DNA from: a virus
Taxonomy: Duplodnaviria > Heunggongvirae > Uroviricota > Caudoviricetes
Strand: one strand, 5' to 3'
Virus record (IMG/VR): IMGVR_UViG_2740892282_000009
DNA length: 22,170 bases
In this document: one piece after another, positions 1-22,170 of the stretch
Numbering within the stretch: position 1 is the stretch's first letter
How the letters are laid out: each line of letters opens with the position of its first letter
The notes under the pieces: model-generated
What the model was told of the DNA's origin: nothing
Seen by the model: the letters and a program-made list of their open reading frames with translations, nothing else
Databases searched by the model: none
Made by a program: the position numbers and the translations under genes

Positions 1-267
1 TGTTCAGCAGATTATCAGGCGCAACTGAAGCGGCATAATCTGCGTGGAAGTATGAGCGCAAAAGGTTGCTGCTACGATAATGCCTGCGTGGAAAGCTTCT
101 TTCATTCGCTGAAAGTGGAATGTATCCATGGAGAACACTTTATCAGCCGGGAAATAATGCGGGCAACGGTGTTTAATTATATCGAATGTGATTACAATCG
201 GTGGCGGCGGCACAGTTGGTGTGGCGGCCTCAGTCCGGAACAATTTGAAAACCAGAACCTCGCTTAG
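1..267 (+). CDS. insF: IS3 transposase OrfB, C-terminal fragment (5' truncated by window edge)
   Basis: Translation [88 protein letters not shown] matches, from memory, the end of E. coli IS3 InsF (integrase-core C-terminus). Stop TAG at 265-267. Confidence 0.8.
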
Positions 268-297
268 GCCTGTGTCCATATTACGTGGGTAGGATCA
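259..297. repeat. IS3 right terminal inverted repeat (about 39 bp)
   Basis: CTCGCTTAGGCCTGTGTCCATATTACGTGGGTAGGATCA ends with the TGATC-type terminus (as reverse complement) typical of IS3 ends. Exact IR length is recalled, not computed. Confidence 0.6.
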
Positions 298-2662
298 TAT
301 TGTCCGTGCCGAATACGTCAAAGAATCCCATCTTAACCTTATATTCACCATCAACGATGTTTGGTACTGAGTCGAATTCAGGTGCATAACTGGTAAACAA
401 TCGGCTGGTATTCCCGTTAACAATACTGATAACAGCACCAGCATAATCACGTTCAGTTGATTGTGTCCATGAAGCAAATAAATTACCAAAACCACCAGTG
501 AATGATACGCCTTGTACTAATCCACATTGTTTGTTTTCTACTGTAATTTTCACTTCCTGTGAATACGTTCCATCATTAAATCCCTGTGCGATAATACCAA
601 TAGTTGGTTTACGTACTTTTAAACGATTCATCGCAAGAGCGAAATTGAAACTATTGCTTTGCGTATAGAAAGTATCTACAAGGGTTGTACCGTTATAGAT
701 TTTAATGATGTAGTACTTGAAGTAATCAGAATACGAGCGACCATTAACGATTAAGTTCTTCTGTGAATCCCATGCAATATTAAAATCAGGTGCATCGGTG
801 ATTAACGCTGATTCAGTACGATTTGCCAGTACTACGCCAGTTACGGAAGGTAAAGCAAAGTTATAAGTCGGTACTATTCCGTTAAGGGTTACACGCTGCG
901 ATACCAAACCAAGATTGTTATACGCCTCTACCCCAAAGTCATAGCTTGCAGTGTCAGACAATCCAAACAGTTCATAAGTGGTTTTCTGTACGCCCGTTTG
1001 CCCCGCATATGTCCATGTACTGGTACTGTGAAGTTTGTAGTAAACATAATAGCCCCGTAGGTACGGATCTTCTGAAACCGTCCAGGTCAAATCAATGATA
1101 GAACCGCTGGTAGTGTTGCCCTTGCGTACTGCCTGTAGATTCGTTGGAGCCTTCACAGTAAGTTCAGGGAAGTTAATCACACCACCCGGCGACCATACGC
1201 CCGGATCTACACCGTCATACATCTGGTCAGGGGCTTCCACGCAGGTTAGCGTTACATAGCCTACGTTCTCTTGATCGGTGGCAATGTCCTTGTTCAGTAC
1301 TTTAAATTTACCTGAGATATTCAATTCGGCATTACTGACATTGATAGCATCCCATACCTTGAGATCCCATCCTTCGGATGTGGTAAAGCTGATAGTACGT
1401 AAAGCATACTTTGCCTTGAGTACATCAACGTTTGCCATCTTAGCGATGACATCAGGATCATATGACCAACTGTAATCACGACTAAGTGCGATTACCTGCC
1501 CGTCTTGCCGAACGGCTTCATCAACGGTTATATCTGAAGGTATGCGTACTACATCCGTGGTGTACATTGATTCAGGGTTAGTGAATTTGCAGTCAACCAC
1601 ATTGAAGTAGTCAGTACCGCCACTGGTTGAAATCTGTACAGCACCAACCATATTAGATTCATTAAATGACGCTACTGAAACTGTTTTACGGTCTGTCGTA
1701 ATACAAATCTGTCCGGCGTGAACATACATAATACCGCCAAATGATTGACAGATATTTTCTATGTTTTCTTTATAGCTTGATTGGTAACTGATAGCACCAT
1801 TGGCGTAGTACTCGAAAGCATCACAATAGGCTGCCGTTTCTTTGAAGATATCAAGATTAATTAATGCGGGATCAATACCCATCCCATACGTCGTATTTGT
1901 TAAGTAATCATAGATAATTGACGGTGGATTACTACTTGCTTTAATACTGCCATCCACTAAATCAAAAATACGTTGCCCTTTCATTTCAACGGTCAAAGCA
2001 AACTGATCATTAACGAGAATGTTATTTTCTAATGATTTCTGTGTTTTCTTGATAACCGTACTGATACTAACAATGCCTTTACCAAGAAATTTATTAGTCC
2101 ATTTTGGCCCTGCATATCCAGTAGCTAACGTTTTAGTACTGGTATAATCACCACCAAAGCGTACTTCTAGTTGTAGAAATTCCTGATACTTTTCCGCAAT
2201 ACTGGCTTTCGGTACTATGCCATCTTGTGTAATCGGTACGGCTAAAACTGGTTCGTTATCGATATAGATCTGTAGAATATTCTTTTCAGTACCCGCATAT
2301 GCTACAGCCTGTTCTGAAAAGAGATATTGAGAATCACTATTCGGTACGTTGTACCATGACACAATTGAACCTGTCAGTACGTATGAACCGCCTGATACCC
2401 CGTTTTTATGTGGCAACTCACCGCCATAGATAACAGGTAATCCCGTAGTTGGGGAAGTACTTCGGCTTAATGAGTCCGACACATCCCCATAACCGCTTAC
2501 GCCGATTTGCCCCAACATTGATGTAGCCACCAGTGAAGCAGCTCCCGCAGCAGCCCCCCAGCCAATCGCGGCTAATGCTGTACCGCCAGTAAAGTACACG
2601 GCTGCCGCGACAATTACCGCAGTTATGATAGCTCCAAAGAAGCCCCCTAAACTCTTACCCAT
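281..2662 (-). CDS. Lambda J-like central tail fibre / host-specificity protein, C-terminally truncated by the IS3 insertion
   Basis: 793-aa ORF with a J-like (phage-tail_3 type) region (...YGMGIDPALINLDIFKETAAYCD...) and a fibronectin-III-like segment (...TWTVSEDPYLRGYYVYYKL...). The N-terminus is Gly/Ala-rich and hydrophobic. The last codons (ILPT) and the stop are read from the IS3 inverted repeat. Start ATG at 2662 lies behind AAGGA. Confidence 0.7.
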   Translation of the reverse strand: MGKSLGGFFGAIITAVIVAAAVYFTGGTALAAIGWGAAAGAASLVATSMLGQIGVSGYGDVSDSLSRSTSPTTGLPVIYGGELPHKNGVSGGSYVLTGSIVSWYNVPNSDSQYLFSEQAVAYAGTEKNILQIYIDNEPVLAVPITQDGIVPKASIAEKYQEFLQLEVRFGGDYTSTKTLATGYAGPKWTNKFLGKGIVSISTVIKKTQKSLENNILVNDQFALTVEMKGQRIFDLVDGSIKASSNPPSIIYDYLTNTTYGMGIDPALINLDIFKETAAYCDAFEYYANGAISYQSSYKENIENICQSFGGIMYVHAGQICITTDRKTVSVASFNESNMVGAVQISTSGGTDYFNVVDCKFTNPESMYTTDVVRIPSDITVDEAVRQDGQVIALSRDYSWSYDPDVIAKMANVDVLKAKYALRTISFTTSEGWDLKVWDAINVSNAELNISGKFKVLNKDIATDQENVGYVTLTCVEAPDQMYDGVDPGVWSPGGVINFPELTVKAPTNLQAVRKGNTTSGSIIDLTWTVSEDPYLRGYYVYYKLHSTSTWTYAGQTGVQKTTYELFGLSDTASYDFGVEAYNNLGLVSQRVTLNGIVPTYNFALPSVTGVVLANRTESALITDAPDFNIAWDSQKNLIVNGRSYSDYFKYYIIKIYNGTTLVDTFYTQSNSFNFALAMNRLKVRKPTIGIIAQGFNDGTYSQEVKITVENKQCGLVQGVSFTGGFGNLFASWTQSTERDYAGAVISIVNGNTSRLFTSYAPEFDSVPNIVDGEYKVKMGFFDVFGTDNMILPT

Positions 2663-3056
2663 TGTGTTTCCTTACTCTATAAAATGTTCCATTCGTTGGT
2701 TTTGGATGAAGTTCAAAGCCATCATGGCTTTCATTCACTCCAAGTACCCGACCTGATACAACCACTGCCATAATTAAAGGGTTATCAGGATCTAGCCATA
2801 TATCACCGTCTATAACGACCTGTACGGGGTTACAGTACTGTTCAACTATCTCCCCTGTATGATTCCATCCTTCAGCCTTTAGACCTGCTATACCTTCCTG
2901 TACGCTTGTATATTCACGATTTGCTAATTGCGTAGTACCATTAATTAAATCGATAATACGTAATACAATAATATTGCAATCGTTATCTCCGAATTGATAC
3001 GGGTTATCAATGGCGTACTGAATGACATTCATAATTTCATTGTGTAGATTTTTCAT
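2655..3056 (-). CDS. Tail-tip associated protein (133 aa); possible gpK-like/NlpC-P60-like peptidase, speculative
   Basis: Sits immediately upstream of the J-like gene and overlaps its start by 8 nt. Contains a Cys (GDNDCNIIV) and downstream His residues; the call rests mainly on position. Confidence 0.35.
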   Translation of the reverse strand: MKNLHNEIMNVIQYAIDNPYQFGDNDCNIIVLRIIDLINGTTQLANREYTSVQEGIAGLKAEGWNHTGEIVEQYCNPVQVVIDGDIWLDPDNPLIMAVVVSGRVLGVNESHDGFELHPKPTNGTFYRVRKHNG

Positions 3057-3679
3057 TATTTGTACTTCCAGTTTTGATTTTGATTAACTTGCCCTAACAG
3101 ACTAAAGTACTCATCACCTTTGTAGTAAGATTGATATACTGAGTTAGCAGCAATTAAGGTCGGCTGTCGGTCTAGCTTTTTATATACACTGTTAACGTAT
3201 ATCGTCATTTCGTTAGTTTTTTGATTTGGGTCTGCTACTGCCTGTACGTAATCAATGAATCCTGAAAACATAAGCATTGAATCGATTACAGTACTGTCAT
3301 ATGGATTCAAGATTACTAATTTGATATTCATCTGAGCATCTTTAAGAAATCCACCTAATGCAAGTGCACGTACTGATTGATTCACATTACTGACTTTGAA
3401 GTTGATAGCATCATTCGTGATGCCCTTTTGTTCTGAATAGGAAGGAAGTGAACCACTGATAATATCGGGGAAACTAATATATTGATAACCATCTAAATTG
3501 ATATCTATAAGTGAGTCTGTCCAGTGAAAACCATTTGTGCCTTTTGGAAGTACATCAAAACAAGTTACCTGTACACCCAAGCTCATTACATCCATTAGTG
3601 TTAATCGTGTTTTCGTCGTACCTTTAACTAACTTCCAGTACTTCAATAGATTGGCATTAGTAAAAACTGCATCATTCAT
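3056..3679 (-). CDS. Tail-tip / baseplate-hub-like structural protein (207 aa)
   Basis: Translationally coupled within the tail-tip gene string; no recognisable motif; assigned by synteny. Confidence 0.35.
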   Translation of the reverse strand: MNDAVFTNANLLKYWKLVKGTTKTRLTLMDVMSLGVQVTCFDVLPKGTNGFHWTDSLIDINLDGYQYISFPDIISGSLPSYSEQKGITNDAINFKVSNVNQSVRALALGGFLKDAQMNIKLVILNPYDSTVIDSMLMFSGFIDYVQAVADPNQKTNEMTIYVNSVYKKLDRQPTLIAANSVYQSYYKGDEYFSLLGQVNQNQNWKYK

Positions 3680-4236
3680 TATGTAATATTCTCCGTTGCC
3701 TTAAATGTCATATTCATTATGTTACCGACTGGCAATGTATAGTCATTATCAGGGTCCAGTACTGCTTCGATCATCAGATTGTTATATTTAATAATCTCGC
3801 TTGCCTGTACTGTATTTTGTAAGACAGGAAAAATAGTAATAGAAGTACTGGTACGTTCTACAATGCGATATATTTTATTGTGGTTAGTAAATTGAATCCA
3901 TTCACCTATCGCTAGAGAATTAGTACTGGTGTTGATTACCCTATTGCCTTTGTTAACAAGTGCAGTACTGGTTAACGATCCCGTTTGTGTGCCTCTGTAG
4001 GTACTCAACAATCCAAGAGAAAAAGTAAAGGGCTTACCCTGTGAGTACTGAGCAAGGAAGTTTTGAACCTCTCCAATACTGGCAGTATTGAAACTTAACT
4101 GAAACTGAATCTCATAGTATTGAATACCTGTACTTCTCATGATACGTTGCCCTGTCCATGTCTGATTTGAATAGACAGGTTCAGTACTTTTAATCTGGAA
4201 GTTTGTTATTTTTATTTGATTTGAAAAAGATGCCAT
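3679..4236 (-). CDS. Distal tail / tail-tip structural protein (185 aa)
   Basis: First gene of the tail-tip string; ATG at 4236 preceded by GAGGT; beta-rich composition; assigned by synteny. Confidence 0.35.
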   Translation of the reverse strand: MASFSNQIKITNFQIKSTEPVYSNQTWTGQRIMRSTGIQYYEIQFQLSFNTASIGEVQNFLAQYSQGKPFTFSLGLLSTYRGTQTGSLTSTALVNKGNRVINTSTNSLAIGEWIQFTNHNKIYRIVERTSTSITIFPVLQNTVQASEIIKYNNLMIEAVLDPDNDYTLPVGNIMNMTFKATENIT

Positions 4237-4271
4237 TGTAACCTCAACAATCCTTGTTTCGAGTATTTATT

Positions 4272-4892
4272 ATGATTGACTTCTTAAACCACATATTGCC
4301 TATATTATCTGCTATTGCATTCCCTATAGTTGTTGTAGTAGTAACTCTTTATATAGTCTACAGAAGCGGAAGTACATCCATCATTGCTAATAAGATATGG
4401 GGGATATTCATTGGTGAGAAAAATTTCTTCAATGAAGAATTAGCATTAAAAGAAAAGGTTGAACATGATGTTGCTAAATTCAACTTTAAAGTAAATCTGA
4501 AAACCAGGAATCTCACTCAAATTGAACAATTTTATAAATTTCTGGAAAAATTCGATCTGGATATAGATAACTTCAAAGGACTTCGTGACTGCTACTTGCC
4601 CTCATTGCAGAAGGTCAAAAAAACATCTAAAAGTGAAATGTTTAATATTGGCCTGGTTGTCTTGTTAATAGGCGGTTTTTTGTTACCTATCTTCATTGGC
4701 GTGTTTATATTTAGAGACATTTCTACTTTCGACGGGGGGAAATTAGCAAATCTATTCTTTTATACGTTTTTAATTTCTGCCAGTACAGTTTTAAGTTTTA
4801 GTCAGTTACTTAGAAAGATTAAGTCAATCAGAACCCGTAAATTGATCTATAAAAAGAAATGCGAATATCTTGCAAACAGAAAGCCCATGTAG
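4272..4892 (+). CDS. Integral membrane protein (about 206 aa), opposite-strand moron inside the tail module
   Basis: The ORF track gives 4254-4892 with a TTG start; the first ATG is at 4272. Hydrophobic N-terminal helix (ILPILSAIAFPIVVVVVTLYIVY) and a second hydrophobic pair (IGLVVLLIGGFLLPIFIGVFIF). Very AT-rich, without the GTAC excess of the neighbours. Confidence 0.55.
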   Translation: MIDFLNHILPILSAIAFPIVVVVVTLYIVYRSGSTSIIANKIWGIFIGEKNFFNEELALKEKVEHDVAKFNFKVNLKTRNLTQIEQFYKFLEKFDLDIDNFKGLRDCYLPSLQKVKKTSKSEMFNIGLVVLLIGGFLLPIFIGVFIFRDISTFDGGKLANLFFYTFLISASTVLSFSQLLRKIKSIRTRKLIYKKKCEYLANRKPM

Positions 4893-4900
4893 GGCTTTCT
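4878..4900. terminator. Hairpin between convergent genes (candidate bidirectional terminator)
   Basis: AGAAAGCCC-atgta-GGGCTTTCT: perfect 9-bp stem with 5-nt loop, overlapping the stop codons of the plus-strand moron (4890-4892) and the minus-strand gene (4900-4902). Confidence 0.5.
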
Positions 4901-6003
4901 TAAGAATTACGTCTCTGGCTGCTTCTTACTGCCTGTGTCACACTGTTGGCGTGCTTCTTCAACATTTCATTGAATTTCTTATCATCACCTGCAACGTCAC
5001 CCTGAATGATTAAGGGAGCGTTAACGGTGATGTCACCAGCAGTACTACCGCCTTTGTCCTGAGTATCGAGGAATTTAGTAAGTTTCTTGTTGGCTTCTGG
5101 CTGTACGACACGCTCACCGGCTTTCAGTACGAATGATTTATTATCATAACTAGATGGTAATTCATCTACGCCGCCGTGGAACTGCCCCGCATCAGCACCT
5201 TTTGCAGTACTGATAATGCTCAATCCAAGAGAGGCTACCTGTGCATAGTTCGCAAGGTTTTGAGGCCACGGCGTAGCAAGTGCCTGTGCAAGTGCGGATT
5301 GAATGCTTAGTACTGTCTGAGCTATCGTGATCCCACGTGAAACCATGAATGCCGCTTCGGCTGCACCAGACGATTCCCCAAATGCGGCCACCATCGCCCC
5401 ACTAAGGTTTTGTGCAGTATCTGAGAAGATTGTGAGTTGTTGCTGTGCATTCTGGTTACTGATATCAATGGCCTGAGCATTGTACTTTGCTGTTATACCA
5501 GTAGTGTTAGCACCTACGCCGTAATCCCCCTGATAGACAGGAAGAGGTGCAGCCATTGTCATTACACGGGCAACTACATCAGCAGGTGTAAATGAATAGG
5601 ATTTAGTAACTACCTGATCCTTATCCCCGGATAATTGAGTACCCGTAACGTAACCATTGACGATGGCATAAGTGATCTGACTTTCTTCTAAATCTAATTG
5701 ATACTGAATAATGACCTGAAATACAGTTTGTGATTCAGCTATTTCATCTAAGAATTGGTGCGTAGGATCATCAGGTAAGTATGCAACCACAATATCAAAT
5801 GGTTCTACTGATTTATCGGATAGTAGTACTGTCTTGTACTCATTATCATAGGTTTCAAAATTATTTGTTTCTGACTGGATGGTTAGAGCAGGAAATTCAG
5901 TTACATTATTAATAGTAACATTGCCTATGCCCTGTGGTGAACGGTTTCCAGTGTCCGTATTATATTGTAAAGTTAATCCCTTACCTGAAAAAATGTCGGC
6001 CAT
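4900..6003 (-). CDS. Tail protein with tape-measure-like Ala/Gly/Gln-rich central region (367 aa)
   Basis: Lies between the small head-tail genes and the tail-tip genes. Central low-complexity helical segment (AQQQLTIFSDTAQNLSGAMVAAFGESSGAAEAAF...) as seen in tape-measure or ejection proteins. The N-terminal 150 aa could be a tube-like domain. Confidence 0.35.
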   Translation of the reverse strand: MADIFSGKGLTLQYNTDTGNRSPQGIGNVTINNVTEFPALTIQSETNNFETYDNEYKTVLLSDKSVEPFDIVVAYLPDDPTHQFLDEIAESQTVFQVIIQYQLDLEESQITYAIVNGYVTGTQLSGDKDQVVTKSYSFTPADVVARVMTMAAPLPVYQGDYGVGANTTGITAKYNAQAIDISNQNAQQQLTIFSDTAQNLSGAMVAAFGESSGAAEAAFMVSRGITIAQTVLSIQSALAQALATPWPQNLANYAQVASLGLSIISTAKGADAGQFHGGVDELPSSYDNKSFVLKAGERVVQPEANKKLTKFLDTQDKGGSTAGDITVNAPLIIQGDVAGDDKKFNEMLKKHANSVTQAVRSSQRRNS

Positions 6004-6020
6004 TTTATATCCTTATAGCG

Positions 6021-6413
6021 TTATCTTGTTTTCTCCGTAACTTGAATATTTATCGTGAATGATAAAGAAACCGAGCCAGTTATAGGGTCTGTTACGATAT
6101 CGGATTGTTCATATGAGTAAGAGAGAATGATTAAATCAGCATCCTTGAAAGCACGTGCTTTCTCATTATCAAAAGTACTGATAATCTGATCATAAGTAAT
6201 TGATGGTGCAGTGTTGCCTGATTCTGGTTTTGGACTAATCAAGTACTGAATAGCAAAGTTACCTGCTTGTCTCTGCCCTCCAAAAGAAATTGAAGACAAT
6301 GAGTAATCAAATGCTATCTGTTCAAATACATCGGCATCACGTGATATTGTTAGATTCTTAGTTGCGTTGATTAGCTGTTTCATTGTCTGGCGTACTTTCT
6401 GTACTAACATCAT
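6021..6413 (-). CDS. Small virion protein (131 aa), candidate tail tube or head-tail joining protein
   Basis: The ORF track extends to 6491, but the start is probably ATG 6413-6411: it directly follows the upstream stop (TAA 6417-6415) and has GAGGA about 9 nt upstream. Beta-rich; assigned by synteny. Confidence 0.4.
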   Translation of the reverse strand: MMLVQKVRQTMKQLINATKNLTISRDADVFEQIAFDYSLSSISFGGQRQAGNFAIQYLISPKPESGNTAPSITYDQIISTFDNEKARAFKDADLIILSYSYEQSDIVTDPITGSVSLSFTINIQVTEKTR

Positions 6414-6414
6414 A

Positions 6415-6738
6415 TTAGTAGTCCTCTGCAAATGAAGCACCAGCAGAAGTACGAAAGTAGCAATTAACCATACCTGACCGATCATCTTCAATATTATAAA
6501 TTGTTTGGTTTACACCATCGATGATCAGTACTGTACCGATAGCTATATCAGCATTAACTAAATCATCCTTTCTCATTGTTACGTATGTTTCTGTACTTTC
6601 GATAAATCCACCTGCCGCTTCAATAGAAACGGGAAGTACTTCTGCAATTCCAGTAAAAGTACTTCCCGTAGAAGTTTGGATTAATTGACCGAAAGCATTT
6701 AGAAACGTATCTTGTTGACCGTTAGAAAATGCTCTCAT
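6415..6738 (-). CDS. Small virion protein (107 aa), candidate head-tail connector/adaptor
   Basis: Immediately downstream of the capsid ORF and tightly packed with neighbours; assigned by synteny. Confidence 0.35.
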   Translation of the reverse strand: MRAFSNGQQDTFLNAFGQLIQTSTGSTFTGIAEVLPVSIEAAGGFIESTETYVTMRKDDLVNADIAIGTVLIIDGVNQTIYNIEDDRSGMVNCYFRTSAGASFAEDY

Positions 6739-6743
6739 AGTTA

Positions 6744-10565
<3,822 letters not shown>

Positions 10566-10568
10566 TTA

Positions 10569-12942
<2,374 letters not shown>

Positions 12943-12956
12943 TTATTGAGATCACT

Positions 12957-13520
12957 ATGTCAGACCGCAACAATGATTTTTCTTTGCTGGTAAAGTTACT
13001 GAATAGCTTCCTAAAGAATGAAGATATAAAGAGGCGTCTGTATTCCTTCGTCAGTAATGAAACTAATGATTGGGAAAAATGGCTACAAATTGAATTTGAG
13101 CACTTCCTTAACAAAAAAAGAAAATATGAAGTTAAACGTGAAGTTACAGCTTTTCTTGACCCTAATAATTTCCCTGCAAGCAAGCTCTCAAAAATCGATA
13201 TAATAATGAGAGAAAAAGATACCCTTTTTGAAGACTATATCTTTATTGAGCTGAAATGTACTAAGCGTTCATCTGCCTTAAAAAGAGGATTGCAAGCAGA
13301 CCATTTGAAACTCAACTCTATACAAGAATGTAAGTATCCGATGCGAAATTCTTTCTGTGTTGGTTTTCATTTATATTGCTCATCATCTGTAGTTGAAGAA
13401 ATGGACAAGTATGTAACCGATACCCTTAAAGGATCTCATGCAGTATTCAAATTATGCGAATGTCCGACAAACCGTCATTGCGATTGTGCGTTAAATGAAA
13501 TAGGTGTTGTACTTTGCTAA
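12957..13520 (+). CDS. Small PD-(D/E)xK-like nuclease-fold protein with Cys-rich C-terminus (187 aa)
   Basis: Motif ...EKWLQIEFEH ... KIDIIMRE ... (16 aa) ... YIFIELKCTKR fits a D ... E-x-K nuclease core. C-terminus CECPTNRHCDC. Divergent from the TerS gene (44-bp gap). AT-rich, low GTAC count. Confidence 0.45.
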   Translation: MSDRNNDFSLLVKLLNSFLKNEDIKRRLYSFVSNETNDWEKWLQIEFEHFLNKKRKYEVKREVTAFLDPNNFPASKLSKIDIIMREKDTLFEDYIFIELKCTKRSSALKRGLQADHLKLNSIQECKYPMRNSFCVGFHLYCSSSVVEEMDKYVTDTLKGSHAVFKLCECPTNRHCDCALNEIGVVLC

Positions 13521-13699
13521 GTGCGGTGCGGGAAGCTATCTAAACTTCACACATAACTTAAAGAATCCGGTGCCGAAAACTCGCGTTCTAAGCTGGGCTG
13601 CCGGAGTACCTTAATTAGTAATTTAACTTAATTAGCTTGCTTAAAAATACTTACATTCTATTTTACATTAGCATTATTACAATGTTATATTAATAGCAC

Positions 13700-14854
13700 A
13701 TGCACATTGTAGCTCATAAAGGAATGACCAAATTGGTAAAGAATGTATATTTCGATGAATCAGGATTCACTGGTAATAACTTACTTTCAAAAGATCAGCC
13801 TTTTTTTAGTTACGCAGCAGTCGTGACTGATGATGAGGAAAGTAAACAGTTTGTTGATTATATAATAAACAAGTACTCGATCGCAGCCGAAGAGCTAAAA
13901 GGTAGCACTCTCGTAAATAGCAAGAGATTTCAACCAGCCGTAGATGAAATACTTAATCATTTCCGTGGTCGTATGCGTGTGGTTGTAAACGAAAAAAAAT
14001 ATGCCCTCTCAGGAAAATTCTTCGAATATATTTTTGAGCCAGTATTAGCAGCTAAAAGCTCAATTTTTTACAACCTTAAATTTCACCTATTCATCTCAAA
14101 TATAATGTATTTTTCTTTAATAGCTAAGGATGAATATTCAGAACTATTACATTCGCGATTTGAAGATTTTTCACGAGGTAAAATATTGGTTAATAGTTTT
14201 ATCGAACCAGTTGTTGGTTCTAAAAATTCTGAAATTATGATGGACATTCATGATTTCGCCAAGAATAACATCTCTATAATTGAAGAAGAATATGAAGGCC
14301 TTGAGGGTACTGGGATTGATAAGTGGTTATTAGATTTGACAACGACTTCTCTTTATAATCTCCTGTGCGATATGAGTAGTAAGTTTGGTACATTGAGAGC
14401 TATATGCGACAGCTCAAAACCATTAATTACTCATCAGGACTCATTCAATGAGATGATAGGCAATGATGAGATTGTGTTCGAGACTTTTCATGATAAAAAA
14501 ATCCCGATCACATTTAAGCTATCTGAGCCAATGATTCTTTCTGATTCTAAAGTCACGCATGGTATACAAATTGCGGATGTGGTAGCTGCGGCTAGCATTT
14601 ATGTCCTTAACAAGAAAAAATCGAAAGAAAAATATCATTCTAAATGGCTAAATCATTTTGAAGATGAGATTTTTTATTGGCAGTGCTGTGTTGTTCCCAC
14701 ACCAGAAAACCTTGACCCTAAAAATGTTAACAACCATTTAAATAGATATATTTTGCAAGAAATTGCAGAGCGAAGCAGAAACTCAACTCCTGTTTTAGAT
14801 GATATTGAGAAGGATATAATAAGAATTTCCAGAACATTAGCCATGCTACGTTGA
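13700..14854 (+). CDS. DUF3800-like protein (384-aa ORF; probable start at ATG 13724, 376 aa)
   Basis: N-terminal VYFDESGFTG matches the DESG-type signature I associate with DUF3800 (function unknown). AAAGGA immediately precedes ATG 13724. Followed by a strong hairpin terminator. Confidence 0.5.
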   Translation: MHIVAHKGMTKLVKNVYFDESGFTGNNLLSKDQPFFSYAAVVTDDEESKQFVDYIINKYSIAAEELKGSTLVNSKRFQPAVDEILNHFRGRMRVVVNEKKYALSGKFFEYIFEPVLAAKSSIFYNLKFHLFISNIMYFSLIAKDEYSELLHSRFEDFSRGKILVNSFIEPVVGSKNSEIMMDIHDFAKNNISIIEEEYEGLEGTGIDKWLLDLTTTSLYNLLCDMSSKFGTLRAICDSSKPLITHQDSFNEMIGNDEIVFETFHDKKIPITFKLSEPMILSDSKVTHGIQIADVVAAASIYVLNKKKSKEKYHSKWLNHFEDEIFYWQCCVVPTPENLDPKNVNNHLNRYILQEIAERSRNSTPVLDDIEKDIIRISRTLAMLR

Positions 14855-14864
14855 AATATATATT

Positions 14865-14894
14865 CTCATGCTGTTTTATCAATAACAGCATGAG
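14865..14894. terminator. Rho-independent terminator candidate (perfect 11-bp stem, 8-nt loop)
   Basis: CTCATGCTGTT-ttatcaat-AACAGCATGAG, followed by an A/T-rich tract, 11 bp after the stop at 14852-14854. Confidence 0.55.
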
Positions 14895-14936
14895 GGTATT
14901 ATATATTATTTAATTTTTCATCATGCCACATACACT

Positions 14937-15024
14937 TAATAATTTAATAATTTAATAATTTAATAATTTAATAATTTAATAATTTAATAATTTAATAATT
15001 TAATAATTTAATAATTTAATAATT
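14937..15024. repeat. Perfect tandem repeat (TAATAATT) x 11
   Basis: Eleven identical head-to-tail 8-bp units, 88 bp, no interruptions; sits between convergent gene ends (14854 and 15047). Confidence 0.95.
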
Positions 15025-15046
15025 CTATCTCTTTGATTTTTGTTTA

Positions 15047-15319
15047 TTATCTATATTGATGCATTTTTTTAATTCTTTCCTCTCGTATATGGCATGTAGT
15101 ACTGCCATTGTCCACCTGATAGATCGGATTGTAGGTGCGGCCACAATCACTCTGGAACTGAGGAAGGTAGTACTTCACCCCGTTACGTGTACCTGTATCA
15201 AACAGTACTATTATAGCTTTGTTATCAACGTTACCGACCAAGGCTTTATCCATGAATGAATGATGTACGCTGCCGCAGCCTGTGAGCAGTACTACCAACA
15301 TGACGATTAGTATTTTCAT
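15047..15319 (-). CDS. Lipoprotein (about 90 aa)
   Basis: The ORF track starts at 15355, but the likely start is ATG 15319 (AGGGA 8-9 nt upstream), giving the signal peptide MKILIVMLVVLLTGC with a lipobox (LTGC). Confidence 0.6.
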   Translation of the reverse strand: MKILIVMLVVLLTGCGSVHHSFMDKALVGNVDNKAIIVLFDTGTRNGVKYYLPQFQSDCGRTYNPIYQVDNGSTTCHIREERIKKMHQYR

Positions 15320-15329
15320 TGTTATATCC

Positions 15330-15839
15330 CTATAGAAGTTGTTCGCATTGTTCAAAGCGGATTGGCCTGTACTCTCCCTGTACTGCCCATATGCCCGACT
15401 CTCGTAAAATCCTGTGATTTCGGTTGCTGCTGACTTGTACGATCACCTTGTCGCAGTACTGCATGATGTTCTTAATGAGTACCGGGAAGATCAACCGCTC
15501 TATGTATTCCTCAGTGAACCGTCTATTTAGTCGAACTAAGTCGTAACCGTCCGTTAGCAGCGGTTCAGCAGCCATGTACCGTATGAATGGTAGATCTTCA
15601 TAGCGTGTACCTGTGCCAGTACTGAGCACGCACAACACCCCCTTTTCTTTGAACCATGCGGCTTTGCCCTGAATCATTCTTAACTGGTTCTGATAGACCA
15701 CGTGACGAATGTATTCACTTTCCTTTCCTGCCCCCATCAGTACCCGGCAACCGTTTATCAGTACACGGGTTTCCAGCTCTACGCCGAGTAACATACCGTC
15801 CAAAGACGTAATAGGAACTGCCCAATGTTCGAGTTTCAT
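15330..15839 (-). CDS. Short EAL-domain-like protein (169 aa), probably degenerate or truncated
   Basis: N-terminal WAVPITSLDGMLLGVELETRV resembles the start of EAL domains (YQPI...G.EALLRW); C-terminal CDKVIVQ...AVQGEYRPIRFEQ resembles the VAEGVE...QGY...P end. About 80 aa shorter than a canonical EAL domain. Region is higher in GC. Confidence 0.4.
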   Translation of the reverse strand: MKLEHWAVPITSLDGMLLGVELETRVLINGCRVLMGAGKESEYIRHVVYQNQLRMIQGKAAWFKEKGVLCVLSTGTGTRYEDLPFIRYMAAEPLLTDGYDLVRLNRRFTEEYIERLIFPVLIKNIMQYCDKVIVQVSSNRNHRILRESGIWAVQGEYRPIRFEQCEQLL

Positions 15840-16020
15840 GTTGATCTCTCAGTTGTCATAACTGATTGATAATTGATCTGCCTTGACTATCAGTTAACTC
15901 ATTATCGATCGGTATAGCCTTTCCTACCATTTTTAGTGGTTAGTGATTTTCACGGCTGGATCTGTGCGAAATGTGATGCAACACTGTATAAATAACCAGT
16001 ATTCATGTGGAGGGCATATC

Positions 16021-16332
16021 ATGGGCAAGAATGGTTTTGATCCGGCAATCAAACACGGGGTTCAGCAGTTTGAGCATTTAGGCCAATGGGCTAAGGTCTG
16101 CTATTGGGGATACAGTCTTGATGAGTTTTCATATGGGGATCGTGTTTTCTTCCAGAACCAGCAAGGTACATACTGGTTAGGCACGATTGAGCGTGATTGC
16201 TTCGTGTTCATACTGGAAACGCCGCTAAGTTCAGTACTGGAAGGCTTGCATTATCTGAGTACTGAGAATGCCGTCTATAAGCAGCATGAAGAAGATGGTT
16301 GGTTCTCTGGGCAGGGAGAATTACCGTTTTGA
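16021..16332 (+). CDS. Hypothetical protein (about 103 aa)
   Basis: The ORF track starts at 15943; ATG 16021 is preceded by GGAGGG. No recognisable motif. Confidence 0.35.
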   Translation: MGKNGFDPAIKHGVQQFEHLGQWAKVCYWGYSLDEFSYGDRVFFQNQQGTYWLGTIERDCFVFILETPLSSVLEGLHYLSTENAVYKQHEEDGWFSGQGELPF

Positions 16333-16432
16333 TAGCACTTCCACCAATCGCCCAAACAAACCTACCCAAATGCGAAAGGTGGAAGTACTACAATTATATC
16401 TTTTTGCATCAAAAATATAACCAAAACTTTGT

Positions 16433-17224
16433 TCATTTATCCCAAAGCGTCATAAGTTTACTCTTAATCTCATCCGTTATTGCTGAGTGATTCGACTTAT
16501 AGATGATTTTTAGTGCTTCAACGTTGTCGCCATTCTTGAATACTCTTCGCATTGAAGATGCCTTTGTTCTTGCAGTACTTTCCTTCCATTCTGGATGGTC
16601 AGTTACCATCTTTTCAACAAGATCAGTTGTGTTCATACCACTTTCAACATACTGATAGTACTCAATAAATGTCTGCATTCCTATTGTCTGTAGATCCCGG
16701 ATAGTGTTTGAATCTGGCTTCACCGTGATCTCTTCCTTTGAACGTTCAGTGTCTGGATCAATAAATTCAATGATGTCTGTTACACGTGGATCGTTAAGTA
16801 ATAAATTGCTGATTCTTAAAGTGTAACCATTCTGGTGCTCATTATAAAAACCATATTCCTTCACTAATTCATGTGGTATGGATACAGCATAACGAATTGA
16901 GAAATCATGGTTATATATTACGGCAATGAGCTCATCGAATTGGTTCAGATCATAATTTCTGATAATCCCAAGAATTAATGATTTGTTTTTTAAATTATTC
17001 TTACGAGACTTAATCTGAATTTTTCGATCATCAATCGTTGTAGCGTCATACCCTTTAGTACTAGGTGCAGCCAGTACCATTTGCATCTTATCCGCAACCA
17101 GCCATTCAGTGTACTCACTGATAGGATTGTTTCTGGTTCTGATAACCTCTCGTCGTTCTAACTCATCAAGCGTCAACTGATTCAGTTGCATCAATTCGAC
17201 GTTACTCAATTGTGATAAATCCAT
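16433..17224 (-). CDS. Hypothetical protein (263 aa), translationally coupled partner of the HNH nuclease
   Basis: Its ATG (17224-17222) abuts the stop of the upstream gene (TAA 17227-17225). Possible degenerate nuclease-like segment (GYDATTIDDRKIQIKSRK); otherwise unrecognised. Confidence 0.4.
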   Translation of the reverse strand: MDLSQLSNVELMQLNQLTLDELERREVIRTRNNPISEYTEWLVADKMQMVLAAPSTKGYDATTIDDRKIQIKSRKNNLKNKSLILGIIRNYDLNQFDELIAVIYNHDFSIRYAVSIPHELVKEYGFYNEHQNGYTLRISNLLLNDPRVTDIIEFIDPDTERSKEEITVKPDSNTIRDLQTIGMQTFIEYYQYVESGMNTTDLVEKMVTDHPEWKESTARTKASSMRRVFKNGDNVEALKIIYKSNHSAITDEIKSKLMTLWDK

Positions 17225-17953
17225 TTACTCGCTCCAAAAGGTCATTTTCTCTTTCAAGTCTGCAATTGAAAGTACTTTGCTCCCACGATGTACCATTGCA
17301 TGGCAATTTGGACATAATGGGACCATATCTGTTACGGGGTTGACCACATAGTTTTCCCCAATCGTATGAAGCGGCTTGATGTGATGTACATGAATGAATC
17401 CACGGCCATGTGTACCATAGACCTTCTCAAAATCGAAACCACAGCATTTACAGGTAGTACCGTGATGTTGGATGCAGGCTTGTCTGGCCTTTGGATCGCG
17501 TTCGTAGTAGTTCACTGTTACTTGAGTCTTTGCACCTTCAACAAAACTCTCTCCTGAAGGAATTTCATCAGGGAATGGATTAGGTAAGAAGTCTGCATAC
17601 CAAACAACGCCTTCTTTACGCAGATATCGCTTGTTTAATTTACGCTCAAAATCCTTGATAACTGCAATTTCAGGGTTATCCGGGTGTTCTGCGAAAACCA
17701 TATTGAAGGTGTAAAGTTCGTAGCCTTCATGGACTAACCTGACGTGTTCCAGTGCCTGGGTGTATCCCAGTTGTTTTTTGTTGTTTGAGTTGTACTCCCA
17801 ACGCTCTCGAAGAATGACTGACCGCTCTTGTTCACTCTCAACATCCCATGACCCAAAGATGACCATCTTCTTTTCATGGTTAACAAATGACCAACTCCAC
17901 GTCCAGTTACTGCAAGTAGCTCCGTGCGACTGGATGAATTGCTTCCGGTTCAT
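17225..17953 (-). CDS. McrA-like HNH nuclease with an unassigned N-terminal domain (242 aa)
   Basis: C-terminal HNH signature YERDPKARQACIQHHGTTCKCCGFDF...GFIHVHHIKPL...MVPLCPNCHAMVH, compared with E. coli McrA from memory. The Trp-rich N-terminal 150 aa (SNWTWSWSFVNHEKKMVIFGSWD...) may be a modified-base reader (EVE/SRA-like); this is a guess. Confidence 0.65.
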   Translation of the reverse strand: MNRKQFIQSHGATCSNWTWSWSFVNHEKKMVIFGSWDVESEQERSVILRERWEYNSNNKKQLGYTQALEHVRLVHEGYELYTFNMVFAEHPDNPEIAVIKDFERKLNKRYLRKEGVVWYADFLPNPFPDEIPSGESFVEGAKTQVTVNYYERDPKARQACIQHHGTTCKCCGFDFEKVYGTHGRGFIHVHHIKPLHTIGENYVVNPVTDMVPLCPNCHAMVHRGSKVLSIADLKEKMTFWSE

Positions 17954-18156
17954 TTCTAATCCTTTGTTGTATGATGCTGATATGTAATGTCTTATGTTAT
18001 CGGGATCTCAGGAGAGAGAGCAATTTTTTCATATAATTTGTGATCATTATCAACACCATAATTATAACTAACCTTAAGTTAAATTTAAGTAGCACTGATG
18101 GGTACAGAAAATTAATATTTACGATTCACTTTCCCAAATGTTAACATCCATCATTA
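17954..18156. promoter_or_regulatory. AT-rich divergent intergenic region (likely promoters for the HNH operon and the membrane-protein gene)
   Basis: 203-bp AT-rich spacer between divergently oriented genes; no -10/-35 pair confidently assigned. Confidence 0.3.
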
Positions 18157-18849
18157 TTGGTTGAGTTTCGAGTACTTCATGTGAATATTAAAATAACAAA
18201 TAGAATACTTGCATCCACAGTTATCGTACTTCTATGGGTAGCAATATTGGTGTTGGTTAAAGTACTTTTTCATGGAGGTAGCCAATTGGAATGGGGATCT
18301 ATTAGTGATTGGGTTAGTTCTATCGCCAATCTAATTATGGCAGGGGCAGCCCTATATGCAGCATGGAACGCTAAAAATTGGTTTCAAACTAAAATAAAGG
18401 AAAATGCATTAAATCAAGTTACTAAGTTCTGGACTAATTGCGATCTTTTTTCGTTAGAAATGTTAAAAACATATGAAAATGTACGCAGTCTCAACAATAC
18501 AGATCCTGATTTTGAGCCAAAAGACTTCGCTTACTTAGTGAGGACAGAAAAAGAAGTTATCGATCAACTACAAATAAAGCTAACTTCATTAAAAAATGAG
18601 TTGCAATCGCTTACTTTTTGGAAGGTATCACCAAAGGATGCAACCATTTTTAAAAATTATTTTTTCAGCAATCAAATGGCTCTGAGCACTTTAAAGGAAG
18701 CAATAAATTTTGATATAAATGATATATCTGAGCGATATCATTACAACATGAACTATGGAAAAGTATTAGTTGACACTTTTAAAGGTTTAATTAACACGCA
18801 TGAAACACTTAAAAAGGACATGAATAATCTTTTCCATTTCTCTAATTAG
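18157..18849 (+). CDS. Membrane protein with hydrophobic N-terminal segments and a soluble, coiled-coil-like C-terminal domain
   Basis: The ORF begins with TTG at 18157 and has no ATG before the second hydrophobic segment, so the start is uncertain (GTG 18178 possible). Hydrophobic segments ILASTVIVLLWVAILVLVKVLF and VSSIANLIMAGAALYAAW. AT-rich. Confidence 0.4.
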   Translation: MVEFRVLHVNIKITNRILASTVIVLLWVAILVLVKVLFHGGSQLEWGSISDWVSSIANLIMAGAALYAAWNAKNWFQTKIKENALNQVTKFWTNCDLFSLEMLKTYENVRSLNNTDPDFEPKDFAYLVRTEKEVIDQLQIKLTSLKNELQSLTFWKVSPKDATIFKNYFFSNQMALSTLKEAINFDINDISERYHYNMNYGKVLVDTFKGLINTHETLKKDMNNLFHFSN

Positions 18850-18867
18850 AGTTCACATCGTTCAACA

Positions 18868-18890
18868 AGCGGTGGACAATCTTCACCGCT
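18868..18890. terminator. Hairpin downstream of the membrane-protein gene (terminator candidate)
   Basis: AGCGGTG-gacaatctt-CACCGCT: 7-bp stem with 9-nt loop, followed by an A/T-rich tract. Confidence 0.4.
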
Positions 18891-18989
18891 ATAATTAATA
18901 CTTCAATATACGTATTTACAATGGCTTCATTAAAGTACTCATCTTTTGGTTCTCTTATGGTTATGTATTAAAAGTATCTTATCCCATCA

Positions 18990-19869
18990 CTATTTAACAC
19001 TACCATCATTCATAACCCATTTTTTCTTGCCCGACTGAAAATCCTCGACTATAGCTTTAATTTGTTCTGAAAAATCTATAATGGATGTACTAGCTATAGG
19101 TTCTCGATAAACGTAATCACAATGGTATTCTGTAATTTTAAATCGCACCTTACTATCTAAACCCTCGAGCCAACCATCATTGAATTTTTCAAAATATTCA
19201 CCAGGGCCATATTTCAGTTCTTTACTCAAACTGAAAATCCTGTTTGGTATATCATGTATAGTATATTTCACATTGTTTTGAACATCATTGATGAAGACCT
19301 CATTGTTCATCTTTCCTTTAAATATATTTTGGAAATCATCTTCTTTATAGTCGCTCTGAGAGTTAAACCATGCACCATCAACACGCACATTAAAATTTTT
19401 AATTTCTGGTAATGTCCGTGCAATTATATTCATATGAATTGTTTTTAACAATGGCTCACCATCTTCAGTAATCCAATCGGACTCTTGCTGACCACGTATA
19501 ACAAGCAACTGTATATTGTGCTGTTCAGCTTTTATCTTTGCACCACTCTGATATCCTGTCCGTGTAGCATAAATTAGCTTAAGACCTGGGATGTCTGAAG
19601 TTTTACCAATATATGCATCAATTTTTTTCAATAGATACTGGTGTTGAATAATCTTTACACTCTATCACTGATCTATAGATATTACCCCCTAACTCAAATT
19701 CCCAATAGATATCAAATTCCCTTTCAATACCTGAACGATCTTTAATCTTTTTATTCTTCTCAATGTTAATATTATTGAGGCTTGGTATATTCTCAGCTGC
19801 AATAAGTGACCGCTGGATATCCCGTACTAGTTCTTCATATTCCTTGCCTGAATTGTACATATGAATCAA
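18990..19869 (-). pseudogene. Mrr-like (PD-(D/E)xK, restriction-endonuclease-type) nuclease gene split by a frameshift in a 7-nt homopolymer
   Basis: The upstream ORF (19618-19869) carries EFDIYWEF...VIECKDY; the downstream ORF (18990-19631) continues with KLIYATRTGYQSGA, matching the Mrr catalytic-domain pattern as I recall it. The two frames overlap in the T7 run at 19622-19628 (A7 on the coding strand); the downstream frame has only a TTG start. Removing one nucleotide gives a continuous reading frame of about 295 aa. Confidence 0.55.
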
Positions 19870-20541
19870 TATCTCTAAACAGAATGTATTGCTAATAGTA
19901 CTCCAAATGCCTGTAATTGTTCAAGTATCAGATAAGCAACCTTACAGCTTAGATAGAAAGCTAAGACTGCTTCTGTTGTTCAAATTAATATATCTACTTG
20001 CAAGGAACGATTATGTAAATCGTATGCAACAATCTGGGTTCGGTCGATCCACGGTTCGCGGTTGGGACTGCGTGGGCAACTCACTAATAATTTGATCAAT
20101 TACTTTGCCAGTACTTAGAAAGTAATTATGTGAGGCTTTAACAGCCGAACGCCCCGACAAGGGAGTTTACGACCACGTAGTTACTCACGAATACTTACCA
20201 AATCACTTTGAGTTCTTCTTTTGTCAGTACTGTTACTTGTCTGAGCGAAAGCGAGTAAATCCCTTAGTTCTTTTCGAGTACTAGCGAGAAAAAACGCAAG
20301 GTTCGGTTTAATTTGTTTTTCAGTGACTATACGACCGCAGGGAGTGTAGGCACTCAAAGACCGATTTGGACGTAGTACAAGAGGTCTTAATAATTTCTAA
20401 TTATGGTGTCGAAATTCTGGGCAACCCATATACAGTGTGTTTTAACTCATATTGATACTATATCTAGTGCAAGCAACACTAATCAACCCCATAAAAACCA
20501 CATTTAACCTTAATTACGACATTTGAACCGTTATTAAAACA

Positions 20542-21066
20542 CTACTTAGAATGTCTTAATTCGGGATAAATTGTAGCTATAACCTTTAGTAGGTCTGCCT
20601 TAGTACAGCCACCATCTAAAGCCATACGTAGTTGATATGCTTCTTCACCAGTTAAGTACTGTGCTCCCTCTGGTGTATCACTTCTTACCGGCTTACCACT
20701 ACTTAGAATCGCATTCAGGCCTTCACATATAGCAATCGTGACCATCTTATAATCTCGTACTGAGGAATCGCCGTACTCATTGAGTGTAAAGGCATCAAAG
20801 TACTCGATATTGTTCTTTATCGCTTCATCTGTGATGTATCGAGTCGATGTAACCAGAAGTAGCATATTCTTGTTTGAGAAAGTCTTACGTTTCTTGTTCT
20901 TTTCAAAGTAACTTTTAACAGAGTTTGATATTACTCTACGTGCTTCATCTGTAAGTTGATTGAGATGGCGTACTCCCCTTAGATGATCTTGTAATTCTGC
21001 ATTATCGTGTTTTTTTGGTTTTCGTCCACGTTTCTTTATTTCATGCGGCTCTTTCTTTTTTGTCAT
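20542..21066 (-). CDS. Hypothetical protein with basic N-terminus (174 aa)
   Basis: Lys/Arg-rich N-terminus (MTKKKEPHEIKKRGRKPKK) suggests nucleic-acid binding. Directly downstream of the HNH homing-endonuclease-like gene; backbone composition (GTAC-rich). Confidence 0.4.
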   Translation of the reverse strand: MTKKKEPHEIKKRGRKPKKHDNAELQDHLRGVRHLNQLTDEARRVISNSVKSYFEKNKKRKTFSNKNMLLLVTSTRYITDEAIKNNIEYFDAFTLNEYGDSSVRDYKMVTIAICEGLNAILSSGKPVRSDTPEGAQYLTGEEAYQLRMALDGGCTKADLLKVIATIYPELRHSK

Positions 21067-21131
21067 AATAAATACCCCTATGATAGATGTTAATATTGGC
21101 CTGTAGTATTTCCAGTACTCAGGCCATTTCG

Positions 21132-21632
21132 TTATTTTGATTTTTGTAATAGTACCGCACTAAGTTTTGGAAATGCTTTATACTGCTGCGATATTTTATA
21201 GATATATGATTTACGCCCAACAACATAAGCAGCATGAGCTTCTTCTATCGTTGGGTATGTCCCAAACTTATGTACTTTCTTATCAAATGTTGCTTGTGCT
21301 TGATAGCCCTTATGATTAACGACAACACCGGTTGATAATGATGTTGGTACTTTACGGAACAATTGATTTACTTCTCTCGGTACAAAGATGCAGTTACTTG
21401 GGCTGTACTCATTACCTCCTAATATGTCTTTATCTAAATGCCAACCATCAACAACATTTTCAACATACCAATAATAAAAATCACTAAACCGATACCAGTC
21501 ATCGCAGATGGTAACAGTACTGTAATTGATGTTATTACGTACTCTTGAGTGAAAATTATTCCATACTCGTAGTGCTTGTTTTACATGTGGTAATTCCTGA
21601 CCCTTTAGGTCATTTCTTTTTTCCTTTTTCAT
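21132..21632 (-). CDS. HNH homing-endonuclease-like protein (HNH_3-type motif plus AP2-like DNA-binding region, 166 aa)
   Basis: WHLDKDILGGNEYSPSNCIFVPREVN fits the H-N-N pattern of phage HNH_3 endonucleases; the C-terminal GYQAQATFDKKVHKFGTYPTIEEAHAAY is AP2-like. ATG at 21632 with AAGGA 7 nt upstream. Confidence 0.6.
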   Translation of the reverse strand: MKKEKRNDLKGQELPHVKQALRVWNNFHSRVRNNINYSTVTICDDWYRFSDFYYWYVENVVDGWHLDKDILGGNEYSPSNCIFVPREVNQLFRKVPTSLSTGVVVNHKGYQAQATFDKKVHKFGTYPTIEEAHAAYVVGRKSYIYKISQQYKAFPKLSAVLLQKSK

Positions 21633-21650
21633 ATTTCATCCTTGAAACTA

Positions 21651-21671
21651 AGTACTTCATCCTGAAGTACT
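21651..21671. promoter_or_regulatory. Perfect inverted repeat AGTACTTCA-tcc-TGAAGTACT (operator or hairpin candidate)
   Basis: 9-bp arms with a 3-bp spacer, about 20 bp upstream of the HNH_3 start and 35 bp downstream of the small upstream ORF. The 3-nt loop is tight for an RNA hairpin, which favours a protein-binding site. Confidence 0.4.
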
Positions 21672-21705
21672 GTTAGTACCTTTCTAAAGTGAAAGTACCA
21701 AACCC

Positions 21706-21858
21706 TTACTTACTATCTAAAATCCCATATTGCTGTATCAGATACTGAATGGCTGAACTCATCGTTGTAGCCTTACCACACACTATAAGTGATTTTAGTA
21801 TTTCTTCTTGTGTAGGACTTAATCTCACCCCAACACTAATAGTTTTCTTTTCTTTCAT
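21706..21858 (-). CDS. Small ORF (50 aa), possible ribbon-helix-helix-type DNA-binding protein
   Basis: Not in the supplied ORF track (below its length cutoff). Hand translation: MKEKKTISVGVRLSPTQEEILKSLIVCGKATTMSSAIQYLIQQYGILDSK; AAGGA 6 nt upstream of the ATG. The pattern (basic N-terminus, VRLSPxxEExL..., ...SSAIQYL) resembles small RHH regulators or antitoxins. Confidence 0.35.
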   Translation of the reverse strand: MKEKKTISVGVRLSPTQEEILKSLIVCGKATTMSSAIQYLIQQYGILDSK

Positions 21859-22170
21859 AACATTCCTTTGTTTAACATTTTCCATTTTTTCTCAACGCAA
21901 AAAGATCCCCATGTTGGGGATTACTTTTTGATGTAGAATTATAATTATCACGTTGAGGTAGTGATCACCATAATATGGATTATACCATGTTATTTTTTAT
22001 CGTTCCAAAAACTTGATAACCATTTTATTTATGGTTGGAATTTTCAAAGGTAGTGCTAATACTGTTAGTAACATAAAAAAGATGCACAGTACTATCCAAC
22101 ATGGAAATAGTACGAACATATAGATTGCCGTAGCAATGATTTCAAAGATTATTTTGTATATCCAATTCAT

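Follow-up and report, generated by a model that had tools for sequence, protein, structure and literature searches.

The stretch of viral DNA analyzed in this study (IMG/VR virus record IMGVR_UViG_2740892282_000009, Caudoviricetes; 22,170 nt at its full length, referred to here as the window) begins within an insertion sequence, and a gene for a J-like tail tip fiber protein runs on the minus strand directly into the end of that element. The locus raises the question of whether the insertion has cut off the C-terminal end of the fiber gene, where the rest of the gene is, and what its loss means for the phage. The coordinates of the features are collected in Table 1.

Table 1. Features at the IS3 junction and in the adjoining tail gene region, in window positions
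Feature	Position	Strand	Evidence or description
IS3 3' end	1..297	+	98 to 99% identity to annotated E. coli IS3; the window opens inside the element
IS3 right terminal inverted repeat, 39 nt	259..297		Ends ...GGATCA at 297
Target-site duplication, one copy, 3 bp	298..300		TAT on the plus strand, i.e., ATA in gene orientation
Truncated J-like tail tip fiber gene, 793 codons	281..2662	-	PF13550, fn3, and PHROG 31 matches
DUF6950 protein, 133 aa	2655..3056	-	PF22262, E = 5.5e-9; neighbor in all related loci, upstream of the fiber gene
Tail protein, 207 aa	3056-3679	-	phrog_2048 "tail protein"
Distal tail protein, 185 aa	3679-4236	-	phrog_1302 "distal tail protein"; PF21430, pb9 B-domain
Second lesion, 367-aa in-frame fusion	4900..6003	-	N-terminus of the protein at the major tail position joined to the tape measure C-terminus

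Positions 1 to 297 of the window are matched by thousands of complete E. coli genomes with 98 to 99% identity (E ~1e-151; "IS3-like element IS3 family transposase"), and positions 1 to 267 encode the end of the OrfB transposase of IS3 (its last 88 residues). The last letters of the right terminal inverted repeat are ...GGGTAGGATCA, at position 297, where the IS3 sequence of the window closes with ...CCTGTGTCCATATTACGTGGGTAGGATCA. The IS3 part of the window is 100% identical to a full 1258-bp copy in an E. coli contig (L002), for which Pfam matches to HTH_Tnp_1, HTH_21, rve, rve_3, and rve_2 were obtained. Similar to the IS3 of Escherichia coli (IS3 family, IS3 group; InsE/InsF), the element has a length of 1258 bp, imperfect 39-nt repeats beginning with TGATC, a 3-bp target duplication, and the transposase domains HTH_Tnp_1, HTH_21, and rve. 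One conservative difference is found near the C-terminus of OrfB, which reads ENQNLA here and ENKNLA in the IS3 copy compared. In the databases, the E. coli IS3 and IS3-family copies are annotated as having a transposase with a "programmed frameshift." Elements of the IS3 family transpose by a copy-out/paste-in process and generate target duplications of 3 to 5 bp (PMC10379815). Many of the E. coli IS3 matches reach 15 nt beyond the end of the element; a common target site was considered for these and rejected, as the alignment is a gapped chance resemblance.

The native fiber sequence spans positions 298 to 2662 and comprises codons 1 to 788 and the first base of codon 789. The coding sequence at positions 281 to 297 is derived from IS3 and supplies the rest of Met789, the residues ILPT, and the stop codon TAA (positions 283 to 281). 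In the orientation of the gene, the junction reads GAC AAT A/TG ATC CTA CCC ACG TAA, with the slash marking the boundary, so that the native residues end at Asn788. Positions 296 to 298, read on the opposite strand, form the Met codon; base 298 comes from the gene and bases 297 and 296 come from IS3. The positions that the initial annotation had assigned to the end of IS3, the Met codon, and the stop codon all hold to the base.

In the 793-residue ORF, PF13550 (Phage-tail_3) was detected at residues 294 to 445 with 24.3 bits against a cutoff of 23, which is a small margin; the assignment is backed by a match to PHROG 31 ("central tail fiber J"; E = 3.6e-46). PF00041 (fn3) was detected at residues 505 to 585 (25.4 bits; cutoff, 25), and PF09327 is absent from the ORF. 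The exact 793-residue product, including its IS-encoded tail, is present on 49 contigs, all of which are named Escherichia or E. coli.

The truncation of a J-like gene by IS3, as the initial annotation had proposed, was corroborated by the uninterrupted homologues. A 1067-residue "phage tail tip fiber protein" of E. coli 14EC007 aligns without gaps and with 84% identity to residues 1 to 789, where the alignment stops, and runs 278 residues past the aligned region. Clustering at 90% identity groups the window protein with 1067-residue E. coli alleles, which are 99% identical to it and read ...FGTDNIQYCPEQ... across the insertion site. Among the 120 best database matches, the complete homologues, which were found in Klebsiella, Enterobacter, Kosakonia, Scandinavium, and others, are 1067 to 1350 residues long with PF09327 at the C-terminus. 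Most of the shorter entries among these 120 matches are labeled partial or are located on short contigs, and several of them carry PF09327 and are therefore cut at the N-terminal side. None of the complete homologues listed, all of which have at least 1067 residues, ends naturally at the position of the insertion. The prophage family of the intact relatives is widespread in Enterobacteriaceae. A blastn search of the fiber gene against 50,697 deposited phage genomes gave no match, and its phage relatives at the protein level are all distant, the best being phage DCP80 (30%).

The far side of the IS was read in L002, a 4.79-Mb E. coli contig that belongs to another assembly than the genome of the window itself. 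In the 420 nt around the junction, the window has the same sequence as L002 and a second contig, L003 (100% identity); elsewhere, L002 carries an extra IS3 in the terminase gene and a frameshift in the fusion gene (Table 1) that the window does not have. In L002, the element at the fiber gene occupies positions 12366 to 13623 (1258 bp), and its 39-nt inverted repeats (12366-12404 and 13585-13623) are 72% complementary. The initial annotation had anticipated both a 3-bp target-site duplication and a displaced 3' part of the J-like gene beyond the element, and both were found. ATA abuts IS3 on both sides (12363-12365 and 13624-13626), and an open fragment at 13626-14465 corresponds to residues 789 to 1067, aligns without gaps to the homologue up to an identical last residue, and carries PF09327. 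The residues of the two halves add up to those of the homologue (788 + 279 = 1067), and removal in silico of the IS together with one ATA gives GAC AAT ATT CAG TAC (D-N-I-Q-Y), in frame and as in the uninterrupted alleles.

The possibility that the fiber protein is naturally this short and that its gene abuts an IS by chance has only the 793 open codons in its favor, whereas the last five codons and the stop codon of the ORF are IS3 sequence. We consider this possibility refuted, because the remainder of the gene lies in frame beyond the IS, the 99%-identical alleles of 1067 residues continue for 278 residues, and the complete homologues listed have at least that full length. The chance that the junction is an assembly chimera, which arose from a repeat at the end of a contig, is likewise practically nil: short-read contigs often break or are misjoined at IS elements and many of the contigs here end in this IS, but the junction-spanning protein is found on the 49 contigs from independent samples, and the contig of 4.79 Mb crosses the whole element with a perfect 3-bp duplication.

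It is improbable, but somewhat less so, that the IS3 in the genome of the window is not a simple insertion, and that the 3' part of the gene was relocated or lost, through recombination between IS3 copies or an adjacent deletion mediated by the IS. The window and the assemblies of the L003 type stop inside the IS; the genome has several IS3 copies, such as a further copy in the L002 terminase gene; and the whole structural module is replaced by IS elements in strain AREA_C483. On the other hand, the junction and the 420 nt are identical to those of L002, which retains both the duplication and the 3' fragment intact, and the contig counts of the two half-proteins are similar (49 and 44).

The far-side product has 285 residues in the databases, and the 44 contigs on which it is present are all named Escherichia or E. 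coli. In L002, the start called for its ORF is a TTG that lies in frame within the left end of the IS. No Shine-Dalgarno sequence was found before this TTG in L002, and no outward promoter-like site, which was sought at the left IS end as a driver of the fragment, was found; independent expression of the far-side fragment is therefore unlikely.

The lost 279 residues consist of a helical segment and the central straight fiber domain. PF09327 (Phage_Tail_Tip) was detected in the uninterrupted homologue with E = 2.9e-21, and the phmmer matches of the lost part include the PDB chains 9l9p_S, 9ze4_N, and 7z4b_EA, of which 9ze4_N has the title "Tip attachment protein J central straight fiber domain." The truncated product retains the N-terminal, Phage-tail_3, and FN3 parts. 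Since the insertion is located directly after the FN3 region, the entire distal fiber is removed.

The C-terminal region of lambda gpJ is arranged as FNIII, a helical segment (AHS), CSF, and RBD, and its C-terminus sets the host specificity (PMC11101478). Like gpJ, the protein described here has Phage-tail_3, FN3 modules, and a helical segment followed by PF09327, and its gene follows those of the tape measure and distal tail proteins as the final large gene in the tail module. In contrast, direct similarity to lambdoid J proteins is limited to the last ~250 residues, in which the lost part is 35 to 38% identical to the lambdoid J C-termini, and the N-terminus has a Gly/Ala-rich hydrophobic segment that differs from the start of the lambda hub. 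Moreover, gpJ has a receptor-binding domain after the straight fiber, whereas the protein here appears to end with the straight fiber domain; the alignment of this domain reaches residue 1065 of 1067 in the homologue and residue 1166 of 1172 in 9l9p_S, and no extra domain is evident. The initial annotation had described the lost part as the receptor-binding end. The loss of the C-terminal distal fiber stands, but a receptor-binding role of the lost part is putative, and no separate domain is evident after the straight fiber.

Two small genes are located downstream, encoding 98 residues and 218 residues (the latter with DUF8377), and they could supply a receptor-binding function.

Very probably, an IS3 copy of 1258 bp transposed by copy-out/paste-in into codon 789 of the 1067-codon fiber gene of an E. 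coli prophage, with duplication of 3 bp of the target (ATA). The element and the fiber gene are convergent, and translation would pass Asn788 into the right inverted repeat, add M-I-L-P-T, and stop. The predicted product lacks the last 279 residues, i.e., the helical segment together with the central straight fiber, a trimer that forms the distal tail tip, and the 279 displaced codons are still intact beyond the IS, without a detectable promoter or ribosome-binding site. We infer a loss of function of the split fiber gene. A functional chimeric ending, which the initial annotation had left as an option, is very unlikely, because the IS contributes five residues only.

A second lesion in this lineage, likewise predicted to be inactivating, is a 5,151-bp in-frame deletion within the tail module. 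In the intact prophages L014, L016, and L017, a tape measure gene of 736 to 739 codons is followed by genes for proteins of 185 (distal tail), 207, 133, and 1067 residues. The fusion protein of the window matches a "major tail protein" PHROG with residues 1 to 153 and the ends of tape measure PHROGs with residues 173 to 366, and tblastn of the fusion against phages gave the same split between major tail protein and tape measure. Compared with Buttiauxella L014, residues 1 to 168 are 57% identical to the start of a 920-residue protein, and residues 170 to 367 are 89% identical to residues 542 to 739 of the 739-residue tape measure. At the position of the fusion, E. coli prophages at the same site that have an uninterrupted, 99%-identical fiber gene carry genes for 928 or 943, 154, 99, 121, and 736 residues. 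Residues 1 to 168 of the fusion come from the N-terminus of the 928-residue protein at the major tail position, and residues 170 to 367 are the last 198 residues of the 736-residue tape measure. Base-level alignment with the intact E. coli prophage L016 places the deletion junction between window positions 5497 and 5496, and positions 2016 to 7166 of L016 (5,151 bp, in frame) are missing from the window. The tape measure gene has lost 73% of its length to the deletion and the gene at the tail tube position most of its length, and three small tail genes are gone altogether.

Because the deletion passes through the tail-tube-position, small tail, and tape measure genes, the element, as predicted from its gene content, cannot assemble a tail, whatever the state of the fiber gene. 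The suggestion in the initial annotation that the element is defective for adsorption holds but is beside the point: the tail genes are deleted, and IS3 is not the cause of the defectiveness. Farther along the window, a lambda-type portal, a protease-capsid fusion, and a gpA-type terminase are encoded, and these head genes are still intact ORFs.

The prophage is located between mipA and yeaG; next to yeaG is a large gene of the recombinase family. The host is E. coli: the flanking genes mipA-yeaE-yeaD match E. coli chromosomes with 100% identity, and the proteins are listed under E. coli in the source databases. Every sampled contig with the fusion that reaches the end of the fiber gene has the 793-residue form or a further damaged one, and every sampled contig with the truncated fiber gene that extends far enough upstream carries the fusion. 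Contigs with one lesion but without the other were sought in order to establish the sequence of events, and none was found in the 20 places sampled. As the lesions always co-occur in the sampled contigs, the IS3 insertion and the 5,151-bp deletion are fixed together in the lineage, in either order. In the lineage carrying both, the mipA-yeaG prophage is predicted to be nonviable.

Further damage varies. In L002 and others, a second IS3 lies in the terminase gene, and a frameshift divides the fusion gene into parts of 219 and 148 residues; in L026, an IS1 is inserted at fiber codon 449; and strain AREA_C483 has lost all genes from the terminase through the fiber gene and has IS elements and a group II intron in this region instead. 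IS-disrupted cryptic prophages are known from E. coli and Shigella, e.g., the cryptic prophages of K-12, and represent a general phenomenon. The prophage described here likewise has several independent lesions (IS elements, an internal deletion, and frameshifts) that vary by sublineage, but it differs from the others in its mipA-yeaG site and in a fiber gene without a DNA-level relative in the 50,697 phage genomes.

We regard it as very improbable that the split gene still works, either as the truncated product or as both halves, or that precise loss of IS3 would make it a reversible fiber switch. Both halves remain ORFs, the in-frame TTG of the left IS end opens the one on the far side, and the head genes are intact; however, five residues only are added, the trimerizing fiber domain is missing, the far-side fragment has neither a promoter-like site nor a Shine-Dalgarno sequence, and the tail module is deleted. 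In addition, the sublineages gain further IS elements in the fiber and terminase genes, which is the pattern of neutral decay, and precise loss of an IS is rare (PMC10379815). It is just as hard to credit that the E. coli lineage keeps the prophage for a reason, i.e., by domestication rather than decay. The terminase, portal, and capsid genes are indeed still intact, and under this reading the split fiber gene might serve through a truncated tip protein or as an on/off switch operated by rare precise loss of IS3.

Very probably, the split of the fiber gene by IS3 is one of at least two lesions in a decaying, tail-less cryptic prophage of E. coli. IS-mediated pseudogenization in a prophage is a textbook case of a kind already known, and the significance of this one is mainly in annotation. 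The entries WP_249437062.1 ("phage tail protein," 793 residues) and WP_053263596.1 ("phage tail tip fiber protein," 285 residues) are the halves of one IS3-split pseudogene, and the nearby 367-residue "hypothetical protein" is a deletion scar. The shared lesions are usable as lineage markers, and a fiber gene without a DNA-level match among the deposited phage genomes may interest phage taxonomists.

The 367-aa ORF on the minus strand of the window is a fusion in which the 5' part is composed of the first 168 codons of the 928-aa gene at the position of the major tail protein, while the 3' part comes from the tape-measure gene (736 aa), of which it retains the final 198 codons. The 5,151-bp deletion that left this in-frame scar has removed the core of the tail module. 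Further lesions were found in other members of the lineage, and these are listed together with the other features in the table.

Features of the prophage and of the loci compared with it
Feature	Location	Strand	Remark
367-aa fusion ORF	window 4900-6003	-	In-frame scar of the 5,151-bp deletion; junction 5497/5496
Gene at major-tail-protein position, 928-943 aa	L016 1509-4295; L017 1455-4286		Peptidase_S74 match
DUF6216 gene, 212 aa	window 4254-4892	+	On the opposite strand, with the tape-measure remnant on one side and the gene for the distal tail protein on the other
Gly/Ala-rich hydrophobic segment MGKSLGGFFGAIITAVIVAAAVYFTGGTALAAIGWGAAAGAASLVATSMLGQIG	window ~2498-2662	-	Fibre-protein residues 1-55
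DUF3800 protein, 384 aa	window 13700-14854	+	Early or accessory region
DUF6998 protein adjoining HNH endonuclease	window 16433-17953	-	Early or accessory region
IS3 within terminase gene	L002 413-1575
IS1 in the J-like fibre gene, codon 449	L026 6092-6574
Terminase-to-fibre region lost	L012 10809-23191		Strain AREA_C483; IS3-family elements, IS5 elements and a group II intron now stand in its place

Peptidase_S74 domains are intramolecular chaperones of tail spikes and fibres, and a match to this family is unusual in a gene at the tail-tube position. In the intact relatives (L016 and L017, E. coli prophages at the same chromosomal site), this large gene is followed by a 154-aa gene with a weak match to PF08813. 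The placement and orientation of the DUF6216 gene are also kept in both of these prophages, and the gene looks like a moron-type passenger.

The hydrophobic N-terminal segment of the J-like fibre protein resembles the membrane helices predicted for lambda gpI (PMC11101478). No gpI-like gene separate from the fibre gene was seen in the prophage, and the J-like protein is possibly a gpI-J fusion. At the DNA level, nothing similar to the fibre gene (window 298-2662) was found among deposited phages, and the best relative at the protein level is in Escherichia phage DCP80 (PQ671644.1, compared over positions 1-24000), with 30% identity. The DCP80 record contains terminase, portal-sized, protease-capsid-sized, and J-like genes in an order that matches that of the prophage. 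Despite this shared gene order, the record carries a Straboviridae classification; it may be mixed or misclassified.

The early or accessory region encodes the DUF3800 protein and the DUF6998-HNH pair. The latter also occurs in unrelated E. coli genomes with approximately 83% identity, a recurrence that points to a possible cassette of the mobile or defence type.

Follow-up and report, generated by a model that had tools for sequence, protein, structure and literature searches.

Background

Cyanobacterial chromosomes carry 'highly iterated palindromes', HIP1 (GCGATCGC) and alternate HIPs, which are short, lie far over expectation and are not explained by codon usage (PMC4390886; PMC5861425). 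HIP1 sites occur within genes in all frames as well as between genes, are conserved between related genomes above control words and are accompanied in most carriers by an orphan methyltransferase, while their function is a puzzle. Elhai 2015 (PMC4390886) reports that a cognate methyltransferase accompanies each of these palindromes. The chromosomal distribution of HIP1 is periodic, with periods of 10–90 kb (Xu, Lawrence & Durand 2018, PMC5861425); the genomes of the phage clade discussed here measure only 33–36 kb.

By analogy, the GTAC signature that we describe in a defective E. coli prophage and its relatives appears to most resemble these palindromes, since a short palindrome far over expectation, its presence in all frames and between genes, its independence of codon usage, the conservation of its sites, an orphan methyltransferase in most carriers and a puzzling function are found here as well. 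There are also clear differences. GTAC is iterated in a phage clade and HIP1 in a cellular chromosome; GTAC has an AT centre, a core of 4 bp and flanks that are graded, whereas HIP1 is a fixed GC-rich 8-mer; and the fold excess in the clade is 2.8x, ~10x and ~50x for the 4-, 6- and 8-mer, against 15–300x for HIP1 (PMC5861425). Moreover, the GTAC excess coexists with an extreme purging of other palindromes and is unchanged without the methyltransferase. GTAC thus shows the over-representation, the independence of codons and protein and the site conservation of a HIP1-type palindrome (the latter also in a lineage without methyltransferase), but not a palindrome-specific methyltransferase wherever the palindrome is abundant (Elhai 2015, PMC4390886).

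Other systems share single features with GTAC and differ in the rest. Dcm/Vsr very-short-patch repair raises CCWGG-related words and lowers CTAG in enterics. This sequence-specific process makes a short near-palindromic word more frequent throughout the genome, but GTAC has no depleted precursor word and no Vsr-like gene, runs opposite to the host trend and is much larger in magnitude. The stoperators of cluster A mycobacteriophages are dispersed repressor sites thought to act across the whole prophage; they are 13–14 bp long, asymmetric, mostly intergenic, oriented with transcription and number ~25–35 per genome. Like GTAC, they repeat one short motif many times along the genome of a temperate phage, although the GTAC motif is a palindrome of 4–8 bp, present at ~10 sites per kb and mostly within genes. 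The SlmA-binding consensus of E. coli, GTGAGTACTCAC, has the central AGTACT in common with our motif. SlmA sites were rejected as candidates: GAGTACTC and longer SlmA forms account for 0 of the 76 AGTACT in the window, and the required outer bases are disfavoured (position -2 of AGTACT prefers C, A or T, while the SlmA-like 12-mer needs G at -2 and C at +2). Oriented signals (Chi, KOPS, uptake sequences) were rejected as well, as these are asymmetric and GTAC is palindromic with symmetric flanks; Chi (GCTGGTGG) is absent from the window. Nor does GTAC behave as the site of a Type II-like methyltransferase carried by the phage, whether orphan or within an R-M system, since the status of the GTAC sites is independent of the presence of the enzyme.

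GTAC excess is confined to the prophage backbone

The window, that is the whole stretch of 22,170 nucleotides analysed, is a decayed member of an undescribed clade of serine-integrase siphovirus prophages of Enterobacterales (~33–36 kb, ~37% GC). Its features are as follows (expected counts after 'vs').

1–297: IS3-family fragment that cuts short the tail-fibre gene; 0 GTAC, and the only 2 GCGC of the window
298–4253, minus strand: backbone segment A, GTAC-rich, with central tail fibre J, DUF6950 protein, tail protein and distal tail protein; 58 GTAC vs 14.2 (O/E 4.1), 16 AGTACT vs 1.3
4254–4892, plus strand: DUF6216 cargo gene, opposite in strand; 2 GTAC vs 1.9
4893–12956, minus strand: backbone segment B, GTAC-rich, with a fused major-tail/tape-measure remnant, two small head-tail proteins, protease-major head fusion, portal, head-tail joining protein, gpA-type large terminase and Nu1-type small terminase; 81 GTAC vs 28.4 (O/E 2.9), 32 AGTACT vs 2.7
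12957–14854, plus strand: opposite-strand cargo, a 187-aa protein and a DUF3800 protein; 6 GTAC vs 6.1
15047–18989: early-region segment C, GTAC-rich, with small proteins lacking an annotated function, DUF6998, HNH endonuclease and two opposite-strand ORFs; 37 GTAC vs 14.1 (O/E 2.6)
18990–19869, minus strand: same-strand cargo, split here and a single gene in the AREA_C483 copy; 3 GTAC vs 2.7
19870–22170, minus strand: segment D, GTAC-rich, with a 670-bp stretch without called gene, a 174-aa ORF, a 166-aa protein, the ribbon-helix-helix gene and a small membrane ORF; 25 GTAC vs 7.6 (O/E 3.3)
21651–21671: perfect 9-bp inverted repeat, AGTACTTCA (21651–21659)-tcc-TGAAGTACT (21663–21671), within a cluster of four GTAC
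21706–21858, minus strand: 50-aa protein, putative ribbon-helix-helix (RHH) by sequence pattern; no Pfam family above cut-off

In the whole window, GTAC occurs 212 times, compared with 76.8 expected at order 0, 72.1 at order 1 and 141 under a maximal-order Markov model, and it ranks first among the 256 tetramers in every one of these models. AGTACT is found 76 times (7.4 expected) and CAGTACTG 14 times (0.3 expected). GTAC is thus far above composition and Markov expectations. Exact counting bears out the hand counts of the first-pass annotation and yields an excess stronger than it had stated: its ~38 GTAC in 298–3060 are 39 (10.2 expected, O/E 3.8), its ~10 in 15361–15840, the densest patch of segment C, are exactly 10 (1.9 expected), and its ~9 AGTACT in 3000–4200 are exactly 9 (0.41 expected). 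The four GTAC and the inverted repeat that it placed in 21641–21700 are both there.

Its use of GTAC as a marker that separates backbone from acquired DNA also holds, as the inherited backbone is enriched and the inserted cargo and IS are not. The IS3 part is indeed free of GTAC. The cargo genes, described as devoid of the word, instead contain it at expectation. Because this includes the same-strand cargo at 18990–19869, strand does not decide GTAC enrichment; the two opposite-strand ORFs of segment C are intermediate. The C-terminus of tail fibre J in segment A was lost to the IS, and the 166-aa protein of segment D matches PHROG 'HNH endonuclease' families and no Pfam family. The four-GTAC cluster with its inverted repeat lies in the gap that separates the RHH gene from its neighbour; in other lineages the cluster is not kept at this position. 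Spacing of the sites is roughly Poisson (CV 0.8–1.1), with the 3-bp coding periodicity as the only one, and a short-range spacing analysis gave no helical phasing.

The excess exceeds protein and codon constraints and has symmetric flanks

We compared the backbone genes with synonymous shuffles in which neither the proteins nor their codon usage changed. The genes contain 188 GTAC against 98.5±7.3 in the shuffles (z=12), and 66 AGTACT against 14.6±3.2 (z=16). Codon shuffles gave 78.8 GTAC, and shuffles additionally barred from all 29 palindromes that the backbone lacks gave 91.6±6.4. In the backbone, 88 of 117 Val-(L/P/H/Q/R) pairs (75%) and 70 of 101 (S/G/R/C)-Thr pairs (69%) are spelled with GTAC, versus 2 of 11 and 6 of 14 in the cargo. 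The excess is seen in all reading frames (90/76/32) and, as the first-pass annotation had claimed, in non-coding DNA, where it is modest (16 vs 6.8 in the window) and part of the sequence holds small unannotated ORFs.

The preferred form of the motif is C-A-GTAC-T-G. At free wobble positions, A(-1) reaches 58% (background 31%), T(+1) 64% (36%), C(-2) 46% (17%) and G(+2) ~41% (16%). The favoured -2/-1 dinucleotides before GTAC are CA and TA, and the two half-sites behave independently of each other. Symmetric flanks at synonymous positions indicate a constraint on duplex DNA and point to a reader of duplex DNA; this putative reader appears to be two-fold symmetric. The codon-pair bias suggested in the first-pass annotation therefore describes how the excess is written (GTA-Cnn, nGT-ACn). 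It is not the cause, because the free-wobble flanks are symmetric and the sites are conserved and replaced across relatives.

GTAC is common to the clade and contrasts with the host

The signature is common to the clade down to 51% TerL identity. It was found in 19 loci retrieved via the capsid protein, in 28 of 31 via the methyltransferase and in 80 via the endolysin; TerL relatives at 51–67% identity that carry it come from Pantoea, Yersinia and Rahnella. GTAC O/E is ~1.7–3.6 in almost all clade loci, and AGTACT is 8–12x in the pooled set and in three distant TerL relatives. A host-wide bias, the alternative raised in the first-pass annotation, can be dismissed: the E. coli flanks show the opposite (GTAC O/E 0.59, AGTACT O/E 0.25), so the excess is specific to the element. 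Per kb, core phage DNA has ~4 times more GTAC and ~56 times more AGTACT than the host chromosome (AGTACT 3.5 in the clade vs 0.06 in the host; GCGC 0 vs 6.5). The signature is constant over hosts from three Enterobacterales families, the chromosome considered being that of one host, E. coli. Neither the host flanks, nor a lambdoid prophage of E. coli MG48 (one of the host genomes examined), nor the closest phage record deposited shows it.

GTAC is the only strongly enriched palindrome in the clade. In 243 kb of clade DNA, GCGC was found 0 times for 328 expected, 14 GC-rich hexamers are at zero (CTGCAG, GTCGAC, GCATGC, GGTACC, CGTACG and nine others; GGTACC and CGTACG with ~31 expected each), and GGATCC, TCCGGA and CCTAGG occur once each. 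CTAG, TGCA and AGTACT are purged in particular lineages. These genomes thus show the textbook palindrome avoidance known from restriction-site avoidance in phages (e.g. Rusinov et al. 2018, PMC6286503). However, GTAC goes the opposite way, and palindrome-avoiding shuffles do not create its excess.

Sites are conserved and replaced

GTAC retention between relatives is 0.64/0.63, while 4-mers as a whole, taken in matching frames, reach 0.455/0.462; mean column sharing is 3.48 against 1.5–2.9 for 14 control words that match GTAC in composition. Across nine diverged sequences the number of GTAC per 5.7 kb is steady at 47–64, with 60 of the 151 site columns private to one sequence; sites that are lost are replaced. 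Conservation together with replacement again indicates a constraint on duplex DNA. A sub-lineage purged of AGTACT (4–5 vs ~19 expected) keeps a GTAC O/E of ~3. These comparisons suggest that selection maintains GTAC sites and that their count is held steady.

Alternative explanations

The first-pass annotation had considered DNA modification by a cognate methyltransferase. A candidate enzyme was indeed found, but as the cause of the excess it is unsupported, since the excess is equal with the methyltransferase intact, truncated or absent (tail-side core GTAC O/E 2.92±0.42 in 13 loci, 2.98 for the remnant in 4 and 2.79±0.14 without the gene in 4). GTAC/AGTACT would in this case be the target of an orphan enzyme of the clade, methylated on progeny DNA for protection or as an epigenetic mark, which would mirror the link between HIP1 and its methyltransferase. 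The enzyme is a 236-aa protein of putative N6A type with SAM motif I (ELCAGIGRLS) and motif IV (NPPF). In most members its gene closes the late operon, at the far end of the relatives and outside the window, and it has homologues in Citrobacter, Enterobacter, Klebsiella, Salmonella, Yersinia and Pantoea. Its structural model, a confident one (pLDDT 86), matches HsdM and M.TaqI best, beside generic RNA methyltransferases, and a palindrome of 4–6 bp is the usual site size for Type II enzymes. Nevertheless, we consider a methylation target improbable. The lineage without the gene (MG48, L091, L093, L137) has a core GTAC O/E of 2.6–2.9; it has diversified to a wobble identity of 0.57, yet has 42 and 43 GTAC and a site retention of 0.59–0.63 vs 0.37–0.38. 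Conversely, L119 has an intact methyltransferase and is purged of AGTACT all the same, and GGTACC and CGTACG are removed as if the GTAC core were unprotected. Some homologues match Pfam families of RNA-methylase type, and distant homologues reside in GTAC-depleted elements. A literature search found no report of GTAC methylation for these hosts.

It is also conceivable that selection acts on DNA mechanics without a specific reader, with a high density of hinges aiding bending, wrapping, supercoiling or packaging. No base-pair step is more deformable than the TA inside GTAC (PMC13284261), the favoured flanks add further pyrimidine-purine steps (CA..TA..TG), dispersed near-Poisson spacing fits a bulk property, and the excess is independent of any variable gene. 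However, other flexible contexts are not enriched (TATA 0.59, TTAA 0.81, CATG 0.75, CTAG 0.29, TGCA 0.85), the sites lack helical phasing, and other phages with similar capsids in the same hosts have no GTAC excess; why this clade alone should need the property is hard to explain, and we see little chance for this account. A further account is a neutral by-product of sequence-directed repair or mutation bias that turns near-cognate sequences into GTAC, which would need no site function and which we hold to be quite improbable. Such a bias would create and also preserve sites, a strong one could likewise raise site conservation, and a host imprint of Dcm/Vsr is visible in the clade (CCAG/CTGG 1.58, CTAG 0.29). 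Models of this type exist for Vsr/Dcm, and one has been proposed for HIP1 (Elhai 2015, PMC4390886), whereas Xu et al. 2018 (PMC5861425) took comparable conservation data as an argument that HIP1 is under selection. Among the words one substitution away from GTAC, none is selectively depleted (GTAT/ATAC 0.88, GTGC/GCAC 1.11, GTTC/GAAC 1.09), no Vsr-like gene was seen, and the host chromosome is GTAC-depleted although the same host enzymes act on it. The effect is also very strong (~75% saturation) and finely tuned, since AGTACT, GGTACC and CGTACG have been purged without a fall in the number of GTAC. Finally, a translational codon-pair preference, an RNA-level motif (GUAC) or the inherited signature of a low-GC donor host would agree with the location of most sites in coding DNA, with nearly all core genes on one strand, and with GTA, AGT, ACT and TAC being commoner in backbone than in cargo genes. 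This explanation is largely refuted and we give it hardly any weight: a translation or RNA signal does not require palindrome-symmetric flanks at synonymous positions, the excess is present in all three frames and in intergenic DNA, codon usage alone gives about half of the observed count, and the signature is constant across three host families while the E. coli chromosome is biased oppositely.

A possible recognition mark of phage core DNA

A protein-binding or packaging motif, one of the options named in the first-pass annotation, is now the leading class of explanation. The data directly support the excess, its independence of protein sequence and codon usage, its symmetric flanks, its spread through the clade, its conservation with turnover and its independence of the methyltransferase. 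From these we infer that a protein reads GTAC and that the motif serves to tag phage DNA or tell it apart. Our tentative preference, which could well be correct, is a HIP1-like recognition mark maintained by selection and read by a putative two-fold-symmetric factor. GTAC, preferably as C-A-GTAC-T-G, would be kept by selection across low-GC temperate siphoviruses of Enterobacterales and be written into vertically inherited core genes, mainly via synonymous codon pairs. At the level of the duplex it would be a short mark recognised by a two-fold-symmetric protein that all members of the clade, or all their hosts, have in common. The higher density of GTAC and AGTACT compared with the host chromosome would then amount to a dense 'this is phage core DNA' tag.

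Among phage proteins, the putative RHH protein, which is kept in every lineage examined, is a candidate DNA binder on the basis of its sequence. No GTAC cluster lies upstream of its gene in the window, nor near it in other lineages. A small terminase of the lambda Nu1 type suggests packaging from a single cos site and not from dispersed signals. Against a reader stand the Poisson-like spacing without phasing, the shortness of a 4–6 bp site for a specific DNA-binding protein, and early and regulatory genes that differ between lineages.

A related possibility, which we rate as unlikely, is that GTAC is part of a genome 'barcode' for self versus non-self: the k-mer profile of the clade is the reverse of that of the host, and a factor common to all members would read the contrast. 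This factor could be the late GIY-YIG nuclease of SegE type (universally conserved), the packaging machinery or a conserved host protein. If the barcode is real, the contrast would steer nuclease attack, packaging, silencing or recombination to the proper DNA without base modification. What T-even phages achieve with hypermodified bases would here be encoded in the sequence itself, and there would be a first functional handle on the reason for highly iterated palindromes.

Exact counts and distribution of GTAC

The GTAC excess described in the first-pass annotation was borne out by exact counting, and its hand counts all lay within one of the exact values. The window contains 212 copies, compared with 77 expected from base composition, 72 from dinucleotides and 141 from a maximal-order Markov model, and under each of the three models GTAC ranks first among the 256 tetramers. 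AGTACT occurs 76 times (7.4 expected) and CAGTACTG 14 times (0.3 expected). Observed/expected (O/E) ratios for GTAC are 4.1, 2.9, 2.6 and 3.3 in the four backbone blocks and 1.05, 0.99 and 1.09 in the three cargo blocks, and the IS fragment has no GTAC at all. The motif had been described as absent from both the IS and the cargo genes. This holds for the IS, but the cargo is at expectation rather than free of GTAC. As a marker of backbone versus acquired DNA, the motif works as proposed.

Gene content of the prophage

Beyond position 297 the window is a decayed siphovirus-type prophage. The following features were identified:

1-297: IS3-family fragment
Minus strand: central tail fibre gene J, interrupted by the IS
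Minus strand: DUF6950 protein, tail protein and distal-tail protein
4900-6003, minus strand: 367-aa ORF; residues 1-153 match a major tail protein, residues 169-366 the C-terminal end of a tape-measure protein
Minus strand: two small proteins, protease-major-head fusion, portal, head-tail joining protein, gpA-type large terminase (TerL) and Nu1-type small terminase (TerS)
Early region, sparsely annotated: DUF6998, an HNH endonuclease and a 50-aa protein whose sequence reads as ribbon-helix-helix (RHH)
Inserts, opposite-strand or AT-rich: DUF6216, a 187-aa protein, DUF3800 and one further gene

Since the 367-aa ORF matches both major tail and tape-measure proteins, a deletion must have joined the two genes. 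Intact relatives also encode tail chaperones and a large protein containing Peptidase_S74, both missing here; these losses, the fused ORF and the IS3 cut in J show the prophage to be defective. A prophage remnant located between mipA and yeaG of E. coli AREA_C483, with a large serine recombinase at its boundary, matches half of the window at 99.8% identity. An intact, diverged relative of 35.6 kb resides in ybhA of E. coli ESBLEC_MG48 (MG48). We found no plasmid match to the window and no structured RNA or tRNA within it.

Two non-coding or sparsely coding stretches deserve mention. The 670 bp at 19870-20541 lack any ORF of at least 80 aa, have no Rfam or tRNA match, and contain four GTAC and locally GC-rich patches (e.g. 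ggttcggtcgatccacggttcgcggttgggactgcgtggg at about 20038-20077); an origin or a non-coding RNA might lie here. Three features occur at 21859-22170 (minus strand), upstream of the RHH gene: a small hydrophobic ORF (about 57 aa) that continues beyond the edge of the window, the extended -10-like sequence TGGTATAAT and, preceding a run of T, the hairpin ATCCCCA-aca-TGGGGAT, which resembles a terminator. Small membrane ORF, hairpin and RHH gene are arranged alike in the Yersinia, Rahnella, Pantoea and MG48 relatives.

We also compared the cargo at 4254-4892, 12957-14854 and 18990-19869 with 22811-26828 of the MG48 prophage (L003) and with the opposite-strand ORFs of c206, a contig merged from L017 and L029. 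The sites coincide across members, in the gap between the distal tail and tape-measure genes and in that between the small terminase and the early genes. Their content varies by member (DUF6216, DUF3800, an OLD-family ATP-dependent nuclease and others), lies mainly on the opposite strand and has no GTAC excess. These recurrent positions look like moron or defence-gene hot spots. The endolysin of the merged contig, a metagenomic member (about 26439-26885, minus strand), has two in-frame stops where relatives have Tyr and Gln, which reflect either a decaying prophage or a sequencing error.

A DNA-level signal beyond coding constraints

The backbone genes contain 188 GTAC and 66 AGTACT, whereas within-gene shuffling of synonymous codons yields 98.5±7.3 and 14.6±3.2; in the cargo genes the same shuffle revealed no excess. 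Where the dipeptide permits, the backbone spells GTAC in 88 of 117 Val-(Leu/Pro/His/Gln/Arg) pairs and 70 of 101 (Ser/Gly/Arg/Cys)-Thr pairs, compared with 2 of 11 and 6 of 14 in the cargo. Together, the shuffles and the dipeptide spelling rule out codon usage or protein sequence as the cause. Shuffles barred from all 29 palindromes missing in the backbone gave only 91.6±6.4 GTAC, so that the excess is not a by-product of palindrome avoidance either.

The preference extends to the flanks. At free wobble positions, A is found at -1 in 58% of cases (background 31%) and T at +1 in 64% (36%), with C at -2 in 46% (17%) and G at +2 in about 41% (16%), and the two half-sites act independently of each other. 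Symmetric flanks around a palindromic core, at synonymous sites, would be expected of a two-fold-symmetric reader of duplex DNA. Spacing of the sites is near Poisson, with no regular or helical phasing.

Element, host and clade

The prophage borders in three E. coli genomes coincide with the start and end of the GTAC excess and of a total absence of GCGC, and inserted IS elements and one group II intron form gaps in the GTAC signature within the prophages. The chromosomal flanks (97 kb) show the opposite trend, with O/E ratios of 0.59 for GTAC, 0.25 for AGTACT and 1.76 for GCGC; element and host are thus mirror images. AGTACT density differs 56-fold (3.47 per kb in the element, 0.062 in the flanks). 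A lambdoid prophage in MG48, one of the E. coli hosts examined, has a GTAC O/E of 0.55. These values rule out a host-wide bias and place the excess in the element.

Related loci carry the same signature. GTAC O/E was 1.8-3.2 in 19 loci retrieved through the capsid protein (72-100% identity), 1.8-3.6 in 28 of 31 retrieved through a methyltransferase, and mostly 1.7-3.4 in 80 retrieved through the endolysin. Members from Pantoea ananatis, Yersinia enterocolitica and Rahnella aquatilis, with TerL identities of only 51-67%, show 2.2-2.9-fold GTAC and 8-12-fold AGTACT enrichment, 0-1 GCGC and a GC content of about 37%. According to public protein names, hosts include Escherichia, Citrobacter, Enterobacter, Klebsiella, Kluyvera, Buttiauxella, Scandinavium, Salmonella, Yersinia, Pantoea and others. 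The clade is a widespread, so far undescribed group of enterobacterial prophages. No close relative was found among deposited phages (best identity 35% for TerL, 29% for the major capsid protein), and a literature search on GTAC or AGTACT over-representation in phages returned nothing relevant. The nearest deposited record by these two proteins, Escherichia phage DCP80 (L139, PQ671644.1, bases 1-23503), has a GTAC O/E of 1.0. This block has a different, equally extreme single-word signature (0 GATC, 85 expected), and the phage is filed as a T4-like member of the Straboviridae although the block encodes a gpA-type terminase.

The MG48-type prophage splits ybhA (L005, 22192-22404; L003, 33035-33652) and has its own pyridoxal phosphatase gene at the junction (L005, 22565-23404), which apparently substitutes for the disrupted gene. 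In other lineages the methyltransferase gene occupies this end of the element.

Other palindromes are purged from the same genomes

Phage genomes are normally purged of short palindromes. In 243 kb pooled from eleven diverged members, among them the relatives L003, L007, L010, L012, L014, L017-L019, L022 and L024, GCGC is absent where 328 copies are expected; the prophage part of the window (298-22170, cargo included) has none of 28 expected, and the E. coli flanks have 6.5 per kb. Fourteen GC-rich hexamer palindromes are likewise at zero in the pool, including CTGCAG, GTCGAC, GCATGC, GGTACC, CGTACG, CCCGGG and CCGCGG; among them are the PstI, SalI, SphI, KpnI, BsiWI, SmaI, SacII and ApaI sites. 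There is a single copy each of GGATCC, TCCGGA and CCTAGG. AGTACT (741 copies, 81 expected) alone among the palindromes is strongly enriched. This purge is among the most extreme known to us in temperate phages. The clade thus strips nearly all GC-containing palindromes, yet brings GTAC near saturation of the synonymous options.

Avoidance of some other words is patchy. Some members or segments have no CTAG and others a normal count: most of the MG48 prophage has none, with 4-10 per kb in 16001-22000 and 28001-31000, and lineages differ in the same way (L012, L014 and L017 versus L010, L018, L022 and L024), some having none and others near-normal numbers. In the Rahnella member L058, TGCA occurs once (about 74 expected). 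This pattern suggests mosaic recombination among lineages shaped by different host restriction systems.

In one sub-lineage of viral contigs found through the endolysin (L115, L119, L120), AGTACT is down to 4-5 copies, compared with about 19 expected from half-site frequencies, while AGTACA, AGTACC and AGTACG are retained and GTAC O/E is about 3. Over and above the GTAC enrichment, this sub-lineage seems to avoid an enzyme of the ScaI/Eco255I type. Its loss of the hexamer shows that GTAC is the maintained unit, whose number is held when one hexamer turns costly.

Conservation of GTAC sites

Nine sequences, 68-81% identical to the window at the nucleotide level, were aligned over 5.7 kb from terminase to capsid. 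In the two main frames, a window GTAC is kept in 64% and 63% of comparisons, versus 45.5% and 46.2% for all tetramers. A GTAC column is occupied by 3.5 sequences on average, and fourteen compositionally identical control words give 1.5-2.9. The count per aligned sequence stays within 47-64, although 60 of 151 columns are private to one sequence. Judging from this alignment, the GTAC sites appear to be under selection.

A methyltransferase is present in relatives but dispensable for the excess

A cognate modification enzyme had been proposed as a possible cause. A candidate does exist outside the window, in relatives: the last gene of their late operon, adjoining the attachment site, encodes a protein of 236 aa that has motif I and, as motif IV, NPPF. 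No sequence match to this protein was found in Pfam, NCBIfam or PDB; its confident model (pLDDT 86) is nearest to HsdM and M.TaqI, among generic Rossmann methyltransferases. The excess, however, does not depend on the gene, which is wholly absent from the MG48 lineage and reduced to remnants in several members. GTAC O/E in the tail-side core (8 kb) is 2.92±0.42 with an intact gene, 2.98 with a remnant and 2.79±0.14 with none. In two diverged gene-less members, whose wobble identity at conserved residues is 0.57, J contains 42 and 43 GTAC, of which 22 are common and about 20 private to each, and site retention between them is 0.59-0.63 versus 0.37-0.38. Selection on GTAC thus seems to go on without the enzyme.

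Candidate readers and explanations

The GTAC excess is genuine and robust, extends throughout the clade and is not accounted for by simple causes. Tentatively, we favour GTAC as a selection-maintained recognition mark on duplex DNA, read by a putative two-fold-symmetric factor; such a mark would set core phage DNA sharply apart from host DNA. Early genes show no conservation from one lineage to the next. DNA-active proteins common to all lineages examined comprise the Nu1-type TerS, the gpA-type TerL, the 50-aa RHH protein, a serine recombinase and a SegE-type GIY-YIG nuclease (149 aa). The latter, outside the window, is also present in lineages lacking the methyltransferase:

L001, 13581-14030, L005, 25801-26256, and L002, 16953-17378 (related loci; all minus strand): SegE-type GIY-YIG nuclease, 141-151 aa, adjoining the endolysin (Pfam PF19835, 4e-15)

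None of the candidates examined, including RHH, SlmA and DNA flexibility, could be tied to the motif. An RHH operator was rejected, since no conserved GTAC cluster is found near the RHH gene (21706-21858) in four other lineages; the four-GTAC cluster at 21651-21695 is particular to the window's lineage. SlmA-type sites are absent. The classical gyrase core GRYC does not match GTAC. For the gyrase motif, a Topo-seq paper gave no usable core consensus.

Among the alternatives to a recognition mark, GTAC as methyltransferase target is unlikely, given equal O/E with the gene intact, as a remnant or absent, and the retention of sites in gene-less members. An origin in DNA mechanics would fit the report that no base step is more deformable than one within GTAC (PMC13284261), but enrichment does not extend to other flexible words, which makes this improbable as well. 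We consider biased repair quite improbable: no single-substitution neighbour of GTAC is selectively depleted, which argues against a Vsr-like conversion from a single precursor word, just as the near-Poisson spacing argues against phased arrays. Double deamination of methylated GCGC, the word absent here, fails too; its intermediates GTGC/GCAC (1.11) are not enriched and it leaves the symmetric flanks unexplained. Those flanks, at synonymous sites, are not expected of a translational or RNA signal, and we give hardly any credence to translational, RNA or donor-signature explanations.

Relation to known systems and significance

The closest analogue is the highly iterated palindrome HIP1 of cyanobacteria, which is over-represented beyond codon usage, conserved between genomes and associated with orphan methyltransferases (PMC4390886, PMC5861425). 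The GTAC clade has the first two properties in common with it but lacks the dependence on a methyltransferase, and it differs in its phage carrier, its AT-centred 4-bp core with graded flanks and its magnitude. GTAC is therefore a HIP1-like phenomenon rather than a member. Restriction avoidance acts on other palindromes of the same genomes and not on GTAC. Being a palindrome, GTAC is not a Chi-, KOPS- or uptake-type signal, and it is not stoperator-like.

Prophages of this clade and their remnants can be recognised sharply, and without alignment, by the combination of GTAC excess and GCGC absence, and the GTAC signature separates the vertically inherited core from defence and moron cargo at the hot spots. 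The clade should be easy to manipulate, as its members are 35-kb prophages of E. coli, Citrobacter and Enterobacter for which recoding is straightforward. A GIY-YIG nuclease that attacks host DNA would be a noteworthy possibility in a phage whose k-mer profile is the mirror image of its host's. If a GTAC reader exists, a small temperate phage would carry a self-mark that is encoded in the sequence and spans the genome, which may also shed light on the 30-year-old HIP1 puzzle.

Follow-up and report, generated by a model that had tools for sequence, protein, structure and literature searches.

An opposite-strand gene for a predicted DUF6216 membrane protein is swappable cargo in a tail-gene slot of an enterobacterial prophage lineage

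What is a single gene that is read backwards doing in the midst of the tail genes of a prophage? The question is raised by IMG/VR virus record IMGVR_UViG_2740892282_000009 (Caudoviricetes; 22,170 nucleotides), the whole of which was analyzed and is called the window here. Its minus-strand open reading frames (ORFs) from 281 to 12912 encode the small and large terminase, the portal, a protease-capsid fusion, a head-tail connector, tail-tip proteins, and a J-like fibre. All long ORFs in this range lie on the minus strand except one; the listing thus agrees with a first-pass annotation, made from the letters alone, which had noted a single opposite-strand gene among the virion genes. The features needed in what follows are these:

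3679 to 4236, minus strand: distal tail protein (Dit) gene, bounding the slot on the left and matching phrog_1302 (E=2.6e-14) and the Pfam domain DTP-pb9_B-dom (E=7.7e-5).
4216 to 4244, plus strand: weak sigma-70-like candidate promoter for the cargo gene, TTGATT-17-TAACCT, inside the first distal-tail codons.
4237 to 4271: divergent spacer of 35 bp from the distal-tail ATG to the cargo ATG, defined by sequence.
4263 to 4270, minus strand: motif ATAAATAC, directly before the cargo ATG, at the left edge of the cargo slot.
4272 to 4892, plus strand: cargo ORF (206 aa plus stop) for a predicted inner-membrane protein of the short DUF6216 form.
4878 to 4900, common to both convergent genes: perfect 9-bp hairpin with the 5-nt loop ATGTA, from sequence and folding.
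4900 to 6003, minus strand: 367-aa in-frame fusion gene with a deletion junction at 5494 to 5496, from blastn against the intact relative L001 and split PHROG matches.

A gene caller may choose an alternative TTG start for the cargo ORF at 4254, which gives 212 aa; the N termini of aligned homologues favor the ATG at 4272 and hence 206 aa. The protein matches Pfam family PF19723 (DUF6216) at E=5.5e-22 and 78.7 bits, against a gathering cutoff of 27.3, and a precomputed PF19723 match is present in all eight of eight close homologues. Pairwise dN/dS, taken from pairs with unsaturated dS, is 0.067 to 0.075, as low as in the adjacent tail genes. The Pfam match and a dN/dS of about 0.07 indicate that the ORF is a genuine gene under purifying selection, and on the same grounds a pseudogene or chance ORF was ruled out. 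The 206-aa sequence is contained in the 212-aa protein P0001 (100% identity over 100% of the query), which occurs on 31 contigs; P0107, a 206-aa protein of the same 90% cluster that is named for Escherichia coli, occurs on 104. Identical and related proteins carry the NCBI label “DUF6216 family protein” in E. coli, other Enterobacteriaceae, Scandinavium goeteborgense, and Kosakonia cowanii. The protein had no match in PHROGs or NCBIfam, nor among PDB sequences by profile search.

Hydropathy gives three hydrophobic helices, TM1 (residues 8 to 30), TM2 (126 to 148), and TM3 (161 to 178), in keeping with the small multi-helix membrane protein of the first-pass annotation. The K/R-rich loop of ~95 aa between TM1 and TM2 (residues 31 to 125) is placed in the cytoplasm by the positive-inside rule, the TM2-TM3 loop has 12 residues, and the basic C-terminal tail contains 11 K/R in 28 residues. 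The predicted topology is therefore N-out/C-in, with both large hydrophilic parts cytoplasmic and a periplasmic exposure of fewer than 20 residues (about 7 plus 12). An AlphaFold2 model (pLDDT 74) consists entirely of helices, including those of a small cytoplasmic domain; in this domain the family alignment shows D66 and N71 to be invariant and G48 and F70 nearly so.

Whether the gene belongs to the virion gene set was judged from 50 related IMG/VR viral contigs, retrieved via the distal tail protein. The junction between the tape-measure and distal-tail genes is empty in 36 of them, with a gap of 56 to 226 bp (mostly 56 to 139 bp). A DUF6216 gene fills it in four (L016, L027, L046, and L065) and is absent from the other 46. 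Seven contigs carry instead an unrelated ORF of ~191 aa with one TM helix and without a Pfam match, an eighth (L019) holds an apparently decayed copy of it, and two carry a DUF726 hydrolase of ~260 aa with a GHSLG motif; the junction thus holds other cargo in 10 of the 50. Profile comparison of the short DUF6216 form with the 191-aa protein revealed no relationship. Every cargo gene lies on the strand opposite to the tail genes, and no empty slot occurs among the 13 loci with a distal tail protein that matches the window's at 78% identity or more. The ORF is dispensable, moron-type cargo in a defined, swappable slot, and the opposite-strand membrane-protein moron that had been proposed within the tail gene string is borne out by the empty junctions, the alternative cargo, and the cassette exchange described below. 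Homologues had been named as the place where a conserved structural or assembly gene would come to light; in this lineage they revealed a dispensable one, and dispensability together with the opposite strand rules out a structural or assembly role. Morons in the sense of Juhala and Hendrix are extra DNA absent from related phages, of differing base composition, with their own promoter and terminator and with expression from the prophage (PMC3594210). Absence from related genomes is what the empty junctions display, whereas a terminator of its own is not what the cargo gene has.

The edges of the slot are sharp. An empty junction runs from the tape-measure stop through a GC-rich hairpin with a T-run, ATAAATAC, and the Shine-Dalgarno sequence to the distal-tail ATG. 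In the window a hairpin likewise abuts the tape-measure stop, and ATAAATAC stands just before the cargo ATG; since both keep their empty-junction positions, the cargo lies exactly between two backbone signals. Whether cargo is present or not, nearly all related phages have the motif ~25 to 35 nt upstream of the distal-tail start. It was considered as a general late-promoter motif and rejected: the minus strand of the window, the relevant one, has a single copy, and the motif is thus junction specific.

The window hairpin has the arms AGAAAGCCC (4878 to 4886) and GGGCTTTCT (4892 to 4900). The stop codon TAG of the plus-strand ORF (4890 to 4892) lies within its loop and stem, that of the minus-strand gene (4900 to 4902) overlaps the last stem base, and the 5' arm also encodes the C-terminal R-K-P of the cargo protein. 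The minimum free energy is −15.9 and −16.2 kcal/mol on the two strands (z-scores of −3.9 and −3.7); among 200 shuffled sequences, no more than one reaches such stability. Coordinates and folding therefore uphold a perfect 9-bp stem that overlaps the stop codons of both convergent genes. The further claim that this is the moron's own bidirectional terminator has to be given up. Across the DUF6216-bearing loci the stem, GAAAGCCC/GGGCTTTC, is identical, with loops of four kinds (differing in L027, L046, and L007/L013). L021 and L026, where the cargo is the 191-aa gene, likewise have the GAAAGCCC/GGGCTTTC hairpin behind the tape-measure stop, and both kinds of cargo ORF run into this hairpin, their proteins ending in ...KP or ...NP. 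Empty junctions have hairpins of other sequence in the same position, directly after the tape-measure stop. Because it is present with other cargo and at empty junctions, we read the hairpin as the tape-measure terminator of the backbone, borrowed in antisense as the 3' end of the cargo gene. A consensus terminator scan gave no match at the hairpin, because no T-run follows the stem on the plus strand.

At the other end, the spacer holds the distal-tail Shine-Dalgarno sequence GAGGT (reverse complement of 4241 to 4245) in addition to the backbone motif; it is conserved in L001, L008, and L010 and largely so in L007/L013. The candidate promoter TTGATT-17-TAACCT has a PWM score of 8.8, within the background of the same region in 36 cargo-less loci (8.3 ± 1.4). 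On the plus strand a consensus scan returned only TCAACA-18-TATTAT at 4244 to 4273, whose −10 element lies over the cargo ATG. PWM and consensus scans of the window thus found no dedicated cargo promoter, and when the 5' portion of the distal-tail gene was searched for an antisense promoter specific to cargo, the loci that carry cargo did not differ from those that lack it.

Base composition had been a further argument for a moron, the gene being described as far more AT-rich than its neighbors. Its GC content is indeed lower (0.324, against 0.351 to 0.433 in neighboring genes), yet “far” overstates the case: its GC3 of 0.353 falls within the range of the backbone virion genes (0.22 to 0.37), of which only the J-like gene (0.372) and the fusion gene (0.356) have higher values. 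Since GC3 equals that of the backbone, the low GC resides in codon positions 1 and 2 and reflects the amino acid composition of a hydrophobic protein rich in Ile, Phe, Lys, and Asn, rather than a foreign codon signature. The lack of the backbone GTAC excess, also claimed, is confirmed. The window contains 212 GTAC sites where 76 are expected, a 2.8-fold excess, and the virion genes contain 11.6 per kb; the cargo ORF has 2, where the backbone density would predict 7.2 (Poisson P=0.025). Taken as a whole, the compositional argument for moron status is weak.

Comparison with close relatives shows how the slot acquires its variants. Against L010, both flanks are 95 to 100% identical in DNA, and the ORF is only 61 to 78% identical in DNA and 68% in protein, with saturated dS; the boundaries of divergence coincide with the ORF ends. 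Against L008, the ORF protein is 92% identical and the distal tail protein 81%. These patterns reflect cassette or allele replacement by recombination and not fast local evolution. Homologues in the same slot extend from L008 (92%) and L010 (68%) through L007/L013 from Kosakonia (59%) and L068 (40%) to L082 (~29%), and the association of gene and slot is therefore old. The 68%-identical alleles of the window and L010 adjoin near-identical tape-measure C termini, so there is no sign that allele and putative target covary. No match was found in 50,697 GenBank phage records, either by megablast of 3000 to 6500 or by tblastn of the protein, nor does the gene occur in any of 5,426 complete E. coli RefSeq genomes. 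Scans of viral contigs with P0011 and P0014 returned zero loci.

The backbone itself is decaying. Blastn against L001 aligns window 297 to 5496 with L001 6044 to 11243 and window 5494 to 9687 with L001 16446 to 20639; as the two blocks meet at 5494 to 5496, the window has lost 5.2 kb. There the first ~170 codons of a gene for a 946-aa tail protein with a Peptidase_S74 domain now run in frame into the last ~198 codons of a 736-aa tape-measure gene; the PHROG matches of this fusion split at residues 153 and 176, and its C-terminal half matches tape-measure PHROGs. The ORF had been placed between a tape-measure-like gene and the tail-tip genes. The position holds, with the Dit gene on one side, whereas the supposed tape-measure-like gene is this deletion remnant. 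Contigs that encode an identical protein preserve the intact order: portal, protease-capsid protein (608 aa), 107 aa, 129 aa, and the 946-aa protein; major tail protein (152 aa), 93 aa, 121 aa, tape measure, and, on the other strand, the DUF6216 gene; then the distal tail protein (185 aa), 207 aa, 133 aa (DUF6950), and a tail-tip protein of 1067 aa.

The J-like gene of the window is also cut short, perhaps by an insertion sequence: it has 793 aa, compared with 1067 aa in the intact relative, and similarity to L001 stops at window position 297. The first 280 bases of the window contain an ORF of 91 aa (4 to 279). With a fusion gene left by a 5.2-kb deletion, this E. coli prophage is defective. 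The cargo gene has stayed intact despite the loss of tail genes and the shortened J-like gene, which may perhaps mean only that the decay is recent. A more degraded prophage copy lies between mipA and yeaG in E. coli AREA_C483, adjoining a serine recombinase. Among the features annotated under the window's E. coli matches, taken together, are IS3-family transposases. Among isolated phages, even the closest shares only ~30% identity in its capsid and its distal tail protein; the lineage is one of uncultured temperate siphovirus-like prophages of Enterobacteriaceae.

Beyond this lineage, a profile search of 1.84 billion representatives found 99 relatives, of which a handful are short forms of ~200 aa and most are long forms of 270 to 300 aa. 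In the alignment, TM2 and TM3 of the long forms are separated by an insert of ~85 aa that contains two conserved cysteines and is periplasmic by topology; this insert is missing from all of the ~200-aa phage forms. The PF19723 match of the window protein covers only profile positions 8 to 141 of 270, and the insert is missing; on this basis we assign the protein to a short-form DUF6216 subfamily. Both forms share TM1, the cytoplasmic domain (RSGS, NK/RxW, GxK, and DxxKFN), TM2, TM3, and a basic tail, and both are carried as single-gene cargo of mobile elements; where the long forms have the insert, the window protein has only its short loop. Searching genomes with five long-form sequences yielded 10 loci in marine gammaproteobacteria (Oceanospirillales type), all on integrative elements or Tn7-like transposons and, unlike the window locus, outside phage tail operons. 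In L073 and L075, the long-form gene stands at the element edge, coming after a tyrosine integrase and before type IV secretion genes (VirB5-like, TrbL/VirB6, and NikA-like). It abuts the TniQ-TniQ-TniB-transposase module of a Tn7-like element in L069, L072, L074, and, as a remnant, L078. Element edges beside integrase or Tn7-like modules are typical sites for exclusion and defence genes. No conserved partner gene was seen at the 10 loci. The short form was found only in the present phage lineage, always in the slot adjoining the tape-measure gene. In the literature searched, DUF6216 was mentioned only in an unrelated study of a wastewater community.

What the protein does is best approached from its predicted topology and its backwards, convergent placement, which mirror P22 sieA and on account of which we tentatively favor superinfection exclusion at the inner membrane, at a little below an even chance. 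The protein would be made from the prophage and sit in the inner membrane of the lysogen, and incoming related long-tailed phages would be stopped before entry of their DNA is complete. The target of its interference might be the conduit that the tape-measure and tail-tip proteins of the incoming phage form or, alternatively, a host factor that this conduit requires. With so little of the protein exposed to the periplasm, it could touch an incoming tail only within the membrane or from the cytoplasmic face, and this is a genuine difficulty for a simple blocking model. We infer lysogen expression, inner-membrane location, and exclusion activity alike.

The minimal periplasmic exposure would better suit a protein that senses infection inside the cell and then kills or arrests it, for example by depolarizing the membrane. 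Abortive infection, or another defence acting after entry, would fit the cargo status and the distribution on mobile elements equally well, and a single-gene membrane protein with a conserved cytoplasmic domain could sense a phage product. We nevertheless regard it as unlikely. PADLOC-DB 2.0 defence models matched neither the ORF protein nor three long-form DUF6216 proteins nor two alternative cargo proteins. The ORF protein has no recognizable effector or pore-forming domain, and fold searches with its model were uninformative, retrieving only generic helical hairpins and, with Foldseek against BFVD, nothing below E=0.4. In addition, the site beside the injection-related tape-measure gene parallels those of the entry blockers sieA and gp15. 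Farther from phage entry, the gene might serve lysogenic conversion or host physiology, for instance by modulating a transporter or envelope stress, or it might exclude other mobile elements such as conjugative DNA. The entry-exclusion proteins of conjugative elements are likewise small inner-membrane proteins, and the long forms also ride integrative elements with type IV secretion genes and Tn7-like transposons. A Pfam search, however, found no enzyme or transporter domain in the ORF protein, and the confinement of the short form to one phage lineage, always beside the tape-measure gene, makes such a role quite unlikely.

A membrane function in the lytic cycle (holin, antiholin, or a helper of lysis or injection) might be suggested by the three TM helices and very basic C-terminal tail, a combination shared with many holins, and by the lysozyme gene of intact relatives, which is also on the plus strand. 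That no lysogen-type promoter was found suits this role as well as that of a functionless selfish passenger. Both are very unlikely: the gene is missing from most related loci that keep the same virion genes, it lies ~6 kb from the lysozyme gene, a protein of this length with a 95-aa soluble domain is atypical of holins, and strong purifying selection over 29 to 92% identity speaks against a passenger without function. A holin in particular was rejected on position, outside the lysis cassette, as well as on size and dispensability. A much wider extension of superinfection exclusion, which we consider rather improbable, would make DUF6216 a widespread exclusion family on phages, integrative and conjugative elements, and Tn7-like transposons, in which the periplasmic domain of the long forms would recognize the target and the short form would act in or beneath the membrane. 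The tape-measure/distal-tail junction would then be a hotspot exchanging at least three unrelated anti-phage cargo genes (short DUF6216, the 191-aa one-TM protein, and the DUF726 hydrolase).

Overall, the locus is well supported as an ordinary prophage moron, with a plausible function. DUF6216 was already catalogued without a function, and prophage morons for inner-membrane proteins are a familiar kind; the short-form subfamily, the sharply bounded slot with its three kinds of cargo, the cassette exchange, and the link of DUF6216 to mobile elements are new. If superinfection exclusion is correct, Pfam DUF6216 would receive its first function, and a family unrelated to SieA, gp15, Imm, and Sim would be added to the inner-membrane blockers of genome entry. 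The passage of tape-measure proteins across the inner membrane, and the ways in which it can be blocked, are still poorly understood. A well-bounded slot with three alternative cargo genes, together with allele swaps that arose naturally between near-identical backbones, provides a system ready for comparison. Should the hotspot reading hold, up to three new defence or exclusion families would emerge together.

Among known systems, the closest parallel is SieA of P22, an inner-membrane protein of 162 to 164 aa with three predicted TM helices that blocks DNA injection via the ejection-protein conduit (PMC10883804). In both proteins an N-terminal TM helix is followed by a hydrophilic loop, a second TM helix, a short loop, a third TM helix, and a tail. 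In the P22 record, sieA lies on the opposite strand and convergent, 22 bp after injection gene 16, much as the cargo gene here lies convergent to the tape-measure gene at a gap of 7 bp; both thus follow a DNA-delivery gene. The two proteins have no sequence homology (hhalign probability of 0.4%, E=0.15), and the types of SieA are themselves highly divergent, with types less than 30% identical still sharing specificity (PMC10883804). The central loop of SieA has ~45 aa, whereas the corresponding ~95 aa of the window protein contain conserved motifs; P22 is short-tailed and uses ejection proteins, whereas the present lineage is long-tailed and has a tape measure; a promoter is annotated for sieA itself, and the scans yielded none for the window ORF; and the function demonstrated for SieA is only proposed here. 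A second parallel is gp15 of HK97, a YebO-like protein and the first moron described, whose product resides in the inner membrane and blocks genome entry in a manner that depends on the tail region of the incoming phage (PMC3594210). It, too, is a small inner-membrane protein encoded by a tail-operon moron adjoining the tape-measure gene, but it has only 62 aa, its gene precedes that of the tape measure and is read in the direction of the tail genes, and it is not homologous to the window protein (hhalign probability of 1.5%). Recent work, finally, locates a membrane-bound defence nuclease at the site of tape-measure entry (PMC13190303).

The 367-aa ORF next to the DUF6216 gene is an in-frame fusion that arose by a 5.2-kb deletion.

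4900-6003: 367-aa fusion ORF, with the junction at 5494-5496

Most of the gene for a 946-aa S74-domain tail protein was lost in this deletion, together with the gene for the major tail protein and, of the tape-measure gene, the first two-thirds. Two small genes (93 and 121 aa), which lie between the major tail protein and tape-measure genes, went as well. The prophage in the window cannot produce tails. Its J-like tail-tip gene is likewise incomplete, because similarity to the intact relative L001 starts only at position 297, leaving 793 aa compared with 1067 aa in the intact form. A short ORF lies at the very start of the window.

4-279: 91-aa ORF, within the first 280 bases

Among E. coli records, thousands show a match to one part or another of the window, and IS3-family transposases are annotated under some of these matches, taken over the window as a whole. 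The window start with its 91-aa ORF is probably an IS3-family fragment.

A more degraded copy of this prophage, 99.8% identical, is found in E. coli AREA_C483 (NZ_CP123310, 2148598-2177557), where it is located between mipA and yeaG beside a 644-aa serine recombinase. This copy covers only 11309-22170 of the window, IS3, IS5, and a group II intron are scattered through it, and the entire virion module, including the DUF6216 gene, is gone. Beyond the terminase genes, the accessory region of the window (12957-19631) contains several defense-like genes.

13700-14854: + strand, DUF3800 protein
16433-17224: match to the PADLOC models of type II methyl-directed restriction enzymes (E=1.3e-62)
17225-17953: HNH endonuclease adjoining the preceding gene, with a weak type IV match
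18157-18849: + strand, second membrane protein

As to composition, GTAC occurs 212 times in the whole window versus 76 expected, a 2.8-fold excess, with 76 of these sites in the context AGTACT, while GCGC is nearly missing (2 versus 28.6 expected) and CTAG is present at 0.2 of expectation. The GTAC palindrome excess belongs to the phage backbone (virion genes, 281-12912); it is absent from the + strand accessory genes at 4272-4892, 12957-13520, and 13700-14854, as well as from 18990-19631.

In related phages, the junction between the tape-measure and distal-tail-protein genes is occupied by two further cargo genes.

About 3421-4000 in L017, L018, L021-L024, and L026: opposite strand, ~191-aa protein with one TM helix
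About 3141-3956 in L020 and L025: opposite strand, ~260-aa DUF726 protein that bears the serine-hydrolase motif GHSLG

The ~191-aa protein has no match in Pfam or PADLOC. Both are candidates for further prophage-encoded defense or exclusion functions. Long-form DUF6216 genes are found in marine Oceanospirillales-type genomes (L069-L078), where some directly adjoin a tyrosine integrase whose element also carries type IV secretion genes and others directly adjoin TniQ/TniB/transposase modules of Tn7-like transposons; the DUF6216 family as a whole therefore looks like mobile-element cargo.

The same junction also harbors a conserved motif.

4263-4270: minus strand, (T)ATAAATAC, at the same position in the related contigs L016-L064

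(T)ATAAATAC occurs only once on the minus strand of the window. Nearly all related phages conserve it, ~25-35 nt upstream of where the distal-tail-protein gene starts, and it is retained even inside the ORF of the ~191-aa cargo protein, where it encodes R-I-Y-I-K. The motif resembles a -10 or T4-late-type element.

Follow-up and report, generated by a model that had tools for sequence, protein, structure and literature searches.

The two plus-strand genes that lie beside the small terminase gene of this lambda-like prophage are probably two independent single-gene modules and not a two-part system. The window examined here is the whole stretch of 22,170 nt (IMG/VR record IMGVR_UViG_2740892282_000009, Caudoviricetes), and its relevant features are collected in Table 1. 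Our best explanation, which we hold to be probable as a whole, combines independence of the two genes, gene 2 (DUF3800) as cargo with a role in defence, gene 1 as an accessory gene, recombination as the event that joined them, and a cos-like element as the divider between them. The preliminary description of this locus had read the two genes as one two-component anti-phage system, acquired and working as a unit.

Table 1. Features in and around the two-gene region (positions in the window).
Feature	Position	Strand	Remarks
terS, small terminase subunit, 182 aa	12364-12912	-	ORF; opening gene of the minus-strand virion module
Divergent intergenic region, T-tract-rich, 44 bp	12913-12956		between the terS and gene 1 starts
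Gene 1, predicted standalone PD-(D/E)xK nuclease, 187 aa	12957-13520	+	unannotated family
Conserved backbone element, candidate cos site, 92 nt	13521-13612	-	between gene 1 and gene 2
Candidate sigma-70-like promoter of the DUF3800 gene	13662-13691	+	TTTACA, 18 nt, TG-TATATT
Gene 2, standalone DUF3800 protein, 373 aa	13733-14854	+	TTG start
Intrinsic-terminator hairpin ending the DUF3800 gene	14865-14894		perfect 11-bp stem, 8-nt loop, T-rich tail; detected on both strands
Perfect (TTAATAAT)x11 tandem array	14936-15024		separates the 3' ends of DUF3800 and its convergent neighbour

Both ORFs are real and run opposite to the virion module, as originally described, and the distance from the terS start is exactly 44 bp. 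The copy of terS in E. coli AREA_C483 (99.8% identical) is labelled 'terminase small subunit' by PGAP, while the terS product itself has weak similarity to Phage_Nu1 (E 2e-4), which is under the Pfam cut-off. TerL, encoded beside terS, has GpA_ATPase and GpA_nuclease domains. Three candidate starts were considered for the gene 2 ORF (13700, 13724 and 13733; plus strand, ending at 14854). The ATG at 13724, where the gene had been thought to begin, is not conserved among homologues. The conserved start is the TTG at 13733, which is kept together with its RBS (AGGA, 13720-13723) in all homologues of at least 76% identity.

Gene 1 and DUF3800 occur together in a single clade, whose members (the window, AREA_C483 and four IMG/VR contigs) are at least 98% identical, and nowhere else. 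Co-occurrence in variable contexts had been suggested as a check on the pair, and this single clade is all that the check returned. Gene 1 homologues flank terS without DUF3800 in ~45 loci (L001-L007, L080-L123), an adjacency that persists where TerL and TerS are only ~44% identical. Conversely, at least seven lineage loci (L009, L070-L073, L128, L129) from at least five related prophage types, the G3/10 prophage among them, have DUF3800 beside terS and lack gene 1. A gene 1 homologue was present at 0/56 genomic DUF3800 loci. For 30 distant DUF3800 homologues, 103 neighbouring genes were compared; no family was encountered more than twice, and no recurrent partner gene emerged. Outside phages, DUF3800 adjoins icd and an integrase remnant in Serratia and IS3 in Lonsdalea.

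Comparison of the window with G3/10 points to the origin of the arrangement. The two are 88.6% identical over a segment confined to 13538-14953. The homology begins at 13538, directly past the gene 1 stop, which indicates that the gene pair was brought together by recombination. DUF3800 is 93-94% identical between the window and G3/10-type copies, whereas TerS is only 68-71% identical. Adjacency on the same strand, short spacing, nuclease folds in both proteins, low GC and GTAC in both genes, and joint presence in the window, AREA_C483 and four IMG/VR contigs are what a two-component system has in its favour. Against it, all co-occurrence falls within a single clade and the distributions are separate everywhere else. 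The homology breakpoint lies between the genes, DUF3800 is preceded by a separate promoter-like site and RBS, and the 212-nt gap between the genes contains a backbone element that is also seen in phages having only one of them. We consider a two-component system hardly probable and, as judged by sequence comparison, largely refuted by the distribution data; within the one shared clade, gene 1 and DUF3800 might formally still cooperate in function.

The region is AT-rich and the GTAC excess of the backbone is missing from it, in agreement with the first impression. GC content is lowest in the two-gene cassette (0.343), compared with 0.370 for the right flank and 0.391 for the virion module. GTAC was counted 6 times in the 1938 bp of the cassette (3.1/kb; 6.1 expected) and 141 times in the 12.9 kb of the virion module (10.9/kb; 45 expected). 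On this kind of evidence both genes had been said to look horizontally acquired. In our reading gene 2 is mobile cargo and gene 1 is typical of its lineage. Low GC and low GTAC of gene 1 are common to all ~45 lineage relatives and thus provide no evidence for its recent acquisition; the GTAC deficit was rejected as proof of foreign origin, being lineage-wide.

The gene 1 protein contains KIDIIMRE, YIFIELK and CECPTNRHCDC, and the PD-(D/E)xK core recognized in the preliminary description stood up. An alpha-beta-beta-beta-alpha-beta core is present, the superfamily fold is assigned with confidence, and the catalytic E, D and (D/E)xK residues map to helix 1, strand 2 and strand 3. E46, D81, E98 and K100 are invariant in 61 relatives (18-64% identity). 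The Cys cluster noticed at the same time is genuine, with C167, C169, C175 and C177 invariant along with D81, E98 and K100 across 8 close homologues, but it does not extend to the 61 relatives. Thus the C-terminal CxCx5CxC cluster is limited to a close subgroup of the family, whose total size is 193 clusters. Pfam, PHROGs, PADLOC and NCBIfam gave no family match for gene 1. Pfam scans of the 61 relatives were empty, as was a PDB profile search from their alignment, and no homologue was found in isolated phages.

Gene 1 shares the E...D...ExK catalytic pattern with Type II/IV restriction endonucleases (R.SwaI, BglI, BstYI, BglII, BamHI, Mrr-like), and its size fits a homodimeric enzyme. It differs from them in that identity is only 7-14%, with no sequence-level family match, and in having no adjacent methyltransferase. 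No methyltransferase was found among the window neighbours of gene 1 or among the 67 downstream families of its relatives, and the sole methyltransferase of the AREA_C483 prophage is ~9 kb off, at the far end. Rather than belonging to a restriction-modification operon, gene 1 has a fixed position beside terS and the putative cos site.

Relatives of gene 1 are found divergent beside terS in ~45 related prophage contigs and diverge roughly in parallel with the terminase. The gene has long been associated with the terminase genes, yet it evolves faster: in L090, L094 and L117, gene 1 is 39% identical where TerL is 89% identical. Gene 1 is an accessory gene typical of the lineage and not recently acquired cargo. 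It appears to be dispensable, judging from the intact-looking virion modules, as distinct from viable phage, of L128 and L129; the prophages without gene 1 were all found via the DUF3800 search.

The backbone element between the two genes is probably the cos site of a lambda-like prophage, an assignment made from its conservation, its position and a short match to lambda. It is present in 30 distinct lineage sequences. In phages without DUF3800 a cos-like element lies ~55 nt past the gene 1 stop, and in phages without gene 1 it lies between terS and DUF3800. The cosN-like part (13572-13612, minus strand) consists of AGGTACTCC, 17 variable nt, then CGCGAGTTTTCGGC. The cosB-like part (13521-13571) has inverted-repeat arms that flank an A/T-rich core, TGTGTGAA. 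The lambda-like 13-mer match is unique in the window, with a chance expectation of 0.16 per window.

Several properties are held in common with lambda cos. A GpA-type large terminase and a lambda-family portal also occur in the window lineage, and the element is likewise upstream of terS on the terS strand. The cohesive end of lambda is flanked by AGGTTACG and CGCGGGTTTTCGC, to which the element flanks AGGTACTCC and CGCGAGTTTTCGGC are similar, and the inverted repeat around the A/T-rich core resembles the R-site, IHF-site, R-site layout. There are differences as well. Lambda has a fixed centre of 12 nt, whereas that of the element is 17-20 nt and variable among relatives, and most relatives have the whole of gene 1, in antisense, lying between the element and terS. 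As a cos site, the element would yield the cohesive ends of the virion DNA. A structured RNA at 13521-13612 is formally still conceivable and has G-U-compatible arms in one relative to recommend it, but its position, its orientation and flanks like those of lambda speak for a DNA site.

Beyond the cos-like element the prophages are highly variable. Four ORFs downstream of gene 1 were classified in ~40 loci, which generated 67 families, including Drt2 (E 4e-202), JukA, PDC-M45A/C, PDC-M19A, 8xMP, mSLOG and DuOB. The right flank of the window encodes two proteins indicative of methyl-directed restriction, one matching mREase_II (E 1e-62) and the other of HNH, mREase_IV-like type. The best reading of gene 2 is that it is hotspot cargo in a true cargo/defence position beyond the cos-like element. 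The prophage cargo position proposed earlier for both genes applies to gene 2, whose slot holds Drt2, JukA and PDC-M45 in relatives, and not to gene 1. The absence of the pair from named systems was borne out by PADLOC-DB v2, in which neither protein matched a family at E up to 1.

Prophage defence hotspots of P2/P4-like elements are variable cargo slots between conserved phage genes. The slot seen here likewise has conserved flanks, formed by terS, gene 1 and the cos-like element, and highly variable occupants that include Drt2, JukA, PDC-M45 and enzymes of methyl-directed restriction. It belongs, however, to another phage lineage, one characterized by a lambda-like GpA terminase, a protease-capsid fusion and a serine recombinase, and it abuts a putative cos site. 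No sequenced isolate of this prophage lineage was found in the phage collection.

The DUF3800 assignment of gene 2 was upheld by Pfam (PF12686), with a score of 38 bits against a cut-off of 21 and coverage of profile positions 1-145 of 149. PF12686 was found in all listed homologues, and D8, E9, Q279 and D282 are invariant in 45 homologues (38-93% identity). These residues belong to the N-terminal DE and C-terminal QxxD motifs as defined for DUF3800 (PMC7736814). The protein has an RNase HII/HIII-like core, that is, an RNase H-like (type 2) fold, with the D-E...D...QxxD carboxylate set intact; the fold similarity rests on 11-14% identity. A helical insertion of ~130 aa interrupts the core, and a helical domain is located at the C-terminus. 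The standalone subfamily of ~375 aa comprises at least 426 clusters across Proteobacteria. The family is represented in PHROGs (phrog_12991), and a homologue is present in 1/50,697 sequenced phages, a Pseudomonas phage (40% identity). No published function or anti-phage protection was found in the literature for a standalone DUF3800 protein.

Published work places DUF3800, as an RNase H-like nuclease, in defence systems: it is the effector of retron type VII (PMC7736814) and occurs in Cas12a2/V-A2 and VI-F loci as a TPR-DUF3800 accessory protein (PMC10910872, PMC12669027). Gene 2 shares with these proteins the Pfam family, the N-terminal DE motif, the C-terminal QxxD motif and the predicted RNase H2-like fold. 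Its context is different. Unlike retron type VII, the locus has no reverse transcriptase or msr/msd: no RVT_1 domain was detected in the flanking ORFs of the window, and no retron-type RNA in the Rfam scan. Unlike V-A2 and VI-F, gene 2 has no TPR fusion and no nearby Cas gene or CRISPR array; DUF3800 was the sole domain in the Pfam scan, and the window has no CRISPR repeat family or cas gene. Gene 2 instead encodes a standalone protein of ~375 aa, with the large helical insertion and C-terminal helical domain, and is single-gene prophage cargo. Location and family associations make it plausible that DUF3800 is a single-gene defence nuclease.

The mechanism that we envisage treats the two genes separately. 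DUF3800 travels singly between phages and further kinds of mobile element, with a promoter-like site, a weak but conserved TTG start and a terminator of its own. It would be expressed in the lysogen and act alone as an anti-phage, metal-dependent nuclease, probably of the abortive-infection type. It may cut RNA:DNA hybrids or similar replication or transcription intermediates of the incoming phage, a substrate suggested by fold similarity at 11-14% identity. The ~130-aa insertion and the C-terminal helical domain could serve as sensor or autoinhibitor. Gene 1 may encode an active DNA endonuclease of restriction-like type that serves, by exclusion or counter-defence, in conflict between phages or between phage and host rather than in packaging. 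Their neighbourhood would have arisen when two sub-lineages recombined at the gene 1/cos junction. Taken in full, this would make the standalone ~375-aa DUF3800 protein an unrecognised single-gene anti-phage system, an insertion-gated RNase HII-like nuclease that senses and cuts phage RNA:DNA hybrids, and gene 1 a new small cos-adjacent PD-(D/E)xK family for phage-phage conflict. We offer this full proposal tentatively, as possible but short of likely.

The least secure step is the role given to gene 1, whose strict terS/cos position could point equally well to a packaging or lytic-cycle function. Gene 1 might be a phage-cycle enzyme that aids terminase at cos, processes DNA ends or degrades host DNA in the lytic cycle. 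HK97-like phages provide a precedent, as their cos cleavage requires an HNH endonuclease whose gene adjoins those of the terminase, and the strict synteny with terS and the putative cos across relatives with TerL ~44% identical, as well as the invariant active site, would be in keeping with such an enzyme. However, the GpA terminase has its own nuclease domain, transcription of gene 1 runs away from the late operon, and L128 and L129 lack the gene despite complete-looking TerL, portal and capsid genes. Its much faster evolution than TerL in L090, L094 and L117 and its moron-like composition in all relatives also speak for a conflict gene over a phage-cycle enzyme, which we regard as rather unlikely.

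A role in the phage's own nucleic-acid metabolism could be imagined for DUF3800, for example as an RNase H for replication primers; the RNase HII/HIII-like fold with its catalytic carboxylates and the existence of a PHROG for the family agree with it. But the gene is absent from most lineage members, shares its variable slot with known defence genes and has so few homologues in sequenced phages, and outside phages it occurs next to IS elements or integrase remnants and in defence-rich neighbourhoods. We find such housekeeping improbable. Cooperation of DUF3800 with a structured ncRNA from its flanks (the 212-nt gap before the gene or the repeat after it) is very improbable. It was considered in view of the eleven RNA motifs (DUF3800-I to DUF3800-XI), in which UAA is common, that Weinberg et al. 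linked to DUF3800 genes (PMC5737381); the upstream gap is long and conserved in part, and the downstream TTAATAAT array is UAA-rich. Rfam nevertheless gave no match to DUF3800-I to -XI, drum or skipping-rope when the window and 14 homologous loci were scanned at gathering score, and relaxing the limit to E up to 10 for 12800-15400 brought up nothing relevant. The conserved core of the gap is the backbone element, found in phages without DUF3800 too, and the rest is not conserved in the Serratia and Lonsdalea copies except for the RBS, so the gap was rejected as a DUF3800-linked ncRNA. Near-identical prophages differ in the repeat, which has between 1 and 11 copies. Single-gene defence is preferred over both of these alternatives.

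If shown to be active, DUF3800 would provide a function for a long-standing DUF that is also found in retron type VII and Cas12a2 loci, and alone it would be a compact and widespread candidate for single-gene defence. The cargo hotspot beside the putative cos of lambda-like enterobacterial prophages could be mined for defence genes, given 67 families in ~40 loci. The gene 1 family, unannotated small nucleases with a position fixed beside packaging genes, is a target for annotation. Current ideas are not overturned; defence hotspots in prophages are already known, as are effectors of RNase H-like or PD-(D/E)xK type.

Expression signals were also examined. The terS/gene 1 intergenic region contains short tandem repeats (ATCCTTTTT x2.2 and TTTTTA x3.5), and among 34 distinct relatives the gap ranges from 30 to 109 bp with a TATTTAT core in all. 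Back-to-back promoters of the two genes are probable here; promoter-like matches are present on both strands, at a frequency equal to chance for AT-rich DNA. The DUF3800 promoter candidate is the top plus-strand match in the region (10/12, extended -10), and both hexamers are kept in the G3/10, L071 and L072 copies, although the total of promoter-like sites in the region is no excess over chance in such AT-rich DNA. Three terminator-like sites were found in the region versus 0.9 expected. Among them is the perfect hairpin that had been reported to end the cassette, and its stem is retained, with an altered loop sequence, in the G3/10, L071 and L073 copies. The TTAATAAT array (TRF: period 8, 11.1 copies, 100% match) is hypervariable in copy number, with 11, 10, 8, 7, 2 and 1 copies among prophages at least 98% identical and 1 copy in G3/10-type sequences.

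Gene 1 and gene 2 (DUF3800) are two ORFs on the plus strand, antiparallel to the minus-strand virion module that begins with terS, the small terminase gene. A preliminary description had read them as a single defence cassette. Both ORFs and their spacing from terS were confirmed, as was the perfect 11-bp-stem terminator said to close the interval. The interval was also reported to be AT-richer than the backbone and to lack its GTAC excess, and this was borne out by a GC content of 0.343 versus 0.391 in the virion module and a GTAC density of 3.1 versus 10.9 per kb. Gene 2 itself stood, with a different start. The ATG at 13724 proposed for it is not conserved in homologues of ≥76% identity, all of which keep an AAAGGA-N-AAATTGGTNAAAAATG block that includes the TTG. 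Since PGAP (NCBI) also chose the TTG in the 99.8% identical copy of E. coli AREA_C483, and the PHROG profile alignment begins at this residue, TTG 13733 is almost certainly the true start. The longest ORFs of the large terminase gene terL (10569-12458) and of terS (12364-12912) overlap by 95 nt, and the actual terL start is probably further downstream than its longest-ORF start.

Features of the window and of related loci (L-numbers)
Feature	Position	Strand	Details
Virion module		-	Large terminase with GpA_ATPase and GpA_nuclease; lambda-family portal; protease-capsid fusion; tail genes
Gene 1	12957-13520	+	187 aa; ATG exactly 44 bp from terS start codon (12912)
Conserved element	13521-13612	-	92 nt, inside 212-nt intergenic gap
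Gene 2 (DUF3800)	13733-14854	+	TTG start; ATG 13724 also in frame
Hairpin 3' of gene 2	14865-14894		Perfect 11-bp stem, then T-rich tail
(TTAATAAT)x11	14936-15024		Perfect tandem array between two convergent gene ends
Methyl-directed type II restriction enzyme-like	16433-17224	-	DUF6998 and PADLOC mREase_II, E 1e-62
HNH protein, type IV methyl-directed enzyme-like	17225-17953	-	mREase_IV-like similarity, E 4e-8
Copies of conserved element	L007 ~2037-2122; L094 ~6528-6614; L100 ~6566-6651; L009 ~10000-10076
Hairpin of relatives lacking gene 1	L009 ~9950-9990; L070-L072 ~5755-5795

Relatives of gene 1 were collected from 48 loci on viral contigs and 7 in assemblies. In ~45 of these gene 1 is divergent and lies 30-109 bp from terS. 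Its divergence broadly follows that of the terminase, with 56-65% identity where TerS identity is 68-84% falling to 35-38% where both terminase subunits are ~44% identical; mosaics were also present (TerL 89%, gene 1 39%). Co-occurrence in varied contexts had been proposed as a check on the cassette, and the result went against it. DUF3800 was found in none of the collected gene 1 loci outside the clade ≥98% identical to the window, the only place where the pairing was seen, and 0/56 genomic DUF3800 loci contained a gene 1 homologue. DUF3800 directly adjoins terS, without gene 1, in the E. coli G3/10 prophage, L070-L073, L128 (E. coli) and L129 (Erwinia), while homologues in Serratia and Lonsdalea adjoin icd plus an integrase remnant and IS3, respectively. 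Among 103 neighbours of 30 distant DUF3800 homologues no family was seen more than twice; genes of mobile elements and of defence predominated (Mrr, restriction-modification, PD-Lambda-5 A and B, PDC-M68B, PDC-S15, HicB). The DUF3800 region was present in 2/5426 complete E. coli genomes. The window and the G3/10 prophage are homologous at the DNA level only over 13538-14953, beginning 18 nt past the gene 1 stop, and DUF3800 is 93-94% identical between the window and G3/10-type phages versus just 68-71% for TerS. The genes were therefore joined by recombination between sub-lineages. The two genes are distributed independently, and the single-module reading is not supported, given their separate distributions, the homology breakpoint and the backbone element between them.

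This element is conserved throughout the prophage lineage and was found in 30 distinct sequences of it. It begins directly past the gene 1 stop in phages lacking DUF3800, and lies between terS and DUF3800 in phages lacking gene 1; it therefore belongs to the phage backbone and to neither cassette. On the terS strand it consists of AGGTWCTCC, 17-20 central nucleotides that vary among relatives, GCGAGTTTTCGSC, and inverted-repeat arms around an A/T-rich TGTGTGAA core. Lambda has AGGTTACG, a 12-nt cohesive end, CGCGGGTTTTCGC and then cosB, upstream of Nu1, and the flanks of the window's element resemble those of lambda cosN. The lambda 13-mer (≤2 mismatches) had its sole match in the window at this site, in the right orientation; a chance match is expected in 16% of shuffles, so by itself the match is no more than suggestive. 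Taken with the GpA terminase, position and conservation, it leads us to lean towards a cos site. The packaged chromosome would then carry gene 1 at one end and gene 2 at the other. Relatives without gene 1 carry a strong hairpin (AGTCCTCCTGA...TCAGGAGGACT) between the element and terS, followed on the terS strand by a T run. It looks like a terminator preceding the late operon, a hint of antitermination control.

Gene 1 had no matches in Pfam, PHROGs, PADLOC, NCBIfam or PDB sequences. The PD-(D/E)xK core noted in the preliminary description agreed with a confident AlphaFold model (pLDDT 89.8) of alpha-beta-beta-beta-alpha-beta topology. An exhaustive profile search gave 193 clusters (50% identity), almost all of them 175-200 aa. 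E40, W42, E46, D81, E98, K100 and D115 are invariant in 61 relatives (18-64% identity), indicating an active site under selection. The Cys cluster noted earlier is present (CxCx5CxC, C-terminal) and invariant in the close subgroup only. Gene 1 fits the PD-(D/E)xK superfamily by fold and motif, outside every described family, and represents an unannotated nuclease family. It would be an active restriction-like endonuclease serving conflict rather than packaging, since its transcription points away from the late operon, it diverges faster than the terminase, it is missing from relatives that otherwise look complete, and its composition is moron-like across the lineage. A packaging-helper role for gene 1 is a less likely but live alternative.

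TATTTAT was present in every terS-gene 1 gap examined (12913-12956 in the window, plus relatives). In distant relatives whose gaps measure 67-109 bp, a more extended motif, TTAAAGTATTTAT-N6-7-TTGCCGATAA, is shared. Both motifs probably represent divergent promoter or regulator sites. A promoter-like -35 hexamer for terS in the window would extend over the opening codons of gene 1.

Prophage defence hotspots are already known. The one delimited here lies beyond the putative cos site: the four ORFs that follow gene 1 in ~40 relatives represented 67 families at 30% identity, with PADLOC matches to Drt2 (E 4e-202), JukA, PDC-M45A/C and PDC-M19A and Pfam matches to 8xMP, mSLOG, DuOB, DUF4326 and HNH. 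DUF3800 thus sits where the lineage stores defence genes, and the proposed defence cargo survives for gene 2, on location only. The two adjacent methyl-directed enzyme-like genes are probably another defence unit in the same region.

Gene 2 scored above the Pfam DUF3800 threshold, as first proposed, and all sequence and fold tests applied placed it in this family. Its subfamily (~375 aa, at least 426 clusters) extends over Enterobacterales, Vibrio, Psychrobacter, Burkholderiales and others. D8, E9, D226, Q279 and D282 are invariant in its homologues, which is consistent with published accounts in which DUF3800 is an RNase H2-like nuclease (PMC7736814, PMC10910872). Both proteins combine a nuclease fold with conserved active-site residues. 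Tested for membership, the gene 2 locus fell outside retron type VII, the TPR-DUF3800/Cas12a2 systems and the DUF3800 RNA-motif associations, and our literature search found no paper giving a standalone DUF3800 protein a function. The DUF3800 gene comes with a conserved ribosome-binding site, TTG start and terminator of its own. It may be transcribed in the lysogen from a sigma-70-like site (13662-13691) and act alone against RNA:DNA-hybrid-type intermediates of an infecting phage, its helical insertion serving as sensor or gate. As a candidate defence gene it is compact, widespread and testable.

Several further features were recorded. GTAC is ~3-fold over-represented lineage-wide (141 versus 45 expected in the window virion module; 7-13 per kb in the virion modules of relatives L080-L123), mainly from an extreme GTA valine preference (161/296 Val codons; phases GTA|C and xGT|ACx). 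GCGC (2 versus 14.9 expected) and CTAG (9 versus 31) are strongly depleted; these skews were noted over window positions 1-12912 and 14895-22170 plus the L080-L123 modules. The tandem array has 11, 10, 8, 7, 2 or 1 copies in prophages ≥98% identical; the repeat is prone to slippage and has no evident function. E. coli AREA_C483 (L008) carries the same prophage as the window; there it lies between mipA and yeaG, is interrupted by IS3, IS5, ISSen4 and a group II intron, and ends with a large serine recombinase adjoining yeaG. Past DUF3800, a 169-aa minus-strand gene (15330-15839) has weak similarity to a c-di-GMP phosphodiesterase C-terminus (E 1e-5, far below cut-off), and Erwinia L129 encodes a full EAL-domain protein at the equivalent position (6239-6916). 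In an Alteromonadaceae metagenome-assembled genome (L012; 920-1488 and 2586-3680), a DUF3800 homologue (41% identity) and a 10-repeat CRISPR array (CRISPR-DR4) are 1.1 kb apart.

Follow-up and report, generated by a model that had tools for sequence, protein, structure and literature searches.

Genetic setting of the repeat

The window, i.e. the whole 22,170-nt stretch of DNA analysed here, is an AT-rich (38% GC), siphovirus-like prophage. Its minus strand carries the genes for a tail-tip protein, a capsid-protease fusion, a lambda-type portal, a gpA-type large terminase and a small terminase (terS, 12364–12912; phrog_57, E=6e-23). The latter gene, which is annotated in L001, forms the left border of a cargo slot. 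Two cargo genes follow on the plus strand. The second of them, orf187 (12957–13520), encodes a 187-aa protein without a family match; it is missing from the related loci L002 and L082, and its homologue in L084 and L085 is only 39% identical. The other is a DUF3800-family gene (13700–14854; 384 aa; Pfam PF12686, E=3e-9; phrog_12991, E=8e-119), which lies on the strand opposite to that of the phage late genes. Convergent to it, on the minus strand, is a lipoprotein gene (15047–15319) whose 90-aa product, starting MKILIVMLVVLLTGC, carries both a signal peptide and an LTGC lipobox.

The space between these convergent genes holds a hairpin and a perfect octamer array. The hairpin (14865–14894) has an 11-bp stem, CTCATGCTGTT/AACAGCATGAG, and a terminator-like score on both strands: only two terminator-like matches were found between 13400 and 16500, one per strand, and both fall here. 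It is kept in the MFE and the centroid fold of the minus-strand RNA, and L002 retains it with one compensatory pair (G-C to A-T). Its T-tracts are weak and interrupted on both sides. We predict that this hairpin is likely to act as a bidirectional intrinsic terminator common to both convergent genes; it is the hairpin, with its matches on both strands, and not the array that has the marks of such an element.

The array itself (14936–15024) begins after a left spacer of 41 nt (14895–14935), which is invariant except for one boundary SNP in L156. A right spacer of 22 nt (15025–15046), invariant in all array-bearing loci, separates it from the lipoprotein stop codon, while the DUF3800 stop codon is 82 nt away. 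An earlier note on this DNA, made from the sequence alone, had placed the array downstream of both convergent genes and past the hairpin terminator of the DUF3800 gene, and the gene and hairpin coordinates agree with this. Since the interval from the lipoprotein stop codon to the hairpin is free of terminator-like sites, the array is probably contained in the 3' UTR of the lipoprotein transcript, provided that this transcript ends at the shared hairpin.

A perfect array of A/T-only octamers

Tandem Repeats Finder reported a period of 8, 11.1 copies, 100% matches, 0 indels and a score of 178 at 14936–15024, corresponding to 11 units of TTAATAAT plus one base. With the frame moved by one base, the same array reads as 11 units of TAATAATT at 14937–15024. 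Both the program and the raw sequence hence bear out the perfect 11-copy tandem octamer described in the earlier note. The array is 100% A/T, with no G or C, and as 8 and 3 are coprime, each of its six frames contains stop codons.

For a chance test, the window was compared with 100 shuffles of itself, using a two-unit probe of 16 nt and allowing up to 3 mismatches. The probe matched the window 12 times, compared with 1.85 ± 1.42 matches in the shuffles, and since none of the 100 shuffles reached 12, the array is not a product of chance. Ten of the 12 matches were exact, all within the array; the other two, each with 3 mismatches, lay outside, at 3313 and 14905. Neither the octamer unit nor the locus was found in the searchable literature. 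CRISPR arrays have direct repeats of roughly 24–48 nt with unique spacers between them, and a CRISPR array was rejected here, the units being 8 nt long, contiguous and without spacers.

Copy number across related prophages

An Escherichia coli chromosome (NZ_CP123310, L001) that is 99.6% identical over the region carries 7 copies between the same flanks. The full region occurred in just one of 5426 complete RefSeq E. coli genomes, and a megablast search of the INPHARED phage records with 12900–16500 returned no match. The array locus is restricted to carriers of one prophage lineage, which is rare in the collection searched. Flank-only DNA patterns, together with exact-protein look-ups, added 22 orthologous loci, which come from viral contigs, metagenomes, NCBI genomes and Logan assemblies. 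Two true loci emerged when metagenomes were scanned with the left flank, along with three chance matches (L061, L062 and L064) that were discarded.

In the 23 other loci, the array site, with the same flanks, holds between 1 and 13 perfect copies. A single copy is present in L066, L150, L152, L154 and L155, and two copies in L059, L063, L148 and L153. Four copies were seen in L070, L075 and L151, six in L071, seven in L001, L065, L073 and L149, eight in L060, nine in L156, ten in L058 and L069, eleven in L072 and L074 as in the window, and thirteen in L068. Across 24 loci, every allele is an exact multiple of 8 bp, and no partial or interrupted unit was seen. The flanks of the 4–13-copy loci are nearly constant, with 0–1 differences per 1000 nt on the left and 0–4 per 800 nt on the right.

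Comparing copy number across related strains, as the earlier note had proposed, therefore gives a range of 1–13, with long-read assemblies at 1, 2, 7, 7, 9 and 13. Its suggestion of a length-variable locus is upheld by these 1–13 perfect units on flanks that show 0–4 differences in 1.8 kb. That the whole-unit alleles sit on near-identical flanks also speaks for the recent slipped-strand expansion or contraction that it had put forward.

Influence of assembly on copy number

A perfect array that is longer than k loops in a de Bruijn graph and hence collapses. In a simulated collapse by shortest traversal, the array was returned with 4 copies at k=31, 7 at k=55, 8 at k=63, 10 at k=77, 11 at k near 87 (about 83–89) and 13 at k=99. 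The three loci with 4 copies all come from Logan assemblies (k=31), and 7 copies are present in each of the two metaSPAdes-style contigs (k=55). Besides, the L067 scaffold has an N-gap inside the array, at about 3295–3460, and three contigs (L074, L075 and L076) end at the array. Many of the short-read copy numbers are thus probably assembler-collapsed lower bounds, and the window's own 11 copies may be one as well, if it stems from a short-read assembly. As many short-read values equal the collapse values, the allele spectrum is less well known than it appears.

The variation itself stands without the short-read values, because contigs of 4.6–5.2 Mb, which we took as long-read assemblies, give 1 (L155), 2 (L153), 7 (L001 and L149), 9 (L156) and 13 (L068) copies. 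For assembly-based comparisons in general, this is a warning: short-read assemblers break at such an array or silently collapse it in a k-dependent manner, and copy numbers of arrays of this kind should not be trusted when they come from short-read assemblies.

Origin of the array and its occurrence elsewhere

The loci fall into two sister lineages. Lineage A, whose right flank differs from the window at 0–4 of 800 positions, has 4–13 copies, while lineage B (9 loci) has 1–2 copies only and a right flank that is 4.4% diverged from 15119 onward. Only lineage A has therefore expanded past 2 copies; drift across a threshold for slippage could explain this, and so could selection acting in that lineage. 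Between these flanking regions, a tract of ~2.9 kb (about 12250–15118) is 99.6–99.9% identical between lineages A and B, as judged from L059, L063 and L066. It includes terS, orf187, the DUF3800 gene, the array site and the final 70 nt of the lipoprotein gene. Beyond its left end, in terL, the lineages are about 3–5% diverged, and beyond its right end about 5%. From these identity levels, the cargo module at ~12250–15118 appears to have been exchanged recently by recombination between the two lineages.

Even where the encoded DUF3800 protein is exactly that of the window, the array site can hold just one unit. In L081 and L082, whose DUF3800 proteins share about 92% identity with that of the window, the site reads CAC-TCAATCAC-TTAATAAT-TTAAC and holds one copy, and in L002, with about the same protein identity, a degenerate proto-repeat, TTAATCAA-TTAATGAT, occupies the array site. 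By parsimony, the single copy is ancestral and the array a young, lineage-specific expansion.

At least four exact copies of the octamer were also found in 62 viral-contig stretches, 60 of which are unrelated to this prophage. These unrelated arrays are mostly from giant-virus MAGs, with a median GC content of 26%, and reach up to 20 copies. Their occurrence in 60 unrelated AT-rich viral contigs indicates that the octamer expands readily in AT-rich DNA; the octamer array is a recurrent slippage product of such DNA and not a specific signal. The earlier note had held that its reading of the array would fail if copy number were invariant and if the array occurred at unrelated loci as generic AT-rich filler: the octamer array does occur at unrelated AT-rich loci, but its copy number is not invariant (1–13).

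The cargo slot and its right junction

What lies between the lipoprotein gene and terS (12913–15085) varies among related prophages, in which this cargo slot has at least four alternative contents. The window carries the DUF3800 gene together with orf187, L002, L081 and L082 carry the DUF3800 gene alone, L080 and L083 have other contents, and L084 and L085 have other contents plus the orf187 homologue. In the alignment and the tblastn map, homology between DUF3800-bearing and DUF3800-free relatives ends at about 15075–15085, within the last ~10 codons of the lipoprotein gene, which marks the approximate right junction of the slot. The array thus lies ~55 nt inside the cargo cassette, to the left of this junction, and belongs to the tail of the DUF3800 cassette rather than to the junction itself.

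With respect to the wider surroundings of this gene family, distant homologues of the window's DUF3800 protein adjoin a CRISPR array (L007) and P4-type isrK/C4 RNAs (L015), a gene neighbourhood that suggests defence-island contexts.

Predicted structure, promoters and protein binding

The helical repeat of DNA is ~10.4 bp, and bending elements phased ~10–11 bp apart give a large net bend. We estimated curvature with three dinucleotide wedge models, with parameters as in the published Bolshoy-Trifonov, De Santis and AA-wedge tables. The three models predict a net bend of 5–7 degrees over the 88 bp of the array, compared with 21–31 degrees for A/T-only shuffles and 113–150 degrees for phased A6 tracts. 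The predicted twist per unit is 277–283 degrees. Because a period of 8 bp does not keep step with the helix, the bends cancel every ~4 units, so the array is predicted to be an unusually straight segment, contrary to the curved-DNA element that had been considered for it.

A slipped hairpin or cruciform was rejected: the array is not self-complementary, and its single-stranded DNA folds worse than 200 of 200 shuffles (z = +4.6). In the centroid fold of the minus-strand RNA the array is unstructured and the terminator hairpin is preserved. The same holds for a promoter as a candidate, given that the two plus-strand promoter-like matches touching the array score 9/12 and the regional total (12 in 3.1 kb vs 11.8 expected) equals background; this fits the earlier statement that the array is not at a promoter location. 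IHF binding, likewise raised before, is not supported, since the core consensus WATCAANNNNTTR needs a C and cannot occur in an A/T-only array. On the other hand, 88 bp of pure A/T make the array a plausible candidate target for H-NS in an E. coli-type host, and such a target may have some effect on local silencing. A cos site or terminase-binding repeat was also rejected, single-copy alleles being common and copy number unconstrained.

A probable young VNTR and its alternatives

We interpret the array as an ordinary VNTR, young, neutral and hypermutable, that arose by slipped-strand mispairing in an unconstrained 3'-3' spacer, rather than as an element with a regulatory or structural role, and assign this reading a probability of roughly 0.8. 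We infer the slippage mechanism, the neutrality of the array and its transcription within the lipoprotein 3' UTR from the data described above. In this view, the DUF3800 cargo cassette would already have had one TTAATAAT in its 3' tail, from which the array grew. A duplication would have produced 2 copies, and several copies would then have arisen in one sub-lineage, after which slippage may have added and removed whole 8-bp units at a far higher rate than that of point substitution. Because whole-unit slippage would outpace point substitution in this way, the units would stay identical. The site is presumably the only stretch here that is free of coding or signal constraint, namely the gap of 129 nt (minus the array) from the shared hairpin to the lipoprotein stop codon. 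The sole sure consequence of a change in copy number is a change in spacer length, and, to judge from its lack of conservation, copy number is most probably selectively neutral.

Bacterial VNTR/MLVA loci include intergenic and prophage-borne short tandem repeats, such as those used to type E. coli O157 and Salmonella. The array resembles them in having a short head-to-tail unit, copy numbers that vary between strains on conserved flanks, and alleles that differ by whole units; it is also non-coding, resides in horizontally acquired AT-rich DNA and is likely a product of replication slippage. However, it differs from the known loci in being confined to one rare prophage lineage. SSR phase-variation loci of Haemophilus, Neisseria, Campylobacter and Helicobacter act in one of two ways: inside an ORF they shift the reading frame, and in or upstream of a promoter they alter spacing. 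Like these, the array is a perfect, highly mutable SSR next to accessory, surface or defence-type genes, yet it is located 3' of both genes, and its 8-bp unit shifts no reading frame here. By this position, and with promoter-like matches at 12 vs 11.8, we rejected it as a locus of that class. With phased A-tracts and H-NS nucleation sites the array shares an extreme A/T content and AATT/TTAA steps, but its 8-bp period is off the ~10.4-bp helix, and the bend of 5–7 degrees compares with 113–150 degrees for phased tracts.

Among the alternatives to a neutral VNTR, copy number might modulate the expression of the flanking cargo, in the manner of a tuning or contingency element. This could occur through the lipoprotein 3' UTR, whose length and AU content would change (access for RNase E or Hfq), through the distance over which convergent transcription collides, or by silencing of the AT-rich DUF3800 cassette from an H-NS nucleation site that depends on array length. 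The high mutability of the array is in line with this idea, as are its probable transcription, given that the only terminator-like hairpin lies beyond it as seen from the lipoprotein stop codon, its 100% A/T content inside an island of 29–36% GC, and its proximity to a candidate defence gene, a class in which variable expression could pay. We nevertheless consider it unlikely: the array is downstream of both genes and not in a promoter, 5' UTR or ORF as known SSR switches are, alleles with a single copy are frequent, the array is missing from relatives that have the same genes, the reliable assemblies favour no particular copy number, and the array RNA is without predicted structure and leaves the terminator fold undisturbed. 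That the array acts as a heritable, reversible "dial" for the prophage cargo module, by H-NS nucleation, 3' UTR stability or convergent interference, strikes us as distinctly improbable. If true, a lysogen population would contain a spread of expression states of a candidate defence nuclease or a surface lipoprotein, and SSR contingency would operate from a 3'-3' intergenic position, unlike in known bacterial SSR switches. The notion that the copy-number differences are assembly artefacts of a really invariant locus draws on the agreement of the 4-copy Logan loci (k=31) and the two 7-copy metaSPAdes-style contigs (k=55) with simulated collapse, on the scaffold with an N-gap in the array and on the three contigs ending there. 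It is very improbable in light of the 1, 2, 7, 7, 9 and 13 copies in the 4.6–5.2 Mb contigs, and of the facts that the 1–2-copy alleles (8–16 nt) are far below any k and that 9 copies fit no common k.

Two further readings tie the array to the cargo itself. According to the first, the array marks the insertion of the cargo cassette, either as a junction scar, a possibility that the earlier note had also listed, or as a recombination site. The slot between the lipoprotein gene and terS does vary, with at least four contents, the tract that is near-identical between lineages A and B (about 12250–15118) stops 95 nt right of the array, and an AGTACT-poor island spans 12666–15097. But the homology of cassette-free relatives ends at about 15075–15085, about 55 nt past the array, other DUF3800 cassettes already carry one unit at the same position, so that the unit belongs to the cassette tail, and nothing at the left end of the slot mirrors the array. 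The scar reading is thus largely refuted already, and we regard it as hardly credible. According to the second, the (UAAUAAUU)n transcript is a DUF3800-associated ncRNA that serves as partner or substrate of the RNase H-fold protein. DUF3800 is an RNase H-fold nuclease family that occurs in type VII retrons and as a CRISPR accessory (PMC10910872, PMC7736814, PMC12669027), and 11 unrelated RNA motifs have been described beside genes of this family, where they occur on either side and on either strand, frequently have a terminator after them and commonly contain UAA (Weinberg et al. 2017, PMC5737381). The array resembles these motifs (DUF3800-I to -XI, drum and skipping-rope) in that it adjoins a DUF3800 gene, with the stop codon 82 nt away, lies near a terminator and is UAA-rich, with two UAA per unit. 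It departs from them in being without a covariance-model match or conserved structure, in its variable copy number and in being missing from both close and distant DUF3800 loci. Rfam, DUF3800 motifs included, gave no match in 12800–16500 even at E<=1 and none in the whole window at gathering score, and no DUF3800 RNA motif was detected at gathering score in 19 DUF3800 loci. Nor did any substantial tandem array occur within 800 nt of 55 distant DUF3800 genes, a control set from a DUF3800-protein genome scan that gave only distant homologues (at most 48% identity) from unrelated bacteria. As, in addition, just 0–2 copies occur in the relatives with 92% identity and in lineage B, which has the exact protein, the array lies downstream of the DUF3800 gene's own terminator and its RNA is without predicted structure, such an ncRNA is extremely improbable.

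Taken as a neutral VNTR, the array provides a high-resolution length marker for strains with this prophage, and it offers a natural series of microsatellite birth in near-identical DNA, from the proto-repeat via 1 and 2 to at least 7 copies. A new biological question would arise only if copy number affected the neighbouring DUF3800 nuclease or lipoprotein gene.

Further repeats and genes of the prophage

A second microsatellite was noted at 12911–12944, where two copies of ATCCTTTTT are followed by TTTTTA repeats over the ribosome-binding region of terS. Across 24 loci it has three alleles, with 36, 42 or 45 nt between the anchors, which are set apart by a single 9-mer or 6-mer and distinguish sub-lineages. 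As this microsatellite is located in the 44-nt divergent 5' region between the start codons of terS (12912) and orf187 (12957), it is more likely to affect expression than the octamer array is.

The commonest hexamer of the window is the palindrome AGTACT, with 76 occurrences vs 6.6 ± 2.8 in dinucleotide shuffles (e.g. at 712, 3106, 12665, 15098 and 22088), and the longer CAGTACTG occurs 14 times vs 0.26 expected. AGTACT is spread over all codon phases (28/14/24) and found in intergenic DNA, too, yet it is nearly absent from the cargo island at 12666–15097. Enrichment is 7–12 fold, or about ten-fold across the prophage lineage, and was also seen in L001, L002, L060, L066, L080, L082, L083 and L085; the enriched relatives include ones whose lipoprotein is only 68–87% identical. 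No enrichment was present in the host chromosome flank or in unrelated DUF3800 loci, and literature searches on the AGTACT excess retrieved nothing relevant. AGTACT is in these respects similar to a "highly iterated palindrome" that is peculiar to this prophage lineage, and we rate its excess as more striking than the octamer array.

Further to the right, an HNH endonuclease gene (17225–17953, minus strand) is directly followed by a 263-aa DUF6998 ORF (16433–17224, minus strand) that matches the PADLOC mREase_II models for type II methyl-directed restriction enzymes (E=1.3e-62). From these matches and the gene order, the two may form a prophage-borne defence or exclusion pair, which could be connected with the AGTACT excess. 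At the opposite end, positions 1–299 of the window match, with 100% identity, the end of an IS3 element that is annotated in E. coli G3/10 (L002, 2654–2952). The tail-fibre region of the prophage is hence interrupted by IS3, and, given this match, its host is probably E. coli or a close relative.

Follow-up and report, generated by a model that had tools for sequence, protein, structure and literature searches.

The catalytic and metal-binding set of EAL domains comprises the Glu of ExLxR, an Asn, the ExxE motif, the DD of DDFG, a Lys, the Glu of EGVE and a Gln, and degenerate EAL domains can serve as c-di-GMP receptors. STM1697 of Salmonella Typhimurium, an EAL-like anti-FlhD4C2 factor that turns flagella off, and YdiV (RflP, STM1344; PDB 3tlq and 4es4) are inactive, stand-alone members of one clade that bind FlhD, and neither of them cleaves or binds c-di-GMP (PMC5622320). 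The interface of STM1697 with FlhD comprises 11 residues (V115, L116, L136, V147, F160, K167, L172, L173, K175, H176 and Y180), of which the F160A/L173A and L172A/L173A/H176A combinations abolish both FlhD binding and the effect on motility, while the key interface residues of YdiV are unlike those of STM1697 (PMC5622320).

Here, we describe a prophage-encoded protein of 169 amino acids (aa) that, judging from sequence searches and a predicted fold, is near certainly an EAL-like relative of STM1697. STM1697, likewise a stand-alone EAL-like domain with degenerate catalytic residues, is its best match by sequence and by fold, and the FlhD-binding helices are retained, with F160 and L173 identical. 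In contrast to STM1697, the protein has 169 rather than 235 aa, lacks the full-length architecture with an intact barrel, is prophage-borne, is followed by an apparently translationally coupled lipoprotein gene, and is known here from sequence. YdiV belongs to the same clade and is the second-best fold and profile match, but is more distant, was not reached by single-sequence phmmer, and is full length and chromosomal.

An internally shortened EAL-like protein

The gene lies on the minus strand at positions 15330..15839 of the window, i.e. the whole 22,170-nt stretch of viral DNA that was analysed. An earlier, sequence-only reading had taken it for a shortened EAL gene, probably inactive, that keeps the N- and C-terminal landmarks of the domain and might follow a YdiV-like logic. 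The Pfam EAL model (PF00563) did not match the 169-aa protein even at E ≤ 1, and its identity therefore comes from PDB sequence, profile and fold searches. These bear out an EAL homology that is real but weak: the sole real PDB sequence match found by phmmer was STM1697 (5hxg; E = 1.8e-16), at an identity of just ~25–33% and in two blocks (query residues 6–77 with STM1697 6–80, and 90–169 with 142–223), and the NCBIfam PdeH model matched the C-terminus alone (residues 115–168; E = 1.2e-5). Only 61 clusters emerged when 1.84 billion representative proteins were searched with a profile, among them a handful of short forms (181–193 aa), the remainder being stand-alone EAL-like proteins of 219–245 aa that include STM1697 itself (P0020). 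The Pfam EAL model matched 21 of the 33 aligned relatives (best E = 1.6e-23), and the family profile scored STM1697 highest (3e-82), followed by YdiV (8e-43) and then by true phosphodiesterases such as YahA/PdeL. STM1697 and, after it, YdiV are the nearest characterised relatives, in line with the YdiV-like logic proposed earlier.

The AlphaFold2 (AF2) model built from the 33-sequence alignment had a pLDDT of 90.5 and a pTM of 0.85, a confidence that leans on the full-length relatives in that alignment, as the model built from the 10 short-form sequences alone was poor (pLDDT 57, with residues 74–135 below 50). Foldseek against the PDB placed 5hxg_A first (E = 4.9e-14; TMq 0.76), then YdiV (3tlq, 4es4) and then canonical EAL domains, with 72 matches at E ≤ 0.001; among the matches listed, 50 of 50 were EAL domains. 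The predicted model contains the EAL-type barrel fold in reduced form, and both alignment and fold search agree with the proposal that the terminal landmarks are kept, the middle having been removed.

Compared with the 235 aa of STM1697, 66 are missing, and a typical EAL domain is longer by ~70 aa; the shortness claimed earlier is thus genuine, but the real shortfall is 66–70 residues and not about 80. Two internal deletions, and not a wrong start, account for it. The first covers approximately STM1697 residues 85–96, the helix after the N-I-D strand, and the second approximately residues 105–141, a helix together with the WLGDLG strand that is the equivalent of the DDFG motif, such that ~50 residues are missing in total (two helices and the DDFG barrel strand). 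The stop-to-stop frame opens merely 3 codons before the ORF start (at 15848) and Met1 pairs with Met1 of STM1697 in the alignment, so the N-terminus is complete, and a mispredicted start was rejected on these grounds. The relatives form a graded length series (235, 224, ~185 and 169 aa), in which W-L-D-D-L-G is kept by P0017 (224 aa) and by the 181–193-aa forms and is also gone in the 169-aa subgroup (E. coli and Scandinavium). Chromosomal Enterobacterales forms of the same clade, P0015 (193 aa; located between rimO and bssR) and P0017, share the first deletion and part of the second, but unlike the 169-aa protein they lie outside prophages and lack a lipoprotein partner, and their WxDxxG strand is still present; both are uncharacterised. 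The series amounts to a natural deletion experiment on how much of the EAL barrel can be removed while selection persists, and helps to define a minimal protein-binding module.

Read against near-canonical members of the same alignment (e.g. P0028), the only catalytic positions left are E21 and R25 of ExLxR and Q154, the Asn being replaced by S73, the Lys by R103 and the EGVE Glu by Q135, and the Asp pair being deleted. Because most catalytic and metal-binding positions are missing, including DDFG, normal phosphodiesterase activity should be impossible and the protein is predicted, with near certainty, to be catalytically dead, which strengthens the inactivity that had been thought probable. 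Canonical phosphodiesterases (PdeH/YhjH, PdeL/YahA, RocR) share the fold family, the N-terminal ExLxR hairpin and the C-terminal QG strand, but most of their metal- and substrate-binding residues, two helices and one barrel strand are gone from the 169-aa protein.

A conserved prophage slot shared with a lipoprotein gene

The window is a low-GC (0.379) prophage whose minus strand encodes the small and large terminase subunits, portal, a protease-capsid fusion and tail genes, with an accessory region to the right of the structural genes (~12.9–22 kb). The target stretch was found in one of 5426 complete E. coli genomes, that of strain AREA_C483, where the element sits between mipA and yeaG, adjoins a large serine recombinase and is broken by IS elements. 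The EAL-like gene occupies a slot between the serine recombinase with its accessory genes and the terminase genes, and the same slot is used in seven genera (Escherichia, Scandinavium, Klebsiella, Kosakonia, Lelliottia, Pseudescherichia and Pantoea). The mobile element in which the gene had been placed is accordingly a prophage; ordinary host chromosome was rejected from the prophage context in AREA_C483 and the related loci. For unsaturated pairs, dN/dS was 0.13–0.28, i.e. the gene is under purifying selection, and on the sequence evidence of dN/dS, conserved slot, GC/GC3 and GTAC content it is a live phage gene. A truncated pseudogene was rejected, given the dN/dS, the intact frame and the internal position of the deletions.

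Downstream, at 15047..15319 on the minus strand, lies a predicted 90-aa lipoprotein gene, recognised from its sequence and a family alignment, with a signal peptide and lipobox (LLTGC; L-x-[GA]-C) at the N-terminus (MKILIVMLVVLLTGC, followed by GS). The lipobox Cys is nearly invariant in a family of 101 clusters from Enterobacterales prophages, and two further Cys of the mature protein (C59 and C76) are invariant in the family alignment. Its dN/dS was 0.30–0.36 (unsaturated pairs). Pfam and NCBIfam gave signal-peptide-level matches only, the PDB gave none with either the single sequence or the profile, PADLOC did not match the EAL-like/lipoprotein pair, and there was no sequence match to described phage lipoprotein families (Cor, Bor, Llp and the like); the protein does match phrog_1754, a family of unknown function.

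At the junction between the two genes (15320..15332, minus strand), the TAG stop codon at 15332–15330 overlaps the Shine-Dalgarno-like AGGGA at 15331–15327 and a 10-nt gap precedes the ATG at 15319, exactly the stop within a ribosome-binding site that the sequence-only reading had described. Either this arrangement or a TAATG junction also occurs in Klebsiella, a second E. coli locus, Kosakonia and Pseudescherichia, and the conserved junction makes co-translation of the two genes likely. The coupling is nevertheless not obligate, as each gene also occurs alone in related prophages: those of Serratia, Citrobacter and Enterobacter carry the lipoprotein in the same slot, but nothing EAL-like lies within 5 kb of it, and P. 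vulneris NBRC 102420 has the EAL-like gene and lacks the lipoprotein. The conserved co-translation arrangement thus stands and an obligate two-protein system was rejected.

The region from 15330 to 16332 is the highest-GC stretch of about 1 kb in the window (0.457 versus 0.379 window-wide), as had been noticed at first sight. The GC of 1003-nt windows had a standard deviation of 0.032, only 0.24% of them reached the level of the patch, and the peak value was 0.461 (start 15351); shorter patches elsewhere in the window reach 0.50. By gene, the EAL-like gene had a GC of 0.478, the divergent 103-aa gene beyond it 0.462 and the lipoprotein gene 0.414. The GTAC excess of the backbone (212 sites in the window, where base composition predicts 76 and a Markov model 141) extends into the patch, also as reported earlier, with 13 sites versus 3.8 expected. 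The EAL-like and lipoprotein genes are among the window's densest (observed/expected ratios of 5.2 and 6.1) and genes nearby, such as DUF3800 (0.83), show no enrichment. A signature of the phage lineage that is dense in both genes and absent from DUF3800 argues for long residence of the pair in this lineage. The GC3 of the EAL-like gene is host-like (0.54, versus 0.26–0.37 in the structural genes), and its GC (0.44–0.49) and GC3 (0.41–0.57) exceed those of the local prophage in every lineage, for which reason the patch is, on compositional evidence, an old feature of the module. Raised GC and GC3 fit capture of the gene from an enterobacterial chromosome, while selection for host-like codons, or adaptation to expression in the lysogen, may possibly explain the GC3.

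FlhD and other candidate partners

The PDB numbering of 5hxg agrees with every residue identity named for the FlhD interface (PMC5622320), so the mapping of contacts is secure. Eight of the 11 contact positions are present in the 169-aa protein. Four are identical, namely the hot spots F160 (F108) and L173 (L121) together with K175 (K123) and Y180 (Y128); three are conservative (K167 to R115, L172 to V120 and V147 to L95); and one is changed (H176 to N124). The remaining three, V115, L116 and L136, are deleted. R115, K123 and Y128 are retained in the Escherichia, Scandinavium, Lelliottia, Kosakonia and Pseudescherichia variants, bar a K123 to N change in P0001, a near-identical E. coli cluster, which is shared by the divergent Pantoea variant. 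The variant from Klebsiella pneumoniae, a species normally without flagella, has S, Q and C at these three positions. This pattern, resting on a single lineage, is consistent with preservation of an FlhD-binding surface in hosts that possess FlhD. Conservation at the eight surviving contacts was not significantly higher than in the rest of the protein (permutation p = 0.11), and the most conserved stretch is the C-terminal AGVWAVQGEYRP, outside the FlhD-binding helices. On account of these two results, binding of FlhD by the 169-aa protein, which we infer from sequence and from analogy with STM1697, is put at ~0.45.

The best explanation of the locus, to which we give a rough probability of 0.45, is a gene for lysogenic conversion whose product binds another protein, most likely FlhD4C2, and lowers the motility of the lysogen. 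Homology, fold, loss of catalytic residues, prophage location, conservation and purifying selection are directly supported. The carrier would be a low-GC, uncultured lineage of Enterobacteriaceae prophages, and the accessory gene a stand-alone protein of the STM1697/YdiV clade that has dispensed with phosphodiesterase chemistry and with ~50 internal residues. As for its two characterised relatives, action would be through binding of protein and not of nucleotide, the most likely partner being the FlhD subunit of the flagellar master activator FlhD4C2, contacted via the helix pair equivalent to STM1697 residues 158–180. Expression in the lysogen, which we infer along with FlhD binding and the effect on motility, would then reduce class II flagellar gene expression and motility, with possible gains in the loss of the receptor for flagellum-dependent phages, in energy saved and in lower exposure of flagellin. 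The downstream lipoprotein would share the transcript and be translated by coupling, with a separable function. By analogy with STM1697 and YdiV, the phage probably uses the EAL-like protein to alter host motility. If the explanation is correct, the EAL-like anti-FlhD4C2 regulators would gain their first member encoded by a phage, and a prophage would be steering motility via the master regulator itself and not via transcription or c-di-GMP levels; practical value would be modest, the gene being as rare as one in 5426 complete E. coli genomes.

Several observations run against FlhD as the partner. The contacts V115, L116 and L136 fall inside the deleted segments; a variant is found in the normally non-flagellate K. 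pneumoniae; motile Serratia, Citrobacter and Enterobacter carry the lipoprotein in the same slot without the EAL-like gene; the promoter scan gave nothing convincing for the EAL-like gene; and identity to STM1697 is ~25–33%, with model confidence dependent on full-length relatives.

An extended form of the FlhD explanation, in which the temperate-phage lineage took an STM1697-type gene from a host and cut it down to the bare module needed for FlhD binding, so that lysogens cease to build flagella, is rather unlikely. If true, it would provide a phage-encoded anti-FlhD4C2 factor with the smallest working EAL-derived fold, which would remove the receptor of flagellotropic phages and cut flagellin exposure while an envelope lipoprotein is co-expressed. 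A further variant, in which the target is the FlhDC-family activators of rival mobile elements, appears very improbable.

It is possible, though on balance unlikely, that the same dead EAL-like scaffold serves another partner regulator and that flagella are not its target. Candidates include Fur with SlyD (reported for YdiV), a phage regulator, or FlhDC-family activators of the SetCD/AcaCD type, and EAL-like proteins of this kind are indeed known to interact with various transcription factors (PMC10333796). The partial loss of the FlhD interface, the lack of significant excess conservation at the contacts and the purifying selection on the gene in non-flagellate Klebsiella would all suit such a partner. 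However, variants from motile hosts keep the two mutationally validated FlhD hot spots and most of the polar contacts, the window encodes no FlhD/FlhC-like or other obvious partner, and none of the alternatives has positive evidence in its favour.

Less probable again is that the EAL-like protein and the lipoprotein form one two-gene unit, e.g. a module for surface remodelling or superinfection exclusion, one part of which is cytoplasmic and the other in the envelope. The conservation of a stop-in-RBS or overlapping junction across seven genera, purifying selection on both genes and the density of the lineage's GTAC signature in both are in keeping with such a unit, but of the two genes, prophages of Serratia, Citrobacter and Enterobacter have only that for the lipoprotein, P. 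vulneris NBRC 102420 and chromosomal sites have only the EAL-like one, and the relative rates at which the two diverge between E. coli and Klebsiella are far apart (dN 0.45 against 0.12). With one protein cytoplasmic and the other exported, direct contact is also unlikely.

The sequence-only reading had offered a c-di-GMP sensor as an alternative, and a receptor similar to LapD or FimX, both of which are among the fold matches, could draw on what remains of the site, namely E21 and R25 of ExLxR and the C-terminal Q154. This option is strongly disfavoured, as c-di-GMP binding is absent even in the closest relatives, STM1697 and YdiV (PMC5622320), and the binding site is eroded further here, with the DDFG strand deleted and the Asn, Lys and EGVE Glu replaced. 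Least credible of all is a functionless, decaying remnant or an active phosphodiesterase with a mis-called start, as might be suspected from the unusual shortness and the lack of a Pfam match, since dN/dS is 0.13–0.28, every lineage has an unbroken frame, the deletions are internal and a whole clade has them in common, Met1 is aligned, and an in-frame stop lies 3 codons upstream.

Occurrence and flanking features

No close homologues were found in 50,697 phage records and 72,556 plasmids, where only full-length STM1697-like genes of 27–35% identity occurred; one of these comes from a 2.2-kb ‘Salmonella phage’ fragment whose status is doubtful. BFVD held no viral structural match to the 169-aa protein, and no cultured phage has a large terminase more than 35% identical to the one encoded here. 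A search of the full-text literature brought up no anti-FlhDC protein of the EAL-like kind encoded by a phage, and the phage-borne c-di-GMP components given in a 2023 review are only a GGDEF protein and a riboswitch (PMC10333796). The C-terminal half of the 169-aa protein does match phrog_32988, an unannotated PHROGs family of 229 positions (E = 3e-5), and phage-associated EAL-like proteins are therefore present, though undescribed, in PHROGs. What is new here is a minimised, prophage-borne relative of STM1697 and YdiV, for which homology, catalytic loss and prophage setting are well supported.

On the other side of the EAL-like gene, a divergent intergenic region (15840..16020), presumed to hold the promoters, separates it from a divergent 103-aa gene of unknown function (16021..16332, plus strand; phrog_2100, E = 2.1e-10). 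A sigma-70 promoter scan of 15840–16020 gave nothing above shuffle expectation, the 103-aa protein had no match in Pfam, NCBIfam or the PDB, and a search of Rfam with 14700–16600 returned nothing real. Homologues of the 103-aa gene accompany the pair at the same position in E. coli, Scandinavium, Klebsiella and Lelliottia, and a 109-aa divergent ORF in Pantoea is probably its counterpart, judged by position.

Beyond the lipoprotein gene, the terminator scan identified a hairpin with T-runs on both strands (14860..14899), a likely bidirectional terminator common to the lipoprotein operon and the convergent DUF3800 gene. Between the hairpin and the lipoprotein gene, in the 3′ region of the operon, Tandem Repeats Finder (TRF) located a perfect 8-nt tandem repeat of TTAATAAT (14936..15024; 11.1 copies), which is present in 7 copies in the 99.4%-identical prophage of E. 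coli AREA_C483.

Prophage lineage and tetranucleotide signature

Judged by its large terminase (10569-12458, minus strand), the prophage belongs to a lineage without a cultured close relative, since no phage in the INPHARED collection has a large terminase more than 35% identical to it. At the window's left end, positions 1-315 match an IS3 element at 98% identity. In the copy carried by E. coli strain AREA_C483, the structural genes are gone and the prophage is broken by IS3, IS5 and ISSen4 elements and a group II intron.

Across the whole window, GTAC is over-represented 2.8-fold relative to base composition (212 occurrences versus 76 expected; Markov expectation 141), while GCGC (2 versus 23-29 expected) and CTAG (15 versus 47-76 expected) are strongly under-represented. 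The same signature is found in related prophages (loci L002-L013) from five other genera, and the E. coli host flanks lack the prophage-type GTAC signature (observed/expected 0.36-0.59). One guess is that a modification or recognition motif underlies this signature.

Accessory genes around the EAL-like gene

Several accessory genes, namely the DUF3800 gene and those at 12957-13520, 4254-4892 and 18990-19631, do not carry the GTAC signature and, on this compositional basis, look like recent imports. The DUF3800 gene (13700-14854, plus strand; phrog_12991, E = 8.5e-119) is transcribed towards the lipoprotein operon. Given its low GC content (0.342) and its lack of GTAC enrichment, it was probably inserted later.

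The accessory region that holds the EAL-like gene also contains a side-by-side gene pair on the minus strand. One gene (16433-17224) matches the model for a type II methyl-directed restriction enzyme/DUF6998 (PADLOC, E = 1.3e-62); the other (17225-17953) matches an HNH endonuclease and also gives weak hits to type IV methyl-directed restriction. These two genes are likely to form a defence module, and the pair is commoner in E. coli at ~83% identity.

Between the lipoprotein stop codon and the terminator hairpin lies a perfect 8-nt tandem repeat, TTAATAAT (14936-15024), present in 11.1 copies in the window versus 7 in the 99.4%-identical AREA_C483 prophage, and its copy number therefore changes rapidly.

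Divergence and chromosomal relatives of the EAL-like gene

When the two-gene segment (15047-15839) was compared with its counterpart in a Klebsiella prophage (L008, 5460-6291), dN was 0.45 for the EAL-like gene versus 0.12 for the adjacent lipoprotein gene. This contrast points to either a recombination break separating the two genes or quicker evolution of the EAL-like protein within Klebsiella.

EAL-like relatives also occur at ordinary chromosomal sites, with neither a prophage nor the lipoprotein gene nearby: a short form of 193 aa is flanked by rimO and bssR (L015/L016, 6001-6582), and an intermediate form of 224 aa lies beside CNNM/CorC-family, ytfJ-like and inositol-phosphatase genes (L014, 929-1603). 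Either may have supplied the phage gene or, conversely, have been derived from it.

What the first reader, a model, noticed from the sequence alone, without database searches (positions are those of the whole stretch)
16433..17953. Translationally coupled operon: McrA-like HNH nuclease with unassigned N-terminal domain plus a 263-aa partner of unknown function
The 242-aa protein ends with a clear HNH motif (CKCCGF...HVHHIKPL...CPNCHAMVH) and has a Trp-rich N-terminal domain of unknown type, an architecture expected for modification-dependent (type IV-like) restriction enzymes. Its stop codon directly abuts the start of a second gene (TAA then ATG at 17227-17222), so the two are co-expressed. 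McrA-type enzymes normally act alone, so a dedicated partner is unexplained; it could be an immunity, specificity or effector component. The operon shares a divergent AT-rich control region with a membrane-protein gene.
Basis: partly seen in the sequence, partly recalled or inferred. Interest (0 to 1): 0.65.

Follow-up and report, generated by a model that had tools for sequence, protein, structure and literature searches.

The report
Two methyl-DNA-cutting nucleases in one operon
A prophage carries two back-to-back genes that each look like a stand-alone enzyme cutting foreign DNA with modified cytosines; the "unknown partner" belongs to the already characterised BisI/Eco15I restriction enzyme family, so the finding is largely explained.

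Summary
Two minus-strand genes, 17953-17225 (242 aa) and 17224-16433 (263 aa), abut as TAA|ATG.

- **Partner:** it is not of unknown function. Residues 1-155 are a BisI-family PD-(D/E)XK nuclease: Eco15I structure 8q5m at E 3e-34, and 72% identity to the characterised enzyme Pan13I. The catalytic residues E40, D60 and Q70-x-K72 are intact. Residues ~170-263 match the Eco15I C-terminal domain, whose function is still unknown.
- **HNH protein:** it combines a McrA-type zinc-ribbon HNH domain with an N-terminal domain that has no Pfam or PDB sequence match. The predicted fold is SRA/PUA-like, and the best full-length structural match is the SRA-HNH enzyme TagI.
- **Independence:** each gene occurs without the other. 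None of 80 HNH loci from other species has the partner. One of them keeps a 35-nt stump of a deleted partner beside an intact HNH gene. Eco15I itself has no HNH neighbour.
- **Recurrent pairing:** within the Pan13I-like clade, 9 of 12 distinct contexts place this HNH family directly upstream.

Best reading: a mobile two-gene cassette of two autonomous modification-dependent restriction enzymes, not an enzyme with an immunity, specificity or effector partner. Interest is modest.

The parts
17225..17953 (-). Gene 1: 242-aa SRA-like + HNH endonuclease, a candidate type IV modification-dependent restriction enzyme
   Evidence: ORF. More than 4,377 full-length homologues. AlphaFold model with pLDDT 84. 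TagI (SRA-HNH) is the top Foldseek match in the PDB, E 5.4e-4 over 254 columns.
17579..17953 (-). N-terminal domain (aa 1-125), Trp-rich (C14-x-N16-W17-x-W19-S20-W21-S22-F23), predicted SRA/PUA-like reader fold
17276..17509 (-). HNH (beta-beta-alpha-Me) nuclease domain with a zinc ribbon (aa ~149-226)
   Evidence: Pfam PF01844 E 2.1e-6. EcoKMcrA 6ghc E 1e-6 over residues 148-226 only. C168, C171, C214, C217, H188, H190, H191, N216, H218 and H222 are invariant in 61 homologues.
17222..17235 (-). Gene junction: GGAG Shine-Dalgarno sequence, 7 nt, then TAA stop directly followed by ATG start
   Evidence: Read directly from the sequence. Equivalent tight junctions occur in L084-086, L088-091, L002 and L096.
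16433..17224 (-). Gene 2: 263-aa Eco15I-type member of the BisI family (type IIM m5C-dependent restriction endonuclease)
   Evidence: BLASTP against full-length Eco15I: 33% identity over residues 19-244, E 1e-46. PMC4926085 reports Eco15I homologues of 263-294 aa.
16760..17224 (-). BisI-family PD-(D/E)XK nuclease and recognition domain (aa 1-155)
   Evidence: PDB 8q5m Eco15I E 3.1e-34 and 8q5n NhoI E 8.8e-19. PADLOC mREase_II PDLC03212 E 1.3e-62. 72% identity to Pan13I, WP_014606222.1. E40, D60, Q70, K72 and also N32, S55, R74, R89, H130, T135 align with NhoI functional residues.
16436..16717 (-). C-terminal domain (aa ~170-263), homologous to Eco15I_Ctd; predicted six-helix bundle; function unknown
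17954..18156 (.). AT-rich (29.6% G+C) divergent intergenic region, the presumed promoter region of the operon
   Evidence: Composition. The simple sigma-70 consensus scan found no site here, so the promoter is inferred from position only.
18157..18849 (+). Divergent 230-aa membrane-protein gene: a recurrent neighbour, not shown to be part of the system
   Evidence: Hydrophobic helix at about residues 17-40. Homologues lie next to the HNH and/or BisI-like genes, on either side, in L003, L111, L131, L132 and L136. It is absent from the L002 version of the pair. No Pfam or PADLOC hit.

Best explanation
The two genes form a small mobile operon carried in the accessory region of a siphovirus-type prophage. 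It encodes two separate, self-sufficient modification-dependent restriction endonucleases that protect the lysogen against incoming DNA with modified cytosines.

**Gene 2 (263 aa).** This is an Eco15I/Pan13I-type BisI-family enzyme. [quoted passage not shown] It should cut inside GCNGC when three or four (less well two) of the cytosines are 5mC or 5hmC. Its extra C-terminal helical domain is the same unexplained domain as in Eco15I.

**Gene 1 (242 aa).** An SRA/PUA-like N-terminal domain would recognise a modified base, and a McrA-type zinc-ribbon HNH domain would cut nearby.

**Status of each step.** The tight junction gives co-transcription and probably coupled translation. Homology, catalytic residues, domain folds and gene distribution are shown here. 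Modification dependence of the HNH enzyme, its target base, and any anti-phage effect are inferred.
For: **Partner is a BisI-family enzyme**
- Eco15I 8q5m E 3.1e-34 and NhoI 8q5n E 8.8e-19.
- PADLOC type II methyl-directed REase model, E 1.3e-62.
- 33% identity to full-length Eco15I, including its C-terminal domain.
- 72% identity to Pan13I = WP_014606222.1. Pan13I and Eco15I are listed as active on GCNGC with 3-4 m5C > 2 m5C in Table 2 of PMC4926085.
- The catalytic E/D/QxK residues, shown essential in Eco15I (PMC11347163), are present as E40, D60 and Q70-I-K72 and are invariant in the clade.

**HNH protein is a reader + nuclease enzyme**
- The HNH and zinc ligands are invariant in 61 homologues.
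- The N-domain model is confident.
- The same N-domain is fused to different nucleases (HNH, NOV_C, MUG113) and sits beside EVE domains. This pattern is typical of modified-base readers.

**The two genes are autonomous**
- 0 of 80 HNH loci from other species carry a BisI-like gene within 5 kb, and there is no other recurrent neighbour.
- L003 retains the first 35 nt of the partner gene after an intact, 97%-identical HNH gene.
- Partner-clade genes occur without HNH in L087, L111, L131, L132 and L133.
- Eco15I orthologues sit beside an XRE regulator and have no HNH neighbour.

**Mobility and context**
- The pair occurs in at least three unrelated contexts: the prophage at yeaG/mipA, an integrase island at ffs/ybaY, and a CI-repressor prophage.
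- No methyltransferase was found among the window ORFs scanned.
Against: - The pairing is too frequent within the Pan13I-like clade to be casual: 9 of 12 distinct contexts. One of these has a much more divergent HNH homologue (45% identity, L083). Some functional benefit of co-residence, or even cooperation, is therefore likely and is not explained by simple independence.
- Three methyl-pocket or readout positions differ from NhoI (its Q96, S98 and V140 correspond to I84, G86 and Q131). They are identical to Pan13I.
- No promoter was detected by the consensus scan.
Confidence: 0.75

Rival explanations
1. This is an obligate two-component system. The 263-aa protein would be a dedicated subunit of the HNH enzyme, acting in a heteromeric complex as an immunity, specificity or effector component.
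For: - Translational coupling is conserved across diverged copies.
- HNH lies directly upstream in 9 of 12 distinct Pan13I-clade contexts.
- L083 pairs the partner with a 45%-identical HNH homologue.
- The unexplained C-terminal domain could be an interaction module.
Against: - Close homologues of the partner (Pan13I, Eco15I) are active alone in vitro (PMC4926085, PMC11347163).
- Variants lacking the C-terminal domain pair with HNH just as tightly (L088-091), so that domain is not the link.
- HNH survives intact after deletion of the partner (L003) and stands alone in 80 of 80 other-species loci and on an IncFII plasmid.
- The partner occurs without HNH in five loci.
Confidence: 0.1
2. The HNH protein is a phage housekeeping nuclease, either a terminase-associated packaging HNH or a homing endonuclease. 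It would then lie next to a restriction gene only by accident of prophage gene order.
For: The locus is in a prophage, about 4.3 kb from the terminase genes. HNH proteins are common packaging accessories (general knowledge; cited in PMC4926085).
Against: - The HNH domain is of the McrA/COG3183 zinc-ribbon type, with best matches to EcoKMcrA and ScoMcrA.
- It carries a 125-aa SRA-like domain.
- The family occurs widely outside phages, in chromosomal islands, in an IncFII plasmid, and in many phyla.
- Several accessory genes separate it from the terminase genes.
Confidence: 0.05
3. The two nucleases are autonomous in chemistry but cooperate functionally. For example, they might cover complementary modification patterns or back each other up against phage anti-restriction proteins, so that selection keeps them as one cassette.
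For: The pairing recurs across 68-100% partner identity and 45-100% HNH identity, in different genomic contexts. All 10 E. coli complete genomes with this HNH gene also carry the partner.
Against: Both genes are frequently found singly. No data exist on the HNH enzyme's substrate. Defence genes cluster generally, without needing cooperation.
Confidence: 0.35

Closest known systems
Eco15I (E. coli 541-15; PDB 8q5m/8q5o), BisI family, type IIM
   Same: Same two-domain architecture: a BisI-like nuclease domain plus a ~100-aa C-terminal domain. 33% identity over both domains. Same catalytic E/D/QxK residues. Neither has an adjacent methyltransferase.
   Different: Only 33% identical. Eco15I loci have an upstream XRE-type regulator and no HNH gene. 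This gene is instead translationally coupled to an HNH gene.
Pan13I (Pantoea ananatis PA13, WP_014606222.1), BisI family
   Same: 72% identity over the whole nuclease domain. Identical residues at the positions that differ from NhoI (I84, G86, Q131 equivalents). Members of its 90% cluster lie directly downstream of, and overlap, a homologous HNH gene (L088-091).
   Different: Pan13I is 157 aa and lacks the C-terminal domain.
TagI / ScoA3IV group (SRA-HNH type IV enzymes; PDB 6ghs)
   Different: No detectable sequence similarity in the reader domain, and no Pfam SAD_SRA or EVE hit. The conserved motif is Trp-rich (NWxWSWSF). Substrate is unknown.
EcoKMcrA (PDB 6ghc)
   Same: The HNH domain is homologous (E 1e-6, residues 148-226) and has the same CxxC...CxxC zinc ribbon.
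   Different: The N-terminal domain is unrelated in sequence to McrA's NEco domain; only the HNH region aligns. 'McrA-like' therefore applies to the nuclease half only.
VcaM4I / TspA15I group (EVE-HNH)
   Same: Reader + HNH logic. Some proteins combine an EVE domain, this N-domain and HNH in one chain (P0191, P0198, P0232).

Membership tests
BisI family (type IIM modification-dependent REases) | Sequence homology of the nuclease/recognition domain to characterised members | tested here: met
   Eco15I E 3.1e-34 and NhoI E 8.8e-19. PADLOC mREase_II E 1.3e-62. 72% identity to Pan13I. Pfam DUF6998 scores 26.8 bits, just under its cut-off of 27.
BisI family (type IIM modification-dependent REases) | Catalytic residues: Glu in helix alpha1, Asp of the (P)D motif, and Q/E-x-K | tested here: met
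   E40, D60 (as GYD) and Q70-I71-K72 align with the Eco15I AD/QIK and NhoI E50/WD/QVK motifs. They are invariant in 27 clade members.
BisI family (type IIM modification-dependent REases) | Residues that read GCNGC and the cytosine methyl groups (NhoI N42, S65, R84, Q96, S98, R101, H139, V140, T144) | tested here: inconclusive
   N32, S55, R74, R89, H130 and T135 are conserved. The Q96, S98 and V140 equivalents are I84, G86 and Q131, the same as in active Pan13I. This mapping was done by hand from the HMMER alignment.
BisI family (type IIM modification-dependent REases) | Cleavage within GCNGC only when several cytosines are 5mC or 5hmC | not testable with these tools
   Needs enzyme assays. 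Inferred from Pan13I and Eco15I data in PMC4926085 and PMC11347163.
Eco15I subtype of the BisI family | Additional ~100-130-aa C-terminal domain homologous to Eco15I_Ctd | tested here: met
   The BLASTP alignment runs through residues 181-244 of the partner and 208-271 of Eco15I. Conserved G27, M28, F31, Y34, E60, R64, S68, L83 and S89 in alignment A2.
PUA-superfamily reader + HNH type IV enzymes (TagI/ScoA3IV, VcaM4I kinds) | C-terminal HNH beta-beta-alpha-Me nuclease with intact catalytic and zinc ligands | tested here: met
   PF01844 above threshold. Cys and His residues invariant. Structural matches to McrA, TagI and ScoMcrA HNH domains.
PUA-superfamily reader + HNH type IV enzymes (TagI/ScoA3IV, VcaM4I kinds) | N-terminal SRA/EVE/PUA-type domain that binds a modified base | tested here: inconclusive
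PUA-superfamily reader + HNH type IV enzymes (TagI/ScoA3IV, VcaM4I kinds) | No cognate methyltransferase next to the gene | tested here: met
   No methyltransferase domain was found in the window ORFs scanned or among the annotated neighbours in L001 and L002. L001 has one ORF annotated 'methyltransferase' about 16 kb away, which gave no Pfam hit.
PUA-superfamily reader + HNH type IV enzymes (TagI/ScoA3IV, VcaM4I kinds) | Modification-dependent DNA cleavage | not testable with these tools
   Needs assays on modified and unmodified DNA.
EcoKMcrA family | N-terminal NEco 5mC-reading domain | tested here: not met
   Only residues 148-226 (the HNH domain) align to 6ghc. The N-domain profile finds no McrA chain.

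The most novel reading that the evidence does not exclude
The recurrent, translationally coupled pairing of an SRA-like-HNH enzyme with a Pan13I/Eco15I-type enzyme might be a cooperative two-nuclease defence unit. In the long form, the unexplained C-terminal domain could act as a regulatory or interaction module. In addition, the N-terminal 'NWxWSWSF' domain would be a new family of modified-base readers with an unknown ligand.
Probability: 0.12. Interest if true: 0.55.

Novelty: new variant of a known kind. Interest (0 to 1): 0.3.

Why it matters
The practical result is a correction: the "unknown partner" is an Eco15I/Pan13I-type restriction enzyme, so no new kind of accessory protein is needed.

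Three smaller points are of use to restriction-enzyme and phage-defence specialists.
- **An unannotated reader domain.** The HNH protein carries a widespread N-terminal domain (more than 4,000 HNH-protein homologues; 258 clusters at 50% identity for the domain alone). It looks like an SRA-type reader and is swapped between HNH and NOV_C nucleases. It is a good candidate for a new specificity among modification-dependent enzymes, which are useful as epigenetic tools.
- **A pairing not mentioned in the BisI papers read.** The Pan13I-like branch of the BisI family usually travels as a cassette with this HNH gene. The three BisI-family papers consulted do not mention this. It may bear on their open question about the natural targets of BisI enzymes.
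- **The Eco15I C-terminal domain.** It is dispensable for the pairing and still has no assignable function.

Tried and rejected
- **Immunity or antitoxin role for gene 2.** Rejected. HNH stays intact where gene 2 has been deleted (35-nt stump in L003), and HNH is solitary in 80 of 80 other-species loci.
- **The Eco15I-type C-terminal domain links the enzyme to HNH proteins** (PMC4926085 states that it resembles putative HNH endonucleases). Not reproduced. A profile search of the domain found only 13 small ORFs consisting of that domain alone and no HNH fusion. The ones inspected are frameshift or truncation fragments of Eco15I-like genes. Short partners without this domain pair with HNH equally well.
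- **Assigning the N-domain by sequence.** A Pfam scan of 25 members and a PDB profile search gave nothing. NCBIfam gave only sub-threshold HNH-region hits.
- **Promoter and terminator scan of 16250-18250.** No consensus promoter in the divergent spacer and no terminator after gene 2.
- **A conserved third gene.** All-against-all clustering of HNH neighbours found no recurrent family apart from the membrane protein shared by related prophages.
- **Phage database search of the structural half of the window.** Only the IS3 end matched.
Full report
**1. The observation**

On the minus strand, ORF 17953..17225 encodes 242 aa and ORF 17224..16433 encodes 263 aa. The stop TAA (17227-17225) is followed at once by ATG (17224-17222). 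A GGAG sequence lies 7 nt upstream of that ATG, inside the end of gene 1. Gene 1 ends with CKCCGF...HVHHIKPL...CPNCHAMVH and passes Pfam's HNH threshold (28.2 bits against 21.4).

A divergent gene (18157-18849, +) encodes a protein with a strong N-terminal hydrophobic helix.

**2. Where the window comes from**

The window is a low-G+C (38%) prophage. It encodes a gpA-type large terminase, a lambda-family portal, a protease-capsid fusion and tail proteins. It is 99.9% identical over 16440-22170 to a prophage inserted between mipA and yeaG in E. coli AREA_C483. That copy is broken up by IS elements, and an IS3-family insertion alters the last few codons of gene 2.

The two genes lie in the accessory region between the terminase genes and the serine recombinase. 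This region also holds a DUF3800 gene and a weakly Mrr-like gene.

**3. What the "partner" is**

Residues 1-155 match the solved structures of two BisI-family enzymes: Eco15I (8q5m, E 3.1e-34) and NhoI (8q5n, E 8.8e-19). They also match the PADLOC model for type II methyl-directed restriction enzymes at E 1.3e-62.

Against the full 290-aa Eco15I sequence (supplement of PMC11347163), the alignment runs from residue 19 to 244 at 33% identity (E 1e-46). It therefore includes the C-terminal domain of Eco15I. PMC4926085 reports 34 Eco15I homologues of 263-294 aa. This protein is one of them.

Its nuclease domain is 72% identical to WP_014606222.1. That accession is Pan13I in Table 2 of PMC4926085, an enzyme that cuts GCNGC carrying three or four 5mC better than two.

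The catalytic residues shown to be essential in Eco15I are present as E40, D60 and Q70-I-K72. They are invariant in 27 clade members.

I mapped the NhoI residues that read the sequence and the methyl groups by hand from the HMMER alignment.
- N42, S65, R84, R101, H139 and T144 are conserved.
- Q96, S98 and V140 are replaced by I84, G86 and Q131, exactly as in active Pan13I.

The C-terminal domain is predicted as a six-helix bundle (pLDDT 84). It has only generic helical or HTH-like structural matches. PMC11347163 found that this domain does not bind the target DNA or change specificity, and calls its function unknown. Nothing here changes that.

**4. What the HNH protein is**

Only residues 148-226 resemble EcoKMcrA (E 1e-6) and ScoMcrA. 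"McrA-like" therefore applies to the nuclease half only. The zinc-ribbon cysteines (C168, C171, C214, C217) and the HNH histidines and asparagine (H188, H190, H191, N216, H218, H222) are invariant in 61 homologues.

The N-terminal 125 residues have no Pfam, NCBIfam or PDB sequence match, even with a 25-member profile. The AlphaFold model of this domain is confident, mostly above pLDDT 90. Structure comparison gave these results.
- Foldseek places the SRA-HNH enzyme TagI first, aligned over 254 columns (E 5.4e-4).

An exhaustive search with the N-domain alone found 258 clusters at 50% identity. The domain occurs in several arrangements.
- Before HNH, in most cases.
- Before NOV_C (P0170, P0205, P0207, P0209, P0212).
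- Before MUG113 (P0241).
- Together with EVE and HNH in one protein (P0191, P0198, P0232).

**5. Are the two genes a system?**

*Starting from HNH.* The family is large, with more than 4,377 full-length homologues. In 80 loci from 80 other species, none has a BisI-like gene within 5 kb (tblastn E <= 1e-3), and no other neighbour recurs. The same holds for an abundant Enterobacter cluster (P0002) and an IncFII-plasmid copy (P0028).

In the Buttiauxella locus L003, the HNH gene is 97% identical and intact. After its TAA come the first 35 nt of the partner gene, then unrelated DNA. The partner was deleted there and HNH kept. This excludes an immunity role for gene 2.

*Starting from the partner.* I grouped loci by sequence and kept those with enough upstream DNA. 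Among relatives with at least 67% identity in the nuclease domain, 9 of 12 distinct contexts have this HNH family upstream.
- **With HNH, junction abutting, overlapping or 2 nt apart (seven groups):** window/L001/L101/L128; L129/L102; L103/L130; L084-086; L002/L096/L106/L107/L109; L088-092; L113-115.
- **With HNH but separated by a 191-aa gene:** L093/L116/L134.
- **With HNH but after a 186-nt gap:** L083.
- **Without HNH:** L111/L131; L087; L132/L133.

Three further points bear on the pairing.
- The short Pan13I-type genes, which lack the C-terminal domain, pair just as tightly (L088-091, TAATG overlap). That domain is therefore not what links the two genes.
- In L083 the HNH homologue is only 45% identical while the partner's nuclease domain is 78% identical. 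This points to re-association or recombination rather than simple co-inheritance.
- More distant BisI-like genes at 31-45% identity, including Eco15I orthologues that sit beside an XRE regulator, never have the HNH gene.

In complete E. coli genomes the pair is rare (10 of 5,426), but all ten hits contain both genes. Nine of these lie in an integrase island at ffs/ybaY, at 83% DNA identity to the window.

**6. Mechanism proposed**

The cassette most likely expresses two independent homodimeric enzymes from one transcript.

The BisI-type enzyme should bind GCNGC as a dimer, sense three or four cytosine methyl or hydroxymethyl groups in the major groove without flipping, and cut within the site. 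This is by homology to the NhoI and Eco15I structures (PMC11347163). As a BisI-type enzyme tested in PMC4926085 did not cut Dcm-methylated lambda DNA, this enzyme should be compatible with a dcm+ E. coli host.

The HNH enzyme would use its SRA-like domain to recognise a modified base and cut nearby, as TagI-type enzymes do. Because the hosts are normally dcm+ and dam+, its target is presumably something other than Dcm or Dam sites. This is my inference and is untested.

Why the two travel together is open. Broader coverage of modified DNA, or redundancy against anti-restriction, is plausible. A physical complex is not excluded but has no support.

**7. Comparison with what is known, and novelty**

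Gene 2 is a new member of a characterised family: the BisI family, Eco15I architecture, closest to Pan13I. Gene 1 follows the known reader + HNH design, but its reader domain is not in Pfam or the PDB by sequence. The three BisI-family papers consulted (PMC4926085, PMC8281217, PMC11347163) do not mention an HNH neighbour, and "DUF6998" occurs in no searchable paper.

PMC4926085 does say that the Eco15I C-terminal domain resembles putative HNH endonucleases. I could not reproduce this, and neither could PMC11347163.

**8. Verdict**

- The mystery of a dedicated partner is resolved: it is a second, autonomous modification-dependent restriction enzyme.
- What remains of interest is a candidate new reader-domain family and a recurrent two-nuclease cassette on mobile elements.
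- Interest is 0.3.

**Limits of this work**
- Locus counts are small and only roughly dereplicated.
- The HNH-centred sample has one genome per species.
- The fold assignments rest on predicted models.
- No function was tested.

Noticed in passing
window 18157-18849 (+); also L003 4050-4763, L111 1831-2544, L131 3795-4535, L132 2637-3353, L136 4174-4797: A ~210-245-aa membrane protein with the conserved motif (L/M)(E/D)WG(S/N)xSD lies next to the HNH and/or BisI-like genes in many related prophage loci. It sits on either side of them, and is present even when only one nuclease is there. It has no Pfam or PADLOC hit and is absent from the E. coli ffs-island copy of the pair. It may be a conserved prophage accessory or exclusion gene flanking a variable cargo slot.
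   Followed up: partly
window 18990-19869 (-), frameshift at 19622: A 289-aa gene with a weak Mrr_cat (restriction endonuclease) match (E 0.0016 on the intact copy in L001) is split into two ORFs in the window. The cause is a T7 run where L001 has T6. This could be a pseudogene, slippage or a sequencing error. It makes a third nuclease-like gene in this accessory region.
   Followed up: partly
L003 5730-5764: A 35-nt remnant of the BisI-like gene's 5' end, with a C-to-T change creating a stop codon, follows an intact 97%-identical HNH gene in a Buttiauxella genome. It is a clear footprint of partner loss.
   Followed up: yes
L083 4689-5159; L136 3315-3788: A ~156-aa protein with an N-terminal transmembrane helix (motif ...FLIACTSLYFS...) recurs immediately downstream of the module. 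In L083 it follows the BisI-like gene; in L136 it follows a solitary HNH gene. It has no Pfam hit.
   Followed up: no
L096 3047-3839; L098 2983-3845; L099 2971-3845: Several Eco15I-type genes are split by frameshifts into a DUF6998 ORF and a separate ORF for the C-terminal domain. At least some of the 'separate small proteins' homologous to the Eco15I C-terminal domain reported in PMC4926085 may be such fragments rather than free-standing genes.
   Followed up: partly
window 1-297: The left end of the window is identical to the end of an IS3 element (100% to two IS3 copies in L002). The prophage is therefore flanked or interrupted by IS3 here.
   Followed up: no
window 13700-14854 (+): A 384-aa DUF3800 protein (Pfam E 3.3e-9) lies in the same accessory region between the terminase genes and the nuclease operon. 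Its function is unknown.
   Followed up: no
L088 5779-7340: In the Pantoea-type prophage that carries the short HNH + Pan13I-like pair, a DarT/Macro (DarTG-like) gene pair lies about 1.3 kb downstream. This fits the region being a defence-cargo hotspot.
   Followed up: no
L104 847-1406: One metagenomic copy has an HNH gene missing residues ~104-158, an apparent internal deletion, next to an intact partner gene. This suggests HNH can also decay while the BisI-like gene is kept.
   Followed up: no

Follow-up and report, generated by a model that had tools for sequence, protein, structure and literature searches.

The window analysed here (the whole 22,170-nt stretch of IMG/VR record IMGVR_UViG_2740892282_000009) comes from a siphovirus-type prophage of E. 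coli with genes for terminase, portal, head and tail J proteins. Within its accessory region, two overlapping open reading frames on the minus strand cover positions 18990-19860. The upstream frame is listed at 19618-19869 with 83 aa and is 80 aa long from the ATG at 19860 (19618-19860): it comprises residues 1-79 of a nuclease followed by one wrong residue (N) and a TGA stop codon at 19618-19620, and is identical to WP_249437065.1 (P0135). The downstream frame (18990-19631, 213 aa) carries the rest of the nuclease domain and the C-terminal domain, and is identical to WP_249437064.1 (P0121). The two frames overlap by 14 nt (19618-19631) at a run of seven A residues (A7; T7 on the plus strand) at 19622-19628, where the minus strand reads ...TCT ATT GAA AAA AAT TGA.... 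The initial annotation had described this run and overlap, and both the sequence and the list of reading frames bear it out; the motifs that it quoted are likewise present, DIYWEF and VIECKDY in the upstream frame and YATRTGYQSGA in the downstream frame. As it had also noted, the downstream frame has no ATG and starts with TTG. No AGGAG-like Shine-Dalgarno motif was identified upstream of this TTG in GTGTAAAGATTATTCAACACCAGTATCTA.

Deletion of one A from the run joins the two frames, as had been proposed, although the resulting protein is 289 aa in length from the ATG at 19860 (or 292 aa from a TTG at 19869) rather than approximately 295 aa. The start of the orthologues aligns with the ATG. 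Past the A7 run, the +1 frame reads KKIDAYIGKTSD... and continues the protein, while the -1 frame reaches a stop after 16 codons. In the intact allele, the corresponding A6 run covers the codons GAA (E78) and AAA (K79) and extends one base into ATT (I80). As there are nine A or T runs of at least 7 nt in the 22-kb window, the A7 run by itself is unremarkable; it matters as the junction of two halves of one protein.

A search with the repaired protein identified more than 300 relatives. Nearly all of the 120 that were listed cover 97-100% of the query and are approximately 284-311 aa in length, and the only shorter homologues among the matches listed are a few records marked as partial by their sources, while two are extended by approximately 100 aa. 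One match (P0001) is near-identical, with a K93E change that results from a SNP at 19580, and the best match after it shows 79% identity (E-value: 9e-152). These homologues are named either "restriction endonuclease" or "hypothetical protein" by their sources. Because the repaired protein matches a single family over its full length, with this degree of identity and more than 300 matches, the junction is far beyond chance, and 18990-19860 is a single gene.

The repaired protein is predicted to be a nuclease of the PD-(D/E)xK type. Pfam Mrr_cat (PF04471) aligns with residues 50-119 at 19.0 bits (E-value: 0.0016), which is below the cut-off of 21. All 41 aligned homologues match Mrr_cat at E ≤ 0.01 (best 1.2e-8), and many of the homologue matches carry a precomputed PF04471 annotation. 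The catalytic-motif residues D50, E67 and K69 (D50 ... E67-x-K69, codons at 19654-19713 on the minus strand as computed from the ATG at 19860) are invariant in the 41 sequences, in which identity falls as low as 40%. An AlphaFold2 model based on the 41-sequence alignment is confident (pLDDT 90.6). The nuclease domain occupies the N-terminus (residues 1 to approximately 124) and has the alpha-beta-beta-beta-alpha-beta core fold of PD-(D/E)xK nucleases; in the model, the 80-aa upstream fragment holds helix 5-22 and strands 34-69 of this core.

The C-terminal domain (residues 125-289, 18993-19487, minus strand) is rich in beta strands. No structural relative of it was found, and a search of all PDB sequences with the family profile gave no meaningful match. 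When a profile of this domain was compared with 1.84 billion representative proteins, only 180 matches were obtained. The full-length matches are 265-313 aa in length with the domain in the same place, except for one 389-aa protein with extra C-terminal sequence. As the matches share both length and domain position, the domain is exclusive to this nuclease family. The only architectural variant seen among the homologues consists of three proteins of 389-390 aa (P0110, P0116 and P0146) that are approximately 100 residues longer. P0110 and P0116 have a precomputed match to PF04255 (DUF433), and in P0146 the C-terminal domain of the family lies at residues 127-283, so the extra residues of this protein follow that domain.

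The initial annotation had called the gene "Mrr-like". This description is accurate for the catalytic domain but not for the rest of the protein, which lacks the N-terminal DNA-binding domain of Mrr and has a different C-terminal domain instead. The closest known proteins are the Mrr_cat (PF04471) PD-(D/E)xK nucleases, such as AF1548 (PDB 1y88) and the catalytic domains of MspJI, AspBHI and E. coli Mrr. Like the Mrr-type type IV restriction enzymes, the gene is solitary and has no cognate methyltransferase. In Mrr, however, a winged-helix Mrr_N domain precedes the nuclease, whereas in the family described here the nuclease is N-terminal and is followed by a domain unrelated to known folds; Mrr_N is absent and Mrr_cat is the only Pfam match. 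Comparison of the intact protein with PADLOC (PADLOC-DB v2.0.0), NCBIfam and PHROG gave no match at E ≤ 0.1, 0.1 and 0.01, respectively. Three features of the intact protein (its fold relatives, solitary state and prophage location) lead us to infer that it is probably a stand-alone defence-type DNA nuclease. By analogy, it may act like a type IV restriction or abortive-infection enzyme, with the C-terminal domain presumably recognizing the target or acting as a sensor.

The neighbourhoods of 80 orthologous loci were searched for a partner gene that is conserved (for instance, a methyltransferase or one conferring immunity). None was found, as the commonest neighbour family occurs in at most five of these loci. 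Methyltransferases adjoin the gene in only four or five of these loci, where they belong to type III systems. The commonest neighbours overall are type III restriction-modification genes, NERD proteins, type I S subunits and integrases. In the window itself, two further restriction-type genes on the minus strand abut each other approximately 1 kb from the broken gene and form a small cluster with it. The gene at 16433-17224 matches the PADLOC model mREase_II, "type II methyl-directed restriction enzyme" (E-value: 1.3e-62), and has a precomputed Pfam DUF6998 match, while the gene at 17225-17953 encodes an HNH endonuclease resembling the mREase_IV models (E-value: 3.8e-8). Between the terminase module and this cluster, on the opposite strand, lies a 384-aa gene (13700-14854, plus strand) that is annotated as DUF3800 in E. 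coli AREA_C483 and matches phrog_12991 (E-value: 8.5e-119), a group of unknown function. The region surrounding it has the lowest G+C content of the window (approximately 0.31-0.35).

When the gene region and the whole window were compared by megablast with 50,697 phage records, the gene was unmatched and only bp 1-297 of the window gave a match. Over these bases, the window shares 99.6% identity with the end of Escherichia phage phi467 (LN997803.1) and 86% with Salmonella phage S.Kent 1-2-1.

An intact copy of the gene is found at the same prophage position in E. coli AREA_C483 (NZ_CP123310.1, locus L001 at 2136568-2178067), where the prophage region is located between mipA/yeaE and yeaG. The repaired protein is identical to the product of this 870-nt CDS (WP_109536599.1). 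It is also identical to P0140, which occurs on 549 contigs (most of them E. coli). The window and AREA_C483 differ over 5.7 kb by six substitutions and one indel, and within the gene the only difference is T7 in the window versus T6 in AREA_C483. The AREA_C483 prophage with the intact nuclease gene is badly decayed, with a terminase gene cut by IS3, IS5 and ISSen4 and a group II intron inside an IS3 remnant. In the window prophage, by contrast, the structural genes are contiguous and the nuclease gene is broken.

The exact products of the A7 allele (WP_249437065.1 and WP_249437064.1) are present on at least 23 contigs. In the cluster tables, the 80-aa product is assigned to 21 contigs and the 213-aa product to 18, with 42 and 36 index blocks, respectively. 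The broken allele is therefore a minority (roughly 20-40 contigs versus 549 for the intact allele). Ten A7 loci were read, from nine samples and a tenth assembly. Besides the window, these were ENA assemblies ERZ28662430 and ERZ28661173, NCBI assembly GCA_028757225.1 and Logan contigs from ERR11569506, SRR35993764, SRR30830593, SRR27404202, SRR31800420 and SRR35008929. The seven A residues were counted in the DNA of loci L002-L009 and deduced from the encoded 80-aa product for L100. The A6 run was found at five loci (L001 and L010-L013), namely AREA_C483, two Logan contigs, one IMG/VR contig and one JGI contig. The window carries the A7 haplotype and has the six SNPs by which this differs from the A6 haplotype. 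L003, L004, L005, L007 and L009 are identical to the window at every shared base within 16440-22170 (up to approximately 5.7 kb), L008 is identical to it across the gene and L002 differs from it at one base.

Within the gene, the A7 alleles differ by a single change. On one Logan A7 contig, the new TGA stop codon is changed to TGG, adding five residues to the upstream fragment (P0139, 85 aa); either the broken allele acquired a second mutation or this 1-kb contig contains a read error. Because within-gene variation is limited to this one stop-codon change, the A7 event is too young for relaxed selection to be visible. The spacer upstream of the gene (19870-20541, approximately 670 nt) contains no open reading frame of 60 aa or more, and an Rfam scan of the window, this spacer included, identified no RNA family. 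L010 and L011, which have the A6 allele with K93E, lose their homology with the window at 20168, which places a recombination breakpoint in the spacer.

Other lesions are found in the same gene. In other E. coli assemblies, a second frameshift site lies in a run of five G residues at codons G58-G59 (19685-19689, minus strand), which is intact in the window: shortening of G5 to G4 on an A6 background gives exactly the pair P0138 (64 aa) and P0132 (225 aa, from a GTG). Another variant, P0134, is truncated after residue 200. Among the 80 orthologues, knock-outs were identified in seven, consisting of two frameshifts at this same Gly-Gly site (L031 of Enterobacter chuandaensis and L045 of Yersinia alsatica) and five internal stops (L029, L052, L060, L077 and L081). 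This pattern is one of repeated, unsystematic loss of function in which homopolymers are natural weak points, and not that of a designed switch. Repeated natural knock-out of the nuclease gene hints that its carriage has a cost.

Based on these results, the A7 run is a real and heritable +1A frameshift in an accessory nuclease gene of a prophage; it was probably produced by slipped-strand mispairing and has probably given rise to a minority loss-of-function pseudogene allele. Of the possibilities put forward in the initial annotation, an inactivated nuclease thus fits best: the A7 allele is heritable and in the minority, its stop lies inside the nuclease domain and the orthologues are intact at the site. 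The mutational mechanism is likely to be replication slippage, which would add one A to the A6 run in GAA-AAA-ATT (E78-K79-I80). Translation of the A7 allele ends after residue 79, inside the nuclease domain and at the start of helix 77-87, and the remaining 210 codons are left in the +1 frame behind a TTG without a ribosome-binding site. The remainder of the nuclease core and the entire C-terminal domain are lost. Six invariant residues (G85, K86, D89, Y103, Q104 and G106) lie beyond the break. Judged from its sequence, the A7 allele is most likely null and its split form non-functional, and this minority allele has spread together with its prophage.

Two explanations other than simple inactivation concern the run itself. 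The extra A might be a sequencing or assembly artefact of the window, the true gene being intact. Homopolymer-length errors are a typical artefact of some sequencing platforms, and the intact allele is the commoner one. However, A7 was recovered from three pipelines (ENA metagenome scaffolds, Logan assemblies of SRA runs and an NCBI assembly), and five of the ten A7 loci share the window haplotype at every common base. Because independent assemblies from nine samples, and a tenth assembly, gave the same A7 allele, the one-off sequencing error raised in the initial annotation is effectively excluded, and we consider an artefact very improbable. A switch is also improbable. In this scheme, also suggested in the initial annotation, the A6/A7 run would be a contingency tract in which replication slippage reversibly turns a costly or toxic prophage nuclease on and off. 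Both lengths do circulate in near-identical prophages, homopolymers are known indel hot spots and the G5 run of the same gene is also affected. Furthermore, one locus (L006, ENA ERZ28661173 scaffold_3975, equivalent to 17169-22170 of the window) has A7 on a mosaic haplotype, so that tract state is not fully congruent with the flanks: three of its SNPs (21629, 20453 and 18859) are those of the A6 haplotype seen in L001, L012 and L013, but the SNPs at 21217 and 18237 are not shared. The sequence of L006 could mean that the A7 indel arose or reverted more than once. This lone discordant locus is, however, a metagenome scaffold with a run of Ns (18557-18563), and it may either be chimeric, joining sequences of co-existing strains, or be truly recombinant. 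In the 15 loci over which single and repeated origins were compared (by pairwise BLAST differences), the identity of five of the ten A7 loci to the window fits a single origin spread by descent. The tract is also short, at six or seven bases, and has two lengths only, with intact copies outnumbering broken ones (approximately 549 versus 20-40 contigs). The exact products expected of A5, A8 and A9 are absent from a collection of 15 billion proteins, and DNA pattern scans of IMG/VR and JGI that permitted runs of 4 to 12 A residues found A6 alone. The other knock-outs are substitutions or truncations rather than changes of the tract. In 80 species-representative orthologous loci from many phyla, the A run at this site is 6 nt in 32, 4 nt in 32 and at most 3 nt in 16, and is never 7 nt or longer; 48 of the 80 interrupt it with synonymous or conservative codons (GAG, GAT or AAG). 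As no orthologue has a run longer than six and so many break it, the tract is not conserved as a device. K79, I80 and D81 are invariant in the 41 aligned homologues and residue 78 is E or D, which makes the A6 run a by-product of the GAA-AAA-AT codons. An on/off tract is therefore unsupported.

Two further explanations would leave the A7 allele with some activity. One is recoding, in which a +1 ribosomal slip (tRNA-Lys on A-AAA-AAA before UGA) or slippage of RNA polymerase yields some full-length nuclease, so that the gene is down-tuned rather than dead. The stop codon directly follows the A run, and after a +1 slip the next codons are I-D-A-Y, exactly as in the intact protein. A/T runs are known to cause transcript indels in E. 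coli (PMC5574713), and disrupted genes rescued by transcriptional slippage have been described (PMC1088944). On the other hand, efficient slippage, and selection against slippage, are seen at approximately 9 nt (PMC1088944). Rescue of A7 at the transcript level needs -1 or +2, while the errors found in runs of E. coli transcripts are insertions, which become more frequent as runs lengthen, and deletions rarely fall in runs (PMC5574713). Ribosomes that err on A-rich heptamers commonly shift by -1 (PMC10861913), and the -1 frame here is a dead end that stops after 16 codons; programmed -1 frameshifting on A-AAA-AAT was rejected for the same reason. Nor is the slippery two-ORF layout conserved: no homologue retains it, all 80 orthologues have a single ORF that is in frame at the site and so does the majority E. 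coli allele. Recoding is as unsupported as phase variation and we consider it quite improbable; any full-length product from A7 would be a low-level accident and not a programme. The other explanation is a working split enzyme, with the 213-aa part made by re-initiation at the overlapping TTG and the fragments re-assembling. Between them, the fragments contain all residues of the intact protein. The cut coincides with the beginning of a helix and lies outside any strand, and the TTG is 11 nt upstream of the stop; a start codon so placed near a stop can allow termination-reinitiation. This arrangement nevertheless seems extremely improbable, as none of the 80 orthologues examined is naturally split here, the cut divides the compact nuclease domain beside the invariant K79-I80-D81, the TTG is a weak start without a Shine-Dalgarno sequence and the A7 allele is a rare, recent derivative of the intact gene. 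We likewise regard as a long shot a combined scheme in which a low-frequency heritable A6/A7 (and perhaps G5) switch, or a trickle of full-length enzyme produced by +1 slippage, operates on an undescribed single-gene defence nuclease with a sensing C-terminal domain. If this were true, the A6/A7 switch would keep the costly nuclease mostly off but recoverable in a lysogen population, and the C-terminal domain, whose fold has no known relative, would sense phage DNA or a phage protein.

With inactivation as the preferred reading, the A7 allele resembles the ordinary pseudogenes that arise from single-base indels in short homopolymers. A 6-nt run gained one base, the resulting allele is much less common than the intact one, and there are independent disruptions in the same gene and in its orthologues. 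It differs from them in nothing essential; the A7 allele has spread to many samples with its prophage. Like phase-variable restriction-modification genes, it is a restriction-type gene whose frame is set by the length of a homopolymer. Such contingency loci occur in Haemophilus, Neisseria, Helicobacter and Campylobacter, and have longer tracts, many length variants and a tract that is conserved among strains. In the gene described here, in contrast, the run is six or seven bases, there are two states only and the orthologues drop the run. Genes that use transcriptional slippage at 9A/9T runs, such as those of IS elements and mapW (Baranov et al. 2005, PMC1088944), similarly have two overlapping ORFs joined at an A run. 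Their runs are approximately 9 nt and their two-ORF layout is conserved, whereas here the run is 7 nt and the layout is unique to one allele.

For annotation, these results mean that 18990-19860 should be treated as one frameshifted pseudogene and not as two hypothetical proteins; at present, RefSeq carries the fragments as separate proteins (WP_249437064.1 and WP_249437065.1). The frameshift itself is routine gene decay, and the modest value of the locus lies in the nuclease family. This family is a widespread and unstudied group of solitary nucleases without a model in PADLOC, and its intact allele is a reasonable candidate for a test of defence or toxicity.

Follow-up and report, generated by a model that had tools for sequence, protein, structure and literature searches.

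A leftward operon of an E. coli prophage with an exchangeable slot for putative nuclease genes

The window analysed here, that is, the whole stretch of 22,170 nt, is part of a prophage of E. coli inserted between mipA and yeaG, whose serine recombinase (644 aa) lies just past the right end of the window. Near this end, the sequence-only reading had listed a small ORF, a palindrome, an endonuclease-like gene and a basic protein, and all four are present where it had placed them. They follow one another leftwards, and all the features described below lie on the minus strand. The series starts with a sigma-70-type promoter-like site (21979..22008; TTGGAA, 18 nt, and a TG-extended TATAAT), which reaches 10/12 in a consensus scan, the top score of the region, as a match to the consensus only. 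Just upstream of the small ORF there is an intrinsic-terminator-like hairpin (21895..21921; ATCCCCA-ACA-TGGGGAT plus a T-run), and relatives carry an equivalent GC-rich hairpin and T-run at this place, with stems of other sequence. The small ORF, an intergenic leader with two hairpins, the gene of a 166-aa protein and the gene of a basic 174-aa protein (hereafter the C gene) come next, and iteron-like repeats and a conserved non-coding core lie beyond them. The order of integrase, small ORF, nuclease-type gene and C gene, followed by a non-coding gap of 0.5-1.1 kb, recurs in Raoultella, Kosakonia, Enterobacter, Mangrovibacter, Citrobacter and IMG/VR contigs. According to dN/dS, all three genes are under purifying selection, and their identity matrices disagree with each other, which points to mosaicism.

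The small ORF (21706..21858), whose product is 50 aa long, is the first gene of the operon. The earlier proposal of a real gene with a good ribosome-binding site was borne out: an AAGGA lies 7 nt upstream of the start, the gene is conserved (67 protein clusters across Enterobacterales, with 8 aligned lineages) and its dN/dS is about 0.2. Relatives keep the 50-aa start together with its ribosome-binding site, whereas a longer 59-aa start is not conserved. The gene was in fact already annotated, as RefSeq WP_000660106.1 from E. coli AREA_C483. Its product is probably a ribbon-helix-helix (RHH) DNA-binding protein, as the former RHH-like label had it, albeit on weak support. Three relatives match Pfam RHH_1 (PF01402) below the threshold (E=0.008-0.04), and JGI and nr name some relatives Arc/MetJ-type RHH, but the window's own protein has no Pfam match and no sequence match in the PDB. 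A profile search of the PDB retrieved no RHH structure, and hhalign against approximate reference sequences of Arc and CopG was not significant. As in the Arc, Mnt and CopG repressors, the protein is small (about 50 aa), a strand and two helices are predicted in this order, and helix 2 follows a G-K-A-x-T/N turn; contrary to them, it has no significant sequence match, and any operator is only hypothetical. Encoded by the first gene of the operon, this protein may regulate early transcription.

The next gene (21132..21632) encodes the 166-aa protein, in which domain searches, an AlphaFold model and homologues reveal a divergent HNH-like domain and an AP2 domain. The latter (residues about 100-150, nt 21183-21335) is well supported, both by sequence similarity to AP2/ERF (PF00847) and by a three-stranded sheet packed on a helix. 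The N-terminal domain contains a motif similar to the His-Me finger fold of HNH nucleases (residues 63-92, nt 21357-21446), modelled by AlphaFold as strands 65-67 and 82-84 and a helix at 86-91. D67, K68, D69 and N89 are invariant, H65 is variable, and the position of the catalytic His is taken either by K68 or by the variable H65, with no conserved His. The protein has no match to Pfam HNH_3 (PF13392) at E<0.1, and its 31 homologues are all without a precomputed HNH_3 domain. Because both the conserved catalytic His and the Pfam match are missing, the domain merely resembles HNH_3, and the nuclease activity of the protein is putative. In the name of HNH_3/AP2-like homing endonuclease given at first sight, the AP2 half is well supported and the HNH_3 half denotes a resemblance.

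Two kinds of known proteins are the closest to this architecture. Free-standing HNH-AP2 homing endonucleases of phages and cyanobacteria are also small proteins with an HNH-superfamily-like motif and a C-terminal AP2 domain, and they were noted in the Xanthomonas phages Xp10, OP1 and Xop411 (PMC2248197). Our gene shares with them the insertion between conserved genes and the widespread, multi-copy relatives: AP2-type homologues occur in 1047 phage records at 1600 places, annotated as HNH endonucleases and often in several copies. It differs from them in its N-terminal domain, with neither an HNH_3 match nor a conserved His, and in the slot that it occupies, which was never found empty. The second kind are the CasPRs, which combine a CapR and an AP2 domain and act as repressors in prophages of Bacillota, where both domains serve sequence-specific DNA binding and repression, and not cleavage (bioRxiv 10.64898/2026.02.23.707548). 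They resemble the 166-aa protein in being prophage proteins with an AP2 domain plus a second domain of a kind also present in homing endonucleases, although CapR is a zinc domain with four Cys, as against only two Cys and another N-terminal domain in the 166-aa protein.

Related loci, more than 20 of them, always have a nuclease-type gene in the slot that separates the small ORF from the C gene, but one of varying kind. AP2-type genes occupy it in about 15 loci, NUMOD4+HNH_3 genes in others (L012-15, L019, L021, L130, L139 and L140), and a third HNH kind in L131. The NUMOD4+HNH_3 genes (I-HmuI-like; PF07463, PF13392) sit in the same slot of sister prophages, are comparable in size and likewise have a GGA-loop hairpin ahead of them; they are unrelated to the 166-aa protein outside a possible shared beta-beta-alpha motif, keep the canonical DH..N..N active-site motif (the occupant in L012 matches Pfam HNH_3 at E=1.1e-13) and have an HTH-like tail where the 166-aa protein has its AP2 domain. 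A common HNH ancestry of both cassette types was considered and not adopted, given that hhalign pairs the motif of the 166-aa protein with DHID..N..N at a non-significant E=0.39. The exchange itself is observed in one close pair, L012 and L027, which differ by the precise replacement of about 500 nt: homology breaks off between hairpins 1 and 2 of the leader and returns at the stop codon, with unequal identity of the flanks (80.6% on the left versus 96.5% on the right). The swapped unit consists of hairpin 2 followed by the ribosome-binding site and the ORF, and its end coincides with the stop codon. The GC-rich hairpin between the 166-aa and 174-aa genes (21098..21125; GGCCUG...CAGGCC) belongs to the module of the 174-aa gene, since it is near-identical downstream of AP2-type and HNH_3-type cassettes.

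Taken together, the many phage relatives, the unrelated occupants of the slot and the precise L012/L027 swap make a selfish free-standing endonuclease, as formerly suggested, the best fit for this gene. The 166-aa gene would be a homing-endonuclease-type cassette in a fixed slot, filled in sister prophages by unrelated NUMOD4+HNH_3 genes, and such cassettes may spread or persist through nuclease-driven gene conversion between related phages, which would also explain the mosaic boundary at the slot. The search for a homing signature in relatives, which had been advised, gave a mixed outcome: a replacement polymorphism with precise boundaries was found, but no empty site, that is, no nuclease-less allele, among more than 20 loci with a serine integrase. 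Homing endonuclease genes of the classic kind are sporadic, and a never-empty slot, in which AP2-type genes have kept their place down to 30-35% identity, counts against the classic version of this reading. As the slot was never empty, a co-opted role of the nuclease is possible, including the exclusion of related phages. The locus is a clean natural case in which alternative nuclease cassettes compete for a single slot in a temperate phage operon, and its base-precise cassette boundaries on a mosaic junction should be useful for understanding the effect of homing endonuclease genes on the mosaicism of Enterobacterales prophages.

The occupation of the slot in every serine-integrase locus examined is also an argument for a different reading, which we judge rather unlikely: that the phage has co-opted the nuclease-type gene as an integral part of itself. 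The gene product would either form a minimal replication-initiation module together with the 174-aa protein and the iterons, with a nick by the HNH-like protein priming host-driven replication, or act only as an AP2-type regulator that binds DNA like the repressors derived from homing endonuclease genes, for which the CasPRs, with AP2 domains of the homing-endonuclease kind, represent a precedent (preprint 10.64898/2026.02.23.707548). The low dN/dS values (0.19-0.29, with 0.19 for the 166-aa gene) fit with such a role, as do the non-conserved catalytic His of the 166-aa protein and the fact that the AP2-type gene diverges in step with the C gene (35% versus 42% identity in L136, for instance). 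Moreover, the prophage has no other recognisable replication gene, and L129 has a 102-aa ORF and a 648-aa P-loop/DEAH protein where the nuclease and C genes would be, a swap suggesting that the nuclease/C block could be a replication module. On the contrary, the occupants are interchangeable (AP2 versus NUMOD4/HTH) beside a near-identical C gene, iterons and core, and because their DNA-binding parts are unrelated, a site-specific partner role is hard to reconcile with the exchange. The HNH_3-type occupants also retain their canonical active site, and we know of no replication initiator of this kind. If this reading were to hold, the block would represent an unrecognised minimal replication module.

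The intergenic leader has two hairpins. Hairpin 1 (21673..21701; UUGGUACUUUC...GAAAGGUACUAA), predicted by RNA folding, falls between the small ORF and the cassette breakpoint and is matched in other lineages by hairpins in the same position with different sequence. Hairpin 2 is the palindrome of the original reading, a perfect 9-bp inverted repeat (21651..21671; AGTACTTCA-GGA-TGAAGTACT) that was recovered exactly as described by repeat search, and whose 3-nt loop in the RNA fold is GGA. A repeat of this length is by itself only mildly unusual, because the window holds five perfect 9-bp repeats with a spacer of up to 10 nt, against 1.6 +/- 1.7 in simulations. Nevertheless, no other hairpin in the window combines a loop GGA with a stem of 7 bp or more, and none of 2000 spacer shuffles reproduced hairpin 2. 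It is followed by the ribosome-binding region of the 166-aa gene (21633..21648), with a second GGA (CAAGGAUG at 21639-21643) in a small predicted loop; in relatives, too, the ribosome-binding sites read GGA(A/U)G. Since the MAFFT alignment put the hairpins out of register, pairs were counted lineage by lineage (in Python). Eight lineages show six different perfect stems with GGA in every loop (shuffle P <=0.002 each), and more distant ones have mostly imperfect versions. A hairpin is present here in every lineage with an intergenic spacer, with varying stems, a GGA in the loop almost always and a second GGA at the ribosome-binding site; in L131, where the small ORF and the next gene abut, there is no hairpin.

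The loops read CA(A/C)GGA(U/A)(U/G), to be compared with the SELEX consensus of CsrA, RUACARGGAUGU (PMC2896534), and this resemblance at the sequence level extends to all lineages with an intergenic spacer. The palindrome looks, from its sequence, like the stem of an RNA hairpin with a candidate CsrA-site architecture rather than an operator, with the caveat that two-sided changes of the arms would equally arise in a palindromic DNA site. With one GGA in the loop of hairpin 2 and another about 20 nt downstream at the ribosome-binding site, the leader would hold the translation of the nuclease low, most likely via the host CsrA. The model for this would be the CsrA-repressed cel leader of ColE7, which has two sites, one in a hairpin loop and the other at the ribosome-binding site (PMC2896534). 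In both leaders, one GGA lies in a hairpin loop that separates two cistrons, the other overlaps the ribosome-binding site, and the gene behind is a potentially harmful one on a mobile element, whereas the stems and spacing differ, the gene is here of nuclease type and the link to CsrA is drawn from sequence comparison. If the loop-GGA hairpin binds CsrA, a global regulator of the host would be controlling a phage nuclease gene.

As an alternative, the arrangement had formerly been read as a regulator and its operator, with the small protein as repressor or antitoxin, the palindrome as its operator and the nuclease as a regulated toxin or exclusion effector. RHH proteins often serve as antitoxins and repressors, and the order of small DNA-binding-type protein, inverted repeat and nuclease is conserved. 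Yet the stem varies by lineage while the asymmetric central GGA of the loop is the part that stays. Nor does the stem change along with those beta-strand residues of the small protein that are predicted to face the DNA: the stem GTACTAAC is common to L012 and to L130 and L021, in spite of their different residues at these positions. The pairing is not obligate either, since the nuclease type varies behind the small ORF, which precedes non-nuclease genes in L129 and, in L131, lies directly against its neighbour, with no inverted repeat between them, and the 174-aa gene occurs with neither partner in tyrosine-integrase islands. By inspection, the 50-aa protein has no C-terminal tail such as RHH antitoxins use on their toxin, and PADLOC returned no defence or toxin-antitoxin match for the three proteins. 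We therefore regard a toxin-antitoxin or defence module as very improbable, and the operator claim as unsupported.

Another way of explaining the palindrome is that it works as DNA and not as RNA, being an autoregulatory or target site of the nuclease, or a site of another phage protein that reads AGTACT. Both arms of the palindrome contain this hexamer, which is enriched 10-fold across the prophage, GTAC is found within the stems of most lineages, and the hairpin lies inside the swapped cassette; the autorepression of I-TevI is a precedent for a homing nuclease binding its own regulatory site. Against this, the stem of L009 has no GTAC (AGGCGAT) and that of L019 is UUACUACA, similar stems are found on AP2-type and HNH_3-type cassettes (L027 versus L012), the enrichment of AGTACT stays in lineages with no AP2 protein, and a conserved asymmetric centre is unexpected for a site bound by a dimer. 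A DNA site is thus a doubtful alternative of low probability.

The last gene of the series (20542..21066) encodes the 174-aa protein, which was correctly presented as a real and basic product (pI 9.5, with 10 K/R among its first 20 residues). It is all-helical, presumably binds DNA, and belongs to a small orphan family (C) whose genes are always followed, downstream, by iterons specific to the lineage and by a conserved non-coding core. In the window, the iteron-like repeats (20400..20541) lie just downstream of the gene, with TGTCGTAATTAAGG at 20508-20521 and its inverted copy CCAGAATTTCGACA at 20407-20420. Different types of C protein go with different repeat sequences: TAATTCGGG-like ones accompany the 174-aa type, with AACCGTA in L003, ATCGCAAGATG in L006 and ACGGCA in L018. 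The core (20090..20310; …CTTGCGTTTTTTCTCG…TTACTCGCTTTCGCTCAGACA…GTGAGTAACTACGYGGTCGTAAACTCCCTTGT…) is kept across lineages whose flanking proteins share less than 20-45% identity. A structured RNA was considered for it and set aside: RNAalifold gave only -5.6 kcal/mol with no covariation, and the core is for this reason treated as a DNA or primary-sequence element. Rfam scans with gathering and with E-value thresholds returned nothing relevant and no match for the core, and a scan of genome contigs with a 21-nt degenerate core pattern yielded mostly unrelated Saprospiraceae repeats and two useful loci. The 174-aa gene is also found with neither the small ORF nor the nuclease gene in tyrosine-integrase islands, and its product would be functionally separate from both. 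It may bind the lineage-specific iterons directly downstream, and would then serve in replication as an origin-binding protein, or else be an activator or a factor of the packaging site.

These islands carry only the C gene, iterons and core, as would be expected of a satellite that uses helper functions, and this can also be counted in favour of the nuclease-type gene as an integral part. In its most elaborate form, an HNH-like nickase of interchangeable type, the iteron-binding 174-aa protein, the iterons and the core would make up a complete replication and propagation module, with the C-only islands as its satellites and the family-wide enrichment of AGTACT as a DNA signal, a proposal that we find improbable. 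If true, it would describe a minimal 24-kb temperate phage with no canonical replication gene, whose host-driven replication is started by a nickase and an iteron binder.

With moderate confidence, we favour reading the locus as a set of early-operon parts, and not as one module, in which the 166-aa gene is a swappable homing-type cassette and the palindrome is a leader RNA hairpin. The four features would be successive parts of the leftward early operon of a temperate phage of about 24 kb with a large serine integrase, forming no single dedicated module. So considered, the region is largely ordinary, with a few interesting twists.

Apart from this gene cluster, the most surprising item in the window is the hexamer AGTACT, over-represented about 10-fold throughout the prophage family. 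Three candidate readers were considered. SlmA was rejected, given that the G at -1 required by GTGAGTACTCAC is present at only 6 of 76 sites. The AP2 protein is unlikely, as the enrichment stays in lineages with an HNH_3 cassette and in islands that carry neither gene. The small protein is unlikely as well: its predicted DNA-facing residues vary, and the hexamer is still enriched in islands from which this protein is absent.

The minus-strand cluster at 20542-21858 belongs to a prophage: between 18900 and 22170 the window is 99.9% identical to the chromosome of E. coli AREA_C483, where its counterpart forms part of a prophage located between mipA and yeaG, with a 644-aa large serine recombinase encoded just outside the right end of the window. 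The rest of the window holds a compact siphovirus-like gene set (small terminase, GpA-type large terminase, portal, protease-capsid fusion and tail proteins), which is separated from the cluster by an island of accessory genes that includes methyl-directed restriction-like genes. No close relative at the DNA level was found among sequenced phage isolates.

In a survey covering several genera and IMG/VR contigs, more than 20 loci shared the order integrase, small ORF, nuclease-type gene, a gene for a 155-174-aa protein of the family of the window's 174-aa protein (C), and a geneless gap of 0.5-1.1 kb. The slot between the small ORF and the C gene is occupied by a gene of the AP2 type, like the 166-aa gene of the window, in about 15 loci (30-99% identity), by a NUMOD4+HNH_3 gene with an intact DH..N..N motif in at least nine, and by a third HNH variant in one lineage. 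The exchange is visible at base resolution in two close relatives, L012 (HNH_3 type) and L027 (AP2 type), which are 80.6% identical across the small ORF and the first leader hairpin, unrelated for about 500 nt (the second hairpin, the ribosome-binding site and the ORF), and homologous again exactly from the stop codon, with 96.5% identity over 1359 nt. The identity matrices of the small ORF, slot gene and C gene are discordant, which marks the slot as a recombination boundary. Regarding the neighbouring conserved genes in related phages, where the sequence-only reading had proposed to look for a homing signature, the slot gene lies between the small ORF and C and is replaceable across lineages. 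The behaviour of the slot gene agrees with a published observation on phages (PMC10448857), in which nuclease genes are found at the boundaries of genetic exchange.

The 166-aa protein had been described as an HNH_3/AP2-like endonuclease. Its AP2 domain is well supported, whereas Pfam does not bear out the HNH_3 label. D67, K68, D69 and N89 are retained in the conserved motif, hLDKD..YSPxNCxFVPxxxN, which has no conserved His; its resemblance to genuine HNH_3 motifs is suggestive, the similarity not being significant. HNH endonuclease is the annotation given to distant relatives of the AP2-type gene in 1047 phage records, often in multiple copies, and large lytic Vibrio phages carry such relatives as stand-alone genes. 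Together with the swap and the recombination boundary, these multi-copy and stand-alone relatives suggest that the slot gene behaves as a homing-endonuclease-type cassette, and it is in this modified form that the homing-endonuclease proposal holds. We give a selfish cassette of this type about an even chance: it would account for the swap, the mosaic boundary, how the family behaves in other phages and why translation is tightly controlled; it leaves unexplained that none of the more than 20 loci has an empty slot and that the AP2 type lacks a catalytic His. Both features would instead fit a gene co-opted for an integral function, as a nick-priming replication factor or as an AP2-type regulator, for which the CasPRs represent a precedent. 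This possibility, which we hold only tentatively, is also favoured by the lack of any recognisable replication gene in the prophage and by a helicase-like replacement in the Pantoea locus L129 (4001-6483). There, the nuclease and 174-aa genes are replaced: the small ORF leads into a 102-aa ORF and then a gene whose 648-aa product bears Walker A (GCGKTT) and DEAH motifs, and these two genes may constitute an alternative replication module. In a sister prophage at the identical insertion site in E. coli 14EC007 (L002, 6681-8317), an IS3 element truncates the 166-aa gene after about 12 codons, leaving the small ORF and both hairpins in place.

The 50-aa small ORF is present at 21706-21858 (minus strand) with its ribosome-binding site, AAGGA, as first described; it is not unannotated, since RefSeq already holds it as WP_000660106.1. 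This start and its ribosome-binding site are kept in relatives, whereas a longer 59-aa start is not, and the family comprises 67 clusters across Enterobacterales, with a dN/dS of about 0.2. The window protein gave no significant match of its own in Pfam and PDB searches; three of its relatives show sub-threshold RHH_1 matches in the right register, and relatives carry the name Arc/MetJ-type RHH in some sources. By inspection of the alignment, a conserved G-K-A-x-T/N turn and a strand-helix-helix pattern can be recognised, which would fit a ribbon-helix-helix fold. A strong promoter-like site matching the consensus lies upstream (22008-21979, minus strand), followed about 60 nt later, just before the small ORF, by a conserved terminator-like hairpin (21921-21895, minus strand); this arrangement, found again in the related loci L009 and L012, could represent an attenuator or a small RNA. 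Because non-nuclease genes come next in the Pantoea locus, the small protein is a general early-operon protein and no dedicated partner of the nuclease. The proposal that small ORF, palindrome and nuclease form a toxin-antitoxin or operator-controlled module is highly improbable.

The palindrome itself (21651-21671) is, as reported, a perfect 9-bp inverted repeat, AGTACTTCA-GGA-TGAAGTACT. Taken alone it is only mildly unusual, with five such repeats in the window against about 1.6 expected, but no other hairpin there combines a stem of 7 bp or more with a looped GGA. The spacer between the small ORF and the 166-aa gene folds as three hairpins (-20.9 kcal/mol, z=-3.0), and a hairpin occurs at the position of the repeat in every lineage having a spacer. 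The first eight lineages display six different perfect stems (AGUACUUCA, AAGUACUA, AGGCGAU, GUACUAAC, UUACUACA and AGUACUAAC), all with a looped GGA (shuffle probability ≤0.002 each); most of the more distant lineages carry imperfect hairpins, in which GGA is again looped. The loop reads CA(A/C)GGA(U/A)(U/G) across lineages, and the ribosome-binding site, 12-25 nt further downstream, contains a second GGA. The high-affinity consensus of CsrA is RUACARGGAUGU, with GGA looped in a hairpin, and the ColE7 cel leader has one looped site and another at the ribosome-binding site (PMC2896534), a two-site layout shared with the prophage leader.

An operator for a symmetric dimer would not need a conserved asymmetric centre. 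Moreover, the stem does not track the small protein: L012 and the loci L130/L021 share the stem GTACTAAC and yet differ in the predicted DNA-facing strand residues. Both observations speak against the suggested pairing of small protein and operator, and we read the palindrome as a putative RNA element limiting translation of the nuclease, probably via CsrA.

The 174-aa protein is basic, as noted before (pI 9.5), and predicted to be all-helical, with no informative fold match. A collection of 1.8 billion proteins yields only 32 representatives of its family, of 78-186 aa except for two long multi-domain matches, and the family includes the 155-aa type of the related loci L003 and L006. The geneless stretch of 672 nt at 19870-20541 contains iteron-like repeats, here called iterons (about 20400-20541) and a core (about 20090-20310). 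The repeats always lie directly after the C gene and change in sequence with the type of protein, whereas the core, which is about 220 nt long and lies beyond the repeats, stays conserved in lineages with flanking proteins below 20-45% identity; neither conserved RNA structure or covariation nor an Rfam match was found in it. Candidate roles for this stretch are origin, cos site and late promoter region. In islands of Citrobacter (L016, L017) and Dryocola (L089), the C gene, iterons and core lie directly beside tyrosine integrases, without small ORF or nuclease and with no structural genes in view; the islands are possible satellites of the phage family. Since these three elements occur without the nuclease, the 174-aa protein is independent of it; its most likely role would be to bind the neighbouring iterons, acting at an origin, a packaging site or a late promoter. 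A reverse transcriptase gene is also present in L016, and in the related loci L003, L009 and L010 the core is directly followed by an HNH (PF01844) gene similar in size to that of an adjoining pair in the window (16433-17953). This pair consists of a gene resembling methyl-directed restriction genes (PADLOC mREase_II, 1e-62) and an HNH (PF01844) gene, and it lies in the accessory island that separates the early genes from the terminase.

The window contains 76 copies of the hexamer AGTACT where about 7 would be expected, a roughly 10-fold excess, and AGTACT is the top over-represented word at every length from 4 to 8 (CAGTACTG, 14 against 0.3). Its copies, such as those at 21651, 21666, 12250 and 12264, fall in all three reading frames, and the enrichment is specific among NGTACN words. 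We found no account of it in the literature, and no reader or writer. In AREA_C483 it is limited to the prophage (1000-26000 of that locus), since 17 kb of flanking chromosome contain no copy, and a 4-14-fold excess is seen in all relatives (L003-L021), also in those lacking the AP2 protein and in L016, the island with a tyrosine integrase. Each arm of the palindrome is an AGTACT copy; the hairpin of L009 has none. The AREA_C483 prophage also encodes a DNA methyltransferase (1519-2229 of that locus, PHROG 3820). A very hydrophobic 57-aa ORF, absent from the RefSeq annotation, occupies 21997-22170, starting exactly at the window end. Finally, a 289-aa Mrr-like (PD-(D/E)xK) gene is whole in AREA_C483 (20091-20960 of that locus), whereas in the window (18990-19869) a single-base difference splits it into overlapping ORFs at 18990-19631 and 19618-19869.
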